This document shows, piece by piece, positions 1 to 64,000 of a stretch of DNA of 64,000 nt. This DNA is from Ottowia testudinis (GTDB taxonomy: Bacteria; Pseudomonadota; Gammaproteobacteria; Burkholderiales; Burkholderiaceae_C). Location: contig NZ_CP071796.1 in assembly GCF_017498525.1 (NCBI RefSeq), positions 4,098,041-4,162,040 of the forward strand. The letters are read 5' to 3'. The translations under genes were made by a program, and so were the position numbers. Below the pieces are notes generated by a model that saw only the letters and a list, made by a program, of their open reading frames with translations, ran no database searches and was not told the origin of the DNA. The number at the start of each line of letters is the position of its first letter. Position 1 is the first letter of the stretch.

Positions 1-215
1 CGGCGCGGCTGCGCCTCGCCGGTGCCGATCAAGGCGCCGGCGGCGTCGCGCACCAGCACCTCGCGCGGGGGCGGCTGCTGGCGTTCGCGCTCGCGGTCGC
101 GCTGCTCGTCGGCCACATGCCAAGCCCAACCGACCAGCAGGCTCAGCACCGCCACGCTGCCGGCCACGGTGAGCCAGATGCGCAGGTACAGCTTGCGGGC
201 GAGCGGCGTGACCAT
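1..215 (-). CDS. Probable sensor histidine kinase, N-terminal fragment; runs off the window start
   Basis: The minus-strand reading frame from ATG (complement 213-215) gives MVTPLARKLYLRIWLTVAGSVAVLSLLVGWAWHVADEQRDRERERQQPPPREVLV. That is a transmembrane segment followed by a charged region. It lies immediately downstream of an OmpR-family response regulator in the same orientation. The histidine kinase assignment rests on context only. Confidence 0.35.
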   Translation of the reverse strand, partial: MVTPLARKLYLRIWLTVAGSVAVLSLLVGWAWHVADEQRDRERERQQPPPREVLVRDAAGALIGTGEAQPR

Positions 216-222
216 GAAGCGG

Positions 223-275
223 TTACTATCAATAAATGAGCTGCTCGCGCTTGCCAGATAAGCGCTGGAGCCCAA
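223..275. repeat. Family A palindromic repeat (AT-rich flank + AGCTGCTCGCGCTTG-n-AAGCGCTGGAGC)
   Basis: Inverted repeat GCGCTTG/CAAGCGC flanked by AGCTGCT/AGCAGCT-like arms. Matches at least 16 other copies in the window. Confidence 0.7.
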
Positions 276-294
276 TTTCACCTGAATACCAAAG

Positions 295-403
295 ATCAGA
301 AGGCCGCGGAGCAGGCCATCCGGGAACGCCGTGGCCGGGGTTCCCCCGGCCACGAGCGTTGTCCCCTGGGGGAAGGCGCGTCAGCGCCACAGGGGGGGCG
401 TCA
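295..403 (+). repeat. Family B multi-hairpin repeat, copy B1 (about 110 bp)
   Basis: GAAGGCCGCGGAGCAGGCC...CCGTGGCCGGGGTTCCCCCGGCCACG...GTCCCCTGGGGGAAGGCGCGTCAGCGCCACAGGGGG has three perfect hairpins. It is near-identical to copies at 41873-41980 (same strand), 18649-18760 and 20432-20535 (reverse complement). Confidence 0.8.
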
Positions 404-1108
404 CTCCTGGTTTTTGGCGAACACATAGCCCACGCCCCGCACCGTCAGGATGCGCTTGGGATTTTTCAAGTCGGCCTCGATGGCGGCGCGGATGCGGCCC
501 ATGTGCACGTCGATCGAGCGGTCGAACGCCTCCAGCTCTCGGCCGCGCACGGCTTCCATGATCTGGTCGCGCGTCAGCACGCGGCCAGCGCGCTCGGCCA
601 GCGTCACCAGCAGGTCGAACTGGTAGCTGGTCAGTTCGGCCGGCTGGCCGCCCACGGTGACGGTGCGCGCGTCGCGGTCGATCTCAAGCTGGCCAAAGCG
701 CAACACCTTGTGCTCGGGCGCGGCACCAGGCTGGTGGCGGCGCAGCACGGCGCGGATGCGCGCCAGCAGCTCGCGCGGCTCGAACGGCTTGGGCAGGTAG
801 TCGTCGGCGCCCAGCTCCAGGCCGACGATGCGGTCCATCGGGTCGCCCTTGGCGGTGAGCATCAGCACCGGCACGCGCCCCGCGTCGCCCGGCAGCGCGC
901 GGATGCGGCGGCACACTTCCAGGCCGTCGATGTCGGGCAGCATCAGGTCGAGCACCACCAGGTCGACGGGCTTGTCTTGCAACGCGGCCAGGCCCGACGC
1001 GCCATCAAGCATGTGCGTGACGGCAAACCCCGACTGCGTGAGGTACTCGCCCACCATGGCCGCCAGGCGGGCGTCGTCTTCGATCATCAACAGGTGGTGG
1101 GTGCTCAT
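401..1108 (-). CDS. OmpR/PhoB-family two-component response regulator
   Basis: Receiver domain (LMIEDDARL...VLDLMLPDIDGLEV...KGD) plus winged-helix C-terminus (LTSYQFDLLVTLAERAGRVLTRDQIMEAV...GVGYVF). Shine-Dalgarno AAGAGGAG sits before the ATG. The long upstream ORF extension in the six-frame track is spurious. Confidence 0.9.
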   Translation of the reverse strand: MSTHHLLMIEDDARLAAMVGEYLTQSGFAVTHMLDGASGLAALQDKPVDLVVLDLMLPDIDGLEVCRRIRALPGDAGRVPVLMLTAKGDPMDRIVGLELGADDYLPKPFEPRELLARIRAVLRRHQPGAAPEHKVLRFGQLEIDRDARTVTVGGQPAELTSYQFDLLVTLAERAGRVLTRDQIMEAVRGRELEAFDRSIDVHMGRIRAAIEADLKNPKRILTVRGVGYVFAKNQE

Positions 1109-1215
1109 GCGCTCCTCTTTCGATCCCCGGGCAACAGGCCATGATGTCCATGACCCGCTGGGCCCGCTTGAACCGGGGGTAAAGATAAGTAAACCGCGCC
1201 GCGCTGGCGGCGCAG

Positions 1216-1268
1216 TTACTACACTAATAATAGCTGCTCGCGCTTGACTGACAAGCGCTACAGCCATT
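1216..1268. repeat. Family A palindromic repeat
   Basis: TAATAATAGCTGCTCGCGCTTGACTGACAAGCGCTACAGCC between the response regulator start and the ampG stop. Confidence 0.7.
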
Positions 1269-1269
1269 T

Positions 1270-2622
1270 TTAACCAGATGGCTTGCGCTGTACCCGCATC
1301 GCCAGCGCCACCAGCACCAGCACCGGCAGCCCCAGCAGCGCCGTGCTGGTGAAGAAGCCCGCGTAGCCAAACGCATTGACGTAGTCGCCCGAAAAACCGG
1401 CGATGAACTTGGGCAGCATCAGCATCAGCGACGAGAACAGCGCGTACTGCGTGGCCGAATAGCTGATGTTGGTCAGGCTGCTCAAATAGCCCACGAACGC
1501 CGCCGACGCTATGCCGCTGGCCAGGTTGTCGGCCGACACCACGGCAATCAGCGCCGGCACGCTGTGGCCATGGCCGGCCAGCCAGGCGAACAGCAGGTTG
1601 GTCAGCGCGCTCAGGGCCGCGCCCAGCATCAGGATGCGCATCACGCCAAAGCGCAGCGCCAGCGCGCCGCCCACGAAGGCGCCGGCCAGCGTCATGATGA
1701 CGCCGTAGACCTTGGTCACCGCCGCCACTTCGTCCTTGGTGTAGCCCATGTCCACATAGAACGGGTTGGCCATGATGCCCATCACGACGTCGCTGATGCG
1801 GTACACCGCGATCAGCGCCAGGATCAGCGCCGCCTGCCACTTGTAGCGTTTGAAAAAATCGGCGAACGGCTCGATGAGCGCCGAGCGCACCCATTCGCCC
1901 GCGTTGCGCGCAGGCGGTATCGGGCGCGGCGCCGGCTCGGGCGACAGCAGCACCGTCAGCACGCCCAGCGCCATGCTGGCGGCCATCACCAGGTACGCCG
2001 CCTGCCAGGCCGCGTGGTCGTAACCCGCCGCGCCGCCCTGCGCGCGCGCGGCCAGCCACAGCACGCCGGCACCGGCCCAGATCATGGCCAGCCGGTAGCC
2101 GGTCTGGTAGCTGGCGGCCAACGCGGGCTGCTGCTCGGTCGGCGCGGATTCGATGCGGTAGGCGTCCAGCGCGATGTCCTGCGTGGCCGAGGCAAAGGCC
2201 ACCGCCAGCGCGCACCACACCACGGCGGTGAGCGACGCACGCGGGTCGGCCCACGCCATGCCCACCAGCCCCGCCGCCACGCCCAGCTGCGCCAGCAGCA
2301 GCCAGCTGCGCCTGCGCCCAAGCCAGGGCGTGAGCAGCGGAATCGGCACGCGGTCGACCAGCGGCGCCCAAACCCACTTGAAGCCATACGCCAGACCGAC
2401 CCAGCTCAAATAGCCGATGGTGCTGCGGTCGATGCCCGCCTCGCGCAATCGAAACGAGAGCGTGCCCAGCACCAGCAGCAAGGGCAAGCCCGCCGAAAAG
2501 CCCAGCGCCAGCATGCGCAGGCTGGCCGGCTGCAGGTAGACCTTGAGGCTGTCCAGCCACGACGGCTGGCGCGCCGGCACGTCAGCGGCGGGGCCGGGCG
2601 CGTTGTCAGACAAGGACTGCAC
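1270..2622 (-). CDS. ampG: AmpG-type MFS permease (muropeptide / beta-lactamase induction signal transducer family)
   Basis: About 12 transmembrane-like hydrophobic stretches. The N-terminal region WLDSLKVYLQPASLRMLALGFSAGLPLLLVLGTLSFRLREAGIDRSTIGYLSWVGLAYGFKWVWAPLVDR looks like AmpG/PAT-family proteins. Confidence 0.75.
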   Translation of the reverse strand: MQSLSDNAPGPAADVPARQPSWLDSLKVYLQPASLRMLALGFSAGLPLLLVLGTLSFRLREAGIDRSTIGYLSWVGLAYGFKWVWAPLVDRVPIPLLTPWLGRRRSWLLLAQLGVAAGLVGMAWADPRASLTAVVWCALAVAFASATQDIALDAYRIESAPTEQQPALAASYQTGYRLAMIWAGAGVLWLAARAQGGAAGYDHAAWQAAYLVMAASMALGVLTVLLSPEPAPRPIPPARNAGEWVRSALIEPFADFFKRYKWQAALILALIAVYRISDVVMGIMANPFYVDMGYTKDEVAAVTKVYGVIMTLAGAFVGGALALRFGVMRILMLGAALSALTNLLFAWLAGHGHSVPALIAVVSADNLASGIASAAFVGYLSSLTNISYSATQYALFSSLMLMLPKFIAGFSGDYVNAFGYAGFFTSTALLGLPVLVLVALAMRVQRKPSG

Positions 2623-2704
2623 CGGTTTGCGCCCCCGCAGCGCTGGCAGCGCACCGGCGCCGGGGTATCTTGTGGCATTTCATCCGCCCTATTATTCACC
2701 CCCC

Positions 2705-3667
2705 ATGTGCTGGATCTGCCACGCCAAGACTTCGGCCGCCGACACAGCGGCCACCCATCGGCCATGGCCGCCACGCCGGGCCTTTTTGCTGGCCGCGGGC
2801 AGCGCCGCCGCCGCGCCGGTGCTGGCGCAGGTGGACGTCGGCCGCGCCTCGGGCATGCGCAACCTGGTGCCGGCCGACCAGCTGGAGCGCGCTGCCGGCC
2901 AGCAATATGCCGAGCTGCTGGCCCAGGCGCGCGCCAAGGGTGCGCTGGCCGGTGACGGCAACCCGCAGCTGCGGCGTCTGCGCGCCATCGCCCAGCGGCT
3001 GGTTCCGCACACCGTTCAGTGGAACGAACGCGCCCGTCAGTGGCGCTGGGAAGTCAACCTGTTCGAGAGCAAGTCGATCAACGCCTTCTGCATGCCGGGC
3101 GGCAAGATCGGTTTCTTCAGCGGCATCCTCGATCAACTCAAGCTGACCGACGACGAAGTCGCCATGGTCATGGGCCACGAAATGGCCCACGCGCTGCGCG
3201 AACACGCGCGCGAGCGCATGGCCAAGACCACCGCCACCAGCCTGGGCCTGGAAGTGGCCGCCTCGCTGTTCGGCCTGGGGCAGCTGGGCCAAGTGGGCGC
3301 CAACCTGGGCAGCCAGCTGCTGAGTTTGAAATACAGCCGCGACGACGAGACCGAGGCCGACCTGGTCGGCCTGGAAATCGCCGCCCGCGGCGGCTACGGC
3401 CCCAACGCCAGCGTCAGCCTGTGGAACAAGATGAGCGCCGCCAGCCAGCGCCAGGGCGGCACCAGTTTTCTCTCCACCCACCCCAGCGGCCCCGACCGCA
3501 TCCGCCAGCTGCAAGCCAACGTGCCGCGCGTGGAGGGGCTGTACCGGCAGGCGCAGCGCGGGGGATCGGCCGCGCCTGCCACCCCTGCCGCGCCGGTTGG
3601 CGTCACCGCGCCCGGCCCAGCGCCGGATTACCAGACGCCGGTGGGCCGCGCCATCCGGGTGCAGTGA
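2705..3667 (+). CDS. M48-family zinc metallopeptidase (BepA/YcaL-like) with twin-arginine signal
   Basis: HEMAHALREH zinc motif (HExxH) and a downstream E (ETEAD). N-terminal RRAFLLAAGSAAAAPVLA resembles a Tat signal. The start is chosen at ATG 2705; the six-frame ORF extends further upstream into ampG. Confidence 0.8.
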   Translation: MCWICHAKTSAADTAATHRPWPPRRAFLLAAGSAAAAPVLAQVDVGRASGMRNLVPADQLERAAGQQYAELLAQARAKGALAGDGNPQLRRLRAIAQRLVPHTVQWNERARQWRWEVNLFESKSINAFCMPGGKIGFFSGILDQLKLTDDEVAMVMGHEMAHALREHARERMAKTTATSLGLEVAASLFGLGQLGQVGANLGSQLLSLKYSRDDETEADLVGLEIAARGGYGPNASVSLWNKMSAASQRQGGTSFLSTHPSGPDRIRQLQANVPRVEGLYRQAQRGGSAAPATPAAPVGVTAPGPAPDYQTPVGRAIRVQ

Positions 3668-3791
3668 GCGGCGCGCCCGACGGTCAACATCCGCCATCAG
3701 GGTTTTCGATAGCCCACCCGCGATTGCAGGTTGCATACCAATCACTTACCTTGCCTGTGCGGCACCGTCGCCGCGCACAAAGGAGTGAGAC

Positions 3792-4337
3792 ATGGGCGCT
3801 TATATGCAACAGCACGACATCTTCATCGGCAGCATGCTGGACGAACTCAACCTGCGCTTTGCGCCCTCGCAAAGCGAATATGGCGGTGTGGGCGGGCTGG
3901 ACGAGATGGTGGCGCTGCAGCAGGAGTTCGAGATCTTCAAGAAGGGCCGCCCGCTGAAAAACAGCATCGCGGCGCTCAACCTGCTTTCTCGCAACAACGA
4001 CGTCAAGCGGCGCTGGCTGGAATTGATCGGCAACCTGGGGCGACACCCCTCCAACCTGCAAGGCATGGATGGCGAACAAGCCATCATCACTGCGCTGGTC
4101 GACAACCTGCGCGCCAGCAAGCCGCTGCCGGTGTTCTTTGCCTCGCACAGCATGCTGGGGGAGCGCGACAACAAGCAGGTCAAAATCACGCCCCGCGCCC
4201 GCGCCGTGCACTACATCGAGCAGGACTACATCGTCATCTCGCTGCCCATGCAGTCGGTGCAGGCCTTCGAGGCTTATCAGCAGCAACGCGCCGCCGCCAA
4301 GGCCCAGGCCGCGCTGGAAGCCGCATCGGCTCCGTAA
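3792..4337 (+). CDS. Hypothetical protein, paralog 1 of a duplicated pair (181 aa)
   Basis: Shine-Dalgarno AAAGGAG before the ATG. About 50% identical to the 5183-5704 product, with shared blocks LDxLNxRFAP, QxEFxIFKxGRPL, LPVFFxSH and ISLPMQS. No family recognised. Confidence 0.6.
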   Translation: MGAYMQQHDIFIGSMLDELNLRFAPSQSEYGGVGGLDEMVALQQEFEIFKKGRPLKNSIAALNLLSRNNDVKRRWLELIGNLGRHPSNLQGMDGEQAIITALVDNLRASKPLPVFFASHSMLGERDNKQVKITPRARAVHYIEQDYIVISLPMQSVQAFEAYQQQRAAAKAQAALEAASAP

Positions 4338-4350
4338 CGCACCCGATTCG

Positions 4351-4998
4351 ATGCCAACCCCAGGCGTGCCAACGCCGTTGGAAGCCGTCAGCGCCTACTA
4401 CAGCGACAAGCTGCGCCGCTTTGGCCCCACGCCGCTGGGCGTGGACTGGCCAAGCCGGCCGAACCTGGAGCTGCGCCTGGTGCAACTGCTGAAGCTGTGC
4501 GATTTCAGCCAGCCGCGCTCGCTGAACGACGTGGGCTGCGGCTACGGCGCGCTGCGCACGCTGCTCAGCCGCCGCCACCGCCGCGCCCAGATTGATCTGC
4601 TGGGCACCGATGTCTCCGCCGCCATGGTGGCCGCCGCGCGTCGCCGCTGGCGCCACCGGGCCGATTGCGCCTTCGAGTTGGCCGAAGGCGCCGTGCGCGT
4701 CGCCGACTACAGCCTGGCCAGTGGCATCTTCAACGTCAAGCTGGACTGCCCAGTGCCAGAGTGGGAAGCGCTGGTCGCGCGCACCCTGGAGAACCTGCAC
4801 CGCCACAGCCGGCTGGGCTACGCCGTCAACTTCATCGGCCCGGCCGCCCCCGGGCAGAACAGCCCGCCGGAGCTGTACCGCCCCGCCCCCGAGCGGTGGC
4901 TGATGCACATCGCCGACACGCAGCCGGGTGCCGAAGTCACGGTCTTGCGCGGCTACGGGCTGCCTGAGTACACGCTGCTGGTGCGCCCGGCGGGCTGA
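4351..4998 (+). CDS. Class I SAM-dependent methyltransferase (small, about 215 aa)
   Basis: Motif I DVGCGYGAL. Located between the two paralogous unknown genes. Confidence 0.75.
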   Translation: MPTPGVPTPLEAVSAYYSDKLRRFGPTPLGVDWPSRPNLELRLVQLLKLCDFSQPRSLNDVGCGYGALRTLLSRRHRRAQIDLLGTDVSAAMVAAARRRWRHRADCAFELAEGAVRVADYSLASGIFNVKLDCPVPEWEALVARTLENLHRHSRLGYAVNFIGPAAPGQNSPPELYRPAPERWLMHIADTQPGAEVTVLRGYGLPEYTLLVRPAG

Positions 4999-5021
4999 CG
5001 AACGGCGTCCGGCCTCTACTG

Positions 5022-5072
5022 TTTTGATAGCTGCTTGCGCACGTCAGTTGGGCGCCAGTGACTGATTTGGTT
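5022..5072. repeat. Family A repeat, divergent subtype (ATAGCTGCTTGCGCACGTCAGTTGGGCGCC)
   Basis: Shares ATAGCTGCT-GCGC and AGTTGGGCGC with the copy at 51966-52006. Confidence 0.5.
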
Positions 5073-5182
5073 CGAAAATTCGTGGGGCCAACGCGCTACC
5101 TCATTTGTGCTTGCGCCCGTCATGGAGTCCATGCAAAAGTTACAACCCTTGCAACCACCACTTGAGATGAGAGGAGCACATC

Positions 5183-5704
5183 GTGGGCTATTTCATGGCA
5201 TACGCCGATACACAGATTCCCACTTTCCTGGACCAGCTGAATCAGCGCTTTGCGCCCGCGCAACCCGACGTGGGTGGCGAGAGCATGTATGGCGGCATTG
5301 CCGAAATGGCGGAGATCCAGAAGGAGTTCGGCATCTTCAAGCAAGGGCGACCGCTGCGCGAAAGCATGCGGGCCCTCAATCTGACCGCAGGCAACAACGC
5401 GGTGCGGCAACGCTGGTTGAGACTGATCGAAGGTTTGTCCAAGCACCCATCCAACCGCGATGGCGAGCGCGGTGACGACGCGATTGTCAATGCGTTGATC
5501 GAAAACTTTTCGGCCAAGGAACCGCTGCCAGTATTCTTCACTTCGCACGACATGCAGGGCAAGCAGGTTGACGGGAGCCCGGTGATGATTACCCAGGGCG
5601 CTCGTCCGCTTCACTATTTGGAAACGGACTATTTGGTGATCTCGTTGCCCATGCAGTCGAAAGAAGCGGCTGAGCGCATGCGCGCCACGGCCTCACGCAC
5701 TTAG
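5183..5704 (+). CDS. Hypothetical protein, paralog 2 (173 aa), probable GTG start
   Basis: GAGGAG lies 6 nt before GTG 5183. It is a paralog of the 3792-4337 product. Its stop overlaps the stop of the convergent 5701-8844 gene. Confidence 0.6.
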   Translation: MGYFMAYADTQIPTFLDQLNQRFAPAQPDVGGESMYGGIAEMAEIQKEFGIFKQGRPLRESMRALNLTAGNNAVRQRWLRLIEGLSKHPSNRDGERGDDAIVNALIENFSAKEPLPVFFTSHDMQGKQVDGSPVMITQGARPLHYLETDYLVISLPMQSKEAAERMRATASRT

Positions 5705-8700
5705 GCGCGGAACAAGAGCGCCTGGGTCCGTGCCCGGGCAGACGCAGCACGCCAGGCGGGGCGCCAGAGTTCAGCGCCAGTGGCGTCGAGCAGTTCACCG
5801 GCGCGTGCCAACCAATTGCTCACAGAGGACACGGCCGGGGCATCACCATCTGGCGGCACGATGCCCGCCAGCGCGGCGCGCACCAACACCAACGCTGCCC
5901 GACATTCGCCGATGCGGTTGCCGCGTTGCCGCGCCAATGCGGTGGCATTGAGCGCCGCACGCGCCGCTTCGGGCCAGGCCCGCCGAGCAGCCAGCGCTTC
6001 CGCCAGCAACACATCGATCTCGGACTCGAAATCCACCGCAACGCCTTTGGCGTGCAGATGCAACAAACCATCATGCAAGCGGTTGCAGGCGCTGGTGTAT
6101 TGGTGTCGGGCCACGTCCAGCAGGGCAAAGAAGTAAGCCCCCGAGACGCGCAAATAGTCGTTGCGATTGCGGGCCGCCTGATCGACCCGTTGGGCGCAGG
6201 CCCAAGCGTTGCGCCAGCGGCCCTGCACGCAGTCCAACTCTACGGTTAACGTTTGAAAAATACCCTGCATCACGGCGTCCGGTTCGTCCAGCAGCATGCT
6301 CTGCAAACGATCGCTGCAGGCGCGGGCTTCCACCAATCGACCCATGCGCAGAAGCACCCGCGCGCGCAGGCTCCACGCCCAGTGGCTCACGCCGTAACCG
6401 ATGAAGTCGCGGTCAAAGGCAGAGATGCGATGCAGTGCCGACAGCGCCACATCGTTGGCGGCAAGGGATTCGCGCAGCAGGCCGGCCCAGCCGTAAGCCT
6501 GACACAGCGCCACATGCAGCAGCGCCGAGCGCCCGCCATCGTCACCGGGCGGCGCAGACATGGCGATCACTCGCTGTACGGTTTGCACGTATTCGTCGGC
6601 CGAGCCACCGCTACTTTGACGCATGCGGGCATGCGCAAAGTGGAGCAATTGCGGCAGGCGCGGATCAGCTTGGGCGGCCTGCTGCAGCGCTCGCGCGACA
6701 AGCTGCGTGACCTCTTGCGTGGTGATGCCGCCGCGCCAACCCAAAAACACGATTCGCCCTGCCGCCAAGGCGCTCATCGCGCTGGTTTCCTCGATTTCAT
6801 GCTCTCCATCCAATAGCAAAAGCACTCTGCGCCAGCCGGCAATGCTTTGGGCGGCATCCCCCGTGCGTAACCACTGCGCCGCCCGCACCGCATGCCGGGC
6901 GGCAGCCAGGCGATGGCCCGCCTGCTCACGGTGGTGCGACATCAGCGCCGCCAGTTCTCCGGCGCGCGGGCCTTGGGCGTAGCGCTGTTCCATGACCTCG
7001 GCCACGCGCGCGTGCACGGCCTGCTTGTGGGTGCGCAGCTGCGCGCCGTACGCGGCCTCCTGGATGAGCGGGTGGGCAAAGTGCAGGCCGCCGGCGCCGG
7101 GCACGCGGGCCAGCAGTTCGGCCGCGCACAGGCGGCGCAGGGCGGCGGCCAGCGTGCCGGGCGCGGGGCGCAGCACACGCGCCAGCACGGCGGCATCGAC
7201 CTGCTTGCCCATGACGGCGCAGGTTTGCAGCACGCGCTTGTCGGCGGCGGGCAGGGCATCGACGCGGGCGGCGATCAGGCCGTCGATGCTGTCGGGCAGC
7301 TCGCCTGCCCAGCGCGCCGGGTCGGCACCGCTGCGCCGCAGGTGGCGCGCCAGTTCTTCGGCAAAAAATGGGTTGCCCTGGCTGCGCTCGGTCACGCGCT
7401 CGACCCAGCTGGCACGGTCGTCGCCCGCCAGCGCCGGGGCCGGTGCACCGGTCTCGGCTGGTGCAGACAAGCGGTCGGCCACGATGCCGCGCAGCGCTTC
7501 GGGCGCGAGTGCGCCCAAGGCCAGCATGGCGGCGTGCGGCAGGCGCGGCCAGGGCGGTGCGCTGCCGCGCTGGTTGACCAGCAACAGGGTGCGGGTGGTG
7601 CTGATGGCCTCGGCCACGGTCGACAGAATGGGGCCGCTGGCGGCGTCGAGCCAGTGCAGGTCGTCCACCACCAGCAGGCGCACGCGGGCGGCGTCGGCGC
7701 GCACCAGCTCGGCCACCAGCGACAGCAGCCGCACCTGGCGCGCGTCGCGGCTGGGCGGCAGGCCGGCGGGCGCAGGGGCGTCGTCGTCGGTCACGCCCAT
7801 CAGCTCTTGCAGCAGAAAGGCATCGACCGGGCTGGGCAGACCGGCATTGGCCAGCGCCGCGCCGATGCGGCGGCGCGCCTCGGGCGGTGCCAGCTCGGGC
7901 GGGCAGTTCAGGCACAGCGCGCCCAGCAGCTCGCGCGCGGGGCGCAGGGGAAGCGCGTGGCTCAAGGGGTGGGCCTGCACGCGCACGACGGGCATGCCAG
8001 CGGCTTCGCAGCGCTGGGCAAATTCGGCGCACAGCCGGGTTTTGCCCAGGCCAGGGTCACCACTGATGCAGACCACCTGGCCTTGACCGGCGCGGGTGCG
8101 GCCCAGGGCGTGGTTGAGCTGGGCCAGCTCATCAACCCGGCCCAGAAAACGCCCGCTGGCCCGGGCCGCCTGCGTGGCTGAGGCGTGGGTCACGTCAAGC
8201 CGCAGCGCGTAGAGCGCCACCGCATGCAAGATGCCCTTGAGGTGCCAGGCGCCCACTGGCCGCGCGGCCAGCAGGCCGGGGCGCAGCAGGTGGCGGGTGT
8301 CGTCGGTCAGCAGCACCTGGCCGGGCTCGGCCTGGGCGGCCACGCGGCTGGCCAGGTGGATGGCCACGCCGTGCGCGCCGCCGCCGCGCCGGTCGCCGGC
8401 CTCGGTGGGGTCGCTGGCCACCTTGCCGGTGTGGATGCCAATGCGCAGCGCCAGGCGCGGCGTGCCATTTTCATTCTGGGGGCCGGCCACGCGCTGCATG
8501 CGCACGGCGGCCAGGCAAGCCTGCTCGGCGTGCTGTTCCAGCGCGCGCGGCACGCCAAACAGCGCCATGATGCCGTCGCCCAGCGTGCGCAGCACGGTGC
8601 CGCCATGAGCTTCGACAACGGCGACCATGCGCTCGACAACCGGTTGCAGCTGCCGCATGGCTTGCTCGGGGCTCAGTTCGGCGATCTGGCGGGTGGAATC

Positions 8701-8844
8701 GACGATGTCGGCGAACAGGATGGTGGCAGGCTTGACCTCGCCCCACGGCGCGGGCGATTCAGCCAAGGTCTGCCCACAGACGGCGCAAAAACGATCGGTG
8801 TTGCGGCAGGCCGCTCCGCATTGGGTGCAGAAGCGGGCGGCCAT
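5701..8844 (-). CDS. Adenylate/guanylate cyclase - AAA/STAND ATPase - TPR-like repeat protein (about 1047 aa) with N-terminal double zinc ribbon
   Basis: N-terminus FCTQCGAACRNTDRFCAVCGQ has two CxxC pairs. The class III cyclase core reads ILFADIVDSTRQ...LRTLGDGIMALFG...RIGIHTGKV. P-loop GDPGLGKT. The long C-terminal half is Ala/Leu-rich. An alternative GTG start lies at 8886. Confidence 0.8.
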   Translation of the reverse strand: MAARFCTQCGAACRNTDRFCAVCGQTLAESPAPWGEVKPATILFADIVDSTRQIAELSPEQAMRQLQPVVERMVAVVEAHGGTVLRTLGDGIMALFGVPRALEQHAEQACLAAVRMQRVAGPQNENGTPRLALRIGIHTGKVASDPTEAGDRRGGGAHGVAIHLASRVAAQAEPGQVLLTDDTRHLLRPGLLAARPVGAWHLKGILHAVALYALRLDVTHASATQAARASGRFLGRVDELAQLNHALGRTRAGQGQVVCISGDPGLGKTRLCAEFAQRCEAAGMPVVRVQAHPLSHALPLRPARELLGALCLNCPPELAPPEARRRIGAALANAGLPSPVDAFLLQELMGVTDDDAPAPAGLPPSRDARQVRLLSLVAELVRADAARVRLLVVDDLHWLDAASGPILSTVAEAISTTRTLLLVNQRGSAPPWPRLPHAAMLALGALAPEALRGIVADRLSAPAETGAPAPALAGDDRASWVERVTERSQGNPFFAEELARHLRRSGADPARWAGELPDSIDGLIAARVDALPAADKRVLQTCAVMGKQVDAAVLARVLRPAPGTLAAALRRLCAAELLARVPGAGGLHFAHPLIQEAAYGAQLRTHKQAVHARVAEVMEQRYAQGPRAGELAALMSHHREQAGHRLAAARHAVRAAQWLRTGDAAQSIAGWRRVLLLLDGEHEIEETSAMSALAAGRIVFLGWRGGITTQEVTQLVARALQQAAQADPRLPQLLHFAHARMRQSSGGSADEYVQTVQRVIAMSAPPGDDGGRSALLHVALCQAYGWAGLLRESLAANDVALSALHRISAFDRDFIGYGVSHWAWSLRARVLLRMGRLVEARACSDRLQSMLLDEPDAVMQGIFQTLTVELDCVQGRWRNAWACAQRVDQAARNRNDYLRVSGAYFFALLDVARHQYTSACNRLHDGLLHLHAKGVAVDFESEIDVLLAEALAARRAWPEAARAALNATALARQRGNRIGECRAALVLVRAALAGIVPPDGDAPAVSSVSNWLARAGELLDATGAELWRPAWRAASARARTQALLFRA

Positions 8845-9010
8845 GGTGTCAGCCCCCGCGTGCCGGGGGGTGAAGGGGAAAGACACACGACGACGCAGGG
8901 CGCGGCACGGGCATGTTTGGCATGCTAACCGGAAAGCCTTACATCGCTTACATCAACGAACGGCCATCCGCATCCACCGAAAGATGGATGTGCCGGCGAT
9001 TGCTTCAGCG

Positions 9011-9084
9011 AGAATTTTTTCTAAAAAAACAGCCTGTAGCGCTTGTCCATCAAGCGCGAGCAGCTGCAATAAATATAGCAATCA
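9011..9084. repeat. Family A repeat with AT-rich arms (..CAGCCTGTAGCGCTTGTCCATCAAGCGCGAGCAGCTGCAATAAATATAGCAATCA)
   Basis: The right arm AGCTnnAwAAATAwTAGCAAyCA also occurs at 14170-14195 and 24449-24472. Confidence 0.75.
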
Positions 9085-9762
9085 CCACCGCGCCGGCAAT
9101 GTCTTGAGCAACACCAGCCGGCGCTCCCGTTGCGCGACGTAGCCACCATGCTCCAGGTCTTTCAGCAGCCGGCTGACCATCTCGCGCGAGCAGGCCAGGT
9201 GGTGGGCGATTTGCTGGTGGGTCAGGCGTTCGCGCAGCGGGCGCGCGCCATTGGCATCGGGCGGATCGGCCAGTTGGTCGAGCAGCCGGGTAAGGCGCCC
9301 GTAGACATCAACCAGCGCCATGCTGCGCGCGTTTTCTGTCGCCATGCGGGCGCGGCGGATCAGGCGCGCCATCAGCTCCAGCGCGAAGGCGGGCTGCTCG
9401 GCGATGTAGGCCAGCAGGTCGTCGCGCTGGATCAGGGCGCAGACGGTGGGCTCGACCGCTTCGACGCTGGCCGAGCGCGGGCCGCCGTCGAGCGACATTT
9501 CGCCCACGTACTCGCCGGGGCCGTACAGGCCGAGTGTCAGCTCCTTGCCGCCCGCGTCGGCGACGAAGGCGCGCAGACGCCCCGAGCGGACGATGTAGAG
9601 CGTGTCGCCCCGCTCGCCATCCTGGATGATGAGGGTGCCGCGCCGATAGCGGCGTTCGGCCCCGCGGCCGGCCAGCGCCTCGACGTGGGCGGACACGGCG
9701 GACAACGGCGGCAAGGTGGCGCCTTGGGTGGGGGAGCGCAGGCCGTCATCGGCGGGGGGCAT
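9082..9762 (-). CDS. Crp/Fnr-family transcriptional regulator (cNMP-binding + helix-turn-helix)
   Basis: cNMP-binding beta-roll (IIQDGERGDTLYIVRSGRLRAFV...GPGEYVGEMSL) and C-terminal helix-turn-helix (LTHQQIAHHLACSREMVSRLLKDLE). Confidence 0.85.
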   Translation of the reverse strand: MPPADDGLRSPTQGATLPPLSAVSAHVEALAGRGAERRYRRGTLIIQDGERGDTLYIVRSGRLRAFVADAGGKELTLGLYGPGEYVGEMSLDGGPRSASVEAVEPTVCALIQRDDLLAYIAEQPAFALELMARLIRRARMATENARSMALVDVYGRLTRLLDQLADPPDANGARPLRERLTHQQIAHHLACSREMVSRLLKDLEHGGYVAQRERRLVLLKTLPARW

Positions 9763-9768
9763 GCCCCA

Positions 9769-10467
9769 TCATACAAATTGAAACGCTCCCGGCGCCGACG
9801 GCCGCGGAACGCTGCCGTTGCCGCGCAAGGCCGGCACCACTGGCGGCAGCGACAGCACGCGCTGCACCAGCTGGCGGATGCCGCCGGCGCCGGTCTTGTC
9901 GCGCAGCGAACGCACCTGGGTGCGCACGGTGGATTCGGCCACGCCGTGCTGCACGGCAATTTCGTCGACATCGCGGCCGTCGCACAGCGCGCGCAGCACG
10001 GATTCCTCGGTCGGCGTCAGGCTGTGTTCGCGGGCAAACATTTGCAGCGCCAGGTTGTCGCCGGCGCGCTGGCGCGCCATGACGAGCAGCACGCTGGTGG
10101 ACGGCCCCTCGAGCGCGTGGACGAGCGGAATCACCGCCAGCGGCATGCTGTGTTCGCCGTGCGACAGATACAGCAGGCGCCGGCGGCCTTGCACGGCACC
10201 GTGGATGGCGGCCATGAGCTGCTCGGTCTGCGAGACGGCGCAGGCGGCGACCTGGCCGTCGGCAACGCACGTCAGCAGGCGGCCGTTGGACAGTTCGTAG
10301 CGCGCCAAGTGGTTGGCGTGCTGCACCCGGCCCTGCGCATTGACCAGTACCAGCCCGTAGTCGATCTCGTCCAGCAACCGCAGCAAAAAGCCGGGGTGCA
10401 GGCCGTCGGCCTTTGCGGTCTCCACGGGCGCCTGGCTTCTCTCCCTGAATGTAGCGACAGCTTGCAT
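9769..10467 (-). CDS. LuxR-family transcriptional regulator (C-terminal helix-turn-helix LuxR, N-terminal sensory domain)
   Basis: LTPTEESVLRALCDGRDVDEIAVQHGVAESTVRTQVRSLRDKTG. The start is chosen at the ATG preceded by GGAGGA; in-frame starts exist upstream to 10539. Confidence 0.75.
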   Translation of the reverse strand: MQAVATFRERSQAPVETAKADGLHPGFLLRLLDEIDYGLVLVNAQGRVQHANHLARYELSNGRLLTCVADGQVAACAVSQTEQLMAAIHGAVQGRRRLLYLSHGEHSMPLAVIPLVHALEGPSTSVLLVMARQRAGDNLALQMFAREHSLTPTEESVLRALCDGRDVDEIAVQHGVAESTVRTQVRSLRDKTGAGGIRQLVQRVLSLPPVVPALRGNGSVPRPSAPGAFQFV

Positions 10468-10625
10468 TTCGTCCTCCAATTCGTGGCACGTCATGCAGGG
10501 CAGTCTAGGGATGCGCGCGCTCGGGCACCAGTGACGCACTCACACCCGGTTTGTGATCCATTCACAGGGCCGCCGGGGCGGGCAAAGCGTGTCAAGCGCC
10601 CACGGCACTGGACGAAAACCGCTGC

Positions 10626-11276
10626 TCAGCCGCCGCGCACAAAGGGGTTGTGGCGCCGCTCTTCGCCGAAGCTGCTTTCCGGCCCGTGGCCGGGGATGAA
10701 CACGGTGTCATCGCCCATCGGCCACAGCCGCTCGCGGATGCTGGCGATCAGCTCGGCATGGTTGCCGCCCGGAAAGTCGGTGCGGCCGATGCTGCCGGCG
10801 AACAGCACGTCGCCCACGAAAGCGCGCAGCGCCTCGGGCGAGTGAAACACCACGTGGCCCGGCGTGTGGCCGGGGCAGTGGCGCACGTTGAGCACGCAAT
10901 GGCCGACCTGCACCGTGTCGCCGTCGTGCAGCCAGCGTGTGGGCGTGAACTTGGCCACGGACGGAAAGCCGAACATGCGGCCCTGCTCGGCCAGGCCGTC
11001 GATCCAGAACTGGTCGCCCGGGTGCGGGCCAATGATGGGCAGGCCCAGCCGCTCGCTCAGCTCGGCCGTGCCGCCAGCGTGGTCGATGTGGGCGTGGGTC
11101 AGCCAGATCTGCTCCAGCTGAACGCCCTGCGCCTTGGCCGCCGCCTCCAGCCGGGGTAAGTCGCCCCCTGGGTCGATGACGGCGGCCTTCATCGTGGACG
11201 GGCACCAGACGATGGAACTGTTCTGAGCGAAGGCGGTGACGGGCACCGTGACGTAGTGCAGATGGGGTTCGGTCAT
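10626..11276 (-). CDS. MBL-fold metallo-hydrolase (glyoxalase II-like)
   Basis: THAHIDHAGG metal-binding motif; later H and D residues are conserved. Confidence 0.85.
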   Translation of the reverse strand: MTEPHLHYVTVPVTAFAQNSSIVWCPSTMKAAVIDPGGDLPRLEAAAKAQGVQLEQIWLTHAHIDHAGGTAELSERLGLPIIGPHPGDQFWIDGLAEQGRMFGFPSVAKFTPTRWLHDGDTVQVGHCVLNVRHCPGHTPGHVVFHSPEALRAFVGDVLFAGSIGRTDFPGGNHAELIASIRERLWPMGDDTVFIPGHGPESSFGEERRHNPFVRGG

Positions 11277-11375
11277 TTAAAGATGATGTCACCAAAGCCC
11301 GGGGTCAGCGCGCGCCGGCCCGGGCAGACAAGGTGGAGTCAGCCGTCAGCAACAGCAGGGCGAGCGCGGCCGATC

Positions 11376-11759
11376 TCACCGCGCCTTCTTGGCGGCGGCC
11401 TTGGCGGCGGCTTCCAGCTGTTCGCCCATGGCCTTCAGGCCCGCGCACTGCTTGTCGCGCTCGGCCTTGCTGGCCGCTGTGCCGCGCGCCATCACCTTCT
11501 GGTAGGACTGATCGAACTCGGTGTCGAACTCGCTGGCGCTGACGCAGGGAAAGTTGTGAGTGGCGCGCTCCTTGGTCTTGGCGCGCTGCTGGGCAATGAC
11601 CGGCTCGCTGGTGTTGTCGCACAGCCGGCTCATGGCCGCCATGGCGCCGGCCAGCTGAACGGCGGGCAGCCCGACCTGCTTCATGCATTGCTGCGCCTGC
11701 GCCGGTGAAACGCAGGCCAACGCGGCGGTCAGGACGACGAGGGGAGAAAGTTTCAGCAT
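11376..11759 (-). CDS. Secreted hypothetical protein (127 aa, signal peptide, 4 Cys)
   Basis: MLKLSPLVVLTAALACVSPAQAQ signal peptide. AAGGAG Shine-Dalgarno. Lys/Ala-rich C-terminus. Confidence 0.5.
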   Translation of the reverse strand: MLKLSPLVVLTAALACVSPAQAQQCMKQVGLPAVQLAGAMAAMSRLCDNTSEPVIAQQRAKTKERATHNFPCVSASEFDTEFDQSYQKVMARGTAASKAERDKQCAGLKAMGEQLEAAAKAAAKKAR

Positions 11760-11940
11760 GACGACTCCTTGGGGCGCACCGCGGCGGGTGCCAAGGGCAG
11801 CCAGCCTATCACCGTGCCACGGCAGGCCGATGACGGCGCGGCGCGGGCGCCGACCATGGCGGCCCAGAAGCATTATCATGATTCAAATGCCGCGCGAGCC
11901 TCGTTGAATTCAGCGCCTGCAGCTATCAAATTTGAATCAT

Positions 11941-12735
11941 TCAGATGCTGAAGTCGTAGTCCACCGTGATCGGCGCGTGGTCGCTGAACTTCTGGTCCTT
12001 GTAGATCGCGGTGTGGCGCGCCAGCGCGGCGATGGCGGGCGTGGCCAGGTGGTAGTCGAGCCGCCAGCCGACGTTCTTGGCGTAGGCCTGGCCGCGGTTG
12101 CTCCACCAGGTGTAGGCCTCGCCGGTGGCCTCGGGGTGCAGGCGGCGGTACACGTCCACCAGCTCCAGCTCGTCGATCACGCGGGTGACCCAGGCGCGCT
12201 CTTCGGGCAGAAAGCCGCTGTTCTTCTGGTTGCTCTTCCAGTTCTTCAGGTCGATCTCTTGGTGCGCCACGTTCACGTCGCCGCACAGCACGAAGTCGCG
12301 CTCGGCCTTCAGGCGGTGCAGTACGGGGTAGAACTCGGCCAGAAAGCGGTACTTGGCCTCTTGCCGCTCGGGGCCGGACGAGCCGCTGGGAAAGTAGCAG
12401 CTGATGACGGAAAACTTCCGCTGGGGCGTGTCAAAGCGCGCTTCAAGGTAGCGCCCCTCCTCGTCGAACTCGGGTGAGCCGTAGCCCGCGATCACCTCGC
12501 TGGGCTCGTGCCGCGTGTAGATGCCCACACCCGAATAGCCCTTCTTCGCCGTCGCCAGGTGAAAATGCCCGCGCATGCCGGCCAGAATCTCGAAGCGGCC
12601 TTCGATGTCGGCATGCTGGGCCTTGATTTCCTGCACGCAAATACAATCCGGCGCGTGCTGCTCCAGCCACGTTTCCACGCCCTTGGTGGCGGCTGAGCGG
12701 ATGCCGTTCAGGTTCAGGCTGGTCAGTTTGAACAA
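11941..12735 (-). CDS. xth: Exodeoxyribonuclease III (Xth)
   Basis: FKLTSLNLNGIRS...DCICVQEIK...VNVAHQEIDLKN...SDHAPITVDY. There is no in-frame ATG near the conserved N-terminus, so a TTG start (complement 12733-12735) after AAGGAA is proposed. Confidence 0.8.
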   Translation of the reverse strand: MFKLTSLNLNGIRSAATKGVETWLEQHAPDCICVQEIKAQHADIEGRFEILAGMRGHFHLATAKKGYSGVGIYTRHEPSEVIAGYGSPEFDEEGRYLEARFDTPQRKFSVISCYFPSGSSGPERQEAKYRFLAEFYPVLHRLKAERDFVLCGDVNVAHQEIDLKNWKSNQKNSGFLPEERAWVTRVIDELELVDVYRRLHPEATGEAYTWWSNRGQAYAKNVGWRLDYHLATPAIAALARHTAIYKDQKFSDHAPITVDYDFSI

Positions 12736-12750
12736 CGGGAGGGTTCCTTC

Positions 12751-13434
12751 ATGAGCACATCTGCCGCCACGACAGACCGTGATGCGCTGGCGCGCGAGTT
12801 CGTGCAGTTCGCCATCGACGCGGGCGTGCTGCGCTTTGGCGAGTTCAAGACCAAGGCGGGGCGGCTGTCGCCCTACTTCTTCAACGCCGGCCTGTTCGAC
12901 GACGGCGCCAAGCTGGCGCGCCTGTCCCAATTCTATGCACGGGCGATCCTGGCCTCGGGCGTCGAGTTCGACGTCATCTTCGGGCCAGCGTACAAGGGCA
13001 TCCCCCTGGGTGCGGGGGTCGCGATCGAACTGGCGCGGCTAGGATTAGCGAAACCATTTGCTTACAACCGAAAGGAAGCCAAGGACCATGGCGAGGGCGG
13101 CATGCTGGTGGGCGCGCCGTTGCGTGGCCGGGTGTTGATCGTGGACGACGTGATCTCCGCTGGTACCGCCGTGCGCGAGTCGATCGCGCTGATCGAGGCA
13201 GCCGGCGCCACGCCGCACGCCGTGGTCATTGCACTCGACCGGCAGGAGATGGCGACCGAGAACGGCGCCGATGTTTCCTGGTCAGCCGTGCAATATGTCC
13301 GCGATCGGCTGGGTCTGCAGGTGGTTTCCATCGCCAATCTGGCGCAGTTATTGCAGCACCTCGGTCAAAGTGACATTTTTTTGCCGTACTTTGAAGCCGT
13401 GTCGACCTATCGGGGGCGCTACGGCGTTGAGTGA
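12751..13434 (+). CDS. pyrE: Orotate phosphoribosyltransferase
   Basis: FGEFKTKAGRLSPYFFNAGLF...VLIVDDVISAGTAVRES PRPP-binding motif. Confidence 0.9.
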   Translation: MSTSAATTDRDALAREFVQFAIDAGVLRFGEFKTKAGRLSPYFFNAGLFDDGAKLARLSQFYARAILASGVEFDVIFGPAYKGIPLGAGVAIELARLGLAKPFAYNRKEAKDHGEGGMLVGAPLRGRVLIVDDVISAGTAVRESIALIEAAGATPHAVVIALDRQEMATENGADVSWSAVQYVRDRLGLQVVSIANLAQLLQHLGQSDIFLPYFEAVSTYRGRYGVE

Positions 13435-14126
13435 GTGACATGAACCGCCTGCTGCCCCGTTTTGCCATAGCCCCTTCAGCGAGCGCTGTGCGCGGGCTGA
13501 CGGCCGCATGCGTGCTGGCGGTCAGCGGCGGCGCGGCGCTGGCGCAAAGCATCTACACCTGTGTGGACGCCCAGGGCCGGCGCCTGACATCCGACCGCCC
13601 GATCATGGCGTGCATCGACCGCGAGCAGCGTGAACTCAACAGCAGCGGCACCACGCGCCGGGTGATTCAGCCCACGATGACCGCCGCCGAGCGCGAGGCG
13701 CGCGACGCCCGCGAGCGCGATGCGGCAATAGAGCGCCAACGCGCGCAGAACATGGTCCGGCGCGACCAGGCGCTGGCCACGCGCTACCCCGACAAAGCCG
13801 CGCACGACGCTGGCCGCAAGGAAGCACTGGCGCAAACGCAAAGCGTGGTCGACGCCGCCAATGCCCGCATCGCCGAGCTGCTGGCCGAACGCAAAACCTT
13901 GGACGAAGAGATGGAGTTCTACAAAAAGGACCGCTCGAAAGCGCCCGCCAAGCTGCGCCGCGGCATCGAGGACAACGCGCAGGCCGTGGAAGCGCAGCAA
14001 CGCGCCATCGCCGGCCAGCAGGACGAGCGCAATCGCATCAACGCCCGCTTCGACGAGGAAGCCGCGCGCTTGAAACCCCTGTGGCAGGCCAAGGCGGCCG
14101 ACGCCGCGACCGCCGTCAAGCGCTGA
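13431..14126 (+). CDS. DUF4124-like secreted protein with charged coiled-coil C-terminus
   Basis: Signal-like N-terminus, then SIYTCVDAQGRRLTSDRPI (DUF4124-type motif), then an Arg/Glu/Ala-rich helical region. An alternative start is at 13440. Confidence 0.6.
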   Translation: MSDMNRLLPRFAIAPSASAVRGLTAACVLAVSGGAALAQSIYTCVDAQGRRLTSDRPIMACIDREQRELNSSGTTRRVIQPTMTAAEREARDARERDAAIERQRAQNMVRRDQALATRYPDKAAHDAGRKEALAQTQSVVDAANARIAELLAERKTLDEEMEFYKKDRSKAPAKLRRGIEDNAQAVEAQQRAIAGQQDERNRINARFDEEAARLKPLWQAKAADAATAVKR

Positions 14127-14192
14127 TTTTTCAACAAAATCAGCTGCCAGCGCTTATCAGGCAAGCGCAGGAAGCTCATAAAAATATAGCAA

Positions 14193-14195
<3 letters not shown>
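14124..14195. repeat. Family A repeat with AT hairpin flank (GATTTTTCAACAAAATC + AGCTGCCAGCGCTTATCAGGCAAGCGCAGGAAGCT + CATAAAAATATAGCAATCA)
   Basis: It overlaps the stop codons of both convergent genes: the DUF4124 TGA and the gatB TGA. Confidence 0.75.
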
Positions 14196-15644
<1,449 letters not shown>

Positions 15645-15645
15645 A

Positions 15646-17109
15646 TCAAAAGCCCTTCGGTGCGCGGAGGTGGAAGTCGGTGGCCTGCTGCAACTGGTGG
15701 GCCACGTTCAGCAGCTTCGACTCTTGCAGGTAATTGCCGATCAGTTGCAGGCCCACCGGCATGCCGTGCGCGCCAAAGCCCGCCGGCACGCTCATGGCGG
15801 GCAGGCCGGCGAGCGAGGCCGACAGCGTGTAGATGTCGGCCAGGTAGTCGGCCAGCGGATCGTCGGCACATTCGCCGATGCAGCGCGCCACCGTAGGCGC
15901 CACGGGGCCGGCGATGACGTCGCATTGCTGAAAGGCGCGCTGCAAGTCGTCGGCGATCATGCGGCGCACCTTTTGTGCCTGCAGGTAATAGGCGTCGTAG
16001 TAGCCGTGGCTGAGCACATAGGTGCCGGTCATGATGCGGCGCTTGACCTCGTCGCCGAAGCCTTCGCCACGGGTCTTCTTGTACATGTCCTCCAGGTCGG
16101 TGTAGTCCTTGGCGCGGTGGCCAAAGGTCACGCCGTCGAAGCGCGCCAGGTTGGAGCTGGCCTCGGCCGGGCTGAGGATGTAGTAGACGGGGATCGACAG
16201 CTCGGTGCGCGGCAGCGAAATCTCGACCAGCCGGGCGCCAAGCTTTTGCAGCTCGGCCAGCGCGGCATCGACGGCGGCGCGCACATCGGGCGCCAAGCCA
16301 TCACTGATGAACTCTTTCGGCACGCCGATGCGCAGGCCGTCCAGGCGGTCGTTCAGCGCGCGGCTGAAGTCTTCTGCCGGCACGTCGAGCGAGGTGGAAT
16401 CGCGGTCCAGGTCTGGCCCGCACAGGGCGGACAGCAGCAGCGCGCAATCCTCGGCCGTGCGCGCCATCGGCCCGGCCTGATCGAGGCTGGAGGCGTAGGC
16501 GATCAGCCCAAAGCGGCTGGCGCGGCCATAGGTGGGCTTGATACCCGTCAGGTTGCAGAAGCTCGACGGCTGGCGGATCGAGCCGCCGGTGTCGGTGCCG
16601 GTGGCCGCCGGTGTCAGCCGCGCGGCCAGCGCCGCCGCGCTGCCGCCCGACGAGCCGCCGGGCACGCGCGTGGTGTCCCAGGGGTTGCGCACCTGTCCGT
16701 AGGCCGAGGTCTCGTTGGCCGAGCCCATGGCGAACTCGTCGCAGTTGAGCTTTCCGAGGCAAACCATACCCGAGTCGCTGAGTTTTCTCGTCACCGTGCT
16801 CTCGAAAGGCGAGCGATAGCCCTGGAGCATCCGGGAACCGGCGGTGGTCGAGAAGTCGGCGGTGACGAACACGTCCTTGTGCGCGACGGGCACACCCAGC
16901 AGCGGCGACGCATCGCCCCGCGCCAGCCGCGCATCGGCGGCGCGGGCCTGTGCCAGGGTCACGGCTTCGTCCTGCGCCAGAAAGGCGCCCAGCGAAGCGT
17001 GTTCCTTGGCACGCGCCAGAAAGTGATGGGCGGCCTCGACCGCCGAGACCTCGCGCGCCTTCAGCTTGGTGGCGAGCTGCGCCACCGTCAGATCATGCAA
17101 ATCGCTCAT
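15646..17109 (-). CDS. gatA: Glutamyl-tRNA(Gln) amidotransferase subunit A
   Basis: Amidase signature [10 protein letters not shown]. Overlaps gatC by 4 bp. Confidence 0.95.
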
Positions 17110-17405
17110 TCGACCACCCGTGGCACGAGGTACAGGCCATCTTCCACCGCCGGCGCGCTGCGCTGGTTGGCTTCGCGCGCATCGGGCTCGCTGGCGACGT
17201 CATCGCGCAGCCGCAGGGCGACGTCCTGGATGGCGGCATAGGGATGCGGCAGCGGCTCGACGCCCTGGGTGTCGACGGCGCACATCGTCTCGACGATGCC
17301 GAAGAAGTCGTTCAGGCGGGTGAGCATCCGCTCACTCTGCTCGGGGTTGAGTTCCAGCCGCGCCAGGTGCGCGATGCGGCCGATGTCGTCGTATGTCAAA
17401 GCCAT
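17106..17405 (-). CDS. gatC: Glu-tRNA(Gln) amidotransferase subunit C
   Basis: [23 protein letters not shown]; 99 aa. Confidence 0.9.
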
Positions 17406-17545
17406 GGAAAAGCTGGTCGAAACCAGATGTAAATTTGAACTTTTGGCCTCACGGCCCGCAGGGCGGCGAAAGAGTGATGCGTTATTATCCTGCGTTTAGT
17501 GCAACGGCCCGGAAACGGGCCGTATTTGCACGAAATCACGCCTAA

Positions 17546-18760
<1,215 letters not shown>

Positions 18761-18924
18761 GACGGCTTGCTGCGCAGCCTGGGGGTCTTCTCCCTCTCCC
18801 GCTGGCGGGGAAGGGTTGGGGTGAGGGGGACACTTCAGCCAGAAGCCTTTCAGCGCACACGCATTCAGCGGACAATGCTCTTGTTTTGGTAGTAAATTCG
18901 CCCGTGCCGCACCGCTGATCCGCC

Positions 18925-19917
18925 ATGCCGCTCGAAACGCTTGACCGCTCTCCGCCGCCCTTCTTCAAGCAAGGGCCGTCGGCGCTGTCGCGGCTGCTGG
19001 TGCTGAGCGCGCTGGCGTTGTTTCTGATGGTGGCGGACGCGCGGTTTCACATCGTGCAGCCGTTGCGCGCGGCCATTGCCACGGTGCTTTACCCGGCGCA
19101 ATGGCTGGCGCTGCAGCCTGTGCAATGGGCGCAAACCGGCGTCAGCTACCTGACCGAGCTGAAAACCGCCCGCGCCACCGAAGAAGCCGCGCGCCTGAAG
19201 CTGGCCGAGCAATCGCAGCGCGCCGGCCAAGTCGAACAGCTGCTGCAGGAAAACGCCCGTCTGCGTGAGCTGCTGGCGCTGCGCGATCGCGTGCAGGTGC
19301 CCAGCGTCGCGGCGCAGGTGCTGTACGACGCCACCGACCCCTACAGCCGGCGCGTGGTGGTCAGCAAGGGGCAAGTGCAGGGCATCGAGCCCGGCTCGCC
19401 GGTGATGGACGAATCGGGCGTGCTGGGCCAGGTCACGCGCGTGTACCCCTTCGTCAGCGAGATCACGTTGCTGATCGACCGCGACCAGGTGATCCCCGTC
19501 ATGAACGCGCGCACCGGCACGCGCAGCGTGGCCTACGGCGATCCGTCACCACACGGCGGCATGATGGAGCTGCGCTACATGTCGGCCACCGAGGACGTGA
19601 AGGAGGGCGACCTGCTCACCACCAGCGGGGTCGATGGCGTCTACCCGCCGGGCCTGCCAGTGGCGCGCGTGGTGTCGGTCGATCGGCGCGGCGACACCTC
19701 TTTCACCCGCATCCAGTGCCAGCCGCTGGCCAAGCTGCAGGGCGTGACGCACGTGATGGTTCTGGCCCCCATGCAACGCCAGACGCCGGGCGGCGCCGAT
19801 GGCACGCCCACGGCCGCGCGACAGAAGCCGCTGGCGGCGCCGCCGGCATCGGCGCCGGCCGCCAGCGCGGGCGCTGCCCCCAACCGCCGCGCCGCGCGGC
19901 AGGGAGCCCGTCCATGA
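18925..19917 (+). CDS. mreC: Rod shape-determining protein MreC
   Basis: N-terminal transmembrane segment and coiled coil, with a C-terminal Pro/Ala-rich tail. ATGA overlap with mreD. Confidence 0.9.
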   Translation: MPLETLDRSPPPFFKQGPSALSRLLVLSALALFLMVADARFHIVQPLRAAIATVLYPAQWLALQPVQWAQTGVSYLTELKTARATEEAARLKLAEQSQRAGQVEQLLQENARLRELLALRDRVQVPSVAAQVLYDATDPYSRRVVVSKGQVQGIEPGSPVMDESGVLGQVTRVYPFVSEITLLIDRDQVIPVMNARTGTRSVAYGDPSPHGGMMELRYMSATEDVKEGDLLTTSGVDGVYPPGLPVARVVSVDRRGDTSFTRIQCQPLAKLQGVTHVMVLAPMQRQTPGGADGTPTAARQKPLAAPPASAPAASAGAAPNRRAARQGARP

Positions 19918-20432
19918 TCATGCCGCGTGGCCAGCAGCTGCTGCTGCCTGCCAGCCCCACTTTCATCTGGGGCAGCCTGGGGGTGGCGCTGATGCTCAAC
20001 CTGCTGCCGCTCGGGCGTGTGCTGTGGATGCCCGACTTCCTGGCCGTGGCGCTGGTGTTCTGGAACATCCACCAGCCGCGCCGCGTCGGCCTGGTGGCGG
20101 CGTTCGTGTTCGGCCTGCTGCTCGACGTGCACCAGGCCTCGCTGCTGGGCCAGCACGCGCTGGCCTACGCGGTGCTGATTTATTCGGCCATCATGATCCA
20201 CCGGCGCATCCTGTGGTTCTCGGTGCCCGGGCAGGCGCTGCAGCTCTTGCCGCTGTTCGCACTGACGCACGCCATCACCATCGTGCTGCGGCTCATTGGC
20301 GGCGCCGTCTTCCCGGGTTGGCCCGTGCTGCTGGCGCCCGTGCTCGAGGCGGCGCTGTGGCCGCTCGTCAGCGTGCTGCTGCTGGCTCCGCAGCGGCGCG
20401 CGCCCAACCCGGATGCCAACCGGCCGTTATGA
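19914..20432 (+). CDS. mreD: Rod shape-determining protein MreD
   Basis: Polytopic membrane protein in the canonical position after mreC. Confidence 0.85.
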   Translation: MIMPRGQQLLLPASPTFIWGSLGVALMLNLLPLGRVLWMPDFLAVALVFWNIHQPRRVGLVAAFVFGLLLDVHQASLLGQHALAYAVLIYSAIMIHRRILWFSVPGQALQLLPLFALTHAITIVLRLIGGAVFPGWPVLLAPVLEAALWPLVSVLLLAPQRRAPNPDANRPL

Positions 20433-20535
20433 CTTCCCCCCTGAGTCGCCTTCGGCGCCATCCCCCAGGGGACAACGCCAGTGGCCGGGCCAAGCCCGCC
20501 ACGGCGTTCCGGCGTGGCCTGCTCCGCGGCCATTT
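20432..20535 (-). repeat. Family B multi-hairpin repeat, copy B4 (reverse orientation), immediately after the mreD stop
   Basis: The reverse complement reads ATGGCCGCGGAGCAGGCCACGCCGGAACGCCGTGGCGGGCTTGGCCCGGCCACTGGCGTTGTCCCCTGGGGGATGGCGCCGAAGGCGAC. Confidence 0.75.
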
Positions 20536-20607
20536 GGCGGGCTTGCCGCGCAGCCGTTGCGAGCACGCGGCAACTCCGCAGACGGTTTTGACTTGAATCG
20601 TTTGCCA

Positions 20608-20690
20608 ACGATTGTTTCTTGATTGAAAATCGCTGCTGGCGCTTGACTGATAAGCGCGAGCAGCTACTGATTTGATAGTTTTCACGGTTC
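20608..20690. repeat. Family A repeat with AT-rich hairpin arms, upstream of mrdA
   Basis: ACGATTGTTTCTTGATTGAAAAT-CGCTGCTGGCGCTTGACTGATAAGCGCGAGCAGCT-ACTGATTTGATAGTTTTC. Confidence 0.75.
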
Positions 20691-20693
20691 GTC

Positions 20694-22643
20694 ATGACTG
20701 AAATCCGCAACGCCGAAGCCGAGCTGGTGCGCTTTCGCGTGCGCTTGGGCGCGGTGGGGCTGGCGGTGCTGGTGGCGTCCGGCCTGCTGGCGTGGCGGCT
20801 GTATCACCTGCAGGTGCTGCGCCACGACGAGCTGGCGCAGCGCGCCGAGACCAACCGCACGGCGGTGGTGCCGATCGTGCCGCACCGTGGCGAAATCCTC
20901 GACCGCAACGGCGTGGTGCTGGCCACCAACTACAAGGCCTACACGCTCGAGATCACGCCGTCGCGCCTGGGCCGCTCGACCGACGAGGCGATCGACGCCA
21001 TCGCGCAGGTGGTCGAGGTCACGCCGCGCGACCGTCGGCGCTTCAAACGGCTGCAGGAAGACTCGCGCAACTTCGAGTCGCTGCCGATCCGCATGCGCCT
21101 GTCGGACGAGGAAGTGGCGCGCTTTGCCGCCCAGCGCTACCGTTTTCCGGGCGTGGAGATCAAGGCGCGCTTGTTCCGCACCTACCCCATGGGCGAGACC
21201 GGCGCGCACGTGGTGGGCTACATCGGCCGCATCAACCAGAAGGAAAAAGAGCGCATCGACGACTCCGACGACGCGCCCAACTACCGCGGCACCGACTACA
21301 TCGGCAAGCTGGGAGTCGAGGCCAGCTACGAACACATGCTGCACGGCACCACCGGCGTCGAGCAGATGGAAACCTCGGCCGGCGGCTACGCGGTGCGGCG
21401 CCTGGCCAGCCACCCATCGACGCCGGGCGATTCGGTGCGGCTGTCGATCGACATCCAGCTGCAGAAACTGGTCGAGGAAATGTACGGCGAGCGGCGCGGC
21501 GCGCTGGTGGCCATCGACCCCAGCAACGGCGAGATCCTGGCCTTCGTCAGCAAGCCCACCTACGACCCCAACCTGTTCGTCGAGGGCATCGACCACGAGA
21601 GTTGGGACGAGCTGAACAACTCGCTCGACAAGCCGCTGCTCAACCGCGCCATCCGCGGCACCTACCCGCCCGGTTCCACCTACAAGCCGTTCATGGCGCT
21701 GGCCGCGCTGGAGACCGGCAAGCGCACCGCCGGCACCACCATCATGGACGGCGGCTCGTGGACTTTTGGCGGCCACACCTTCCGCTCAGGCCACGCGCTG
21801 GGCGCGGTGGACCTGCACCGCAGCATCGTCAAGTCAAGCAACGTGTACTACTACATGCTGGCCAATGACATGGGGGTGAACCTGATCCACGACTTCATGA
21901 AGCCGCTGGGCTTCGGCCAGGTGACCGGGGTCGACATTCCGGGCGAAACGCGCGGCATCCTGCCGTCGACCGACTGGAAGCGCGCCACCTACCGCAAGCC
22001 CGAGCAACAGAAGTGGTACGCCGGCGAAACCATTTCGCTGGGCATCGGCCAGGGCTACAACAACTTCACCATGCTGCAGCTGGCCAGCGCCACCGCCACG
22101 CTGGCGGCCGGCGGCGTGCGGCACGTGCCGCACCTGGTGAAGGCGCGCCAGGACGCCATGAGCCAGCAGGTGGCCGAAGTGGCGCAGCCGCCGGGCCAGA
22201 ACCTGGGCTACAAGCCGGCCAACGTCGATGCCGTCAAGCGCGGCATGGTCGGCGTCACGCTGGAAGGCACCTCGCGCGGGGTGATGGCCGGCGCGCCCTA
22301 CCTGTCGGGCGGCAAGACCGGCACGGCGCAGGCCGTCACCATCGGCCAGAAGAGCCGCTACAACGCGGCGCGCTTGTCCGAATACCAGCGCGACCATTCC
22401 CTCTACATCGCCTTCGCGCCGGCCGACAACCCGCGCATCGCCGTGGCCGCCATCGTCGAGAACGCCGGCTTTGGCGCCGCCCACGCCGCGCCGCTGGTGC
22501 GCCGCGTGATGGACTACTGGGTGTCCGGCGTGTACCCGAGCGAAGCCGACATCGCCGCCCTGCAGCGCGGCGCCGCCACCGCGCCCATCGGCACGCCGCG
22601 CCGCGTGGCCGACGTGGTGCAGCAGACGCTGGCCGCGCCCTGA
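20694..22643 (+). CDS. mrdA: Penicillin-binding protein 2 (peptidoglycan D,D-transpeptidase MrdA)
   Basis: 649 aa. STYKPF (SxxK), SSN and KTG motifs are present. Confidence 0.95.
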   Translation: MTEIRNAEAELVRFRVRLGAVGLAVLVASGLLAWRLYHLQVLRHDELAQRAETNRTAVVPIVPHRGEILDRNGVVLATNYKAYTLEITPSRLGRSTDEAIDAIAQVVEVTPRDRRRFKRLQEDSRNFESLPIRMRLSDEEVARFAAQRYRFPGVEIKARLFRTYPMGETGAHVVGYIGRINQKEKERIDDSDDAPNYRGTDYIGKLGVEASYEHMLHGTTGVEQMETSAGGYAVRRLASHPSTPGDSVRLSIDIQLQKLVEEMYGERRGALVAIDPSNGEILAFVSKPTYDPNLFVEGIDHESWDELNNSLDKPLLNRAIRGTYPPGSTYKPFMALAALETGKRTAGTTIMDGGSWTFGGHTFRSGHALGAVDLHRSIVKSSNVYYYMLANDMGVNLIHDFMKPLGFGQVTGVDIPGETRGILPSTDWKRATYRKPEQQKWYAGETISLGIGQGYNNFTMLQLASATATLAAGGVRHVPHLVKARQDAMSQQVAEVAQPPGQNLGYKPANVDAVKRGMVGVTLEGTSRGVMAGAPYLSGGKTGTAQAVTIGQKSRYNAARLSEYQRDHSLYIAFAPADNPRIAVAAIVENAGFGAAHAAPLVRRVMDYWVSGVYPSEADIAALQRGAATAPIGTPRRVADVVQQTLAAP

Positions 22644-22688
22644 GCGGCGCCGCCGATGCGCGGGTGGTGCATGCAGCGCAGCTATCGA

Positions 22689-22707
22689 GTCAATTGAAAC
22701 TATTGAC
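22689..22707. promoter_or_regulatory. Inverted repeat GTCAAT-n7-ATTGAC upstream of katA, nested in a larger TGCATGCAG...CTGCATGCA palindrome
   Basis: Seen directly in the sequence. A possible regulator site (e.g. OxyR-type) or a degenerate family A copy. Function not established. Confidence 0.25.
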
Positions 22708-22795
22708 TTCTGCATGCAATCCATTTTCCCTATGATTGATGCAGCGGCCGTACCAACGGCCTTGTCAGCGTCATCACCCCCAAGGAGCCAAGCCC

Positions 22796-24334
22796 ATGAG
22801 CGACGACACCAAGAAATGCCCCGTGACCCACTTGACCACCGACTTCGGTGCGCCGGTGTCCACCAACCGCAACAGCCTCACCGCCGGCCCGCGCGGCCCG
22901 CTGCTGGCGCAGGACGTGTGGCTGAACGAGAAGCTGGCCAACTTCGTGCGCGAGGTGATCCCCGAGCGGCGCATGCACGCCAAGGGCTCGGGCGCCTTCG
23001 GCACCTTCACCGTCACGCGCGACATCACCAAGTACACGCGCGCCAAGATCTTCAGCCAAGTCGGCAAGAAGACGGAGATGTTCGCCCGCTTCACCACGGT
23101 GGCCGGTGAGCGCGGCGCGGCCGATGCCGAGCGCGACATCCGCGGCTTTGCCCTCAAGTTCTACACCGAAGAAGGCAACTGGGACATGGTGGGCAACAAC
23201 ACGCCCGTGTTCTTCATCCGCGACCCACGCCAGTTCCCCGACCTGAACAAGGCCGTCAAGCGCGACCCCAAGACCAACATGCGCAGCAAGCGCAACAACT
23301 GGGACTGGTGGACGCTCAACCCCGAGGCGCTGCACCAGGTCACCATCGTCATGAGCGACCGCGGCATCCCCAAGAGCTACCGCCACATGCACGGCTTCAG
23401 CTCTCATACTTATAGCTTCTGGAACAAGGATGGCGAGCGCTTCTGGGTCAAGATGCACTTCCGCACGCAGCAGGGCATCGAGAACCTGAGCAACGCCGAA
23501 GCCGAAGCCGTGGTCGCCAAGGACCGCGAGAGCAACCAGAAGGACTTGTTCGAATCCATTGAGAAAGGCGACTTCCCCAAGTGGAAGATGTACATCCAGG
23601 TCATGCCCGAGATGGACGCTGAGAAGTACCGCCTGCACCCGTTCGATCTGACCAAGGTCTGGTACAAGGGCGACTACCCGCTGATCGAGGTCGGCGAGTT
23701 CGAACTGAACAAGAATCCCGAGAACTTCTTTGCCGACGTTGAGCAGGTGGCGTTCGCGCCCGGCAACCTGGTGCCCGGCATTGGCGCCAGCCCCGACCGC
23801 ATGCTGCAATCGCGCCTGTTCAACTACGCCGACGCGCAGCGCTACCGCTTGGGCACCAACTACCAGCAGATTCCCGTCAACCAGGCGCGCTGTCCCGTCA
23901 ACAGCAACCACCGCGACGGCATCGGCCGCGTGGACGGCAACTACGGCGGCCTGCCGCACTACGAGCCCAACAGCTTCGGCCAGTGGCAGGCGCAGCCCGA
24001 GTTCATGGAGCCGCCGCTCAAGCTCACCGGCGACGCCGCGCACTGGAGCTTTCACGAAGACGACAGCAACTACTTCGAGCAACCCGGCAAGCTGTTCCGC
24101 CTGATGACGCCCGCGCAGCAGCAGGCCCTGTTCGACAACACCGCCACCGACATGAACGCGGACGGCACCACGCCCGAGTTCGTCAAGTTCCGCCACATCC
24201 GCAACTGCCACGCCGCCGACCCGGCGTATGGCGCGGGCGTGGCCAAGGCGCTGGGCATTGATCTGCAAAAGGCGCTGGCCTCGCAGAAGGACGACCCGAT
24301 GTACGGCAACCCGCTGGTGTCGCTGCCGGTGTAA
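22796..24334 (+). CDS. katA: Monofunctional haem catalase
   Basis: Shine-Dalgarno AAGGAG. Catalase motifs RERIPERVVHAKG-like ([13 protein letters not shown]) and the haem-ligand region. Confidence 0.95.
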
Positions 24335-24337
24335 ACA

Positions 24338-24408
24338 CCGTAGGGTGAGTGCTTGCACCCACGCGCGACAGCCAGTCCCCGCGTGGGTGCAAAGCACCCA
24401 CCCTACGG
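24338..24408. terminator. Family D long palindrome D1 (28-bp stem CCGTAGGGTGAGTGCTTGCACCCACGCG / complement)
   Basis: Near-perfect hairpin 4 bp after the katA stop. It lies between the convergent katA and giant ATPase genes and is a likely bidirectional terminator. No U-tract follows. Confidence 0.5.
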
Positions 24409-24416
24409 GGATGAAA

Positions 24417-24472
24417 TGGACTGCTGGCGCTTGTCCAGCAAGCGCCAGTAGCTATTCAAATAATAGCAACCA
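24417..24472. repeat. Family A repeat (GGACTGCTGGCGCTTGTCCAGCAAGCGCCAGTAGCT + ATTCAAATAATAGCAACCA)
   Basis: Immediately downstream of the giant ATPase stop. Confidence 0.75.
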
Positions 24473-24487
24473 TGCGTATGGCCCGTT

Positions 24488-27400
24488 TCACGGCCGCTTG
24501 CGCGCCTCCAGCTGCTCGAACTCCGCCTCCAGCCGCTGCACCTGCTGGTGCAGTTGCGCGTCTTCGCCCACGCGGGTTTCGATGGCGCGCACCAGGGGCA
24601 GGATGAGCTGGCGGTAGGTGACGGACAGCGACAGCAGCGCATCCACCATGCTTTGCTCCTTGGCGCGGTCGCTGTGCTGGTGCAGGGTCTGGGTGCTGGC
24701 TTGCAGGGCGCGCAGGGCGGCGGCGCTGGCGTCCAGGCTGGCGCGCAAATCGGTTTGGGCCTGGGTGTTGCCGTCTTGCAGGTGGCGCGCCAGCTCGGCC
24801 AGGGCGGCGAGCGACGGGGCCAGTTGCGCCTCCAGCTGCGCCAGCCGCTCCTGGCCGCCGGCCTGCTGGCGTGCCAGCACGGCCAGCGGACTGGCCAGGC
24901 GCACGCCCAGTTGGTCGAAGGCAGCGCTGGCCTGGCTGACCAGGTCGGCGGGCTTGAGGGCGTCGACGCTACGCGCGATGTCGAGCAGGCCGCTGGTCAC
25001 GCGCAGGGCCGGGTCGTCTTCGGCGCCGCCGAGCTTTTTCAGCCGCTGGTAGTCGCCCTGAATCTGCTGCCAGCGCGCGGCCTCGTCGGCGCTGGGCTGG
25101 CCGATGAGGTGCGCGAGTTGCAGCAGGTTTTCTTCGGCGCCGGTGGTCAGCGTCTGCGCCTCGCCGCGGTAGTGGTCGCGCAGCAGCGCGTTCATTTCGG
25201 GCGCGGTCATCAGCGGCGTGATCTGCGGCGCCAGCCGCGCCATGTTGCGGTAGCTGCCTTGCAGCTTGAAGGGCGGCGCCTGGCGGTAGCGGTCGTCCTG
25301 CGCGGCCGACTGGATGTAGGCCAGGTTCACTTTCAATAGCACGTCGCGCGCTTGCATCAAGCGCTGGAGCAGGTTTTTGATCTCCTCCAGCTCCACCGTG
25401 CTGTAGGGGTGCGCGAGTTGCGCGGGATCGATCGGCTCGCCTTGCGCCAGGCGCACCAGCAGTTGCACGTCTTTCGCCTCGCGCGCGGCCAGCGGCAGGG
25501 TGACGGGGTTGGCCGTCAGGCTGTTTTCGATGTACGACAGCGCAAACACCGCCTCGCGGCCGGAGAGAACGTCGCCCAGGTTGTAGATGTCGGCGCGGTT
25601 GGCCAGCATGTCGGGGATGCGGAAGGCCTCGCCCGATTCGGTGTAGGGGTTGCCGGCCATCACCACGGCAAAGCGCTTGCCGCGCAGGTCCCAGGTGCGC
25701 GCTTGGCCGCCCCACACGCCTTCGATGCGGCGCGTGCCGTCGGCCAGGGCGATGAACTTCTGCAAAAACTCGGGGTGCGTGTGCTGGATGTCGTCCACAT
25801 ACAGCATCACGTTGCTGCCCATCGCTAGCCCTAAGTTGAGCTTTTCCAGCTCCAGCCGCGCGGCGCTGTTGGGCGCGGTGGCGGGGTCGATGCTGGTCAC
25901 CGCGTGGCCCAACGCCGGGCCGTTGATGCGCACGAACACCAGGCCCAGCCGGTCGGCGATGTATTCCATCAGCGTGGTCTTGCCGTAGCCGGGCGGCGAG
26001 ATGAGCAGCAGCAGGCCCGAGCGGTCGGCGCGCCCGGCCTCGCCCGCGGCGCCGATCTGCTTGGCCAGGTTGGCGCCGATCAGCGGCAAATACACCTCAT
26101 CGATCAGCCGGTTGCGCACAAAGCCGGCCATGGGCTTGGCCTGGAACTGCGCCAGCTGCAGGCGCTCGCGCTCGGCGGCCAGCAGGTCGTGGCGCAGCGC
26201 TTGCAGCGCCTGCATGCCGGGCAGCGCGTGGGCGCGGTGGTGGCGCACGCGGCGCCAGAAGTCGTTCAAGTCCAGCGCCAGCATGCCCTCGGCAATGCGC
26301 GGGTGCTCGCTGCGCAGGCCGTGCACCTGCGCTTGCAGCGGCGCGTTGACGCGCTGGCGCGGCGCGTCGACGGCCAGTTGCGTGGCGGCGTCGTCGGTGC
26401 TGGCGCGCCACAGGGCGGCGTCATCACCTTGCTGCGACAGCACAAAGGCCAGCACCCATTGGCGCGCCAGGCGCCAGCGCTCCAGCGGGTCGGCGGCGGC
26501 CATGTCGCGCTGCCAGGCGGCGCGCTGGCCGCCCTGGTCGAGCGCGCGCTCCAGCGCGGCGGCCAGGTCTTGGCCGGCGGCGCTGATGACCCATTGCATC
26601 GGCGTGCTGGCCAGTTGCTCGGGCGCGGCGCTTTGGCCTTCCAGCGCGGCCAGCTCGCGCACCAGGTAGGCGGCGGCTTCCTGGCACAGGGTGTCGCGGG
26701 CCTCGTCGATCGCTACGCTTTCAATAGCTGGTTGCGCAAGCCACTCGTGGACAAAGGCCGGATTGGATTCAAAAAACGCCGTCAGCAGCGTGGCGGCTTC
26801 GCCCTCCAGCACGCGGCGCGGCGCGTCTTGCGCGAACAGCTCGGCCATCTGGCGCGCAGCGCGGGAGCGGCGCGCCAGCGACTGGCGCTGCTCGTCGCGC
26901 AGGCCGTTGTGCCAAGCCAGCAACGCCAGCGCGCGGGCTGCGGGGCCGTACACCAGCAGGCCGGCGGCCGCCTGCAAGGGTGCCAGCGCACGCACGATGG
27001 CCAGCGCGTCGTCGTCGTGAATGCCGCGCTGGTAGCCCTCCTGATATCGCGCGGCGGCAAAGCGGCGCAGCGGCTCCAGCAGCGCGGGCGGGGGCGGCTC
27101 GCCGGCGGGCCATTCGGCCAGCTGCGCCAGCAGCGCGGGCCAGCCGGGTTCGGCGCCGGCTTGCAGCGCGTCGAGCCACTCGGCGGCCAGGTATTCGGCG
27201 CGCGCCAGTTGCGGCGTTTCGGACACCAGGGTTTGCTGCCAGTACGGGCGCAGCGCCTGAAGCCGCGCATCGCTCACGGGCGCCACGTAGTCGGTGCCGG
27301 TGATCTGCCAGGCCAGGCCCTCTTGCCCATTGTCCGCGTGGGCCACCAGCGTCAGGTCGATCGGCTGGCGGTTGACGGTGAAGGCGTGCGCGCCCAGTTG

Positions 27401-30088
27401 AATGTCGCCCGCGCCGCCGGCGCTGGACAGATCGCGCTGGTCGCGTACGCTGCGCACGGCCTGCTCTTGCGCGGCCTTCAGGCGCGTGGCCAGGTCGTCG
27501 GCGGCCACGGCCGCGCCCAGGCGGCGCAGCTCGGCAATCTGCTCGCGCAGCTTGGCCAGCATGGGGTCAGCGGCGAAGTAGCTGTGCACCTGCGCCAGCT
27601 CGGCCATGCCGGCCACGCGGCGCGGCACGCCGTCGAGAATGCGGCCGGCCGCGTCTGCCAGCGCCTTGGCGCGGCGCTGGCGCGCATCGAGCAGGCTCTG
27701 GCGGCGCGCGGCCAGTGCCTCGTACACCGATTCGCGCTTGGCGGCGATGTCAGCGAGGAAGTCTTCCTGCTCGGCAAAGCGGGCTTCGATTTCTTCCAGC
27801 TGCGCCAGCAGGCGGGTCAGCGCCTCGTCGCACTTTTCGGGCGTGTCGGCCAGCTCCAGCGCGTTTTCGACCGCCTGGCCGAACAGCTTGAACTGCGCGC
27901 CAAATTCGGCCCGCTGCTCGGCCGCGCCCAGACTGCGGCGGCGCTGGCGCGCATCGGCACGCAGGCGGTTGATGTCGGCATACAGCAGCGCAATGCGGTC
28001 GAGGATGGCGGTGCGCTGCACGGCGTTGCCGCCAGGCAGGCTGCCGAGTTGCTCGCTCAATAGATCGAGGCCGGCGGCCTGCTCGTCCAAGGCTTTGAGC
28101 AACTCGCCGATGTGGGTGGCGGTGGCGGCGCCGGGCAGCTCGGCGGCGATCTGGGTCAGGGCTTTTTGCTGGCCGTCGAACGCCTTGTCGTCGCTTAAAA
28201 AAACCAGCGCGCGCTCGCCCACGCGCTGCTGCTCGGCGGCCAGCTGCTGCGCCATGCGGTCCACGCGGGGCAAATCGGCATAGCGCAGTTCGCGCAGCGT
28301 GTGCAGCTCGCCCTGGCGCTGGCGCAGGTGGTTGAGCGCGTGCACAAAGTCGGCCGGCGCGCGCCACATCTGCGCCGCCAGCTCGCCCAGCAGTTCGCGC
28401 TGCTGGCTCTCGGCGCGGTCGAAGGCGCGCGCGGTGTCGGCGCGGATGGTTTCGACTTTCTCGAACTCGGCCAGCGTGCCCTGCGCGCCCTGCTCGATGG
28501 CGGCCAGGTCTTGCGCGGCGTCTTGCGCCTCGGGCGCGTCGAGCCAGAAGTAAGCGTCGCGCGCGCGCTGGCACTGGCGGATCAGGTCGTCGTACGCGGT
28601 GCGCGTGGCCGCCTGCTCGCGCAGCGCGCGGGCGATGCCCATCAGGTCCGACACGCCGCGCACCAGATCGGGGTTGCCCACCCGGCCAAAAAAGCCGTGG
28701 CCCGCCGGTTGCGCCGCCGCGTATTCGTCGTGCGCGAACGGCGTTTGCCACAGCTGCATGGGGTGCAGCCGCGTGGCCTCGCCCGCCGTGGCCTGGAACA
28801 CCAGCATGCGGCCGTCGGCAAAGCGCGCGTAGCCATCGGCCAGGATGGGCGCGGCCAGGCGCTTGTCGATCAGGTTGTAGGTGAACAGGGCGTACACGCC
28901 CGCATCCGGCGCGCCGCCGCCCGCGGCGCCCGCCGGCGCATCGAGCGCGCCGTAGAAGATGTAGACCACGTCTTCGCCGTTGGGCGAACGCAGCATGCGC
29001 ACATAGCGCAGCGCGGCGGCCAGATCGGGCGCCAGGTCAAAGCGCTTGTGCTCGCCCGATTGCAGGTAGTAGCCGCCCGGAAAAATAATGCCGTGGTCTT
29101 CAGGCAGCTGCACGCACGAGGCGCCGATGGCGTCGATGCGCGCCACCTCGCGCGTGCGCTCGTTGAACACCAGATAGCGCACCGCCGTCTCGCGGTAGGG
29201 CTTGATGCGCAGCAAAATCAATCGCCCCAGCCGCGCGTAGGCGATCTCGGCGTCGCCCAGGGCCTGGTTGGCGTCATCCACCGGCTCGCTGTAGATGCCA
29301 AGACCGGTTTCGGTGTTGTTCTCCACCTTCACCGTCAGGTCGCCGCCGGTGGTTTCGACGAACACGGTGTCGAGGATATTGATGTGCGGGTGGCGTCCGC
29401 CCACGTGCTGCTCGCGCGTGACGGGCGTCCAGTCGAAATCGTGGCTGGCCGGCGGGGCGATGTCGCGCTCGCCCCGGTTGTCGACGTAGGTGGGCTCGCC
29501 ATTGGCCTCGATGCGCCAGCGGAACACGCGGATGTCGCTGCGCTGCGCGCCGATCTGGAACGCGGCCAGCAGCCAGTCGTTGGTCACGCGCAGCATTTGC
29601 AGCGTGGCCTGCTTGTAATAGGTGGTCAGCTCGCTGAAATCGGCCTTGAAGCGTGCATCGTCGAGGAAGCTGCCCGCCAGCGGCACCGGCAGCAGTTCAT
29701 CGGCAGCGCCCGCCTCGGCCTGCGCCTCGCCCGCCTCGTGGTGCACCAAGTCGTACAGCGCGAACACGTCGCCCACGGTGGTTTCGCGCCGCAGCCCCAG
29801 AAACACGTTGAAGCCCAGCAGCACGCGGTCGGCGCCGATGCGCACGATGTCGCGCGGCACGCAGGCGTGCTCGGTGTGCGCGCGGGTGCGCAGCAGCAGG
29901 CGCTGCTCCTGCTGGCCAAACGCATCGAGCCGCGCCGCGTTCAGCGCCTGCGCCTTGGCCAGCAGCGCATCGCCCTGCGCTTGCAGGCGCTTGCGGAGCA
30001 ACTCGTAGCTGCTGCTGGCGGCGACGGCGGAGTCGATGGCCGACGCGTCGGCATCCGGGGCGGGTGTGACATCAATGGCGTCGGGCAT
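24488..30088 (-). CDS. Giant multidomain AAA+ ATPase (about 1866 aa), mostly helical and low-complexity, with one MoxR/AAA_5-like ATPase module near residue 1400
   Basis: Walker A LLLISPPGYGKTTL, Walker B VMLYVDDIQH, sensor-1 VVMAGNP and arginine motif DMLANRADIY. The rest is Ala/Leu/Gln/Arg/Glu-rich, consistent with long coiled coils. The six-frame ORF begins at TTG 30097; the first ATG is 30088. Confidence 0.85.
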   Translation of the reverse strand: MPDAIDVTPAPDADASAIDSAVAASSSYELLRKRLQAQGDALLAKAQALNAARLDAFGQQEQRLLLRTRAHTEHACVPRDIVRIGADRVLLGFNVFLGLRRETTVGDVFALYDLVHHEAGEAQAEAGAADELLPVPLAGSFLDDARFKADFSELTTYYKQATLQMLRVTNDWLLAAFQIGAQRSDIRVFRWRIEANGEPTYVDNRGERDIAPPASHDFDWTPVTREQHVGGRHPHINILDTVFVETTGGDLTVKVENNTETGLGIYSEPVDDANQALGDAEIAYARLGRLILLRIKPYRETAVRYLVFNERTREVARIDAIGASCVQLPEDHGIIFPGGYYLQSGEHKRFDLAPDLAAALRYVRMLRSPNGEDVVYIFYGALDAPAGAAGGGAPDAGVYALFTYNLIDKRLAAPILADGYARFADGRMLVFQATAGEATRLHPMQLWQTPFAHDEYAAAQPAGHGFFGRVGNPDLVRGVSDLMGIARALREQAATRTAYDDLIRQCQRARDAYFWLDAPEAQDAAQDLAAIEQGAQGTLAEFEKVETIRADTARAFDRAESQQRELLGELAAQMWRAPADFVHALNHLRQRQGELHTLRELRYADLPRVDRMAQQLAAEQQRVGERALVFLSDDKAFDGQQKALTQIAAELPGAATATHIGELLKALDEQAAGLDLLSEQLGSLPGGNAVQRTAILDRIALLYADINRLRADARQRRRSLGAAEQRAEFGAQFKLFGQAVENALELADTPEKCDEALTRLLAQLEEIEARFAEQEDFLADIAAKRESVYEALAARRQSLLDARQRRAKALADAAGRILDGVPRRVAGMAELAQVHSYFAADPMLAKLREQIAELRRLGAAVAADDLATRLKAAQEQAVRSVRDQRDLSSAGGAGDIQLGAHAFTVNRQPIDLTLVAHADNGQEGLAWQITGTDYVAPVSDARLQALRPYWQQTLVSETPQLARAEYLAAEWLDALQAGAEPGWPALLAQLAEWPAGEPPPPALLEPLRRFAAARYQEGYQRGIHDDDALAIVRALAPLQAAAGLLVYGPAARALALLAWHNGLRDEQRQSLARRSRAARQMAELFAQDAPRRVLEGEAATLLTAFFESNPAFVHEWLAQPAIESVAIDEARDTLCQEAAAYLVRELAALEGQSAAPEQLASTPMQWVISAAGQDLAAALERALDQGGQRAAWQRDMAAADPLERWRLARQWVLAFVLSQQGDDAALWRASTDDAATQLAVDAPRQRVNAPLQAQVHGLRSEHPRIAEGMLALDLNDFWRRVRHHRAHALPGMQALQALRHDLLAAERERLQLAQFQAKPMAGFVRNRLIDEVYLPLIGANLAKQIGAAGEAGRADRSGLLLLISPPGYGKTTLMEYIADRLGLVFVRINGPALGHAVTSIDPATAPNSAARLELEKLNLGLAMGSNVMLYVDDIQHTHPEFLQKFIALADGTRRIEGVWGGQARTWDLRGKRFAVVMAGNPYTESGEAFRIPDMLANRADIYNLGDVLSGREAVFALSYIENSLTANPVTLPLAAREAKDVQLLVRLAQGEPIDPAQLAHPYSTVELEEIKNLLQRLMQARDVLLKVNLAYIQSAAQDDRYRQAPPFKLQGSYRNMARLAPQITPLMTAPEMNALLRDHYRGEAQTLTTGAEENLLQLAHLIGQPSADEAARWQQIQGDYQRLKKLGGAEDDPALRVTSGLLDIARSVDALKPADLVSQASAAFDQLGVRLASPLAVLARQQAGGQERLAQLEAQLAPSLAALAELARHLQDGNTQAQTDLRASLDASAAALRALQASTQTLHQHSDRAKEQSMVDALLSLSVTYRQLILPLVRAIETRVGEDAQLHQQVQRLEAEFEQLEARKRP

Positions 30089-30105
30089 GATTTTCAATCA
30101 AATGG

Positions 30106-30154
30106 GCTGCTTGTCCTTGAGCAATCAGCGCAAGCAGCTATCAATAAAATAGTG
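30106..30154. repeat. Family A repeat (GCTGCTTG-n-CAAGCAGCTATCAATAAAATAGTG)
   Basis: Between the giant ATPase start and the D2 palindrome. Confidence 0.6.
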
Positions 30155-30164
30155 AACGAGCCCT

Positions 30165-30235
30165 AGCGTAGGGCGGGCACTTGTGCCCGCGCGGGCGCTA
30201 CCGGTGCGCGCGGGCATGAATGCCCGCCCTACGCG
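30165..30235. repeat. Family D palindrome D2 (CGTAGGGCGGGCA ... TGCCCGCCCTACG with nested GCCCGCGCGGGC palindromes)
   Basis: A strong nested hairpin between the zinc-ribbon gene stop and the giant ATPase start. It shares the CGTAGGG/CCCTACG termini with D1. Confidence 0.6.
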
Positions 30236-30237
30236 GG

Positions 30238-30792
30238 TCATGGCCCCAGCGGCTCGGGCGAGCGCAGCAAGGCCAGCAGTTCATCGCGGTGCGGCTGCTC
30301 CGCCAGCCAATGCTGGATGCGCACGATCTCGTCGATGCAGGCGTCGCCGTGGCGCTGGCGCAAAGCCTGCATGCGGCTGGCCTGCAAACGCTCGGCTTGC
30401 AGGCGGCGCTGGCCGCCGTCGGACAGCAGCGCGTCCAGGTGCAACGCCAGGCCGCTTTGCATCAGCGCCGGCCATTCGCCGGCGTCCAGCCACAGGTGCT
30501 GGCAGGGCCCGCAACGGTCGATGCGGAACGCGGCGCCCGCGTCCACCGACAGGCGCTCCATCAGGCGCGCACAGGCGGGGCACGGGCGGGCGCGGGTGTG
30601 GTCGGCGGCGGTCGTCGCCAAGGGCGCGTGGGCATCGGACGCCGGCTGCGCGCCGCGCCAGCGCCGCCAGTCGTCCATCTTCAGCAGCACGGCGCCGCAG
30701 TCGGGGCAGGTGGCGGCGAACAAACCCGGCTCCAGCGTGGTGGGCTTGAGCAGGCTGTGGGCGGCGCAGTCGCAGTGGAGGTTGGCGGTCAT
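30238..30792 (-). CDS. Zinc-ribbon protein with four CxxC pairs (about 185 aa)
   Basis: CDC, CPDCGAV, CPACARL and CGPCQHL. An alternative upstream start is at 30837. Confidence 0.6.
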   Translation of the reverse strand: MTANLHCDCAAHSLLKPTTLEPGLFAATCPDCGAVLLKMDDWRRWRGAQPASDAHAPLATTAADHTRARPCPACARLMERLSVDAGAAFRIDRCGPCQHLWLDAGEWPALMQSGLALHLDALLSDGGQRRLQAERLQASRMQALRQRHGDACIDEIVRIQHWLAEQPHRDELLALLRSPEPLGP

Positions 30793-30873
30793 GGGCTGTC
30801 TTTCATGGCGCGGTGTGCGGGCGAGGCGATAACGCATCCGGCCCAGCCCACCGCCTATTTTTGGGTCAAATCA

Positions 30874-30925
30874 AACGCTTGCGCTTGCCAGTCAAGCGCA
30901 AGCAGCTATCAAAAACAAAGTGCCC
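30874..30925. repeat. Family A repeat (CGCTTGCGCTTGCCAGTCAAGCGCAAGCAGCTATCAAAAACAAAGTG)
   Basis: Between the flotillin stop and the zinc-ribbon gene. Confidence 0.75.
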
Positions 30926-30937
30926 AGCAAGAATGCA

Positions 30938-33064
30938 TCACTTGCGCAAGCCCCCCAGCAACGTTCGCAACGCCTCTTTCTCCGCGTCACTGCCCTGCGT
31001 GGCGATCTTGGTCAGCAGCGCCGTGATACCCAGGCTTTGCAACTCGCCCGACGACTGCCCGGCCGCGCCAAGCACCTGCTTCAGGTCTTCGACCACGTCG
31101 CGCTCGCCGCTGATCTGGTCCTTGAAGGCGACTTGCAGGGTCTGGCTCTTGCCTATCGTGGCGTCGATGCCCTTGCCCACCGACAGCGCGCGCACGAAGC
31201 TGTCGAAATATTCGCCCTGGCCGCCGACGATGTCGATCTTGGCGTTTTGCAGCGCGGTGCCCAGCACCTCGGCCTGCTCGCGGGCAATGGCCTGCTGCGC
31301 TTCGATGCCTTTGAGCGTCTCCAGGTGCGCGCGCTCCAGGCGCATGCGGTATTCCTCGTGCTGCCTGGTTTCAGCACTCATGGCTTTCATGGCTTCGAAC
31401 TTCTCTTTCAAACCGCGCGCCTCGGCGTTGAACTTGACGTCGATGTTGTGCGCCTCGGCATCGCCCTGCTTGGCCAGCGCTTCGGCGTCGACGGTGCGCA
31501 CCAGGGCTTCGGCCTGGCCGATCTTCTCCTTGCCCTCGGCCTCGGCGCCCATCTTGGCGCGCAGGCCCACGGCTTCGGCCTGCGCCTGCGCGGCGATGAC
31601 CTGGGCCTCGGCGCGGCCGACTTTCTCCTTGCCGGTGGCTTCGGCCTCCATCTGCGCCAGCTTGGCGCCGGCATCGGCCATTTGCACCTTGGCCTGCGCC
31701 AGGCCCGGCGCTGCGCTGATGGCTTCGACGCCCTCGGCTTCGCGCTTCTTGGCTTCGGCCTCTTTCTCGGCCACTTTCAGGCGCGCCTCGGCCAACACCT
31801 GCTCTTCGGATGCCTTGTGGCGCGCGCGGCGCTCCTGCGCTTCGGCGGCCTTGACCTCGGCCACCATTTTTTCCTCGGCCGCCGCCTGCGCGGTGATGAC
31901 CACCGCCTTGCCGGTGCGGTCGGCCTCGGCCACGGCGCGCACTTCCTTGATGGCTTCTTCCTGCTCGGCCACGGTGCGCTCGACCACGATGCGCTCGCGG
32001 ATCACGTCGGCGATCGCCTTCTTCTGCATCTCGACGGCCTTGTCGGCGTCGATGCGTTGCAGCGTCACTTCTTTCTCGCGCGCCACCACCTCCAGGTCCT
32101 TGGCGCGCGTCACGCGCTCTTGCTCGATGACGACGGCGCGCTTGCGGTTGTTCTCGGCCACCTCTTTCTCGCGCAGCACGTTTTCGTTCTGCACCGCCAC
32201 GGCCTGCTCGGCCTGCAGGCGGGCGAGTTCAGAGCGGGTGCGCTCTTCAGCCTGGATCTTGGCGGTCTCGGCCTCTTCGCGCGCTACCACGGTGGCGACT
32301 TCGCGCTTTTGGCGCGCGGTGGCGTCGGCCTGCTGGCGCTCCAGTTCCAATAGCGCCTCTTGCGTTTCGACGTTTTTCTTCTTGATCTGCATCTCTTCAT
32401 TGCGGCGCAGCTCGTTGGTGACCACGTGCTCCACGGCGGTCAGCTCGGTGATCTTCTTGATGCCCTGCGCGTCGAGGATGTTGTTGGTGTCCAGCCGCTC
32501 CAGCGGGGTTTGCTCCAGGTAGTCGATGGCGGCGTCTTCCAGCACGTAGCCCGACAGGTCGTCGCCGATCTGCTCGATGATCTTGTCGCGAAAGCGGTCG
32601 CGCGCCTGGTACAGCTCAACGAAGTCGAGCGACTTGCCCACCGTCTTGAGCGCCTCGGAGAACTTGGCCGAGAACAGGTCTTCCAGAATCTCGTGGTTGG
32701 ACGCGCGCTCGCAGCCGATGCCCTGGGCCACGCGCAGCACGTCTTCGGCGGTCTGGTTCACGCGCACGAAGAACTTGACCTTGATGTCGGCGCGGATGTT
32801 GTCCTGGCAGATCAGGCCCTGGTTGCCCGAGCGGTCGATCTCGATCGTCTTGATCGAGATGTCCATCAGCTCGGCCTTGTGGATGATGGGGTAGACCATG
32901 CGCCCGGTGAAGGTCACCTCGGGCTCGGCGCGCAGCGTGTTGACGATGAGCGCGTTGCCCTGCTCCACCTTGCGGTAAAACTTGGCGAACAGCGCGAACG
33001 CGCCCAGGATGAAGAGCACGAGCACGCCAACGGCGATCAGGATGAGCATCAGGGATTCGGACAT
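30938..33064 (-). CDS. Flotillin-family SPFH/band-7 protein (YqiK/FloT-like), 708 aa
   Basis: N-terminal transmembrane segment and SPFH domain, then a very long Glu/Ala/Lys/Arg/Gln-rich flotillin-type coiled coil (EA repeats). Confidence 0.9.
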   Translation of the reverse strand: MSESLMLILIAVGVLVLFILGAFALFAKFYRKVEQGNALIVNTLRAEPEVTFTGRMVYPIIHKAELMDISIKTIEIDRSGNQGLICQDNIRADIKVKFFVRVNQTAEDVLRVAQGIGCERASNHEILEDLFSAKFSEALKTVGKSLDFVELYQARDRFRDKIIEQIGDDLSGYVLEDAAIDYLEQTPLERLDTNNILDAQGIKKITELTAVEHVVTNELRRNEEMQIKKKNVETQEALLELERQQADATARQKREVATVVAREEAETAKIQAEERTRSELARLQAEQAVAVQNENVLREKEVAENNRKRAVVIEQERVTRAKDLEVVAREKEVTLQRIDADKAVEMQKKAIADVIRERIVVERTVAEQEEAIKEVRAVAEADRTGKAVVITAQAAAEEKMVAEVKAAEAQERRARHKASEEQVLAEARLKVAEKEAEAKKREAEGVEAISAAPGLAQAKVQMADAGAKLAQMEAEATGKEKVGRAEAQVIAAQAQAEAVGLRAKMGAEAEGKEKIGQAEALVRTVDAEALAKQGDAEAHNIDVKFNAEARGLKEKFEAMKAMSAETRQHEEYRMRLERAHLETLKGIEAQQAIAREQAEVLGTALQNAKIDIVGGQGEYFDSFVRALSVGKGIDATIGKSQTLQVAFKDQISGERDVVEDLKQVLGAAGQSSGELQSLGITALLTKIATQGSDAEKEALRTLLGGLRK

Positions 33065-33123
33065 GGCTCTCTTTCGGTCAGATCAGGACGAGGGGAAAAG
33101 GGTTGTGAGGTTGGTTTTTTTGA

Positions 33124-33320
33124 ACAGCCTGAACTTCCGGACGCAGAGGACGCAGAGGTTTCGCAGAGGACGCAGAAGGAACAGCCAAAAAGGATTTTTT
33201 AGCTCTCAAATTCATAGCGCACTACGCGGATTGCACGTGGACAAGCGGCGGATTTCGCCTTGTTTTTGAATTTTTTGCGTCCTCTGCGTCATCTTTGCGT
33301 CCTTGGCATGAGGCTGTTTG
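33124..33320. repeat. Family C MITE-like element, copy C1: terminal inverted repeats of tandem GACGCAGAGG units around an AT-rich core
   Basis: Left arm AACAGCCTGAACTTCCGGACGCAGAGGACGCAGAGG...; right arm is its reverse complement ...GCGTCCTCTGCGTCATCTTTGCGTCCTTGGCATGAGGCTGTTTGG. Inside the operon, between the NfeD-like and flotillin genes. Confidence 0.7.
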
Positions 33321-33324
33321 GAAT

Positions 33325-33975
33325 TCATTCATCTATCGGCAACACATCGACCCGATAGCGCAGCGTCGCTGCGTCGTAATCGGTCACCAGCGCGCGGTCG
33401 CCGCGCTTGAAGGGGTTGGGGCTGGGCGCCCACACGCGGATGTTGATGCTGGCGCCGCGCTGGGCGACTTCGGCGCGGCCCTGGCGCTCGTCCACGGTGC
33501 CGGTGAGGATGCGGCACACCTGCCCCACCAGCGCGGCGTTGGTTTGCGCCGTGTGCGTCACGAACAGGCCGCGCAGCGGGCGCACCAGGCGCGCGGTGAC
33601 GATGATCGACAGCGCCGCCGCCAGCGCCAGCACCACGCCACCGGCCAGGGCGTGCAGCGGCGCGGTGGGCACCAGCGGCAGCACCAGCACGCTGGCCAGC
33701 GCGGTGAACAGCCAACCCACCAGCACCAGCAGGCTGATGGCAATCGAAAACGGCACGCCGTTCAGGCCCATGGCCACCACGTAGCTGGCCAGCGTGCCCA
33801 GATCCTCGGGGCTGGCGTCGGCGTGGGTGTCGATGTCGACGTCGATGCCGCTCGACTCAAAGTCGACCATGCCCAGCAGCGCCAGCAGCCAGTAGATCAA
33901 CACCACGCCCAGCAGCACGGTGTAGACCATCGTCGGCCAGGACGTGATCACGGTCAGCACGGAAGCGGCGGGCAT
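33325..33975 (-). CDS. NfeD/YqiJ-like membrane protein (flotillin-associated, C-terminal OB-fold)
   Basis: Multiple transmembrane helices, then a soluble C-terminal domain (VRPLRGLFVTHTAQTNAALVGQVCRILTGTVDERQGRAEV...). The pairing upstream of a flotillin gene is the classic yqiJ-yqiK arrangement. Confidence 0.7.
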   Translation of the reverse strand: MPAASVLTVITSWPTMVYTVLLGVVLIYWLLALLGMVDFESSGIDVDIDTHADASPEDLGTLASYVVAMGLNGVPFSIAISLLVLVGWLFTALASVLVLPLVPTAPLHALAGGVVLALAAALSIIVTARLVRPLRGLFVTHTAQTNAALVGQVCRILTGTVDERQGRAEVAQRGASINIRVWAPSPNPFKRGDRALVTDYDAATLRYRVDVLPIDE

Positions 33976-34007
33976 GGTTCTGGTTCCCTCTCGATGAATG
34001 ATGATGC

Positions 34008-34102
34008 TTTTATTTTTATAGCTGCTGGCGCTTTCCAGTCTTCGTTTTCAAATCATTTTCCTCTGAAACTGGCTCCCGACAAGCGCAAGCAGCTATGTTT
34101 TT
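34008..34102. repeat. Family A repeat with enlarged loop (ATAGCTGCTGGCGCTTTCCAGTC ...45 bp... GACAAGCGCAAGCAGCTATG)
   Basis: The two arms match the family A half-sites but are separated by an AT-rich 45-bp insert. The right arm overlaps the stop of the 34093-34449 ORF. Confidence 0.55.
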
Positions 34103-34449
34103 TGCTTCAGCTTGCCGCGCCGGGGCGCCTGGGCAAAGCCGATCAACTCGCGCGTGGCCGCTTCCTTGATGGCCAGGCGGTCGTCCGCGGGCAGCCCATA
34201 ACGGTTCGCCAGCACATCGTAATCATCGCCGCTCAAGGTGACCGTGAGGCGCGGGCGCTTGGGCCGCTCGGCCGCCACGGGCAGGCCGAGCAGCAGGCGG
34301 ATCTGCGTGGAGGTGGACACGTTGGCTTCGAACGCGGCCACGCGCACCGCCTCCATCACCGCCTCTTCCACGTCGAACGCCACCTGCACGGCGCGCAGCG
34401 CGCTGTCCGAGCCCTGCCAGCGCGCCGGCTTGGCGGGCAAGGGGCTCAT
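34093..34449 (-). CDS. Hypothetical protein (118 aa), translationally coupled to the upstream PspA-family gene
   Basis: Its ATG overlaps the stop of the 34446-35180 gene (ATGA). No recognised domain. Confidence 0.5.
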   Translation of the reverse strand: MSPLPAKPARWQGSDSALRAVQVAFDVEEAVMEAVRVAAFEANVSTSTQIRLLLGLPVAAERPKRPRLTVTLSGDDYDVLANRYGLPADDRLAIKEAATRELIGFAQAPRRGKLKQKT

Positions 34450-35180
34450 GCGGCGTCCGGTTTGGGGGCGGGCAGCGCGGGCGCGGCGGCGGTCTGGCGG
34501 GCACGGATGCGCGCCATCACCTCGGCGGCGCGCACCTTGGGGTTGTCGCCAATGCCGGCCTCGGCCAGCTTGCGCTCCAGCGCGCGGTGGCCGAATTCGG
34601 CGTCCAACTCGTCGGCGGCGGCCATGCGGTCGGCCAGGTCGTTGTGGCGCTGCTTGATGCGCTCCAGCGACTGGCGCGCCGTCACCAACTGCGAGCCGCT
34701 GGCGCCCATGCTGTCGGCAATTTTCTGCGTGGCGCGGTACACGCTTTCGGTGGTCTTGGCGATGCCGATCTCGCGCTCGTGCTCGCGCACGCGGGCTTCG
34801 GCGGCGCGGATCAGGTCTTTCAACCGGCCCACTTGCAGCGCGTAGGCGGCGTGCGCCTGGGTCTGCTCGGCCAGCTCGGTTTCGAGCGCGGCCACGCGCT
34901 CGGCCACTTCCAGCGCCAGCGGCTCGTTGGCCTTGTCCAGCGCCTGCACGGCCAGGTCTTCGTGGCGGCGGATGTCGCCCTGGATGCGTTCGATCTCGCG
35001 CGCGCTCTGCTTTTCCTTGGCCATCACGCCGGTGAGTTCGGTCTTAGCCTCGTTCACGCTGGCCTTGGCGTCGATGATTTCCTGCTCGTAGATGCGGGTG
35101 GCGTTGGCATCCACCAGGCTCTGGCCCAGTTCGCGCGTGCTGCCGCGCAGCAGGGTGACGAGTTTCTTGATGACGGACAT
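34446..35180 (-). CDS. PspA/IM30 (Vipp1/ESCRT-III-like) family protein, YjfJ-like
   Basis: MSVIKKLVTLLRGSTRELGQSLVDANATRIYEQEIIDAKASVNEAKTELTGVMAKEKQ...; the N-terminal amphipathic helix plus long coiled coil is typical of PspA/IM30. Confidence 0.85.
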   Translation of the reverse strand: MSVIKKLVTLLRGSTRELGQSLVDANATRIYEQEIIDAKASVNEAKTELTGVMAKEKQSAREIERIQGDIRRHEDLAVQALDKANEPLALEVAERVAALETELAEQTQAHAAYALQVGRLKDLIRAAEARVREHEREIGIAKTTESVYRATQKIADSMGASGSQLVTARQSLERIKQRHNDLADRMAAADELDAEFGHRALERKLAEAGIGDNPKVRAAEVMARIRARQTAAAPALPAPKPDAA

Positions 35181-35212
35181 GGCGGTTCTCCTTGTCGGTT
35201 GAATGGGGGCGG

Positions 35213-35632
35213 TTACTTCAGGAATTCGGCCAGCGCATCGAGCGCATCGAGCGCGTTGTCGGACAGCACGGCCACCTCATGCGCCACGTCTTCGGGCCGC
35301 GCGCCGCGCGCCAGCGCGCCGGTCAGCACGTAGCGCCCGCCTATGCGGCCAAACGACGACAGCGGCACCGAGGGATTCAAATCGAGCATGGCTTCGAGCA
35401 GCTCGACGTGGCGCTCGGGCCGCACGTCGGCCTCGGTCCACAGGTAGCACAGGCAGATGATTTGCGTGTCGGAGCAGGTGACGAAGATCGGCAGCTCGTC
35501 GCGCCCTTCGATGCTGACTTGCAGCACCGGCACATCGCCCGTGATGGGCTGCAACTGCACCTGGGCGCCGCCCATCAGCGCAGCAGTAAGCGTGTCGAGC
35601 TGGCGCAGTTGCTGCAACAAGGTGGCCGGCAT
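35213..35632 (-). CDS. Hypothetical protein upstream of the PspA-family gene (YjfI-like position), about 139 aa
   Basis: GGAGGG lies 7 nt before the ATG. The conserved pairing with a PspA-family gene resembles E. coli yjfI-yjfJ. The family assignment is tentative. Confidence 0.5.
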   Translation of the reverse strand: MPATLLQQLRQLDTLTAALMGGAQVQLQPITGDVPVLQVSIEGRDELPIFVTCSDTQIICLCYLWTEADVRPERHVELLEAMLDLNPSVPLSSFGRIGGRYVLTGALARGARPEDVAHEVAVLSDNALDALDALAEFLK

Positions 35633-35737
35633 GTCGAATCCCTCCATCGTTGGTGGCCGCACCGGGTGATGCGGTGTCGCCATATTATGTCCAACGACAT
35701 GATATGTCAAACGATTTTGTTCGGCGTCTGGTGGCAA

Positions 35738-35898
35738 AAACAGCCGGACGCGAAGGACGCGAAAAAGACAAAAATCTTCTGGCCTATGGGGTCGTTGGCC
35801 GCGCCATCACGAACGATGTGTCACGAGCCGAACAAGAATTTTTTGAATTCTTTCGCGTCTTTCGCGCAATCTTCGCGCCCTTCGCGTAAGGGCTGTTT
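35738..35898. repeat. Family C MITE-like element, copy C2 (arms built from GACGCGAAGG / CGCGAA units)
   Basis: Left arm AAACAGCCGGACGCGAAGGACGCGAAAAAGAC; right arm is the reverse complement of AAACAGCCCTTACGCGAAGGGCGCGAAGATTGCGCGAAAGACGCGAAAG. Its end includes the RND stop codon. Confidence 0.7.
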
Positions 35899-38800
35899 AT
35901 GTCGCGCGCTCCCCGCCACCCCGCCAGCGCCGCTTCACCCACTCCGCCACGTCGTCCACATACGTGAACACCGCCGGAATCACCAACAGGCTCAAGAAAG
36001 TGGAGGTGATCAGGCCACCAATCACCGCCACCGCCATCGGCGAGCGAAAGCTGGGGTCTGAGCCGCCCCAGCCAATCGCAATCGGCAGCATGCCGGCGCC
36101 CATGGCCAGCGTGGTCATGATGATGGGGCGCGCGCGTTTGTGGCAGGCGTCCATCAACGCTTCAAACCGATTCAGCCCATGCTCGCGCCGCGCCAGGATG
36201 GCGTATTCGACCAGCAGGATCGAGTTCTTGGTCGCCACACCCATCAGCATGATCAGGCCGATCAGCGAGGGCATCGACAGCGACTTGCCCGCCAGCAGCA
36301 GCCCCACGAAGGCGCCGCCCAGCGACAGTGGCAGCGCCGCCAGAATCGTGATGGGGTGCAGCACGTGGTGAAACAGCAGCACCAGCACCAGGTAGATGCA
36401 CAGGATGCCCGTCAGCATGGCCAGACCAAAGCCCAGAAACAGCTCGCCCATCACCTCGGCATCGCCCACCTCGACCACGCGCACACCGGCGGGCAGCGTC
36501 TTGACCGAAGGCAGCTCCTTCACCTTGGCCGCCACGTCGCCCAGCGGCTGACCCGACAGTTCCACTTCCAGATTCACGTTGCGCGCGCGGTCGTAGCGGT
36601 TGATGACCGCGGGGCCGCCCGAGAGGCTGAGGGCCGCCACCTGCGACAGCGGCACCGGGCCCTTGCTGCCGGGCACGTGCAGGCGCGCCAGCACATCGAG
36701 GTTCTTGCGCGCGTCGGCGTCGAGCTTGACCACGATGGGGATCTGCCGCTGCGCCAGGTTGAGCTTGGGCAACTGCGCGTCGTAATCGCCCAGCGTGGCC
36801 ACGCGCAGCGTGTCGGCAATGGCGCTGCTGGTCACGCCCAGGTCGGCGGCGCGGGCAAAGTCGGGTTTGACGGCGATCTCGGGCCGCACCAGGCTGGCCG
36901 TGCTGGTCACGCTGCCCAAGCCGGGCACGGTGCGCAAATCGCTTTCGACCGCGCGGGCGGCCTGCGTCAGCGCGTGCGGGTCGTCGCCTTGCAGCACCAG
37001 AATGTATTTCTCGCCCGAGCCGCCCAGGCCGATCTTGCTGCGCACGCCGGGCAGGCCCGCGATGAGCCGGCGCAGCTCGGCTTCCACCGCCTGCTTCACC
37101 GGCCGCTCGCCGCGCGCGGCCAGCTGAATGGTGAGCGTGGCCTTGCGCACATCGGCGGCGCCGGCCGAGAACGGATCGCCCCCGGCCGAGCCGCCACCGA
37201 TGGTGGTGTACACGCTCTTGATGTATTGGTTTTTGAGCAATTGCGCCCGCGCTGCCTCGGCCGTGCGCTCAGTTTCTTGTAGCGTCGATCCGGGCGGCAG
37301 CTCCAGGTACACCTGGGTTTGGGAGTTGTCGTCGGGCGTGATGAAGGCGGTGGGCAGCAGCGGCACCAGCGCCAGCGAGCCGATGAAAAAAGCCAGCGCC
37401 CCCAGCAGCGTGAGCAGCCGGTGCCGCACGCACCACGCCGCCCAGCGACCGTACACGCGCAGCCAGCGCGGGTCTTCGTGGCCGCCCGCCAGCGGCTTCA
37501 TCAGGTACGCCGCCATCATGGGCGTCAGCATGCGCGCCACGACCAGAGAAGCAAACACCGCCAGCGACGCCGTCCAGCCGAACTGCTTGAAGAACTTGCC
37601 GACCACGCCGCTCATGAAGGCGGTTGGCAGAAACACCGCGATCAGCGTGAAGGTGGTGGCGATCACGGCCAGGCCGATCTCGTCGGCCGCTTCCATGGCC
37701 GCCTGGTAGGGCGATTTGCCCATGCGCAGGTGGCGCACGATGTTCTCTACCTCGACAATGGCGTCGTCCACCAGGATGCCGATCACCAGCGACAGCGCCA
37801 GCAGCGACACGATGTTGATCGAGAAGCCGAAGAAGTACATGCCGATCAGCGCCGGCAGCACCGACATCGGCAGCGCCACCGCCGACACGAACGTGGCGCG
37901 CCCGTTGCGCAGAAACAGCCACACCACCAGCACCGCCAGCACGGCGCCTTCGCCCAGCATCTTGAGCGAGGCGTGGTATTCCTCCTCGACCGGGGTGACG
38001 AAGTCGAACGCCTCGGTGAACTGCAAGTCGGGGTGCGCCGCGCGCAGCTCGGCCAGCGCGGCGCGCACGCCGGCGCCCACCTCGACCTCGCTGGCGCCGC
38101 GGCTGCGCGCCACCTCGAAGCCCACCACTTTCTGGCCATTGAGCAGCGCGGCGGCGCGCGGCTCGGCCACGCTGTCGGCCACGCTGGCCACCTGATCCAG
38201 CCGCACGCTGCGCCCGTCTTGCAGCGCAATCGGCAGCGCGCGCAGTTCATCGGCCGTGCCCACGGTGGCCAGCGTGCGCACCGGCTGCTCGCCCGCGCCC
38301 AGGTCGACGCGGCCGCCGGCGCTTTCCATCTGCACCTGGCGCAGCTGGCGCGACACGTCGGCGGCGGTCACACCCAGGCCTTGCAGGCGCACCGGATCGA
38401 GCGCCACCTGCACCTGCCGATCGGCCCCGCCCACGCGGTTGACCGCGCCCACGCCCGGAATCGCCAGCAGCCGCTTGGCGATGTCGTTGTCGACGAACCA
38501 CGACAGGTCGGCATCGCTCATGCGCCGGGACGACAGCGCATAGGCCAGCATGGGCTGCGCCGCCAGATCGAGCTTGCTGACGATGGGCTCGCGCACATCG
38601 CCCGGCAAATCGCCCCGCACGCGCGAGACGGCCGAGCGCACGTCGTCCAGCGCCTCCTGCAAGTCTTTTTCGAGCCGGAACTCGACCATGATCGACACCG
38701 AGCCATCGACGATGCTGGTGCTGATGTGCTTGACGCCCTGCACCGTGGCCAGGCTGTTCTCGATCTTGCGCGCGACCTCGTTCTCCAGCTGGCCCGGCGT

Positions 38801-38962
38801 GGCGCCCGGCAGCGCCGCCACCACGTTGACCATGGGCATGTCGATGTCGGGAAAGTTCTGCACCTTCATCTGATGGAAGCTGAACAGCCCCCCCAGCGTG
38901 AGCAGCAGAAACAGCATCAGCGTCGGTACCGGGTTGCGGATCGACCAGGCGGAAAAGTTCAT
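35897..38962 (-). CDS. RND efflux transporter permease (AcrB/AcrD/AcrF superfamily), 1021 aa
   Basis: 12-transmembrane RND topology with large periplasmic loops. N-terminus MNFSAWSIRNPVPTLMLFLLLTLGG. Confidence 0.95.
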   Translation of the reverse strand: MNFSAWSIRNPVPTLMLFLLLTLGGLFSFHQMKVQNFPDIDMPMVNVVAALPGATPGQLENEVARKIENSLATVQGVKHISTSIVDGSVSIMVEFRLEKDLQEALDDVRSAVSRVRGDLPGDVREPIVSKLDLAAQPMLAYALSSRRMSDADLSWFVDNDIAKRLLAIPGVGAVNRVGGADRQVQVALDPVRLQGLGVTAADVSRQLRQVQMESAGGRVDLGAGEQPVRTLATVGTADELRALPIALQDGRSVRLDQVASVADSVAEPRAAALLNGQKVVGFEVARSRGASEVEVGAGVRAALAELRAAHPDLQFTEAFDFVTPVEEEYHASLKMLGEGAVLAVLVVWLFLRNGRATFVSAVALPMSVLPALIGMYFFGFSINIVSLLALSLVIGILVDDAIVEVENIVRHLRMGKSPYQAAMEAADEIGLAVIATTFTLIAVFLPTAFMSGVVGKFFKQFGWTASLAVFASLVVARMLTPMMAAYLMKPLAGGHEDPRWLRVYGRWAAWCVRHRLLTLLGALAFFIGSLALVPLLPTAFITPDDNSQTQVYLELPPGSTLQETERTAEAARAQLLKNQYIKSVYTTIGGGSAGGDPFSAGAADVRKATLTIQLAARGERPVKQAVEAELRRLIAGLPGVRSKIGLGGSGEKYILVLQGDDPHALTQAARAVESDLRTVPGLGSVTSTASLVRPEIAVKPDFARAADLGVTSSAIADTLRVATLGDYDAQLPKLNLAQRQIPIVVKLDADARKNLDVLARLHVPGSKGPVPLSQVAALSLSGGPAVINRYDRARNVNLEVELSGQPLGDVAAKVKELPSVKTLPAGVRVVEVGDAEVMGELFLGFGLAMLTGILCIYLVLVLLFHHVLHPITILAALPLSLGGAFVGLLLAGKSLSMPSLIGLIMLMGVATKNSILLVEYAILARREHGLNRFEALMDACHKRARPIIMTTLAMGAGMLPIAIGWGGSDPSFRSPMAVAVIGGLITSTFLSLLVIPAVFTYVDDVAEWVKRRWRGGGERAT

Positions 38963-38976
38963 GGCGGCGGCGGGAT

Positions 38977-39016
38977 TGAATAGCTATTTATTTAATAGCT
39001 GTTTGCGCTTGATTGG
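38977..39016. repeat. Family A-like AT/GC palindrome (AATAGCTATTTATTTAATAGCTGTTTGCGCTTGATTGG), overlapping the 3' end of the periplasmic adaptor gene
   Basis: It encodes the last residues (..ANQAQTAIK*) of the 38988-40142 product and reaches the RND start region. Confidence 0.5.
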
Positions 39017-40142
39017 CGGGCGCAGCAGGCGCTTTTGGCACTGAATCGGCCACCACCTGCACCAGATCGCCGTCGTTCAGGAAGGCGCCGCCCTGCACCA
39101 CCACGCGGGCGCCCGCGTCCAGCCCGCCCGTGATTTCAACCCGCCCGCCGGCCAGCCGCCCGGTCTGCACGCGCAGCAGCTGCACGCGGTCGCCCTCGCC
39201 CAGCTTCAGCACGTGGGCAAAGCCGTCGCGCATGACGATGGCGTCTTGCGGCACCGTCAGCGCCTCGCCCTGGCCGATGGCGATGCGCCCGCGCGCGAAC
39301 ATGCCGGCGCGCGCCGGGCCGCCGCGCGGCAGGTCAACGTAGACGATGGCAAAGCGCGTCTTCGGGTCCACCGTGGGCGCCAGCTGGCGCACGGTGCCGG
39401 TGAGCGGCGGCGCGGCGGCATCGGGCGCGCCGGGCAAGTCGATCCGCACCGCCTGGCCGGCTCGGATGGCGGGCAGGTCTTCAGCCATCACCTCGCCGCG
39501 CCATTCCAGCCGGCCCTGGCGCACCATGCGGAACAGCTCGGTGCCGGGCGCCACCACCTGGCCCACGGTGGCCATGCGGGCGGAAATGACGCCGGCATCG
39601 GGCGCCAGCACCTGCGTGTTGCGCACGCGCAGCGCCTGGCTGCCGACCACGGCGCGCGCCGCCTCGACCCGGGCGCGGGCGGTTTTCTCGGCCGTCACAT
39701 ATTGGTTGATCTGCTGCTGGCTCAAAGCGCCGCTGGATTGCACGGCGCGCGCGCGTTCGGCGTTGCCGCGCGCATCGGCGTGGGCGGCTTCGGCCTCGGC
39801 CAGGCTGGCGCGCGCCTGCGCCTGGTCTTGCTGCACGGGCGCGGCGTCGAAGGTGGCCAGCACCTGGCCTTTTCTCACCACGTCGCCCACGTTCACGCGC
39901 ACATCGGCCAGCCGCAGGCCGCCCACGTCGGCGCCCACGCTGGCCTCTTGCCAGGCGGCGATGTTGCCATTGGCGGTGATTTCGCGCGTCAGGTTCTGGC
40001 GCTCAGGGTGCGCCACGGTCACGGTGAGCGCGGGGCGCGGCGCGCTGGCGGCCGCTTGCGGGCCATTGGCGGCGCCGTCTTTCTGGCCGCAGGCGGCAAG
40101 CGCCAGGGCGGCGGCCAAAAGCATGGTGGGGATGGATTTCAT
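38988..40142 (-). CDS. RND efflux periplasmic adaptor subunit (MFP/HlyD family) lipoprotein
   Basis: Lipobox LALAAC. Biotinyl-lipoyl-like and beta-barrel regions. Confidence 0.9.
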   Translation of the reverse strand: MKSIPTMLLAAALALAACGQKDGAANGPQAAASAPRPALTVTVAHPERQNLTREITANGNIAAWQEASVGADVGGLRLADVRVNVGDVVRKGQVLATFDAAPVQQDQAQARASLAEAEAAHADARGNAERARAVQSSGALSQQQINQYVTAEKTARARVEAARAVVGSQALRVRNTQVLAPDAGVISARMATVGQVVAPGTELFRMVRQGRLEWRGEVMAEDLPAIRAGQAVRIDLPGAPDAAAPPLTGTVRQLAPTVDPKTRFAIVYVDLPRGGPARAGMFARGRIAIGQGEALTVPQDAIVMRDGFAHVLKLGEGDRVQLLRVQTGRLAGGRVEITGGLDAGARVVVQGGAFLNDGDLVQVVADSVPKAPAAPANQAQTAIK

Positions 40143-40200
40143 CGGTGATTCCTGGGGCGCTGCTCGGGCGCGCTGATCGCTGTCGCGAAGCCGTGGTGAT

Positions 40201-41634
40201 TCATGGCGCCGGCGCCTGCCAGCCGCCGCCCGCCGCCTTGTACAGTGCCACGCCCGCGGCCTGCTGCTCGTGCAGCAGCTGCGCCAGCGCGGTCTCGGCG
40301 CCCAGCAGATTGCGGCGCGCTTCTTCCAGCTGCGGCAGGTTGGCCATGCCCTGGCGGTACAGCGCCTCGGTGGCGGCGAACTGCTGGCGGTAGCCGGCCA
40401 CGGCGGCGCGGGCGTCGGCCTCGCGCCCGCGCGCGGCGGCGCCTTGCGTGAGGGCGGTTTCCACCTCTTGCACGGCCTGGCGCACCTTGCCCTGGTAGTT
40501 GGCCACGGCTTCGTCGTAGCGCGCCCGCGCCGCCGCCTGGCCCGCCGCGATGCGGCCGCCGTCGAAGATCGGCAGGCTGAGTTGCAGCGGCCCGAACTGC
40601 CAGGTGGAAAAGTCGCGCGTGCCGCCGCCGGCGCGCAGTTGCAGCGCGCCGATGTTGCCGGCCAGGCTCAAGCCCGGCCAGCGCGCGGCATCGGCCGACG
40701 CCAGCTCGGCCCGCGCGGCCAGCACCTCGCGCTCGGCGGCCCACACGTCGGGGCGCTGGCGCAGGGTGTCGGCGGGCAGAGTTGCTATTGAAAATAGAGC
40801 TGATTGCGATGAATTGGCGCGGGCAAGCGCCATTTTTTGCTCGATATCCGGCTCGGGCAGCCCGGTCAACGCCACCAGCGCCTTGCGCTGCGCATCGCAC
40901 GTGGCCTGCTGCTGCGTGGTGCGCGCGCGGCCGTCGGCGGCGCTGGCGTCGGCCAGTGCGGCGGTGGCGGGCGCGGTGAAGCCGGCGTCGCGGCTGATGC
41001 GCGCCAGGCGCGCGGTCTCGCCGCGCGAAGCGGCGTCTTGGCGCGCGGTCTCCAGCAGCGACTGGCACAGCCGCAGGCCGTGGTAGCTGCTGGCCACGTC
41101 GCCCACCAGCGCCACGCGCGCCAGGTGCGCCAGCGCCTGGGCGCCCTCGGCGCGCGCCGTGGCGGCGCCGACCAGCGCGCGCTGGCGGCCGAACAGATCA
41201 ATTTCCCAGCTCGCCTGCACGCCGGCTTGCAGCGTGGTGGCGATCGGCGGATCGCTGCCCGGCGGCGTGCTGCCCACGCTGCCCGCGTTGCCGCGCGTGG
41301 CGCTGGCGGCGGCGCCCAGCTGCGGCAGCAGGCCGGCGCGCTGGCTGCCCACCTGCGCGCGCGCCTGCGCCACGCGCGCTTCGGCCGCGGCCAGGCTCGG
41401 GCTGCCTTGCAAGGCGGCGTCGATCAATTCGGTGAGCGTGGCGTCGCCGCCCGCGCGCCACCAGCCGGCCAGCGCAACGGCGCTGCCGGCATGCGGCAGC
41501 GGGGCGATCCAGGCGGGCGGCGCGATGTGTTCCAGCGGCGGCGCGGCGGGCGGCGGCGTGGCGCAGCCGGCCAAGGCGAGCAGCGTCGCGGCGCCGAACA
41601 GCGCGCGGCAGCGGAGAGCAAAAAACGATCTCAT
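40201..41634 (-). CDS. Efflux outer-membrane factor lipoprotein (OprM/NodT family)
   Basis: Lipobox LLALAGC. Two TolC-like repeats. Gene order OMF-MFP-RND. Confidence 0.9.
   Translation of the reverse strand: MRSFFALRCRALFGAATLLALAGCATPPPAAPPLEHIAPPAWIAPLPHAGSAVALAGWWRAGGDATLTELIDAALQGSPSLAAAEARVAQARAQVGSQRAGLLPQLGAAASATRGNAGSVGSTPPGSDPPIATTLQAGVQASWEIDLFGRQRALVGAATARAEGAQALAHLARVALVGDVASSYHGLRLCQSLLETARQDAASRGETARLARISRDAGFTAPATAALADASAADGRARTTQQQATCDAQRKALVALTGLPEPDIEQKMALARANSSQSALFSIATLPADTLRQRPDVWAAEREVLAARAELASADAARWPGLSLAGNIGALQLRAGGGTRDFSTWQFGPLQLSLPIFDGGRIAAGQAAARARYDEAVANYQGKVRQAVQEVETALTQGAAARGREADARAAVAGYRQQFAATEALYRQGMANLPQLEEARRNLLGAETALAQLLHEQQAAGVALYKAAGGGWQAPAP
40786..40840. 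repeat. Possible intragenic, in-frame family A-like copy inside the OMF gene
   Basis: A low-GC patch GGCGCTTGCCCGCGCCAATTCATCGCAATCAGCTCTATTTTCAATAGCAAC encodes ..MALARANSSQSALFSIAT.. in frame. It resembles GCGCTTG-n-CAAGCGC...ATAGCAATCA. Confidence 0.35.
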
Positions 41635-41780
41635 GCGATGCTTCAAAAACCTGGGTGCGCGCGAATGTTGCATTGCACCACAGCTGCATGGCATCACTGC
41701 GAGAACCCGCACTGTGCTTATGGTGCCAAGGCGTCGCCACAGGCCAAGCCGCGACGAACCGAAAAATACAAGGATTTAAG

Positions 41781-41828
41781 GCCCTTGTCCACGTCAGGCA
41801 AGCGCAAGCAGCTATCGAAAACGAAGTG
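41781..41828. repeat. Family A repeat (GGCCCTTGTCCACGTCAGGCAAGCGCAAGCAGCTATCGAAAACGAAGTG)
   Basis: Same right-arm subtype as the 30106 and 30874 copies. Confidence 0.65.
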
Positions 41829-41872
41829 CCGGACAAAATGGCGGCGGCACCAGCCAATGCCTTCTCAGCGTG

Positions 41873-41980
41873 ATCCGAAGGCCGCGGAGCAGGCCACACC
41901 GGAACGCCGTGGTCGGGGTTCCCCCGACCACCAGCGTTGTCCCCCTCAGGGGGAAGGCGCGTCAGCGCCACAGGGGGAGT
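41873..41980 (+). repeat. Family B multi-hairpin repeat, copy B2, abutting tRNA-Arg
   Basis: GATCCGAAGGCCGCGGAGCAGGCCACACCGGAACGCCGTGGTCGGGGTTCCCCCGACCACCAGCGTTGTCCCCCTCAGGGGGAAGGCGCGTCAGCGCCACAGGGGGAG. Relative to B1 the central stem carries compensatory C-G to T-A changes. Confidence 0.8.
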
Positions 41981-41986
41981 GTTGTT

Positions 41987-42062
41987 TGGCGCGGCTGGCG
42001 GGGATCGAACCCACGACCCTCGGCTTCGGAGGCCGATACTCTATCCACTGAGCTACAGCCGC
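41987..42062 (-). tRNA. tRNA-Arg (anticodon CCG), CCA encoded
   Basis: Cloverleaf folded by hand: acceptor GCGGCTG/CAGCCGC, D-arm GCTC-AGTGGATA-GAGT, anticodon stem TCGGC/GCCGA with loop CTCCGAA (anticodon CCG), T-arm GTGGG-TTCGATC-CCCGC, then 3' GCCA. Confidence 0.9.
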
Positions 42063-42097
42063 TTGTCGGACAAGGCCGCGATTATCCCCGATTGCGC

Positions 42098-42283
42098 AAA
42101 CAGCAACAGCCGGACGCGAAGGGCGAAAAAGTTACGCGAAGAACGCGAAAGATTCAAAAAGGTTTTGTTCGGGGAGTGAAGTAGCGCCCGTGCGGGCTCA
42201 TCGATCACGGGCACGCACTGCAAATTTTGTCTTTTTTGCGTCGTTCGCGAATCCTTCGCGCCCTTCGCTTCGGGCTGTTGGAG
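42098..42283. repeat. Family C MITE-like element, copy C3
   Basis: Left arm CAACAGCCGGACGCGAAGGGCGAAAAAGTTACGCGAAGAACGCGAAAG; right arm is the reverse complement of CAACAGCCCGAAGCGAAGGGCGCGAAGGATTCGCGAACGACGCAAAAAAG. There is a central GC hairpin. Confidence 0.7.
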
Positions 42284-42296
42284 GTTGAGCACAGCG

Positions 42297-42974
42297 TTAT
42301 CCGCCGACCTCACCGACGCCGCCACACATCACCTGGAACGCTTCCGCATCCGGCATGCACTGCGCCGGCAGCCCGATGCCGCACAAATACGCCGCCATGG
42401 CAACGCGGGCGGTGGCTTCCAGATCGAAGCCGCGCTGCAGCAGCCAGCCGTACACCAGCCCGCGCACCATGGCGTGAAAGCCATCGGCCAGCTGCCGCGC
42501 CGGCGCGGGCAGCGGCTGGCCGCGCAGGGCGCTGGCGCGCTCGAAGGCGTGCGTCACGCGCTCCACGTTGGCGTTGTCAACCTGCACGTGGCGCTCGCGC
42601 ACGGGGCCCAGGTCTTCGACCAGCTCGACCATCACGGTGGCGATGTTCAACACGCGCTGGGTGCGCGCGTCGCCCGCGATCTGCGCCAGCGAGCGGGCGA
42701 TGCGCAGCACCAGCGCGTCGACCGGGTCGCCGGCGCACTGGGCCAGACCCTCCAGCTCGGTTTCCAGCGGCAGGGTCACGCGCTCCATCATGGCGTTGAA
42801 CAGGTCGGCCTTGTCCTTGAAATGCCAGTACACCGCGCCGCGCGTTAGCCCCGCCGCCTCGGCGATGTGGTTGAGCGAGGTGCGCGACACACCGCGCTGC
42901 TCGAACACGCGCTCGGCGGCGTCGAGCAGCGCTTCGCGCGTGGCCTGGGCGTCTTGCTTGGTGCGGCGCGCCAT
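42297..42974 (-). CDS. TetR/AcrR-family transcriptional repressor, divergent from the second RND operon
   Basis: Helix-turn-helix TREALLDAAERVFEQRGVSRTSLNHIAEAAGLTRGAVYWHFKDK. Confidence 0.9.
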   Translation of the reverse strand: MARRTKQDAQATREALLDAAERVFEQRGVSRTSLNHIAEAAGLTRGAVYWHFKDKADLFNAMMERVTLPLETELEGLAQCAGDPVDALVLRIARSLAQIAGDARTQRVLNIATVMVELVEDLGPVRERHVQVDNANVERVTHAFERASALRGQPLPAPARQLADGFHAMVRGLVYGWLLQRGFDLEATARVAMAAYLCGIGLPAQCMPDAEAFQVMCGGVGEVGG

Positions 42975-43176
42975 GGCGTCAGAAGATGAAAAAGTACCTG
43001 GACATGACGTGGACTCTACCACATACATTCAAGCATGTATGTATAATCGCGCCTTTTCGGTCAAGCGCCGGACGCCGGGTTTGACTACGATCAAACCTCC
43101 GTGGCGGCGCATTCGGCCTGTTTTTTTGCACGCACCGGCGCCCCAACGCACCCGCCTGCCCTACCCGAGATCACGC

Positions 43177-44475
43177 ATGTCCCAGCTTGCCATGCGCCCC
43201 CCGATGGCGCCCCGTCTTCTTCCCCTTGGCGCGGCACTGCTGCTGGCCGCGTCGCTGGCGGCCTGCGGCGACAAGAAACCCGCCGGCGCGCCGCCCGGCC
43301 CCGGCGGGGGCATGCCGCCGCCCGAGGTGGCGGTGCTCACCGTGCAGCCCGGCACCGTCAATCTGACGACCGAGCTGCCCGGCCGGCTGGAGCCGTCGCG
43401 CGTGGCGCAGGTGCGCGCGCGTGCCACCGGCATCCTGAACAAGCGCGTGTTCACCGAAGGCAGCGACGTGCGCGCCGGGCAGGTGCTGTACCAGATCGAC
43501 TCTGCCCCCTACCAGGCCACGCAACAAAGCGCGCAGGCGCAGCTGGCGCAGGCGCAGGCGCAGCTGGCCAACGCCAGCGCCATGGTCACGCGCTACCGCC
43601 CGCTGGTGGCCGCCAACGCGGTGAGCAAGCAGGAGTTCGACGCCGCCGTGGCCGCCGAGAAAGCCGCGCAGGCGCAGGTGGCCGCCGGCCGCGCCGCCGT
43701 GCGCACGGCCAGCATCAGCCTGGGCTACGCCACGGTGACGGCGCCGATCGCCGGGCGCATCGGCCGATCGCTGGTGACCGAGGGCGCCTTGGTCAGCGCG
43801 CAAGAGGGCACGCAGCTGGCCACCATTCAGCAGATCAACCCGCTGTACCTCAACATCACCCAATCCGCGGCCGAGGTGCTGAAGCTGCGCGAGGCGCTGC
43901 AAGCCGGCCAGCTGGCGCGCGCCGGCGGCGGCGAGGCGGCCAAGGTGCAGGTGCTGCTCGAAAACGGCCAGGTCTACGGCCAGCCGGCGCGCCTGCTGTT
44001 CACCGACTTGAGCGTTGACCCGGCCACCGGCCAGGTCAGCCTGCGCGCCGAGGTGCCCAACCCCGGCGGCCTGCTGATGCCCGGCATGTACGTGCGCGCC
44101 CGCGTCGAGCAGGCCGAGGTGAGCAACGCCATCCTGCTGCCGCAGCAGGCGGTGACGCGCGGCACCAAGGGCGACAGCGTGATGGTGGTGGCGCCCGATG
44201 GCGCCGTGGCGCCGCGCCCCATCAAGATTGGCGGGCAGCGCGGCAACCAGTGGATCGTGACGGAGGGTCTGAAGCCCGGCGAGCAGGTGATGGTGGAAGG
44301 CGCCATGAAGCTGATGATGGGCGCCAAGGTGGTGAAAGCTGTACCTTGGGAACCAAACAAGGCCTCAGCGCCCGCCAATCAAGCGTCAGCAGCTCCTAAA
44401 AACGGAGCGTCCAGCGCGGCACCGGCAGCACCTGCCAGCGCACCCGCTGCCCCCGCCTCGGCGGCCTCGCGCTGA
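43177..44475 (+). CDS. RND efflux periplasmic adaptor (AcrA/MexA-like) lipoprotein
   Basis: Lipobox LAACGD. Ala-rich C-terminal tail. Confidence 0.9.
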   Translation: MSQLAMRPPMAPRLLPLGAALLLAASLAACGDKKPAGAPPGPGGGMPPPEVAVLTVQPGTVNLTTELPGRLEPSRVAQVRARATGILNKRVFTEGSDVRAGQVLYQIDSAPYQATQQSAQAQLAQAQAQLANASAMVTRYRPLVAANAVSKQEFDAAVAAEKAAQAQVAAGRAAVRTASISLGYATVTAPIAGRIGRSLVTEGALVSAQEGTQLATIQQINPLYLNITQSAAEVLKLREALQAGQLARAGGGEAAKVQVLLENGQVYGQPARLLFTDLSVDPATGQVSLRAEVPNPGGLLMPGMYVRARVEQAEVSNAILLPQQAVTRGTKGDSVMVVAPDGAVAPRPIKIGGQRGNQWIVTEGLKPGEQVMVEGAMKLMMGAKVVKAVPWEPNKASAPANQASAAPKNGASSAAPAAPASAPAAPASAASR

Positions 44476-44495
44476 CGCCTGACGAGAGCTGACGC

Positions 44496-47400
44496 ATGGC
44501 CAAGTTCTTCATCGACCGCCCCATCTTCGCGTGGGTCATCGCCCTGTTCCTGACGGTGCTGGGCGCCATCTCCATCACGCAGCTGCCGGTGGCGCAGTAC
44601 CCGAGCGTGGCGCCGCCGACCATCGTGCTGTCGGCCACCTACCCCGGCGCCTCGGCGCAGACGCTGGAAGATGCCGTCCTCTCGGTCATCGAGCGCGAGA
44701 TGAACGGCTCGCCCGGTCTCGCTTACATGGAGTCGGTGGCGCAAGCCAACGGCACCGGCAGCATCACCCTCAGCTTCGAGCCGGGCACCAACGCCGACTT
44801 GGCGCAGGTGGACGTGCAAAACCGCCTGTCGCGCGCCAGCCCGCGGCTGCCGACCACGGTGGTGCAGCAGGGGGTGCGGGTGGACAAATCGCGCAGCAAC
44901 TTCCTGCTGTTCGCGGTGCTGTCGTCGTCCGACCCGAATTTCGACATCACCGCGCTGTCCGACTACGCCTCGCGCAACGTGCTGCCTGAATTGCAGCGCC
45001 TGCCCGGCATCGGCCAGGTGCAGCTGTTCGGCGCCGAGCGCGCCATGCGCGTGTGGATCGACCCGGCCAAGCTGCAAAGCTACAGCCTGTCGCCCGCCGA
45101 CGTGGCCAGCGCCATCGCGCAGCAGAACGCGCAGGTGTCGGCCGGCAGCCTGGGCGATTTGCCGCTGGCGGGCGGCCAGGCCATGAGCGCCACCGTGGTG
45201 GTGCCGGGCCAGATCAGCACGGTGGAGCAGTTCGGCGCCATCACGCTGCGCGCCAATGCCGACGGCAGCACGGTGCGCCTGAAAGACGTGGCCCGACTGG
45301 AGCTGGGCGCCCAGAGCTACGCCACCGCCGCGCGCCTGAACGGCCAGCCGGCCGCCGGCATGGGCGTGCAACTGTCATCTTCAGGCAACGCGCTGGCCGC
45401 GGCCAAGGCGGTGCGCGCGCGCATGACCGAGCTGGAGCGGTTTTTTCCGCCCGGCGTGACCTGGAAGATTCCCTACGACTCGTCGGACTTCGTGCGCATT
45501 TCCATCACCGAAGTGGTCAAGACGCTGCTGGAGGCGATTGCGCTGGTGTTTCTGGTGATGTTCCTGTTCCTGCAGAACTGGCGCTACACCGTCATCCCGA
45601 CCGTGGTGGTGCCGGTGGCGCTGCTGGGCACGTTTGCCGCGCTGCTGGCGTTCGGCATGTCGATCAACGTGCTGACCATGTTCGGCATGGTGCTGGTGAT
45701 CGGCATCGTGGTGGACGACGCCATCGTGGTGGTCGAGAACGTCGAACGCATCATGAGCGAGGAAGGCCTGCCGCCGCTGGCCGCCACGCGCAAGGCCATG
45801 GGCCAGATCTCGGGCGCCATCATCGGCGTGACGGTGGTGCTGATCTCGGTGTTCGTGCCGCTGGCGTTCTTTGCCGGCTCGGTGGGCAACATCTACCGCC
45901 AGTTCTCGGCGGTGATGGCGGTGTCGATCTTCTTCTCGGCCTTCATGGCGCTGTCGCTCACGCCGGCGCTGTGCGCCACGCTGCTGAAACCCGTGGAGAA
46001 AGGCCACCACGTCGAAAAGCGCGGCTTCTTCGGTTGGTTCAACCGGCGCTTTCAGCGCACCGCCAAGGGCTATGAAGGCATCGTCGCCCGGCTGGTGCGC
46101 CGCGCGGGTCGGCTGATGATCGTCTACCTGGCGCTGGCGCTGGTGGTGGGCTGGCTGTACATGCGGCTGCCGACTTCGTTCCTGCCGCAGGAAGACCAGG
46201 GCAACATCCTGGTCAACATGCAGCTGCCGCCCGGCGCCACGCTGGAGCGCACGCAAAAGGTGGTCGAGCAGGTCGAGGGCTACCTGCTCCAGCAGCCCGA
46301 GGTGGCCAACATGGTGGCGGTGATGGGCTTCTCGTTCTCGGGCCAGGGGCAGAACGCGGCGCTCTCCTTCGTGTCGCTCAAACCGTGGGACGAACGCAAG
46401 GGCCCCGAGCACGCGGCCGGCGCCATCGCAGGCCGCGCCATGGGCGCGCTGTCGGGCGTCAAGGATGCGTTCATCTTTCCTCTGAGCCCGCCGCCGATCC
46501 CCGAGCTGGGCGTCAGCTCGGGCTTTACCTTCCGCCTGCAAGACCGCGCCGGCAAGGGCCACGAGGCGCTGATCGCCGCGCGCAACCAGATGCTGGGCAT
46601 GGCGATGCAAAGCAAGGTGCTGGCCGGCGTGCGGCCCGACGGGCTGGAAGACGCGCCGCAGCTGCAAGTGGACATTGACCGCGACAAGGCCGCCGCGCAG
46701 GGCGTGACGTTTGCCGCCATCAACAACGCCATCTCGGCGTCGCTGGGTTCGGCCTACGTCAACGACTTCCCGAACCAGGGGCGCTTGCAGCGCGTGATCA
46801 TCCAGGCCGATGCGCCGGCGCGCATGCAGCCCGAGGACATCCTGCGCCTCACGGCGCTCAACAGCAAGGGCCAGGCGGTGCCGCTGTCGGCCTTTGCCAG
46901 CACGCGTTGGATTACTGGCGCCATGCAGACCGTGCGCTACAACGGCTACCCGGCGATCCGCATCGCCGGCGGCGCGGCGCCCGGTTTTTCGACCGGCGAC
47001 GCCATGCGCGAGATGGAGCAACTGGCCGCCAAGCTGCCCGAAGGCTTCGGCTACGAATGGACGGGGCAGTCGCGCGAGGAAAAGCTGGCCGGCAACCAGG
47101 CGCTGATCCTGTACGGCTTTGCCATCCTGGCGGTGTTTCTGGCGCTGGCGGCCTTGTATGAAAGCTGGTCGATTCCGTTCGCCGTGATTCTGGTGGTGCC
47201 GCTGGGCGTGCTGGGCGTGCTGCTGGCCGTCACCGGGCGCGGGCTGCTGAACGACGTGTACTTCCAGGTCGGCCTGATCACCATCATCGGCCTATCGGCC
47301 AAGAACGCCATCCTGATCATCGAATTCGCCAAGGACTTGCAGGCGCAGGGCATGAGCGTGTTGGCCTCTGCGCTGGCGGCGGCGCATCTGCGCTTCAGGC

Positions 47401-47678
47401 CGATCATCATGACCTCGATGGCCTTCATCCTGGGCGTGCTGCCGCTGGCGATTGCCAGCGGCGCCGGCTCGGCGGCGCAGCGCGCCATCGGCACCGGAGT
47501 GATGGGCGGCATGATCGTCGGCACCTTCCTCGCCGTGTTCTTCGTGCCGCTGTTCTTCGTGGTGGTGCGCAGCCTGTTCAAGGGCTCGGCCCGCCAGCAG
47601 GAGCACGCCGCCGCACATGCGCGCGATGCCGGCGTCAGCGCCGACGCCACCCCCTCGAACCCGAAAGACCACCCATGA
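44496..47678 (+). CDS. RND multidrug efflux permease (AcrB/MexB-like, HAE1)
   Basis: MAKFFIDRPIFAWVIALFLTVLGAISITQLPVAQYPSVAPPTI...; 1060 aa. Confidence 0.95.
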   Translation: MAKFFIDRPIFAWVIALFLTVLGAISITQLPVAQYPSVAPPTIVLSATYPGASAQTLEDAVLSVIEREMNGSPGLAYMESVAQANGTGSITLSFEPGTNADLAQVDVQNRLSRASPRLPTTVVQQGVRVDKSRSNFLLFAVLSSSDPNFDITALSDYASRNVLPELQRLPGIGQVQLFGAERAMRVWIDPAKLQSYSLSPADVASAIAQQNAQVSAGSLGDLPLAGGQAMSATVVVPGQISTVEQFGAITLRANADGSTVRLKDVARLELGAQSYATAARLNGQPAAGMGVQLSSSGNALAAAKAVRARMTELERFFPPGVTWKIPYDSSDFVRISITEVVKTLLEAIALVFLVMFLFLQNWRYTVIPTVVVPVALLGTFAALLAFGMSINVLTMFGMVLVIGIVVDDAIVVVENVERIMSEEGLPPLAATRKAMGQISGAIIGVTVVLISVFVPLAFFAGSVGNIYRQFSAVMAVSIFFSAFMALSLTPALCATLLKPVEKGHHVEKRGFFGWFNRRFQRTAKGYEGIVARLVRRAGRLMIVYLALALVVGWLYMRLPTSFLPQEDQGNILVNMQLPPGATLERTQKVVEQVEGYLLQQPEVANMVAVMGFSFSGQGQNAALSFVSLKPWDERKGPEHAAGAIAGRAMGALSGVKDAFIFPLSPPPIPELGVSSGFTFRLQDRAGKGHEALIAARNQMLGMAMQSKVLAGVRPDGLEDAPQLQVDIDRDKAAAQGVTFAAINNAISASLGSAYVNDFPNQGRLQRVIIQADAPARMQPEDILRLTALNSKGQAVPLSAFASTRWITGAMQTVRYNGYPAIRIAGGAAPGFSTGDAMREMEQLAAKLPEGFGYEWTGQSREEKLAGNQALILYGFAILAVFLALAALYESWSIPFAVILVVPLGVLGVLLAVTGRGLLNDVYFQVGLITIIGLSAKNAILIIEFAKDLQAQGMSVLASALAAAHLRFRPIIMTSMAFILGVLPLAIASGAGSAAQRAIGTGVMGGMIVGTFLAVFFVPLFFVVVRSLFKGSARQQEHAAAHARDAGVSADATPSNPKDHP

Positions 47679-49207
47679 AGCCCGCACCCCTGGTTTCTTC
47701 CGCCGCGGCACTGCCACGCCTGATTGGCACCGCCGCGCTCGCCAGTCTGCTGGCGGCCTGTTCCTTCGTGCCCAAATACGAGCAGCCGGCCGCGCCCGTC
47801 AGCGCCACCTGGCCCGACTCGGCCGGCGCGCTGACCGAAGGCGGCACCGCCGCCGCCGATCTGCCCTGGCAGCAGTTCGTGCACGATGCGCAGCTGCGCG
47901 AGGTCATCCAGCTGGCGCTGGAGAACAACCGCGACCTGCGCGTGGCGGCGCAGAACATCGAGCAGGCGCGCGCGCAGTACCAGATTCGCCGCGCGGATCA
48001 GTTCCCCACCGTGGGCGCCAACGCGGCGGCCTCGCGCTCGGCGCCCAACGCCATGGCGGCGCTGGGCGGTCCCAGCGTGGCCAGCAACTACAGCGTCGGC
48101 ATCGGCGTGTCGGCGTGGGAGCTGGACTTTTTCGGCCGCGTGGCCGCGCTGAAAGACGTCGCGCTGGCGCAATACCTGGCGACCGAAGAGGCGCGCAAGT
48201 CGGCGCAGATCAGCCTGATCGCCAGCGTGGCCAGCACCTGGCTGCAATTCAAGACCGACACCGAGCTGCTGGCGCTGGCCGAGCGCACGCTGGGCACACG
48301 CGACCAATCGCTGCGCCTGACCAAGCTGCGCTTTGACCACGGCGCGTCGTCGGCGCTCGACATGCGCCTGGCCGAATCGCTGTCGGCCAGCGCGCAGGCC
48401 ACGCGCGCCCAGCAGCAGCGCCTGCGCGCACAGGACATCAACCTGCTGACGCTGCTGGTCGGCCAGCCGATCCCCGAGCGCCTGATCCCGCCCGTGCCCG
48501 CCGCCGTCACGCCCGAGCCGCCCCGCGACTTGACGCAGCCCACACCGGCGGTGCAGCCAGCGGCCGATCTGCCCACCTTCACTGAAGTGCCGGCGGGATT
48601 GCCGTCAGACCTGATGCTGCGCCGGCCCGACATCCGCGCCGCCGAGCAGCAGCTGATCGCCGCCAACGCCAACATCGGCGCGGCGCGCGCCAACTTCTTC
48701 CCGCGCATTTCGCTCACCGGCTCGCTCGGCCGCGTGAGCGCCGACCTGGACGGGCTGTTCGGCTCCGGCGGACACCAGGCCTGGTCGTTCGGCCCCAGCA
48801 TCACGCTGCCGATCTTCGACATGGGCCGCAACCAGGCCAACCTGGACGCCGCTCGCGCCGCGCGCGAAATCGCCGTGGCGCAGTACGAAAAAGCCATCCA
48901 GACCGCCTTCCGCGAAGTGGCCGACGCCCTGGCCGGCCGCGCCACGCTGGCCGATCAGCTCACCGCGCTGCAAGCGCAGGCCGCGGCCGAACGCGACCGC
49001 TTCCGCCTGGCCGACCTGCGCTACCGCAACGGCATCGCCAACTACCTGGACTTGCTGGACGCGCAGCGCTCGCTGTTCGCCATCGAACAGGCGCTGGCGC
49101 AGGTGCGCCTGGCGCAGCGCGTGGGCGAGGTGCAGCTGTACAAGGCGCTGGGGGGCGGCTGGACCGGCTTTCAGGCGCCGGTGGCAACCCCCGGCACCGC
49201 AGGCTGA
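47675..49207 (+). CDS. Efflux outer-membrane factor lipoprotein (OprM-like)
   Basis: Lipobox LLAACS. ATGA overlap with the RND gene. Confidence 0.9.
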   Translation: MKPAPLVSSAAALPRLIGTAALASLLAACSFVPKYEQPAAPVSATWPDSAGALTEGGTAAADLPWQQFVHDAQLREVIQLALENNRDLRVAAQNIEQARAQYQIRRADQFPTVGANAAASRSAPNAMAALGGPSVASNYSVGIGVSAWELDFFGRVAALKDVALAQYLATEEARKSAQISLIASVASTWLQFKTDTELLALAERTLGTRDQSLRLTKLRFDHGASSALDMRLAESLSASAQATRAQQQRLRAQDINLLTLLVGQPIPERLIPPVPAAVTPEPPRDLTQPTPAVQPAADLPTFTEVPAGLPSDLMLRRPDIRAAEQQLIAANANIGAARANFFPRISLTGSLGRVSADLDGLFGSGGHQAWSFGPSITLPIFDMGRNQANLDAARAAREIAVAQYEKAIQTAFREVADALAGRATLADQLTALQAQAAAERDRFRLADLRYRNGIANYLDLLDAQRSLFAIEQALAQVRLAQRVGEVQLYKALGGGWTGFQAPVATPGTAG

Positions 49208-49249
49208 GCAAGTCACCGGCCCGGGCGCGGCTGCCCGCTGAGCCCATCC

Positions 49250-49325
49250 GCGCCAGCGCCGTGGCGCACGGGCGGCCCCCTATAATCGCCGGTTGATGCG
49301 CGTGCGCCACGGCGCTGGCTGGCGC
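49250..49325. promoter_or_regulatory. About 20-bp-stem palindrome with CCCTATAAT in the loop, between the OprM-like gene and the cytochrome c gene
   Basis: CGCCAGCGCCGTGGCGCACG ...TATAAT... CGTGCGCCACGGCGCTGG. Possibly a terminator for the efflux operon and/or a regulated promoter for the cytochrome c gene. Confidence 0.35.
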
Positions 49326-49378
49326 ACTGCCTTCCTCTCTCCCCGAAAAAATCACCCGACCGAGCCCCCGAGGACGCC

Positions 49379-50269
49379 ATGAGCGACATCACGCACGACG
49401 AAGCACACACCGGCCCCATCAAAACCCCGAGGCAGCTGTTCTGGGCCAGCATGGGGGCGTTCGTGTTGCCGGTGTTCATCATCATCGGCCTGGTTTTCTT
49501 CGTCACCTCGGACAACAAGAAGGCGCCCGGCGCCTCCGATGTCGAGCGCGCCATCGCCGAACGCCTGCAGAAGGTCGGCACGGTGGAAATCCGCGACGCC
49601 AACCGGCCGCTGGCCAGTGGCGAAGAGGTCTACAAGGCCCAGTGCACGGCCTGTCACGCGACGGGCGTCTCGGGCGCGCCGAAAACGGGCAACGCCGCCG
49701 AGTGGGCGCCACGCATCGCCAAGGGTTACGACACCCTGCTGCTGCACGCGGTCAAGGGCTTCAACGCCATGGCGCCGCAGGGTGGCGGCAATTTCAGCGA
49801 CCTGGAAATCGGCCGCGCCGTGGTTTACCTGGCCAACGCCGCCGGTGGCAAGCTGGCCGAGCCGGCCGCCCCAGCCAGCGGTGCGGCATCGGCAGCCGCT
49901 CCGGCTGAAGCGCCCTCCGCCGCAGCGTCAGCATCCGCCCCAGCACCAGCCGCCTCGGCGGCGGCTTCCGCACCGGCGGCCATTGTGGCCGCCGCCGCAC
50001 CCGCCGCTGCGGCCGCACCGGCCGCCGACCCGGCCGTGGGCAAGGCGTTGTACGAAAAGGCCTGCGTCACCTGCCACGCCGCCGGCGTGGCTGGCGCGCC
50101 CAAGTTCGGCGACAAGGCCGCCTGGGCGCCCCGCATTGCCACCGGCATGGACGCCATCATGCAAGTGGTCATCAACGGCCGGGGGGCAATGCCGCCGCGC
50201 GGCGCATCGACCGCCACCGACGACGAACTGCGCGCCGCCGCCCAGTACATGGTGGACCACGCCAAGTAA
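49379..50269 (+). CDS. Dihaem cytochrome c (c5-like domains) with N-terminal membrane anchor and long Ala/Pro/Ser linker
   Basis: Two CxxCH motifs (CTACH, CVTCH), each followed by GVxGAPKxG...WAPRIA. About 70 residues of A/P/S-rich linker lie between them. Confidence 0.85.
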   Translation: MSDITHDEAHTGPIKTPRQLFWASMGAFVLPVFIIIGLVFFVTSDNKKAPGASDVERAIAERLQKVGTVEIRDANRPLASGEEVYKAQCTACHATGVSGAPKTGNAAEWAPRIAKGYDTLLLHAVKGFNAMAPQGGGNFSDLEIGRAVVYLANAAGGKLAEPAAPASGAASAAAPAEAPSAAASASAPAPAASAAASAPAAIVAAAAPAAAAAPAADPAVGKALYEKACVTCHAAGVAGAPKFGDKAAWAPRIATGMDAIMQVVINGRGAMPPRGASTATDDELRAAAQYMVDHAK

Positions 50270-50287
50270 TCCACCGCTTGGCGCCAT

Positions 50288-50319
50288 GAAAAAAGCCGCT
50301 GCATCAGCGGCTTTTTTTC
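50288..50319. terminator. Rho-independent terminator (GCCGCTG-CAT-CAGCGGC + TTTTTTT), with an A-tract on the other side, so likely bidirectional
   Basis: Seen directly, 19 bp after the cytochrome c stop. Confidence 0.75.
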
Positions 50320-50326
50320 CATGCTC

Positions 50327-50386
50327 AAATCGGCCGCCAGCGCTTGACCATCAAGCGTGAGCAGCTATGAAATCATGAGTAATTGA
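50327..50386. repeat. Family A repeat (CCAGCGCTTGACCATCAAGCGTGAGCAGCTATGAAATCATGAG)
   Basis: Adjacent to the terminator. Confidence 0.7.
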
Positions 50387-50403
50387 TGCGCCAACCGCGG
50401 CGC

Positions 50404-50946
50404 TCAGCCGGCCGCGCTTGCGGCCTGCGGACTGCTCACGTAGCCTTCGCGCGCGGCCAAATCCGCCGCCACCACGGGCCGCGGATGCCAGCGGCCGGCC
50501 TCCACGGCGTCGGCCACCCACGGCACGTCCTGCGTGTGCACCAGGCCGAAGCCGAGGTCGGTGCGCAGGAAGACCCGGCCCGCCTCGTCGGTGAACACCT
50601 CGCGCACCGCGGCCGGCCGGCCGTCGTGTGCGCTGACCGCGCCGTCGGGCGCCAGCCGCCAGATCCACGGCGTGACTTCGAGCTCGACGAACACGCGCTG
50701 CGGGCCGTTCTGGAAGAACCAGCGGCCCGCCTCATCCGCCTGGTAGTTGCGCTGGATGAACTCGATCAGCTTCTGGTGCTCGATGCGCGAGCCCTTGGCC
50801 CCCGGGGCGCCGCTGGCAAAGCCGCCCAGCGCCTGGGCCCGGGCATCGCGCAGATACCAGTGGCCGCGCGCGTCCAGCCCCAGCCAGCCGTAGGCGTGCG
50901 GCACGTTGGGCCACTTGACCATGGCCTGCTTGACGATGTCGTCCAT
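50404..50946 (-). CDS. Conserved hypothetical protein (about 180 aa)
   Basis: MDDIVKQAMVKWPNVPHAYGWLGLDARGHWYL...; no family assigned. Start chosen at the internal ATG. Confidence 0.5.
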   Translation of the reverse strand: MDDIVKQAMVKWPNVPHAYGWLGLDARGHWYLRDARAQALGGFASGAPGAKGSRIEHQKLIEFIQRNYQADEAGRWFFQNGPQRVFVELEVTPWIWRLAPDGAVSAHDGRPAAVREVFTDEAGRVFLRTDLGFGLVHTQDVPWVADAVEAGRWHPRPVVAADLAAREGYVSSPQAASAAG

Positions 50947-50953
50947 CGGGCCA

Positions 50954-51958
50954 TTATGGGCCGCGCCCCGCTTGCGCCAGCAGCCAGCCACCTACGGCGC
51001 GCGGCAGCCAGAACACGTGGCCCGGCGGCAGCGCGCCTTCGGCAAAGCCGACGTGCCCGCCCTCGCGCGGCTGCCACAGCGTGACGTAGCGCCCCACCTC
51101 GCCCGCGCGCGGCAGCGACGCGGCGGGCACGAAGGGATCGTTCAGCGCATTCAGCGCCAGCGCCGGCACGCGGATGCCGGGCAGCAGCGGTTTGGCCGAG
51201 GCGCGCCGGTAGTAGTCAGCCACTCCCGCGAAGCCGTGCAGCGGCGCGGTGAACAGGTCGTCGAAGGCGATCAAATCGCGCGCCGCGCGCAGGCGCCGCG
51301 GGTCGAACAGGCCGGGGTGCTGCGCCAGCTTGGCCGCCGCCTTGGCCTTCATGGTGCGCAAGAACATGCGGGTATAGACCTGCCGGTTGAAGCCGTGGCC
51401 GATGGCGCTGGCGCCGGCCGCCAGATCGAGCGGCGCGCACACCGACGCCACGGCGCTGACGCTGCGTGCCGCCGCGCCGCCTGCCTCGCCAGCCCAGCGC
51501 AGCAGCGCATTGCCGCCCAGCGACACGCCAACCGCCAGCAGCGGCTGGCCGCGCGTGGCGGGCTCGGCATCGAGCCGGGCGCGCAGGCGGCCCAGCAGCC
51601 AACCGATCTCGGCCACGTCGCCCGAGTGGTAGGCGCGCGGCGCGTGGTTGATCTCGCCCGAGCAGCCGCGAAAGTGCGGCACCGCCAAACCAAGACCGCG
51701 CGCCCGCGCCCAGCCAGCGAAGGCTTCGGCATAGTGGCTGCGCGAGGAGCCTTCGAGGCCGTGGAACAACACCACGAACGGCGCCGCGCACGGCGGTTGG
51801 GCCAGAAAGTCGACGTCGACGAAGTCGCCATCGGGCGTGGCCCAGCGCTCGCGCCGGTAAGCCACGCGCCCGCCCACGACGCGTCGCGCGCGCAGCGCCG
51901 GCCACAAGGTCTGCAGCTGGCCGCCGGGCAGCCAGGCGGGGGCGCGGTAGATGGTCAC
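50954..51958 (-). CDS. YheT-type alpha/beta hydrolase
   Basis: VLFHGLEGSS...GVSLGGN nucleophile elbow; layout typical of the YheT/ABHD family. Confidence 0.8.
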   Translation of the reverse strand: MTIYRAPAWLPGGQLQTLWPALRARRVVGGRVAYRRERWATPDGDFVDVDFLAQPPCAAPFVVLFHGLEGSSRSHYAEAFAGWARARGLGLAVPHFRGCSGEINHAPRAYHSGDVAEIGWLLGRLRARLDAEPATRGQPLLAVGVSLGGNALLRWAGEAGGAAARSVSAVASVCAPLDLAAGASAIGHGFNRQVYTRMFLRTMKAKAAAKLAQHPGLFDPRRLRAARDLIAFDDLFTAPLHGFAGVADYYRRASAKPLLPGIRVPALALNALNDPFVPAASLPRAGEVGRYVTLWQPREGGHVGFAEGALPPGHVFWLPRAVGGWLLAQAGRGP

Positions 51959-51965
51959 TTCAAAA

Positions 51966-52006
51966 TCTATAGCTGCTCGCGCAAGTTGGGCGCGCGAAAG
52001 CGCCGT
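51966..52006. repeat. Family A repeat, divergent subtype (TATAGCTGCTCGCGCAAGTTGGGCGCGCGAAAGCGCC)
   Basis: Left flank of C4. Confidence 0.55.
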
Positions 52007-52023
52007 TTTTCATGCTGAACCCA

Positions 52024-52130
52024 AAACCTTTGAACGCAAAGTGCGCAGAGATTTCGCAAAAGCCGCAGAAGTTTTTTCTGGTTTTCTTTTGCGTCTTTTG
52101 CGTGATCTTTGCGACCTTTGCGTTCAAGAA
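52024..52130. repeat. Family C element, copy C4 (arms built from ACGCAAAG / CGCAGA units)
   Basis: TTTGAACGCAAAGTGCGCAGAGATTTCGCAAAAGCCGCAGAAG ... CTTTTGCGTCTTTTGCGTGATCTTTGCGACCTTTGCGTTCAAG; the arms are inverted repeats. Confidence 0.6.
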
Positions 52131-52135
52131 ACATC

Positions 52136-52170
52136 AAAAATCATAGCTGCTCGCGCTTGATTGACGTGGA
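52136..52170. repeat. Family A half-site (AAAAATCATAGCTGCTCGCGCTTGATTGACG), in direct orientation to 51966-52006
   Basis: Right flank of C4. Confidence 0.55.
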
Positions 52171-52220
52171 CCAGAGCCCTTTTTGACCTGAAAATCGCCT
52201 TTCGCGAAGGGCGCCGTCGG

Positions 52221-52667
52221 TCAATGCAGCAAGTGCGCGTGCTGCGTCACCTCGGCCACCTCGCTGCGCCCGGGGCTGGCGTGGTGCGCCACCAGGCGCC
52301 AGCCGTGCGCGGTCTTCAGGTACACGTTGGTGGCCACCACCCAGGCGCGGCGCACGCCCTCGGCGGTGTGCTGATCGACGCGCTCGAGCACGTTGTGCAC
52401 GGCGGCGCCAAGGGCTTCAACGCGGCGCAGGCGCTCGGGCGTGGCGTGGATGGCGCCGGCGCCGAACATCTGTTCGAACGCCTGCCGGATGGCGGCGGCG
52501 CCGACCAGCCGCGGGCCGCCGGGGTGCACGCAGACGATCTCGTCCTCGTCGGCCCAGCAGGCCATGAGCTGCTCCAGGTCGGCGTTGTGCAGCGCTTCGT
52601 AGAACGCCGTCTCGACCTCGTCGGCGGAGCCGCCGAACTGGGCGGCGCGGTAGCGTGACTTGGGCAT
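52221..52667 (-). CDS. NTF2-like / SnoaL-like (ketosteroid isomerase-fold) protein
   Basis: 148 aa. Composition and length fit DUF4440/SnoaL-like proteins. Weak assignment. Confidence 0.55.
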   Translation of the reverse strand: MPKSRYRAAQFGGSADEVETAFYEALHNADLEQLMACWADEDEIVCVHPGGPRLVGAAAIRQAFEQMFGAGAIHATPERLRRVEALGAAVHNVLERVDQHTAEGVRRAWVVATNVYLKTAHGWRLVAHHASPGRSEVAEVTQHAHLLH

Positions 52668-52830
52668 GGGCGGGCAAGCGGTGGCGATCGATGGCCCCGA
52701 TTGTGCCGCGCCCGCCGCCCCGCTTGAACACGGGACGGCGGCTCGGCACGGGCGCTCGGCCTACAGATCGGCACCCCCCAGCTGTGCTAACTTGCGCGCC
52801 TGTTCGGAACAACTCTCTGGAGAAACCCCC

Positions 52831-53451
52831 ATGAAAAGCTGGCTCATCAAGATTGGTGCGCTGCTGGCCCTGGCCGCGTCGCTGACCGGCTGCGGTTACA
52901 ACGACTTTCAGCGCCTGGATGAGACCACCAAGTCGGCCTGGAGCGAAGTGGTCAACCAGTACCAGCGCCGCGCTGATTTGATCGACAACCTGGTCAATAC
53001 CGTCAAGGGCGAGGCCAAGTTCGAGCAGGACACGCTCAACCAGGTCATCTCGGCCCGCGCCAAGGCCACCAGCATCCAGGTCACGCCCGAGACGCTGAAC
53101 AACCCCGAGGCGTTCAAGCAGTTCCAGGCCGCGCAGGGCGAGCTCTCCAGCGCCCTGAGCCGCCTGATGGTGACGGTGGAGCGCTACCCCGACCTGAAGG
53201 CCAACAAGGCGTTTGCCGACCTGCGCGTGGCGCTGGAAGGCACCGAGAATCGCATCGCGGTGGCGCGCAACCGCTACATCGAGGCGGTGAAGGATTACAA
53301 CGTGCTCGCGCGCAGCTTTCCAACCAATCTGACGGGCATGGTCTTCGGCTACAAGCCGAAGGAGAACTTCACCGTGGCCAATGAGGCGGCGATTTCCACC
53401 GCGCCGCGCGTCGACTTTGGCACCAGCCCGGCGCCGGCGGCCTCGCGCTGA
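52831..53451 (+). CDS. LemA-family lipoprotein
   Basis: Lipobox LTGCGYN. The LemA-type coiled coil is conserved. Confidence 0.9.
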   Translation: MKSWLIKIGALLALAASLTGCGYNDFQRLDETTKSAWSEVVNQYQRRADLIDNLVNTVKGEAKFEQDTLNQVISARAKATSIQVTPETLNNPEAFKQFQAAQGELSSALSRLMVTVERYPDLKANKAFADLRVALEGTENRIAVARNRYIEAVKDYNVLARSFPTNLTGMVFGYKPKENFTVANEAAISTAPRVDFGTSPAPAASR

Positions 53452-53479
53452 AACGGCCGCGCACCTGCGCTTCATTTGA

Positions 53480-54418
53480 TTGCCTAAATTGCGTCTCGCG
53501 CACGTCCTGAAAGCGCTGGCAGCTATATTTTTTATAGCTTACTCGGTATTGGCCGCGCACGCGCAGCCGCTGCTGCCCGTGCCGCCGCTGACCAGCCACG
53601 TGATCGACACGTCGGGCACGCTGCAGCCGGCCGCGATCGCCGCGCTGGACGCCAAGCTGGCGACGCTGGAGCGCGATAAGGGCTCGCAGGTGGTGGTGCT
53701 GATGGTGCCGGCCACGGCGCCGGAGGACATCGCCGCCTTCGCCAACCGCGTCGGCAACGCCTGGAAGATCGGCCGCAAGGACGTGGGCGACGGCCTGATC
53801 GTGCTGGTGGCGGTGAAAGACCGCCGCATGCGCATCGAGGTCGCCAAGACGCTGGAAGGCGCTATCCCCGACATCGCCGCCAAGCACATCATCGACGAGG
53901 CCATGGCGCCGCACTTCCGCCAGGGCGACTACGCGGCCGGACTCGACGCCGCCATCGACCAGATCGGCGCGCGCATCCGCGGCGAGCCGCTGCCGCCGGT
54001 GACGCAGGCCACTCAGGGGCGCGGCGGCCAGGACAGCGGCGGCTTTGGCTTTGGCATCGTCGAGATCGCGATCCTGCTGTTCCTCCTGGTGCCGGTCATC
54101 AGCGCCGTGGCGCGCGGCATCTTCGGGCGCAAGCTGGGCGCGCTGGCCACTGGCGCCGGCGTGGGCGGCGTGGCATTTCTGGTCACGGCCAGCGTGTGGA
54201 TCGCCGTGGTGGCCGGCATGGTGGCTCTGCTGTTCGCGCTGTTCAGTGGCATGGCGGCGGCGCTGCCGCAGGCGCGTGGGCGCGGCGGCGGCTGGGGCGG
54301 CCCGGTGATTCTGCCGCCTTCAGGCGGCAGCTGGGGCGGCGGCGGCGGCGGTTTTGGCGGCTTCGGCTCAGGCGGTGGCGGTGATTTTGGTGGCGGCGGC
54401 GCCAGCGGCGGGTGGTAA
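53480..54418 (+). CDS. TPM-domain (YgcG-like) membrane protein with Gly-rich C-terminal tail
   Basis: Signal peptide, TPM domain (IDTSGTLQPAAIAALDAKLATLERDKGSQVVVLMV), transmembrane helices, then the tail GGGWGGPV...GGGGGFGGFGSGGGGDFGGGGASGGW. Confidence 0.85.
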   Translation: MPKLRLAHVLKALAAIFFIAYSVLAAHAQPLLPVPPLTSHVIDTSGTLQPAAIAALDAKLATLERDKGSQVVVLMVPATAPEDIAAFANRVGNAWKIGRKDVGDGLIVLVAVKDRRMRIEVAKTLEGAIPDIAAKHIIDEAMAPHFRQGDYAAGLDAAIDQIGARIRGEPLPPVTQATQGRGGQDSGGFGFGIVEIAILLFLLVPVISAVARGIFGRKLGALATGAGVGGVAFLVTASVWIAVVAGMVALLFALFSGMAAALPQARGRGGGWGGPVILPPSGGSWGGGGGGFGGFGSGGGGDFGGGGASGGW

Positions 54419-54420
54419 GC

Positions 54421-54963
54421 ATGCTCCAGACCCTGACGCGCCTGATCCGCCACCGCTGGCTCGACCACACCGATGCCCGGCGCGCCGTGCCGGCGCCGCT
54501 GGCCGAGCAATTGCGCCGTCGCGTGGCCGCCAGCGAGCAACGCCACAGCGGCGAGGTGCGCATCTGCGTCGAAGGCGGCTTGCCCACCAGTTACCTGTGG
54601 AGGCATCTGCGCGACGGCGTGCCCATGCAGCACATAGTGCGCCAGCGCGCGCTGATGATGTTCGCCAAGCTGCGCGTGTGGGACACCCATGACAACAATG
54701 GCGTGCTGATCTATTTGCTGCTGGCCGAAAACGCCATCGAACTGGTGGCCGACCGTGGCGTGGCGCGGCATGTCGAACCCGCCGTCTGGCAGGCTGTGGT
54801 GGCGCACCTGGGCGAAGAGCTGCGCCAGGGCCACTTCGAAGAGGGCCTGACGCGCGCGCTGGAAGAGGTTTCGGCGGTGCTGGTGGCGCACTTTCCCCAA
54901 GCCGACGACGGCACGGCGCCACCGGCGCCCAATCAATTGCCGGACGAACCGGTGCTGCGCTGA
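54421..54963 (+). CDS. Second TPM-domain protein (cytoplasmic paralog)
   Basis: GEVRICVEGGLP...NGVLIYLLLAENAIELVADRG matches the TPM phosphatase-like fold. Confidence 0.7.
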   Translation: MLQTLTRLIRHRWLDHTDARRAVPAPLAEQLRRRVAASEQRHSGEVRICVEGGLPTSYLWRHLRDGVPMQHIVRQRALMMFAKLRVWDTHDNNGVLIYLLLAENAIELVADRGVARHVEPAVWQAVVAHLGEELRQGHFEEGLTRALEEVSAVLVAHFPQADDGTAPPAPNQLPDEPVLR

Positions 54964-54987
54964 CGCCCGGGCAGCCGCCCCGAGGAT

Positions 54988-55584
54988 CTATGCGGCGGCC
55001 GGCTTCTCGCCTTGCGCCGCCAGCTGATCAAGCAGGCGCTTGTTCACGCCGTGCGCCGCGTCCAGTTCCTGCTGCAAGGCCTTGCTGACCTGCGCAAAGG
55101 TCATCAGCTTGCGGTTGGTTTCGCGCAGATGATCGGCAATGCGCTTGGACATCGCCAGCAACAGGCGCGCGGCCACGCTCGGGTGCGTGTCCATCAGGCG
55201 CGTCAACGCTTCGCGCGTCAGCACCGCCAGCGCCAGGTCGGTGGATGCCGTGCAGGTGGCCGAGCGCGGACCGCCGTCGATGATGCCCATGTCACCGATC
55301 AGACTGCCGGGCCCCAGCACCGACACCACCATGCTGTCGTGCGCCGCCGCCACCGAGTTTTCGACCGTGACCTCGCCGTCGAGCAGCAGCGCCATGAAGT
55401 CATTGCGCGTGATCTCGCCTTCGCGGATGACGATCTCGCCGGCCTTGATGCGCTCTGGCCGCATATAGCCCACCACCTCGCGCGCATCGGCGGCGCTGAG
55501 CTCGACCAGCGCACCCTCGGTGATCAGCAGTGCCGCCGCCTTGATCTGGACGCTCTCGCCCGTCCGGGCTTTGCCTGAAAACAT
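54988..55584 (-). CDS. Cyclic nucleotide-binding domain protein (standalone, about 198 aa)
   Basis: IREGEITRNDFMALLLDGEVTV...GPGSLIGDMGIIDGGPRSATCTA cNMP-binding beta-roll with a C-terminal helical tail. Confidence 0.8.
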   Translation of the reverse strand: MFSGKARTGESVQIKAAALLITEGALVELSAADAREVVGYMRPERIKAGEIVIREGEITRNDFMALLLDGEVTVENSVAAAHDSMVVSVLGPGSLIGDMGIIDGGPRSATCTASTDLALAVLTREALTRLMDTHPSVAARLLLAMSKRIADHLRETNRKLMTFAQVSKALQQELDAAHGVNKRLLDQLAAQGEKPAAA

Positions 55585-55631
55585 CCCTGAATTGTAGGGA
55601 CCGATCCGCCGCCGGGCGAAGACAATAGTCG

Positions 55632-55662
55632 ATAAAAAAACAAAGCCCGCACGAAGCGGGCC
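55632..55662 (-). terminator. Rho-independent terminator of the atp operon (GCCCGC-TTCGT-GCGGGC + TTTGTTTTTTT on the minus strand)
   Basis: Seen directly, about 40 bp after the atpC stop. Confidence 0.75.
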
Positions 55663-55700
55663 TGAATTTAGGGGCTGCGGCTGGCGCGGCCAATTGTGGT

Positions 55701-56120
55701 TCAACGTTTCTGGCGGTATTTGCGCAGCGCGGCGATCTGGGCCGCCAGGATCGCCAGTTCGGACGTCGCGCGGGCCATGTCGATCTCGCTTTTGGCGTTT
55801 TTAAGGGCCTCCTCGGCGTCCTTGCGGGCTTCAGAGGCCTTGGCCTCGTCCAGATCCTTGCCGCGGATCGCGGTATCAGACAAGACGGTGACGACATTGG
55901 GCTGCACTTCGAGAATGCCGCCGGCAACGAAGATGAATTCCTCGCCGCCGGAGGGTGTCATTACGCGCACGGCACCCGGCTTGATGCGCGTGATCAGCGG
56001 CGTGTGGCGCGGGTAGATGCCCAACTCGCCGGCTTCGCCGGGCAGCGCAACGAACGTGGCCTCGCCCGAGAAGATCGACTCCTCGGCGCTGACCACATCG
56101 ACGTGAATGGTGTTGGCCAT
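55701..56120 (-). CDS. atpC: F1 ATP synthase epsilon subunit
   Basis: [42 protein letters not shown]. Confidence 0.95.
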
Positions 56121-56147
56121 GTGTGGGGCTCCTGGTTCGGGGCCGCC

Positions 56148-58495
<2,348 letters not shown>

Positions 58496-58516
58496 AGCTC
58501 TCTCCTGCCGGCCGGA

Positions 58517-60076
<1,560 letters not shown>

Positions 60077-60124
60077 GACTCTTTCCTTGTCCTTTGGGTT
60101 ATCGAGGGGCTCGTACCTGACGCA

Positions 60125-60655
60125 TCAGGCGGTGAGGGCCATCTTCATTTGTTCCAGGCGGGCCTTGACCGAAGTGTCCAGCACCTCGTCGCCCACCACG
60201 ACGCGCACGCCGCCGATCAGCTGAGGATCGACCTGCACGCTGGGTTCCAGCCGGCGGCCGAAGCGCTTTTCCAGCGTGGCCTTCAGTTCGGCCAGTTCGG
60301 CCGGACCGATGGGGAAAGCGCTCTGGATCAGCGCGTCTGCACTGCCGCTCACGCGGTTGGCCAGTTGGCGGAATTGGCGCGCCACCTCGGGCAACGCGGC
60401 CAGACGATCGTTGTCGATCACGGCACGAAGAAAGTTGCTGCCGCGCTCGGGCAGCGGACTCTTCAGCACGCTGGTAACGATGTGATAAACCTGACTGGCG
60501 TTGACCTTGGGGTTGGCGGCAAACTGCAGCAACTCGTCGTTGCCCGCCGCGCCCGCCAAGCCATCCAGCCACGATTGCGTCGCCGCCAGATCGGCGCGCG
60601 ACACCTGAAACAGAGCCTCGGCGTACGGTCTTGCAATGGTGGCGAGTTCTGCCAT
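60125..60655 (-). CDS. atpH: F1 ATP synthase delta subunit
   Basis: [18 protein letters not shown]. Confidence 0.9.
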
Positions 60656-60686
60656 GGGGATTTTCCTTTGCGCGTGCCCTGACGAA

Positions 60687-61157
60687 TCAGAGCTCGGCCT
60701 TCAAACGGCCCAGCAGATCCGCATGCACCGCCGGGTTGACTTCCTTGCGCAGGATTTGCTCGGCGCCCTTGACGGCCAGCGTGGCCACCTGCTCGCGCAG
60801 CGCTTCGCGCGCGCGCACCACCTGCTGCTCGGCATCGGCGCGAGCGGCAGCGACGATCTTGCCGGCTTCCTCGGTGGCGCGCACCTTGGCTTCCTCGATG
60901 ATCTGCTGCGCACGGCGCTCGGCGTCGGCCAGGCGGACCGCGGTCTCGTTGCGCGAGTTGGCCAGCTCCTTCTCGACGCGCTGATTGGCGGCGGCGAGTT
61001 CGGTCTTGGCCTTGTCGGCGGCAGCGAGGCCGTCGGCGATTTTCTGTGCCCGCTCGTCCAGCGCCTTCGTGATCGGCGGCCACACGAACTTCATCGTGAA
61101 CCAGACCAGGATCGCGAAGACAACGGCCTGCAGGAACAGGGTCGCGTTGATGTTCAC
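60687..61157 (-). CDS. atpF: Fo ATP synthase b subunit
   Basis: N-terminal transmembrane segment plus long charged helix. Confidence 0.9.
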
Positions 61158-61194
61158 GTCTCGACTCCTTTCAGTCTCGAAAGGCTAAAGCCGA

Positions 61195-61503
<309 letters not shown>

Positions 61504-62385
61504 TCAGTGCGCGTCGTGCGCCTGACCCACGTAAATCAGCGTCAGCATCATGAAGATGAACGCCTGCAGCGTAATGATCAGGATGTGGAAGATGGCCCAC
61601 ACAGATCCCGCAATCACGTGCCCGACACCCAGCCAGAAACCGCCCGAGAGGGGGTTGAACTGCCAGGCCCATACGCCGCCCATGAGGGCGATCAGCATGA
61701 AGACGAGTTCGCCGGCAAACATGTTGCCGAACAGTCGCATGCCGTGGGACACGGTCTTGGCGACGAATTCGATGATCTGCATCAGGAAGTTGATCGGCCA
61801 CAGCACCGGGTGCGCGCCGAACGGGGCCGTGACCAGCTCGTGCGCCCAACCGCCGGCGCCCTTGATCTTGACGTTGTAGACCAGGCAGACCAGCAGCACG
61901 CTGATCGACAGGCCCAGCGTGGTGGACAAGTCCGCCGTCGGCACCACGCGCTGGTATGCGTGGGCGTCGCCCGTGACGCCCTGCCAAGCGATGGGCAGCA
62001 AATCGACCGGCAGCAGGTCCATGGCGTTCATCACGAAGATCCAGACGAACACCGTCAGCGCCAGCGGCGATACCAGCTTGCGGCTTTTGGCGTTGTGAAT
62101 CACGCCCTTGGCCTGGTTTTCGACCATCTCGGACATGATTTCAACCGCGGCCTGAAAGCGCCCCGGCACGCCCGACGTGGCCTTGCGGGCGCCCAGCCAC
62201 AGCAGCCAGCAGCCGATGGCGCCCAGCAGCACCGACCAGAACACCGAGTCGGCGTTGAACAGACTGAAGTCGATGATGTTTTTCTGCGGGACGTTCTCGA
62301 AGGAGAAATTCTTCTGCAGATGGTGCAGGTGATGCTGGATGTATTCCCCAGCTTTCGGTCCGTGTACAGCGGTTTCAGCAGCCAT
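61504..62385 (-). CDS. atpB: Fo ATP synthase a subunit
   Basis: Conserved R in the ..NMFAGELVF.. region. Confidence 0.95.
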
Positions 62386-62406
62386 AAGTCACCAGTTGTT
62401 CCTACG

Positions 62407-62925
62407 TCACTCTCGTCGCGCCGTGCGGCCCCTCGCCGACATCAGCCACAAAGCCACCCAAGCAGCCTTGATCGTCACCACAAAACCGGCCAGCAAGGCC
62501 AGCCAGTGCACCTGCGTGAGCACCTTGGGCGCCGCCAGCAGCAGAGCCACGGTGAGCACGATCTTGATCCCCTCCCCCACCATCAGCGCCATCAGGGCGC
62601 CGCCGGCGTTGGCTTGCCGTCGCATCCGGCGCGCCACCATGCGGGCAAACACGACCGCTGGCAACCACGCCGCCAAGGCGCCGTAGGCCGCGGATCGGGT
62701 GACGGGCATTTCGCCCGCCGGCCACCACCACGCCAAGGCCACCACCGCCAGACCGGCCACCGCCTGGGCCCAGACCACGGGCCAGGGCGACAGAGGGGGC
62801 TGGGCTGCACGCCATTCGCGCGCCTCGTCGGCGCTCATGGGCTTGAAATCGGCGTCGAAGGCGTCAACTGCCTTCTCGGCGAACCCGTCTTGCGCGCTTG
62901 CAGGCTCGGGTGCGATCTTGACCAT
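62407..62925 (-). CDS. atpI: ATP synthase protein I-like membrane protein
   Basis: Small 4-transmembrane protein at the head of the operon. Confidence 0.7.
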   Translation of the reverse strand: MVKIAPEPASAQDGFAEKAVDAFDADFKPMSADEAREWRAAQPPLSPWPVVWAQAVAGLAVVALAWWWPAGEMPVTRSAAYGALAAWLPAVVFARMVARRMRRQANAGGALMALMVGEGIKIVLTVALLLAAPKVLTQVHWLALLAGFVVTIKAAWVALWLMSARGRTARRE

Positions 62926-63116
62926 GGCGAATTACGTGCAGTTTACGTCCGGCAACGACTGCAAAGCCTTTGATTATAGGGGTTTGTCCGTGGTCGCCGG
63001 CCGCTGGTCTTGCAGGCCAGTGACCGCGCCGCGCCATACCGCGCGGCGGTGTGGTGCGCGACAATGAACGCCTCCCCTAGCTCCGACCATCGGCGCCCCC
63101 TCGGCGCCGCGCTGCC

Positions 63117-64000
63117 ATGACGACCAGCCCCGCCGCCCAACTGCCGCCCTTGCCCTGCTATGTGAGTGGCGAAATCACCACAATGCCCGAAGCGCGCATC
63201 AGCCCGTTTGATCGCGGCTTCATCTTTGGCGACGGCGTGTACGAGGGCATTTCGATCTACGGCCGCCCCGGTCACACGCCGCAGGCGTTTCGCTTCGACC
63301 AGCACATGGCGCGGCTGGAGCGCAGCCTGGCGGAGACACGCATCCCCAATCCGCACACGCGCGAGCAGTGGCGCCAGATCGCTCTTGATTTAATAGCTGC
63401 CTACGCTCGCTCCACGGGCGCTGCCGGGCAAAAAGATACTCAACTCCAGTCGCAGGATTGGTTCTTCTACTTTCAGGTCACGCGCGGCGTGGCGCTGCGC
63501 GACCACCCGATGATCGAGGGCCTGACGCCCACCGTGTTCGCCACCTGCCTGCCGATGAAGGCGCCCACGCCCGAGCAGCGCGCGCACGGCGTCGCCTGCG
63601 TCACGGCTCAAGATTTCCGCTGGCAGAAGGCGCACATCAAGTCGATCAGCCTGCTGGGCGCGGTGTTCGCGCGCCAGATCAGCTTCGATCAGGACGCGCT
63701 CGAAACCGTGATGTTCCGCGACGGCTTCTTGAGCGAGGCCGCCGCCAGCAACGTCTGGGTGGTCAAAAACGGCGTGGTCATGGGCCCGCCCAAGGACCAC
63801 CTGGTGCTCGAGGGCATCCGTTACGGCGCCATTGCCGAGCTGTGCGCGCAAGAGGGCATCGGCTTCGAGCTGCGCCGCATCCCCAAAAGCGAGGTGCTGG
63901 CGGCCGATGAGTTGATGCTGTCGTCGGCCACCAAGGAGGTGCTGCCGATCACCACGCTCGACGGCCAGCCCGTCGGCACCGGCCAGCCCGGCCCGGTGTA
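63117..64000 (+). CDS. Class IV (D-amino acid / branched-chain) aminotransferase, partial; continues beyond the window
   Basis: FDRGFIFGDGVYEGISIYG PLP-fold-type IV motif. No stop before position 64000. Confidence 0.75.
   Translation, partial: MTTSPAAQLPPLPCYVSGEITTMPEARISPFDRGFIFGDGVYEGISIYGRPGHTPQAFRFDQHMARLERSLAETRIPNPHTREQWRQIALDLIAAYARSTGAAGQKDTQLQSQDWFFYFQVTRGVALRDHPMIEGLTPTVFATCLPMKAPTPEQRAHGVACVTAQDFRWQKAHIKSISLLGAVFARQISFDQDALETVMFRDGFLSEAAASNVWVVKNGVVMGPPKDHLVLEGIRYGAIAELCAQEGIGFELRRIPKSEVLAADELMLSSATKEVLPITTLDGQPVGTGQPGPV

What the first reader, a model, noticed from the sequence alone, without database searches (positions are those of the whole stretch)
25335..40840. Apparently in-frame intragenic copies of the family A repeat inside protein-coding genes (RPE-like behaviour)
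Low-GC patches resembling family A occur inside ORFs that stay open across them. Each of the following encodes extra, low-complexity residues in frame:
- 40786-40840 in the OprM/NodT-family gene: GGCGCTTGCCCGCGCCAATTCATCGCAATCAGCTCTATTTTCAATAGCAAC encodes ..MALARANSSQSALFSIAT..
- 25335-25385 (TTCAATAGCACGTCGCGCGCTTGCATCAAGCGCTGGAGCAGG encodes ..NLLQRLMQARDVLLKVN..) and 26712-26745 (CAATAGCTGGTTGCGCAAGCC encodes ..WLAQPAIE..) in the giant ATPase.
- 38977-39016 supplies the last about 10 codons and the stop of the MFP gene.

In-frame insertion of palindromic elements into genes is known for Rickettsia RPEs but is unusual in Betaproteobacteria. Some of these matches could be chance, so I treat this as a hypothesis.
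Basis: inference. Interest (0 to 1): 0.55.

Follow-up and report, generated by a model that had tools for sequence, protein, structure and literature searches.

The report
Ancient repeat copies embedded in genes

Summary
The window is from Ottowia testudinis. "Family A" is a ~65-73-nt repeat (…TTGCTAT-N7-ATAGCTGCT-GCGC-N11-GCGC…TTT…) with about 20 copies in 64 kb. I built a profile without the claimed sites. It scores 38981-39041 at 41.8 bits, 26707-26774 at 32.0 bits and 40781-40844 at 25.9 bits; the best of 60 shuffles was 11.1 bits. 25335-25385 scores 6.2 bits, which is chance, and it encodes a conserved native segment. Two more in-frame copies exist: 44346-44413 (tail of a second MFP) and 63376-63429 (class IV aminotransferase).

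The RPE-like reading fails its own test for the mid-gene copies. Orthologues without the signature have homologous residues of equal or greater length in the OMF, ATPase and aminotransferase. The signature is carried by rare A/T-ending codons over native, poorly conserved segments. In the OMF these make up 62% of element codons versus 11% elsewhere (p~1e-124). The aminotransferase helix has the same residues but GC-rich codons in some congeners.

The same sites carry the signature in Ottowia, Polaromonas and Variovorax. Copies group by locus, and the signature has eroded repeatedly. Only the MFP-end copies look like plausible insertions, and there the element supplies the tail and the stop codon. 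How the copies arose and what maintains them are inferred, not shown.

The parts
40781..40844 (+). Family A copy inside the OMF (OprM/NodT-family) gene, read by the minus-strand gene in the 'm' orientation. It encodes about D-I-E-Q-K-M-A-L-A-R-A-N-S-S-Q-S-A-L-F-S-I-A-T, in the loop between the two OEP halves.
   Evidence: 25.9 bits with a held-out HMM versus at most 11.1 in shuffles. No indel against orthologues or against OprJ/OprM. Rare A/T-ending codons are conserved across genera.
38981..39041 (+). Family A copy at the MFP/RND junction. It supplies the last 17 codons (…SVPKAPAAPANQAQTAIK) and the TAA stop (38988-38990) of the MFP gene.
   Evidence: 41.8 bits. The same position is occupied in about 20 orthologous loci from several genera. 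Some orthologues have only 5 nt between the MFP anchor and the RND start.
26707..26774 (+). Family A copy ('CGTGGAC' variant) inside the DUF3686/AAA giant ATPase gene. It encodes about A-F-F-E-S-N-P-A-F-V-H-E-W-L-A-Q-P-A-I-E-S-V-A in a hypervariable linker.
   Evidence: 32.0 bits. Also present in orthologues L082 (30 bits) and L084 (27 bits), degraded in L081 and L083, and absent in L085 and L086, which are longer there.
25335..25385 (.). Not a family A copy. This is a chance resemblance within a conserved ATPase segment.
   Evidence: 6.2 bits, E=0.43, against 0.88 such hits per shuffled window. The residues are conserved without indels in all orthologues examined.
44346..44413 (-). It encodes …WEPNKASAPANQASAAPKNGAS…, uses the same frame and belongs to the same subfamily as the 38981 copy.
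   Evidence: 41.9 bits; translation. The tail lies beyond the conserved MFP core and is variable in homologues.
63376..63429 (+). It overlies the native helix Q-I-A-L-D-L-I-A-A-Y-A-R and the following loop.
   Evidence: 35.1 bits. PDB alignment. Congeners encode the same residues with GC-rich codons. The signature is present in 41 of 82 orthologues down to about 62% identity.
40201..41712 (-). Host gene: outer-membrane factor (two OEP repeats). The likely start is near 41673.
   Evidence: Pfam PF02321, two stretches. 100% identical to the O. testudinis protein P0001.
38988..40142 (-). Host gene: membrane-fusion protein (HlyD_D23/HlyD_3), followed by the RND pump gene at 35897-38962 (-).
   Evidence: Pfam.
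24488..30097 (-). Host gene: 1866-aa DUF3686 + DUF7902 + AAA ATPase.
   Evidence: Pfam. 100% identical to P0121.
30858..30926 (-). Reference intergenic family A copy (the best-scoring one). Other clear intergenic copies: 220-287, 1213-1276, 5011-5078, 9017-9084, 14127-14196, 20617-20684, 24409-24472, 30091-30158, 41769-41830, 50323-50383, 51952-52015, 52131-52193.
   Evidence: Scores of 44.6-60.1 bits. Positions relative to genes. 30904-30876 is the strongest terminator-like site in the scan.

Best explanation
Family A is an old, abundant, REP/ERIC-like dispersed repeat of Comamonadaceae. It is about 65-73 nt long and has an AT-rich palindrome (GCTAT-N7-ATAGC), an invariant AGCTG, a GC-rich palindrome (GCGC…GCGC) and a T-run. 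Most copies sit just after genes, usually with the hairpin-then-T-run orientation facing the upstream gene.

Shown:
- A minority of copies lie in frame inside genes.
- They sit only in tolerant protein segments: an inter-repeat loop, an interdomain linker, a helix plus surface loop, and disordered C-terminal tails.
- The mid-gene copies are not block insertions. The repeat signature is written over pre-existing codons, largely through rare synonymous A/T-ending codons.
- The copies were established before the genera diverged. They have been kept at the nucleotide level in many lineages and eroded to GC-rich codons in others.

Inferred:
- Each embedded copy arose once, by recombination of an element copy into a partly similar, tolerant coding tract. 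This was replacement or short-patch conversion rather than pure insertion. At MFP ends it may have been a true insertion into the intercistronic junction, with the upstream frame reading into the element until its AT-rich part gives a stop.
- The nucleotide sequence is then held by a force acting on DNA or RNA, not on the protein. This could be the element's own cis function, such as a protein-binding site or a hairpin. It could instead be recurrent conversion from the many genomic copies.
- Where that force lapses, GC-biased substitution and small deletions erase the signature and leave only the peptide.
For: Real copies: held-out HMM scores of 25.9-41.9 bits, against at most 11.1 bits in 60 shuffles.

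No insertion:
- The OMF segment has the same length in orthologues down to 36% identity and is present in OprJ and OprM.
- ATPase orthologues without the signature are 8-11 codons longer and share NP-L--EWL.
- The aminotransferase helix aligns with PDB 4m0j. L088 and L090 encode the identical residues QIALDLIAAYA(R) with GC-rich codons and have no HMM hit.

Nucleotide-level conservation:
- In 18 signature-bearing OMF genes, 62% of the 23 element codons end in A/T versus 11% elsewhere (Fisher p about 1e-124). Of the 14 columns in the gene where A/T third positions are conserved, 12 lie in the element. Non-bearing genes show 11% versus 13%.
- The same rare codons (TTA, ATA, AAA, CAA, GCT, TCA) recur in Ottowia, Polaromonas and Variovorax.

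Age and erosion:
- Bearing OMF genes fall in at least 4 Comamonadaceae sub-clades and in none outside the family.
- 41 of 82 aminotransferase orthologues are AT-rich at the site, with at least 13 state changes and an AT-rich root by parsimony.
- Copies group by locus across genera in the gapless 41-copy alignment.
- Junction tails without an HMM hit keep the same length and end in A(A/S)(S/T/I)K*.
- Intergenic copies are also positionally conserved, upstream of the ATPase and downstream of DUF493.

Tolerant sites: the MFP2 tail lies beyond the conserved core.

Orientation: 4 of 5 in-gene copies face so that the terminator-like orientation is antisense to the mRNA.
Against: - The origin step (replacement or conversion) is inferred only from the absence of an element-sized indel and the retention of native residues. 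I observed no donor-recipient event.
- The trees are quick neighbour-joining gene trees, so the polarity (AT-rich state ancestral) is only a parsimony result. Recombination between species could mimic multiple losses.
- There is no covariation support for a conserved hairpin: 175 of 500 shuffles reach the observed score, and RNAalifold finds no consensus. A structural RNA role is therefore unsupported.
- No binding protein or function is known.
- Grouping by locus could partly reflect protein constraints at each site.
- Only 64 kb of the host genome was available, so the genic/intergenic ratio and any associated transposase are unknown.
- Chance similarity as a seed for conversion is a back-of-envelope argument, not a test.
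Confidence: 0.55

Rival explanations
1. RPE-like behaviour. Family A is a mobile palindromic element that inserts into genes in frame and adds a block of new residues that the protein tolerates.
For: - The frames stay open across real copies.
- At the MFP/RND junction, some orthologues have only 5 nt between the MFP anchor and the RND start, while element-bearing loci have about 73-89 nt. That fits a roughly 70-nt insertion.
- Signature-bearing aminotransferases are 5-12 codons longer than the plainest forms.
- The frame the genes use is the one most often free of stops in intergenic copies (9 of 20).
Against: - No element-length indel at any mid-gene site. The OMF length is equal, the ATPase is shorter, and the aminotransferase differs by 5-12 codons rather than 22.
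- Native residues persist under the element.
- No target-site duplication (5.00 versus 4.71 ± 0.27) and only a weak terminal-inverted-repeat signal.
- The copies are old and positionally conserved rather than strain-variable.
Confidence: 0.12
2. In-situ accumulation, as with DNA uptake sequences or another genome-wide sequence motif. A drive (biased uptake or conversion) or selection for a protein-binding motif pushes partly similar sequences, including codons, towards the family A consensus by point substitutions, without any insertion.
For: - No indels, synonymous overlay, a preference for poorly conserved residues and particular frames, a shared motif across a bacterial family, and frequent placement as hairpins after genes. 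All of these are reported for uptake sequences in Haemophilus and Neisseria (PMC2817400) and are seen here.
- The core ATAGCTGC occurs 14 times against about 1 expected. Some occurrences are in half-copies (11919, 22678, 34018, 34089).
Against: - The unit is 65-73 nt with several modules, far longer than known uptake sequences.
- The core is found only within full or partial copies, not scattered alone.
- Approaching a 65-nt consensus by single steps is hard to drive.
- No competence specificity is known for this family (my own knowledge; not tested).
- Parsimony puts the AT-rich state at the root with mostly losses.
Confidence: 0.15
3. The in-operon copies are selected cis-regulatory RNA or DNA elements of the efflux operon, for example processing, stability or antisense-termination sites that set OMF:MFP:RND ratios. 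Their resemblance to the dispersed family reflects a shared function.
For: - Three copies lie in one OMF-MFP-RND transcription unit (41769-41830, 40781-40844, 38981-39041).
- Both paralogous MFP-RND junctions carry the same subfamily.
- The junction and OMF-site copies are conserved across genera.
- The plus-strand (antisense) side of the OMF copy scores as terminator-like (40815-40832).
Against: - Embedded copies also occur in an unrelated aminotransferase and in an ATPase linker.
- There is no covariation for the stem.
- Only a few copies pass a simple terminator scan.
- There are no expression data.
Confidence: 0.15
4. Coincidence or a compositional artefact. Local AT-rich or rare-codon patches in GC-rich genes happen to resemble an AT-rich repeat profile.
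For: This is true for 25335-25385, which scores 6.2 bits against 0.88 hits per shuffle. Shuffles of the whole window do not model local AT-rich patches.
Against: - The matches are full length (HMM positions 3-70) and include GC-rich invariant positions (AGCTG, GCGC…GCGC) and subfamily-specific strings. Examples are CGTGGACAA-GGCC, shared with 41769-41830, and TTGATTGGCGGGCGC, shared by the two MFP copies.
- The repeat finder found the copies independently.
- No other explanation is offered for why such patches exist.
Confidence: 0.03

Closest known systems
Rickettsia palindromic elements (RPEs)
   Same: Both are palindromic repeats found inside protein-coding genes with the reading frame kept open, at positions the protein tolerates (as summarised in PMC10969869).
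   Different: RPEs are about 150-bp insertions that add a conserved peptide and leave a clean gap in orthologues. Here there is no element-sized gap at the mid-gene sites, native residues persist, the peptides differ between sites, and the copies are shared across genera.
REP/BIME and ERIC-type dispersed intergenic repeats of Gammaproteobacteria
   Same: Both are short, abundant, imperfect palindromes, mostly just downstream of genes or between genes of an operon, in either orientation. Some are terminator-like, some overlap stop codons, and they are often positionally conserved between related species (my own knowledge).
   Different: REPs are by definition extragenic. Family A has full-length copies in frame in the middle of genes that are maintained across genera. 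Any link to a RAYT transposase could not be examined.
DNA uptake sequences (USS/DUS) inside coding regions
   Same: Both are repeats superimposed on codons without insertion, in particular frames and at poorly conserved residues, shared by a bacterial family, and also forming hairpins after genes (PMC2817400).
   Different: USS/DUS cores are 9-12 nt (about 30 nt with flanks). Family A is 65-73 nt and modular, and no uptake bias is known or tested.
Beta-proteobacterial repeat element (BRE; Hot et al. 2011, PMC3110155)
   Same: BRE is a dispersed repeat reported in Bordetella and in Comamonadaceae (Polaromonas, Delftia, Acidovorax, Rhodoferax), with 'some of the repeats located entirely within coding sequences'.
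   Different: BRE is about 90 bp, 69% GC and often tandem. Its published sequences (…GGCCGCGGGCCGTCCAAGGCAAAAAAGCCCCCTTGGGGGGCAGC…) have no AGCTGCT core and do not resemble family A.
MITEs that fuse in frame with host ORFs (Coxiella QMITE, intragenic ERIC, Correia elements)
   Same: Both are small non-autonomous repeats that can supply C-terminal codons and stop codons, or lie within ORFs (PMC10969869).
   Different: I found no terminal inverted repeats or target-site duplications for family A. The copies are ancient and syntenic rather than strain-variable.

Membership tests
RPE-like in-frame insertion | A repeat copy lies inside an ORF and the frame stays open | tested here: met
   Five copies score 25.9-41.9 bits in open frames of genes with intact Pfam domains.
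RPE-like in-frame insertion | Orthologues lacking the element show a clean, element-length gap at the site | tested here: not met
   OMF: equal length. ATPase: non-bearing orthologues are 8-11 codons longer. Aminotransferase: a difference of 5-12 codons, not 22, with the helix native.
RPE-like in-frame insertion | The element encodes a conserved peptide shared by its intragenic copies | tested here: not met
   The two MFP copies share 'APANQA', but the OMF, ATPase and aminotransferase peptides are unrelated to it and to each other.
MITE | Terminal inverted repeats and flanking target-site duplications | tested here: not met
   Longest shared direct k-mer in a copy's own flanks is 5.00 versus 4.71 ± 0.27 in mismatched flanks. 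For inverted ends it is 4.93 versus 4.45 ± 0.24. Element boundaries are fuzzy, so short duplications could be missed.
MITE | A parent IS or transposase with matching ends in the same genome | not testable with these tools
   Only the 64-kb window of the host genome was available.
REP/BIME-like dispersed palindromic repeat | Short imperfect palindrome, high copy number, mainly extragenic and close to gene ends | tested here: met
   About 20 copies in 64 kb. 71% of cells pair in the two palindromes versus 24-49% when the partners are slid. Most copies abut stop codons or lie between genes.
REP/BIME-like dispersed palindromic repeat | Association with a RAYT (REP-associated tyrosine transposase) | not testable with these tools
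   No whole-genome access.
DNA uptake sequence-like motif | A short core is strongly over-represented, including in coding DNA, without insertions | tested here: inconclusive
   ATAGCTGC occurs 14 times against 0.96 expected, but only within full or partial family A copies. Overlay without an indel is seen.
DNA uptake sequence-like motif | Preferential uptake of motif-bearing DNA by competent cells | not testable with these tools
   This needs an experiment.
BRE (Hot et al. 2011) | Sequence similarity to the published ~90-bp GC-rich BRE consensus | tested here: not met
   The BRE supplement sequences lack AGCTGCT and have a different architecture.
Any Rfam RNA family | A match at the family's gathering score | tested here: not met
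   Only a tRNA at 41990-42062 was found in the window.
Structured RNA element | Base pairs maintained by compensatory changes | tested here: not met
   Covariation score 0.133 versus 0.129 in shuffles, with 175 of 500 shuffles reaching it. RNAalifold finds no consensus.
Intrinsic terminator | A GC-rich hairpin directly followed by a T-run | tested here: inconclusive
   A few copies are flagged (30904-30876, 41788-41768, and 40815-40832 on the antisense strand), but most are not.

The most novel reading that the evidence does not exclude
Family A is a functional cis-element, either a protein-binding site or an RNA/DNA hairpin module. Full-length copies have been kept inside coding sequences as dual-coding segments since before the Comamonadaceae genera diverged, by selection on synonymous sites or by a sequence-directed conversion process that writes the repeat onto codons. 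That would be a mode of repeat-gene coexistence distinct from RPE-type insertion and much larger in scale than uptake-sequence overlay.
Probability: 0.3. Interest if true: 0.8.

Novelty: new variant of a known kind. Interest (0 to 1): 0.58.

Why it matters
Dispersed bacterial repeats are normally treated as extragenic. The classic exception (RPEs) works by inserting new peptide segments. Here a 65-73-nt repeat shares its sequence with ordinary codons of unrelated genes, at the same positions in several genera, against a strong GC3 bias.

If the signature is held by selection, these are long dual-coding segments, and they point to an unknown, family-wide cis function that could be tested by recoding. 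If it is held by conversion from genomic copies, it shows repeats reshaping codon choice and loop sequences in proteins.

There is also a practical consequence. Such patches can be mistaken for recent insertions, horizontal transfer or annotation errors. The two MFP-RND junction copies may also affect efflux-pump operon expression.

Tried and rejected
- Rfam at gathering thresholds found only a tRNA.
- RNAalifold on 41 copies gave no consensus structure. Explicit pair counting showed real palindromes but no covariation above shuffles, so I dropped the structured-RNA claim. RNAalifold on codon-aligned OMF-site copies also failed because the stems shift register.
- The sigma-70 promoter scan gave no consistent promoter in the copies.
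- The test for terminal inverted repeats and target-site duplications was negative or weak.
- BRE as the identity of family A was rejected on sequence.
- Literature searches for a description of this repeat in Comamonadaceae found nothing. This is not proof that none exists.
- The argument from a shared reading frame is only partly explained by stop-codon avoidance, and the sample is too small to say more.
- I looked for the second MFP-RND operon in the 80 genome loci, but it was not covered. I used an exhaustive protein search instead, which showed only that the tail is variable.
- My first Pfam call and first terminator scan failed on coordinates and were rerun.

Full report
**What the repeat is.** The finding refers to a "family A" repeat without defining it, so I first recovered it. 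The repeat finder shows one dominant family, and oriented copies align on a common pattern. Forty-one copies from this window and from other genera later aligned without gaps over 73 nt. The consensus is nnnGnTTGCTATTnATTTnATAGCTGCTTGCGCnTGnTnGnCnnGCGCTAGAGnCnnnTTTnnTnCnAAAnC. Positions C9, AGCT (22-25), GC (32-33) and G45 are invariant. The pattern has an AT-rich palindrome (GCTAT-N7-ATAGC) and a GC-rich palindrome (GCGC…GCGC). The window is 100% identical in three proteins to Ottowia testudinis, a member of the Comamonadaceae.

**Checking the observation.**
- I built an nhmmer profile from 15 copies that excluded all four claimed sites and scanned the window.
- Sixty dinucleotide-preserving shuffles never exceeded 11.1 bits, and gave 0.88 hits per window at 6.2 bits or more.
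- Three claimed sites are full-length members: 38981-39041 (41.8 bits), 26707-26774 (32.0 bits) and 40781-40844 (25.9 bits).
- The copy at 26707-26774 is 79% identical over 48 nt to the intergenic copy at 41764-41835. It shares that copy's variant string CGTGGACAA-GGCC.
- The fourth site, 25335-25385, scores 6.2 bits (E=0.43), which is chance.
One is 44346-44413 (41.9 bits), in the C-terminal tail of a second MFP just upstream of a second RND gene. The other is 63376-63429 (35.1 bits), in the middle of a class IV aminotransferase gene.
- The host genes are intact: an OMF with two OEP repeats, two HlyD-type MFPs, two RND pumps, a 1866-aa DUF3686/DUF7902/AAA ATPase, and Aminotran_4.

**Indel test, OMF.** An alignment with 28 orthologues of 51-88% identity shows no gap at the repeat. 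tblastn on 80 genome loci extends this to 36% identity (Methylotenera), and the 46-residue segment has the same length almost everywhere. Solved OprJ and OprM structures also have residues across the segment. So the segment is ancestral and the residues are not "extra".

Yet one set of orthologues keeps the same rare A/T-ending codons: GAT TTA AAG CAA AAA CTG GCT … GCG CAA GCA GCT ATT TTT TCA ATA GCA. This set comprises Ottowia, Polaromonas, one Variovorax and one Ramlibacter. These orthologues mostly give family A hits of 15-40 bits at that spot; three of the 17, including the Ramlibacter gene, keep only the end codons and fall below the HMM threshold. Other orthologues use ordinary GC-rich codons there.
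- In the 18 bearing genes, 62% of the 23 element codons end in A/T versus 11% in the rest of the gene (Fisher p about 1e-124).
- Of the 14 columns in the whole gene with conserved A/T third positions, 12 lie in the element.
- Non-bearing genes show 11% versus 13%.
- On a neighbour-joining tree built without the site, bearing genes fall in at least four Comamonadaceae sub-clades interleaved with non-bearing ones. None falls outside the family.

**Indel test, ATPase.** The site at 25335-25385 encodes IKNLLQRLMQ(A/V)RDVLLKVNLAYI, which is conserved without indels in all orthologues examined. The resemblance there is coincidental.

The site at 26707-26774 lies in a hypervariable linker. I fetched DNA for six orthologues and compared it.
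- The element is present in L082 (30 bits) and L084 (27 bits).
- It is degraded in L081 and L083.
- It is absent in L085 and L086, which are 8-11 codons longer there.
- Both bearing and non-bearing versions keep F-x-(D/E)-x-N-P-x-(L/F)-x-x-E-W-L.

Again there is no clean insertion.

**Indel test, aminotransferase.** The 5' half of the element overlies a native helix: QIALDLIAAYA aligns with ALVARLVDANA of PDB 4m0j. Among congeners, L088 and L090 encode the identical residues with GC-rich codons (ATC GCG CTG GAC CTG ATC GCC GCC TAC) and give no hit. The window and L087 use ATC GCT CTT GAT TTA/CTG ATA GCT GCC/GCT TAC and score 35 and 29 bits.

A metagenome scan gave 80 more orthologues of 59-90% identity.
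- 41 of 82 have the AT-rich state, with scores up to 30.7 bits at 65% identity.
- They share the pattern ATT GCT … AAA TTA ATA GCT GCT TAC GCA … TCC ACG GGC GCT.
- The segment is 20-21 residues in the plainest forms, as in 4m0j, and 25-37 in bearing forms. The increase is never the 22 codons of a whole element.
- On a tree built without the site, parsimony needs at least 13 state changes and places the AT-rich state at the root.

**MFP ends.**
- The copy at 38981-39041 supplies the last 17 codons and the stop of MFP1.
- Across the 80 loci, about 20 from Ottowia, Acidovorax, Polaromonas, Variovorax, Giesbergeria and Rhodoferax have a family A copy at the same junction.
- The distance from a conserved MFP anchor to the RND start is 5 nt in five loci. 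It is about 73-89 nt in most element-bearing loci. That is compatible with a true insertion into the junction.
- Many loci without an HMM hit have a tail of the same length ending in A(A/S)(S/T/I)K*. These look like eroded copies.
- MFP2's copy lies in a tail beyond the conserved core, and that tail varies from about 5 to 60 residues in homologues. No indel test is possible there.
- The two junction copies belong to one subfamily (TTGATTGGCGGGCGC) and are read in the same frame, giving APANQA.

**Nature of the family.**
- In the 41-copy alignment, copies group by locus (OMF type, junction type) across genera rather than by genome. This favours vertical descent under locus-specific constraint over genome-wide homogenisation, although protein constraints contribute.
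- Intergenic copies are also positionally conserved: upstream of the ATPase in L082, and downstream of DUF493 in L087, L088 and L090.
- The palindromes are real (71% of cells paired versus 24-49% when slid), but covariation does not exceed shuffles (175 of 500). RNAalifold finds nothing. I therefore do not claim a structured RNA.
- A few copies pass a simple terminator scan in the hairpin-then-T-run orientation.
- Copies after genes mostly face that way, while 4 of 5 in-gene copies face the other way relative to the mRNA.
- I found no target-site duplications or clear terminal inverted repeats.
- The core ATAGCTGC occurs 14 times against about 1 expected, always within full or partial copies.

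**Comparison with what is known.**
According to a recent review they are about 150-bp in-frame insertions that add a conserved peptide (PMC10969869). The defining clean gap is tested here and not met for the mid-gene copies.
- The published Beta-proteobacterial repeat element occurs in Comamonadaceae, sometimes inside genes. It is a different, GC-rich ~90-bp sequence (PMC3110155).
- The closest behavioural analogue for overlay without insertion is uptake sequences in coding regions (PMC2817400). Those are far shorter, and no uptake bias is known here.
- In architecture and placement, family A most resembles REP/BIME or ERIC-type repeats. Those are extragenic by definition.
- I found no description of family A itself.

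**Verdict.** The copies are in frame and real, but the mid-gene ones are not RPE-like insertions.

- Shown: the repeat signature is superimposed on ancestral, tolerant protein segments. It is carried mainly by rare synonymous codons and shared across genera, and it has been lost repeatedly.
- Inferred: each copy arose by a one-off recombination or replacement. It is then maintained by a DNA- or RNA-level force, either the element's cis function or conversion from other copies.

The main rivals are a drive like that of uptake sequences, and operon-specific regulatory elements. Neither is excluded.

Noticed in passing
window 294-379, 18670-18760, 20455-20536, 41872-41965: A second dispersed repeat, GC-rich and about 75-90 nt (for example GATCAGAAGGCCGCGGAGCAGGCCATCCGGGAACGCCGTGGCCGGGGTTCCCCCGGCCAC…), with copies 86-91% identical in both orientations. 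It often lies next to family A copies, and once next to a tRNA gene. Its size and GC content recall the published BRE, but the BRE sequences in the paper's supplement are not obviously the same.
   Followed up: partly
window 33264-33318, 35842-35896, 42225-42279, 52078-52132; inverted partners at 33132-33177, 42114-42160, 52030-52071: A third repeat family built from TTTGCG(T/C)C-like heptamers (TTTTGCGTCnTTTGCGTnATCTTTGCG…). It often forms inverted pairs in intergenic regions next to operon starts.
   Followed up: no
window 34004-34038 (+) and 34076-34098 (-); also 11907-11936, 22678-22701, 53491-53539: Half or partial family A copies (the left module GCTAT…ATAGCTGC alone), including an inverted pair upstream of the 33325-33975 gene. 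The element appears to be modular.
   Followed up: partly
window 30938-33064 (-), especially 31500-31930: A 708-aa ORF with no Pfam match next to the giant DUF3686 ATPase. It contains internal ~99-nt imperfect tandem repeats (GCCTCGGC-rich, Ala/Glu-type) and strong AT skew. The same 708-aa neighbour is conserved beside the ATPase in L081, L083 and L086.
   Followed up: no
L020, L023, L028, L033, L034, L037 (Polaromonas loci), around position 11100 or its equivalent: In these orthologues the MFP frame reads through the whole junction element, and its stop overlaps the RND start codon (stop = RND start + 1). The element is therefore fully coding there, and the two genes may be translationally coupled.
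   Followed up: no
window 38962-38990: The RND gene starts 25 nt after the MFP stop, and the spacer (ATAGCTATTCAATCCCGCCGCCGCC) has no obvious Shine-Dalgarno sequence. The spacer is partly element sequence.
   Followed up: no
L081 4750-4830 (orthologue P0122 of the ATPase): The closest ATPase orthologue (87% identity) has a same-length but very different peptide at the element site (NRLLLLELLGHIAPETEAIN versus NPAFVHEWLAQPAIESVAID). It is still AT-rich but scores only 6 bits, so the embedded copy has diverged rapidly between close relatives.
   Followed up: partly
window 41990-42062 (-): A tRNA gene lies between the two efflux operons, flanked by a GC-rich repeat copy and a family A copy.
   Followed up: no

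Follow-up and report, generated by a model that had tools for sequence, protein, structure and literature searches.

In Drosophila and other eukaryotes, foldback (FB) elements have long inverted arms made of short tandem sub-repeats, a variable or absent centre and, occasionally, a coding cargo. The intervening sequences (IVSs) of bacterial 23S rRNA are flanked by inverted repeats and excised by RNase III. ORF-carrying IVSs such as that of Coxiella are small selfish elements (PMC4990558), and three further papers describe REP/REPIN repeats and their RAYT (TnpA-REP) enzymes (PMC3116915, PMC5581495, PMC8266576). In a 64-kb stretch of the Ottowia testudinis chromosome, hereafter the window, we find exactly four foldback elements of 106–197 nt with inverted termini (C1–C4; Table 1), and we read them, with a probability of roughly 0.5, as ORF-less, non-autonomous copies of a nuclease-linked cassette in which heptamer arrays bracket a GxxExxY gene of the PD-(D/E)XK type.

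Table 1. Foldback elements of the window, their parts and adjacent features
Feature	Position	Strand	Remarks
C1, ORF-less foldback	33123..33319	.	197 nt, upper end of element sizes
C1 outer termini	33123-33129; 33312-33318		AACAGCC; GGCTGTT
C1 left arm	33133-33180		four CGCAGAG/CGCAGAA units
C1 centre	33181-33268		contains copy of another repeat family
C1 right arm	33269-33303		three units; outermost unit decayed
sigma-70-like promoter	35710-35682	-	just beyond C2, ahead of DUF2170-PspA operon
C2, ORF-less foldback	35739..35897	.	
C2 outer termini	35739-35745; 35891-35897		AACAGCC; GGCTGTT
C2 left arm	35746-35763		short, two CGCGAAG units; nhmmer E 0.47
C2 right arm	35847-35889		four CGCGAA units
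AcrB stop codon (TAA)	35897-35899	-	overlaps last base of C2
tRNA-Arg(CCG)	41987-42062	-	neighbour of C3
Partial duplicate AACAGC	42099-42104		extra, just before AACAGCC of C3
C3, ORF-less foldback	42105..42279	.	
C3 outer termini	42105-42111; 42273-42279		AACAGCC; GGCTGTT
C3 left arm	42109-42154		CGCGAAG units
C3 right arm	42231-42268		CGCGAAG units
TetR stop codon	42297-42299		neighbour of C3
C4, ORF-less foldback	52026..52131	.	compact; TTTGAAC-head subtype; loop ~14 nt
C4 left arm	52026-52072		four CGCAAAG/CGCAGAG units
C4 right arm	52084-52131		four CGCAAAG/CGCAGAG units

An initial annotation of this DNA had reported four MITE-like copies with mutually reverse-complementary arms. All four are present, and their arms form inverted repeats that fold far beyond shuffled sequence, both as RNA on either strand (z from -5.2 to -9.2; C1, -7.1 on the plus and -6.4 on the minus strand; C3, -6.7 and -6.6; C4, -9.2) and as DNA, the other form in which folding had been suggested as a check (z -8.2 for C4 and -5.1 for C2). 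Other parts of that description need revision. The tandem unit of about 10 nt is actually a 7-nt core with a 2–4-nt spacer in a 20-nt super-period, each arm being an array of two to four CGCRRAG heptamers whose start-to-start spacing alternates between 9 and 11 nt; the AACAGCC terminus is confirmed in C1–C3, where GGCTGTT closes the element, but C4 instead has a TTTGAAC/GTTCAAA head; and the supposed common centre is not conserved between copies, those of C1, C2 and C3 being mutually unrelated and TTTTTGAATT being simply an inner extension of the inverted repeat. Unit type differs from copy to copy: mostly CGCAGAG in C1, CGCGAAG in C2 and C3, and CGCAAAG/CGCAGAG in C4.

These arrays are specific to the four elements. 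Clusters of CGCRRA or TYYGCG spaced 9, 11 and 9 nt apart are confined to these loci within the 64 kb, and the pattern CGCRRA-N3-CGCRRA-N5-CGCRRA-N3-CGCRRA, searched with no more than two mismatches, matched seven arms against 0.02 expected from shuffles. An nhmmer arm profile built solely from other genomes, without window sequence, recovered all eight arms of C1–C4 and no other match in the window. Members of the wider class, as we define it, carry arms of at least three inverted C(G/A)CRRAG heptamers with 1–4-nt spacers and a TTxAAC/CCGRAC-type head, as do the window elements, the left arm of C2 having only two units. C1 lies, as annotated, inside the flotillin operon, between a 216-aa gene and a 708-aa YqiK/flotillin-like gene, and the end of C2 indeed takes in the stop codon of the RND gene (AcrB); the 54-nt direct repeats on either side of C4 are members of a separate repeat family. 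An exact look-up of the window's TetR protein gave no record. The elements serve as markers of operon junctions and of a synteny breakpoint, and nothing that we found indicates altered function of the neighbouring genes.

Outside the window, arms of this kind enclose a gene. A full-length cassette consists of a head motif, three to four C(G/A)CRRAG heptamers, a GxxExxY gene of ~120 aa and the inverted array, and the bracketed ORFs belong to PF13366 (E 1e-37 to 1e-39) and TIGR04256 ("GxxExxY"), of the PD-(D/E)XK type. In one Comamonadaceae locus (L099) the order is trpE stop, ACAGCCGAA-CGCAGAGggCGCAGAGgttcCGCAGAGggCGCAGAAgg, ORF, ccTTCTGCGtccTCTGCG; the order trpE–GxxExxY–trpG recurred in every context examined (20 loci listed, for two Comamonadaceae proteins). 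L127, L131 and L135 display both head types around this gene, and in L135 the trpE–trpG GxxExxY gene is flanked by the C4-type TTTGAAC head. Translated window arms match a profile of Comamonadaceae GxxExxY proteins, the N-terminal extension of which matches the translated C1 arm with an E-value of 2.6e-5. At the level of sequence, then, the window arms are evidently homologous to those that bracket GxxExxY genes, including arms with the Ottowia-type ACAGCCGRA and TTTGAAC heads. Because the entire 64 kb contains no PF13366/GxxExxY ORF and no remnant of an ORF core is detectable in the centres of C1–C4, we take the window copies to be ORF-less derivatives. An 18-aa match in C3 was rejected as an ORF remnant, being weak (E 0.045) and overlapping an arm; TTTTTGAATTC was tried as an indicator of which way an element faces with respect to the ORF, but it is no more than the inner portion of the inverted repeat, and the orientation calls were therefore withdrawn.

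The association of gene and arrays extends well beyond the Comamonadaceae. At least 120 loci contain the arm pattern, with about 10 phyla-level groups among the matches listed, and GxxExxY genes evidently are typically bracketed by heptamer arrays across phyla: when 69 such genes were chosen on peptide motif alone, and an upstream/downstream inverted-repeat score of at least 30 was required, inverted arms were found at 45 of them, compared with 31 of 276 (11%) cross-locus controls. A strict heptamer detector recognized a complete pair of arms for 39 of 68 genes, and about one-third of GxxExxY genes have no detectable arms. Conversely, six of the 120 pattern-matched loci listed contain a GxxExxY ORF; within the Comamonadaceae the ORF-bearing form was seen solely at the trpE–trpG site, and ORF-less hairpins are scattered and polymorphic. 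No gene family other than these few GxxExxY ORFs recurs beside the hairpins of the 120 matched loci listed, and an ORF scan directly inside the arms revealed no cargo besides PF13366; the idea that four-helix-bundle (S23p) genes might share such arms was dropped. Since only 26 matches lie on viral contigs, phages are not an obvious reservoir. The GxxExxY protein matched nothing among PDB sequences, PADLOC or PHROGs, its AlphaFold model was unusable (pLDDT 40), the only PF13366 family entry found lists its function as unknown, and the literature searched, including that on MITEs in Comamonadaceae, yielded nothing about the repeats themselves, nor any description of a pairing of heptamer inverted repeats with GxxExxY genes.

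Within a cassette the unit type is evidently uniform, and it tends to be common to ORF-less hairpins on the same contig. Unit pairs are identical in 0.48 of comparisons across the two arms of a cassette and in 0.47 of those inside a single arm, whereas controls between cassettes give 0.14. For 33 two-armed elements from other genomes, own arms agree at 0.83 of variable positions, compared with 0.63 for shuffled partners (500 shuffles, maximum 0.71), bearing out the observation in the initial annotation that the unit varies among copies and agrees inside each of them. Its explanation, preservation by hairpin pairing, fits the left–right agreement but not the likeness among units of a single arm. 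In 7 of 11 contigs, the ORF-less hairpins carry the unit that dominates the cassette there (mean of shuffles 2.4, P ~0.0015). In three genomes represented by several loci each, unit signatures appear to be specific to the genome.

We suggest that the heptamers are putative binding sites of the small GxxExxY nuclease, several protomers of which would occupy each arm. Both arms, and all units of an arm, would then have to fit the same protein, a constraint that would explain the uniformity within a copy. By the logic of REPIN/RAYT, the protein may act in trans on DNA, copying or maintaining the ORF-less foldbacks, with a PD-(D/E)XK enzyme in place of the HUH transposase; we infer both the binding and any mechanism of mobility. 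Against the cassette reading, the three unit types of the window need several paralogues or relaxed specificity; against action in trans, linked hairpins of one unit type could be local duplications; and against a fit to protein, tandem units could have been made uniform by slippage or gene conversion.

Comparison of relatives shows turnover at these sites. At the C1 site, one 95% relative carries the element, another 95% relative carries a different foldback and a 90% relative has none; the orthologous copy is present in L253–L256 and absent from L257/L258. Similarly, a hairpin present in L136 is absent from L135. Empty sites of the sort that the initial annotation proposed to seek in relatives thus exist, including one in an Ottowia relative for C1. 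C1 was nevertheless rejected as a recent insertion, for a relative with a 95%-identical YqiK has an orthologous copy in the corresponding position; having kept its place through a species-level divergence, C1 can be no more than slowly mobile. A search of 77 kb from four other Ottowia genomes found no arms. Around AcrB orthologues in other Ottowia genomes, synteny differs from that of the window.

The original assignment to foldback/MITE-type elements stands in so far as these are small, non-coding, multi-copy, intergenic foldbacks with inverted termini, features that would also suit a classical MITE mobilized by a DDE-type insertion sequence with the same terminal inverted repeats. That origin is very improbable: the expected target-site duplications are missing at all four copies, the flanks of C1–C3 outside AACAGCC/GGCTGTT sharing no direct repeat, and none was found in the filled/empty pairs L136/L135 and window/L257, where the flanks have diverged and the insertion boundary is not definable; moreover, no transposase-bearing partner with the same ends appeared in ~250 loci, no transposase-like neighbour recurs in the 120 loci listed, and PF13366 is the sole cargo seen between such arms. 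Alternatively, the foldbacks might never have moved, each being the relic of an independent full-length cassette that lost its ORF. The unrelated centres of C1, C2 and C3, which are unlike those of typical MITE families, the persistence of C1 at one orthologous site and the partial decay of its right arm and of the left arm of C2 are what such a history would leave, but we think it quite unlikely, given that no centre retains an ORF-core remnant, that C4 and many elements elsewhere have both arms intact around loops of 5–30 nt, that hairpins occur in tandem runs with one unit type (L154 and L219), and that the ORF is so rare among the listed loci and, in the Comamonadaceae, restricted to trpE–trpG.

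The elements might instead work at the level of RNA, the arms pairing in the transcript into a long, interrupted stem that is processed, for example by RNase III as in 23S rRNA IVSs, so that the ORF is insulated or released and the ORF-less copies serve, between the genes of an operon, as signals for mRNA processing, stability or punctuation. Each of the four follows directly on a stop codon and separates genes read in the same direction; folding as RNA is strong for either strand; in full-length cassettes, which lie within the trp operon, the start codon of the GxxExxY gene overlaps the stop codon of trpE; and the 23S rRNA IVS offers the precedent of an ORF-bearing selfish element of comparable size (PMC4990558). 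We nonetheless consider this explanation unlikely. Arm mismatches in 41 ORF cassettes show no bias of G:U over A:C on the sense strand (45 sense-compatible and 42 antisense-compatible, with transversions commoner at 105), and so provide no specific pointer to an RNA hairpin under selection, and pairing leaves the uniformity of units within an arm unexplained. At the gathering score only tRNA passes Rfam in the window, in an E-value search of eight related loci the only models to match were spurious ones of long-hairpin miRNAs, and C1–C4 contain no canonical terminator facing the flanking genes, nor any minus-strand terminator-like site (a short GC-rich stem with a T-run). The arrays could also be binding sites for a host regulator or nucleoid protein, such as a winged-helix protein reading direct repeats one helical turn apart, with neither mobility nor a link to GxxExxY. 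The 9/11-nt spacing of the Comamonadaceae subtype would bring the units to approximately the same side of the helix, yet spacing in other phyla is mostly 8–9 nt, unit sequence varies between copies in one genome, sites are not conserved at orthologous positions (in the C1 comparison) and the association with GxxExxY genes is strong and specific, all of which makes this reading scarcely credible.

Returning to the preferred reading, of ORF-less cassette copies, the large, multi-phylum family PF13366/TIGR04256, which has had no known function, gains a concrete candidate substrate in the heptamer arrays. N-terminal NAEGAKVTQRAQKE-type extensions, and small hypothetical ORFs whose sequence is likewise encoded by repeats, are annotation artefacts, namely translated arms, and the arm profile can be used to find and mask these repeats. 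More tentatively, and with somewhat less than even confidence, we propose that GxxExxY genes and heptamer arrays form a previously unrecognized repeat-plus-enzyme system of many phyla, in which a tiny PD-(D/E)XK nuclease, its gene often fixed at a single site of the host such as trpE–trpG, would recognize the arrays and produce or maintain ORF-less foldbacks whose units co-evolve with the protein.

The FB elements of eukaryotes share only the architecture, being kilobase-scale and unrelated in sequence. Like the 23S rRNA IVS, the cassette is small and selfish and carries, within a stretch that the host transcribes, a short ORF with no known function; unlike it, the cassette is not found in rRNA (the window contains none, its elements lying between protein or tRNA genes), encodes PF13366 rather than an S23p four-helix bundle, and has stems made of heptamer arrays. 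With MITEs the window elements share presence/absence between relatives, in addition to the features weighed above, but they have no DDE-transposase parent, no internal sequence common to copies, and arms built of sub-repeats. The resemblance to REPIN/RAYT goes further: there too, short intergenic palindromic doublets occur in many scattered copies, inverted repeats of the same kind flank the enzyme gene, repeat sequence is genome- or lineage-specific and target-site duplications are lacking, and the single-copy RAYT may have a parallel in the GxxExxY gene, which occupies one fixed locus (trpE–trpG) in the Comamonadaceae contexts examined. RAYT, however, is a Y1 HUH enzyme of IS200/IS605-like type, whereas the gene flanked here encodes a PD-(D/E)XK protein of ~120 aa; a REP is an imperfect palindrome of 20–40 nt with a GTAG-type head, whereas these arms lack GTAG and consist of three to four heptamers in an array headed by ACAGCCGRA or TTTGAAC; and, unlike REPIN/RAYT, GxxExxY arrays reach the Acidobacteriota, Bacteroidota, Chloroflexota, Planctomycetota and Cyanobacteria. 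If our proposal is right, bacterial systems of repeat plus domesticated enzyme, so far essentially REPIN/RAYT, would gain a second enzyme class, and the REPIN/RAYT lifestyle would have been invented a second time, by a mechanistically independent route.

The four foldback elements of the window, C1–C4, share a common layout when their intervals are read: an outer head, two to four copies of a CGCRRA(G) core, a centre of 14–100 nt and an inverted arm. All four lie where the initial annotation had placed them, and nowhere else in the 64 kb do CGCRRA or its complement cluster at start-to-start spacings of 9, 11 and 9. The 35-nt pattern CGCRRA-N3-CGCRRA-N5-CGCRRA-N3-CGCRRA, with two mismatches allowed, matched seven arms in the window against 0.02 expected from shuffles, and an nhmmer arm profile built solely from other genomes returned exactly the eight window arms and no other match. 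The arms are inverted repeats, as described, and the elements fold far better than dinucleotide shuffles, both as RNA (z −5.2 to −9.2, both strands) and as DNA (z −8.2 for C4, −5.1 for C2). That first description was largely accurate; the tandem units, indeed present in two to four copies, are heptamer cores with 2–4-nt spacers in a 20-nt super-period rather than units of about 10 nt, the AACAGCC/GGCTGTT termini are confined to C1–C3 (C4 has a TTTGAAC head), and the centres, taken to be common to the copies, have no homology from copy to copy. Three unit types occur in the window: CGCAGAG, CGCGAAG and CGCAAAG.

Comparing the arms of 33 two-armed elements with shuffled partners, we find that units which differ between copies do match within a copy: agreement was 0.83 against 0.63 at the RR positions (maximum of 500 shuffles, 0.71), 0.83 against 0.55 at the seventh unit base and 0.70 against 0.47 in the head, with part of this own-arm excess being lineage structure, because the shuffle mixes taxa. 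Identical unit pairs made up 0.48 between a cassette's two arms (a cassette being a GxxExxY gene bracketed by inverted heptamer arms) and 0.47 within one arm, versus 0.14 in controls. A hairpin had been invoked to preserve this likeness; it accounts for left–right agreement, but the likeness of units within one arm cannot come from hairpin pairing alone. Unit types follow cassettes and contigs: in 7 of 11 contigs, hairpins that lack an ORF and lie away from the gene have the cassette's dominant unit (shuffle mean 2.4, P about 0.0015).

The arm pattern reaches far beyond the window. Sought in a single genome of each species, the 35-nt pattern gave at least 120 loci, many of those listed being Comamonadaceae (Xenophilus, Ramlibacter, Variovorax, Polaromonas, Brachymonas, Acidovorax, Ottowia); by record title, the matches listed also include Acidobacteriota, Bacteroidota, Chloroflexota, Planctomycetota, Cyanobacteria, Verrucomicrobiota, Ignavibacteria, Zixibacteria, Dormibacterota and Alpha-, Gamma- and 'Delta'-proteobacteria. 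Both the inverted partner arm and a head ahead of the first unit (TTTAAC, TTTGAAC, CCGGAC and others) recur at listed loci, though absent from the search pattern. Four other Ottowia loci (77 kb) contained zero arms, and 26 of 2.9 million viral contigs carried the pattern. In Acidobacteriota the arms are often reversed, with heads adjacent (GGTTAA...TTAACC), and at one such locus, L096, the GxxExxY ORF is flanked by two complete hairpins instead of single arms, so arms may be independent modules or may insert side by side. A Phycisphaeraceae locus has a second arm pair of another unit (CGCGAAGATC / GATCTTCG) nested within its outer arms, and a further locus has 14 tandem CGCCAAA units about 1 kb from a cassette with CGCAGAT units.

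Clustering of neighbouring ORFs revealed no recurrent gene among the matches listed, except one small family, found abutting the arms or enclosed by them at four loci (L014, L052, L096 and L099), whose members match PF13366 (PDDEXK_3, E about 1e-38) and TIGR04256 'GxxExxY protein'. The Comamonadaceae bacterium locus L099 shows the subtype of the window at full length, running from the trpE stop through ACAGCCGAA-CGCAGAGggCGCAGAGgttcCGCAGAGggCGCAGAAgg and the ORF to ccTTCTGCGtccTCTGCG. Annotations of the Variovorax, Ramlibacter and Xylophilus homologues include an N-terminal extension of 25–40 aa ('LNAEGAKVTQRAQKE'), which is the left arm in translation. Built into a profile, these proteins match the window arms in translation (C1: ELPDAEDAEVSQRTQKEQPK, E 2.6e-5); the same translated search detected no remnant of the GxxExxY ORF core in any C1–C4 centre. 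The homology of the window elements with GxxExxY cassette arms is well supported.

The association also holds from the side of the gene. Among 80 metagenomic loci chosen solely by the peptide motif [LIK]G[PTC]G[LF][LT]ES[AV]Y, 69 had enough flank, and an upstream/downstream inverted repeat (local score at least 30) was present at 45 of these 69, against 31 of 276 cross-locus controls. A strict detector placed both arms at 39 of 68 GxxExxY genes; about a third have no detectable arms. Arms at these loci consist, as elsewhere, of a head and three or four heptamers, CGCAGAG, CACAGAG, CACGGAG, CGCAAAG, CGCGGAG, CACGGAA and CACAGAT among them, and their spacing is mostly 8–9 nt, which makes the 9/11 rhythm a Comamonadaceae feature, not a universal helical period. 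The GxxExxY protein had no match in PDB, PADLOC or PHROGs, and its structure model reached a pLDDT of only 40. No paper in the literature searched ties PF13366/GxxExxY to these repeats or quotes repeat sequences, and a single catalogue entry on PF13366 lists its function as unknown; curators of the databases may have seen the flanking repeats and left them unpublished.

For two of the Comamonadaceae GxxExxY proteins, the order trpE-GxxExxY-trpG was found at every locus among 20 listed. In these trp-operon cassettes the GxxExxY ATG overlaps the trpE stop (ATGA), the two arms are complete, and the head may be of either type. At the Comamonadaceae trp loci, the extension read from the left arm has a conserved length; the right arm is overlain by a called 31-aa 'gene' that is probably spurious. 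In one metagenomic cassette, whose units are CACAGAG, trpG likewise comes next.

Positions and settings of the window elements, related loci and neighbouring features
Feature	Locus	Coordinates	Detail
C1	window	~33123-33319	6 nt past stop of 216-aa gene; 59 nt ahead of 708-aa YqiK/flotillin-like gene
C2	window	35739-35897	one-base overlap with AcrB stop codon; then sigma-70-like promoter 35710-35682 of DUF2170-PspA operon
C3	window	42105-42279	17 nt past TetR stop; 36 nt ahead of tRNA-Arg(CCG) 5' end
C4	window	52026-52131	SnoaL-like gene on one side, alpha/beta-hydrolase gene on other
C3 outer end	window	42062-42111	duplicated AACAGC-AACAGCC, 36 nt 5' of mature tRNA-Arg(CCG)
DUF2170 longest ORF	window	35213-35737 (-)	174 aa, TTG start
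Sigma-70-like promoter	window	35682-35710 (-)	TTGACA-17-TAATAT, between C2 and likely true DUF2170 start
AATCATAGCTGCTCGCGCTTG family	window	1226-1246; 34080-34100 (-); 50352-50372 (-); 51957-52010; 52131-52184; ~33200-33265	
Related AATCATAGCTGCTCGCGCTTG-family copy	L121 (other Ottowia contig)	5745-5800	after AcrB
C1 site, same element	L253-L256		intact 4+4 units; YqiK 95% identical
C1 site, empty	L257/L258 (Ottowia sp.)		60-nt spacer; YqiK 90% identical
C1 site, different foldback	L251; L252	6527-6660; 1784-1917	ATGACGAA / TTCGTCAT units, 8-nt period; YqiK 95% identical
Acidobacteriota arms	L002; L005; L077; L096	6900-7010; 7870-7970; 2866-2956; 6926-7775	
Nested arm pair	L095	7560-7700	Phycisphaeraceae
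Tandem CGCCAAA units	L194	2930-3064	
trp loci	L099; L125-L144; L210	7515-8000; e.g. L127 4001-4545, L135 4001-4600; 1450-2480	

Within the window, C1–C4 are each intergenic with flanking genes on the minus strand, and C1 does sit inside the flotillin operon and C2 does reach the RND stop codon, as proposed. None of the four contains a terminator-like site facing the flanking genes or matches an Rfam family; at these operon junctions they resemble passengers. The DUF2170 ORF is probably over-extended, because its relatives are 139 aa long. Given the distance of C3 from the tRNA, the tRNA promoter would have to overlap or abut the AACAGC-AACAGCC terminus. Another repeat family, AATCATAGCTGCTCGCGCTTG..., is likewise dispersed, with four matches in the window (at most three mismatches; 0.02 expected). 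Two of its copies lie on either side of C4, in direct orientation, 54 nt long and 70% identical, and one more is apparently nested in the centre of C1.

Filled, empty and otherwise occupied states among relatives indicate that the C1 site turns over, and the different foldback found there suggests a hotspot, just past the stop codon of the 216-aa gene, for more than one kind of periodic-arm foldback. C1 itself is older than a species-level split. Elsewhere, in L136, an ORF-less hairpin separates trpD from a beta-eliminating lyase gene, and L135, with the same GxxExxY protein and gene order, has a 30-nt spacer and no hairpin. Empty sites, proposed as a check, do occur; target-site duplications, also sought, were seen in neither comparison. 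A classical MITE would be bounded by such duplications and derive from a transposase parent, and strict membership fails on both. The MITE/foldback reading of the initial annotation was partly right, and missed the GxxExxY cassette from which the arms derive.

Pairing, mismatch and unit-tracking observations together carry the inference that the heptamers may be nuclease recognition sites. On the simplest reading they are predicted sites of the small GxxExxY nuclease, several protomers per arm, and we infer that ORF-less foldbacks would be non-autonomous elements serviced in trans. An RNA-processing stem, likened to the 23S rRNA intervening sequences (PMC4990558), is a rival consistent with the strong RNA folding; arm mismatches show no preference for those G:U-compatible on the sense strand (45 vs 42; transversions, 105). 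The ORF-less copies might alternatively be relics of independent full-length insertions, or the arms might be binding arrays for a host regulator.

The point of interest is the wider GxxExxY–arm pattern, beyond the window. Eukaryotic foldback elements resemble these in architecture by analogy only, and membership in REP/RAYT fails here on repeat form and enzyme family. Arms plus GxxExxY we rate as a putative repeat-plus-enzyme system of the REPIN/RAYT type (PMC3116915, PMC5581495, PMC8266576): the same proposed logic, run by another enzyme.
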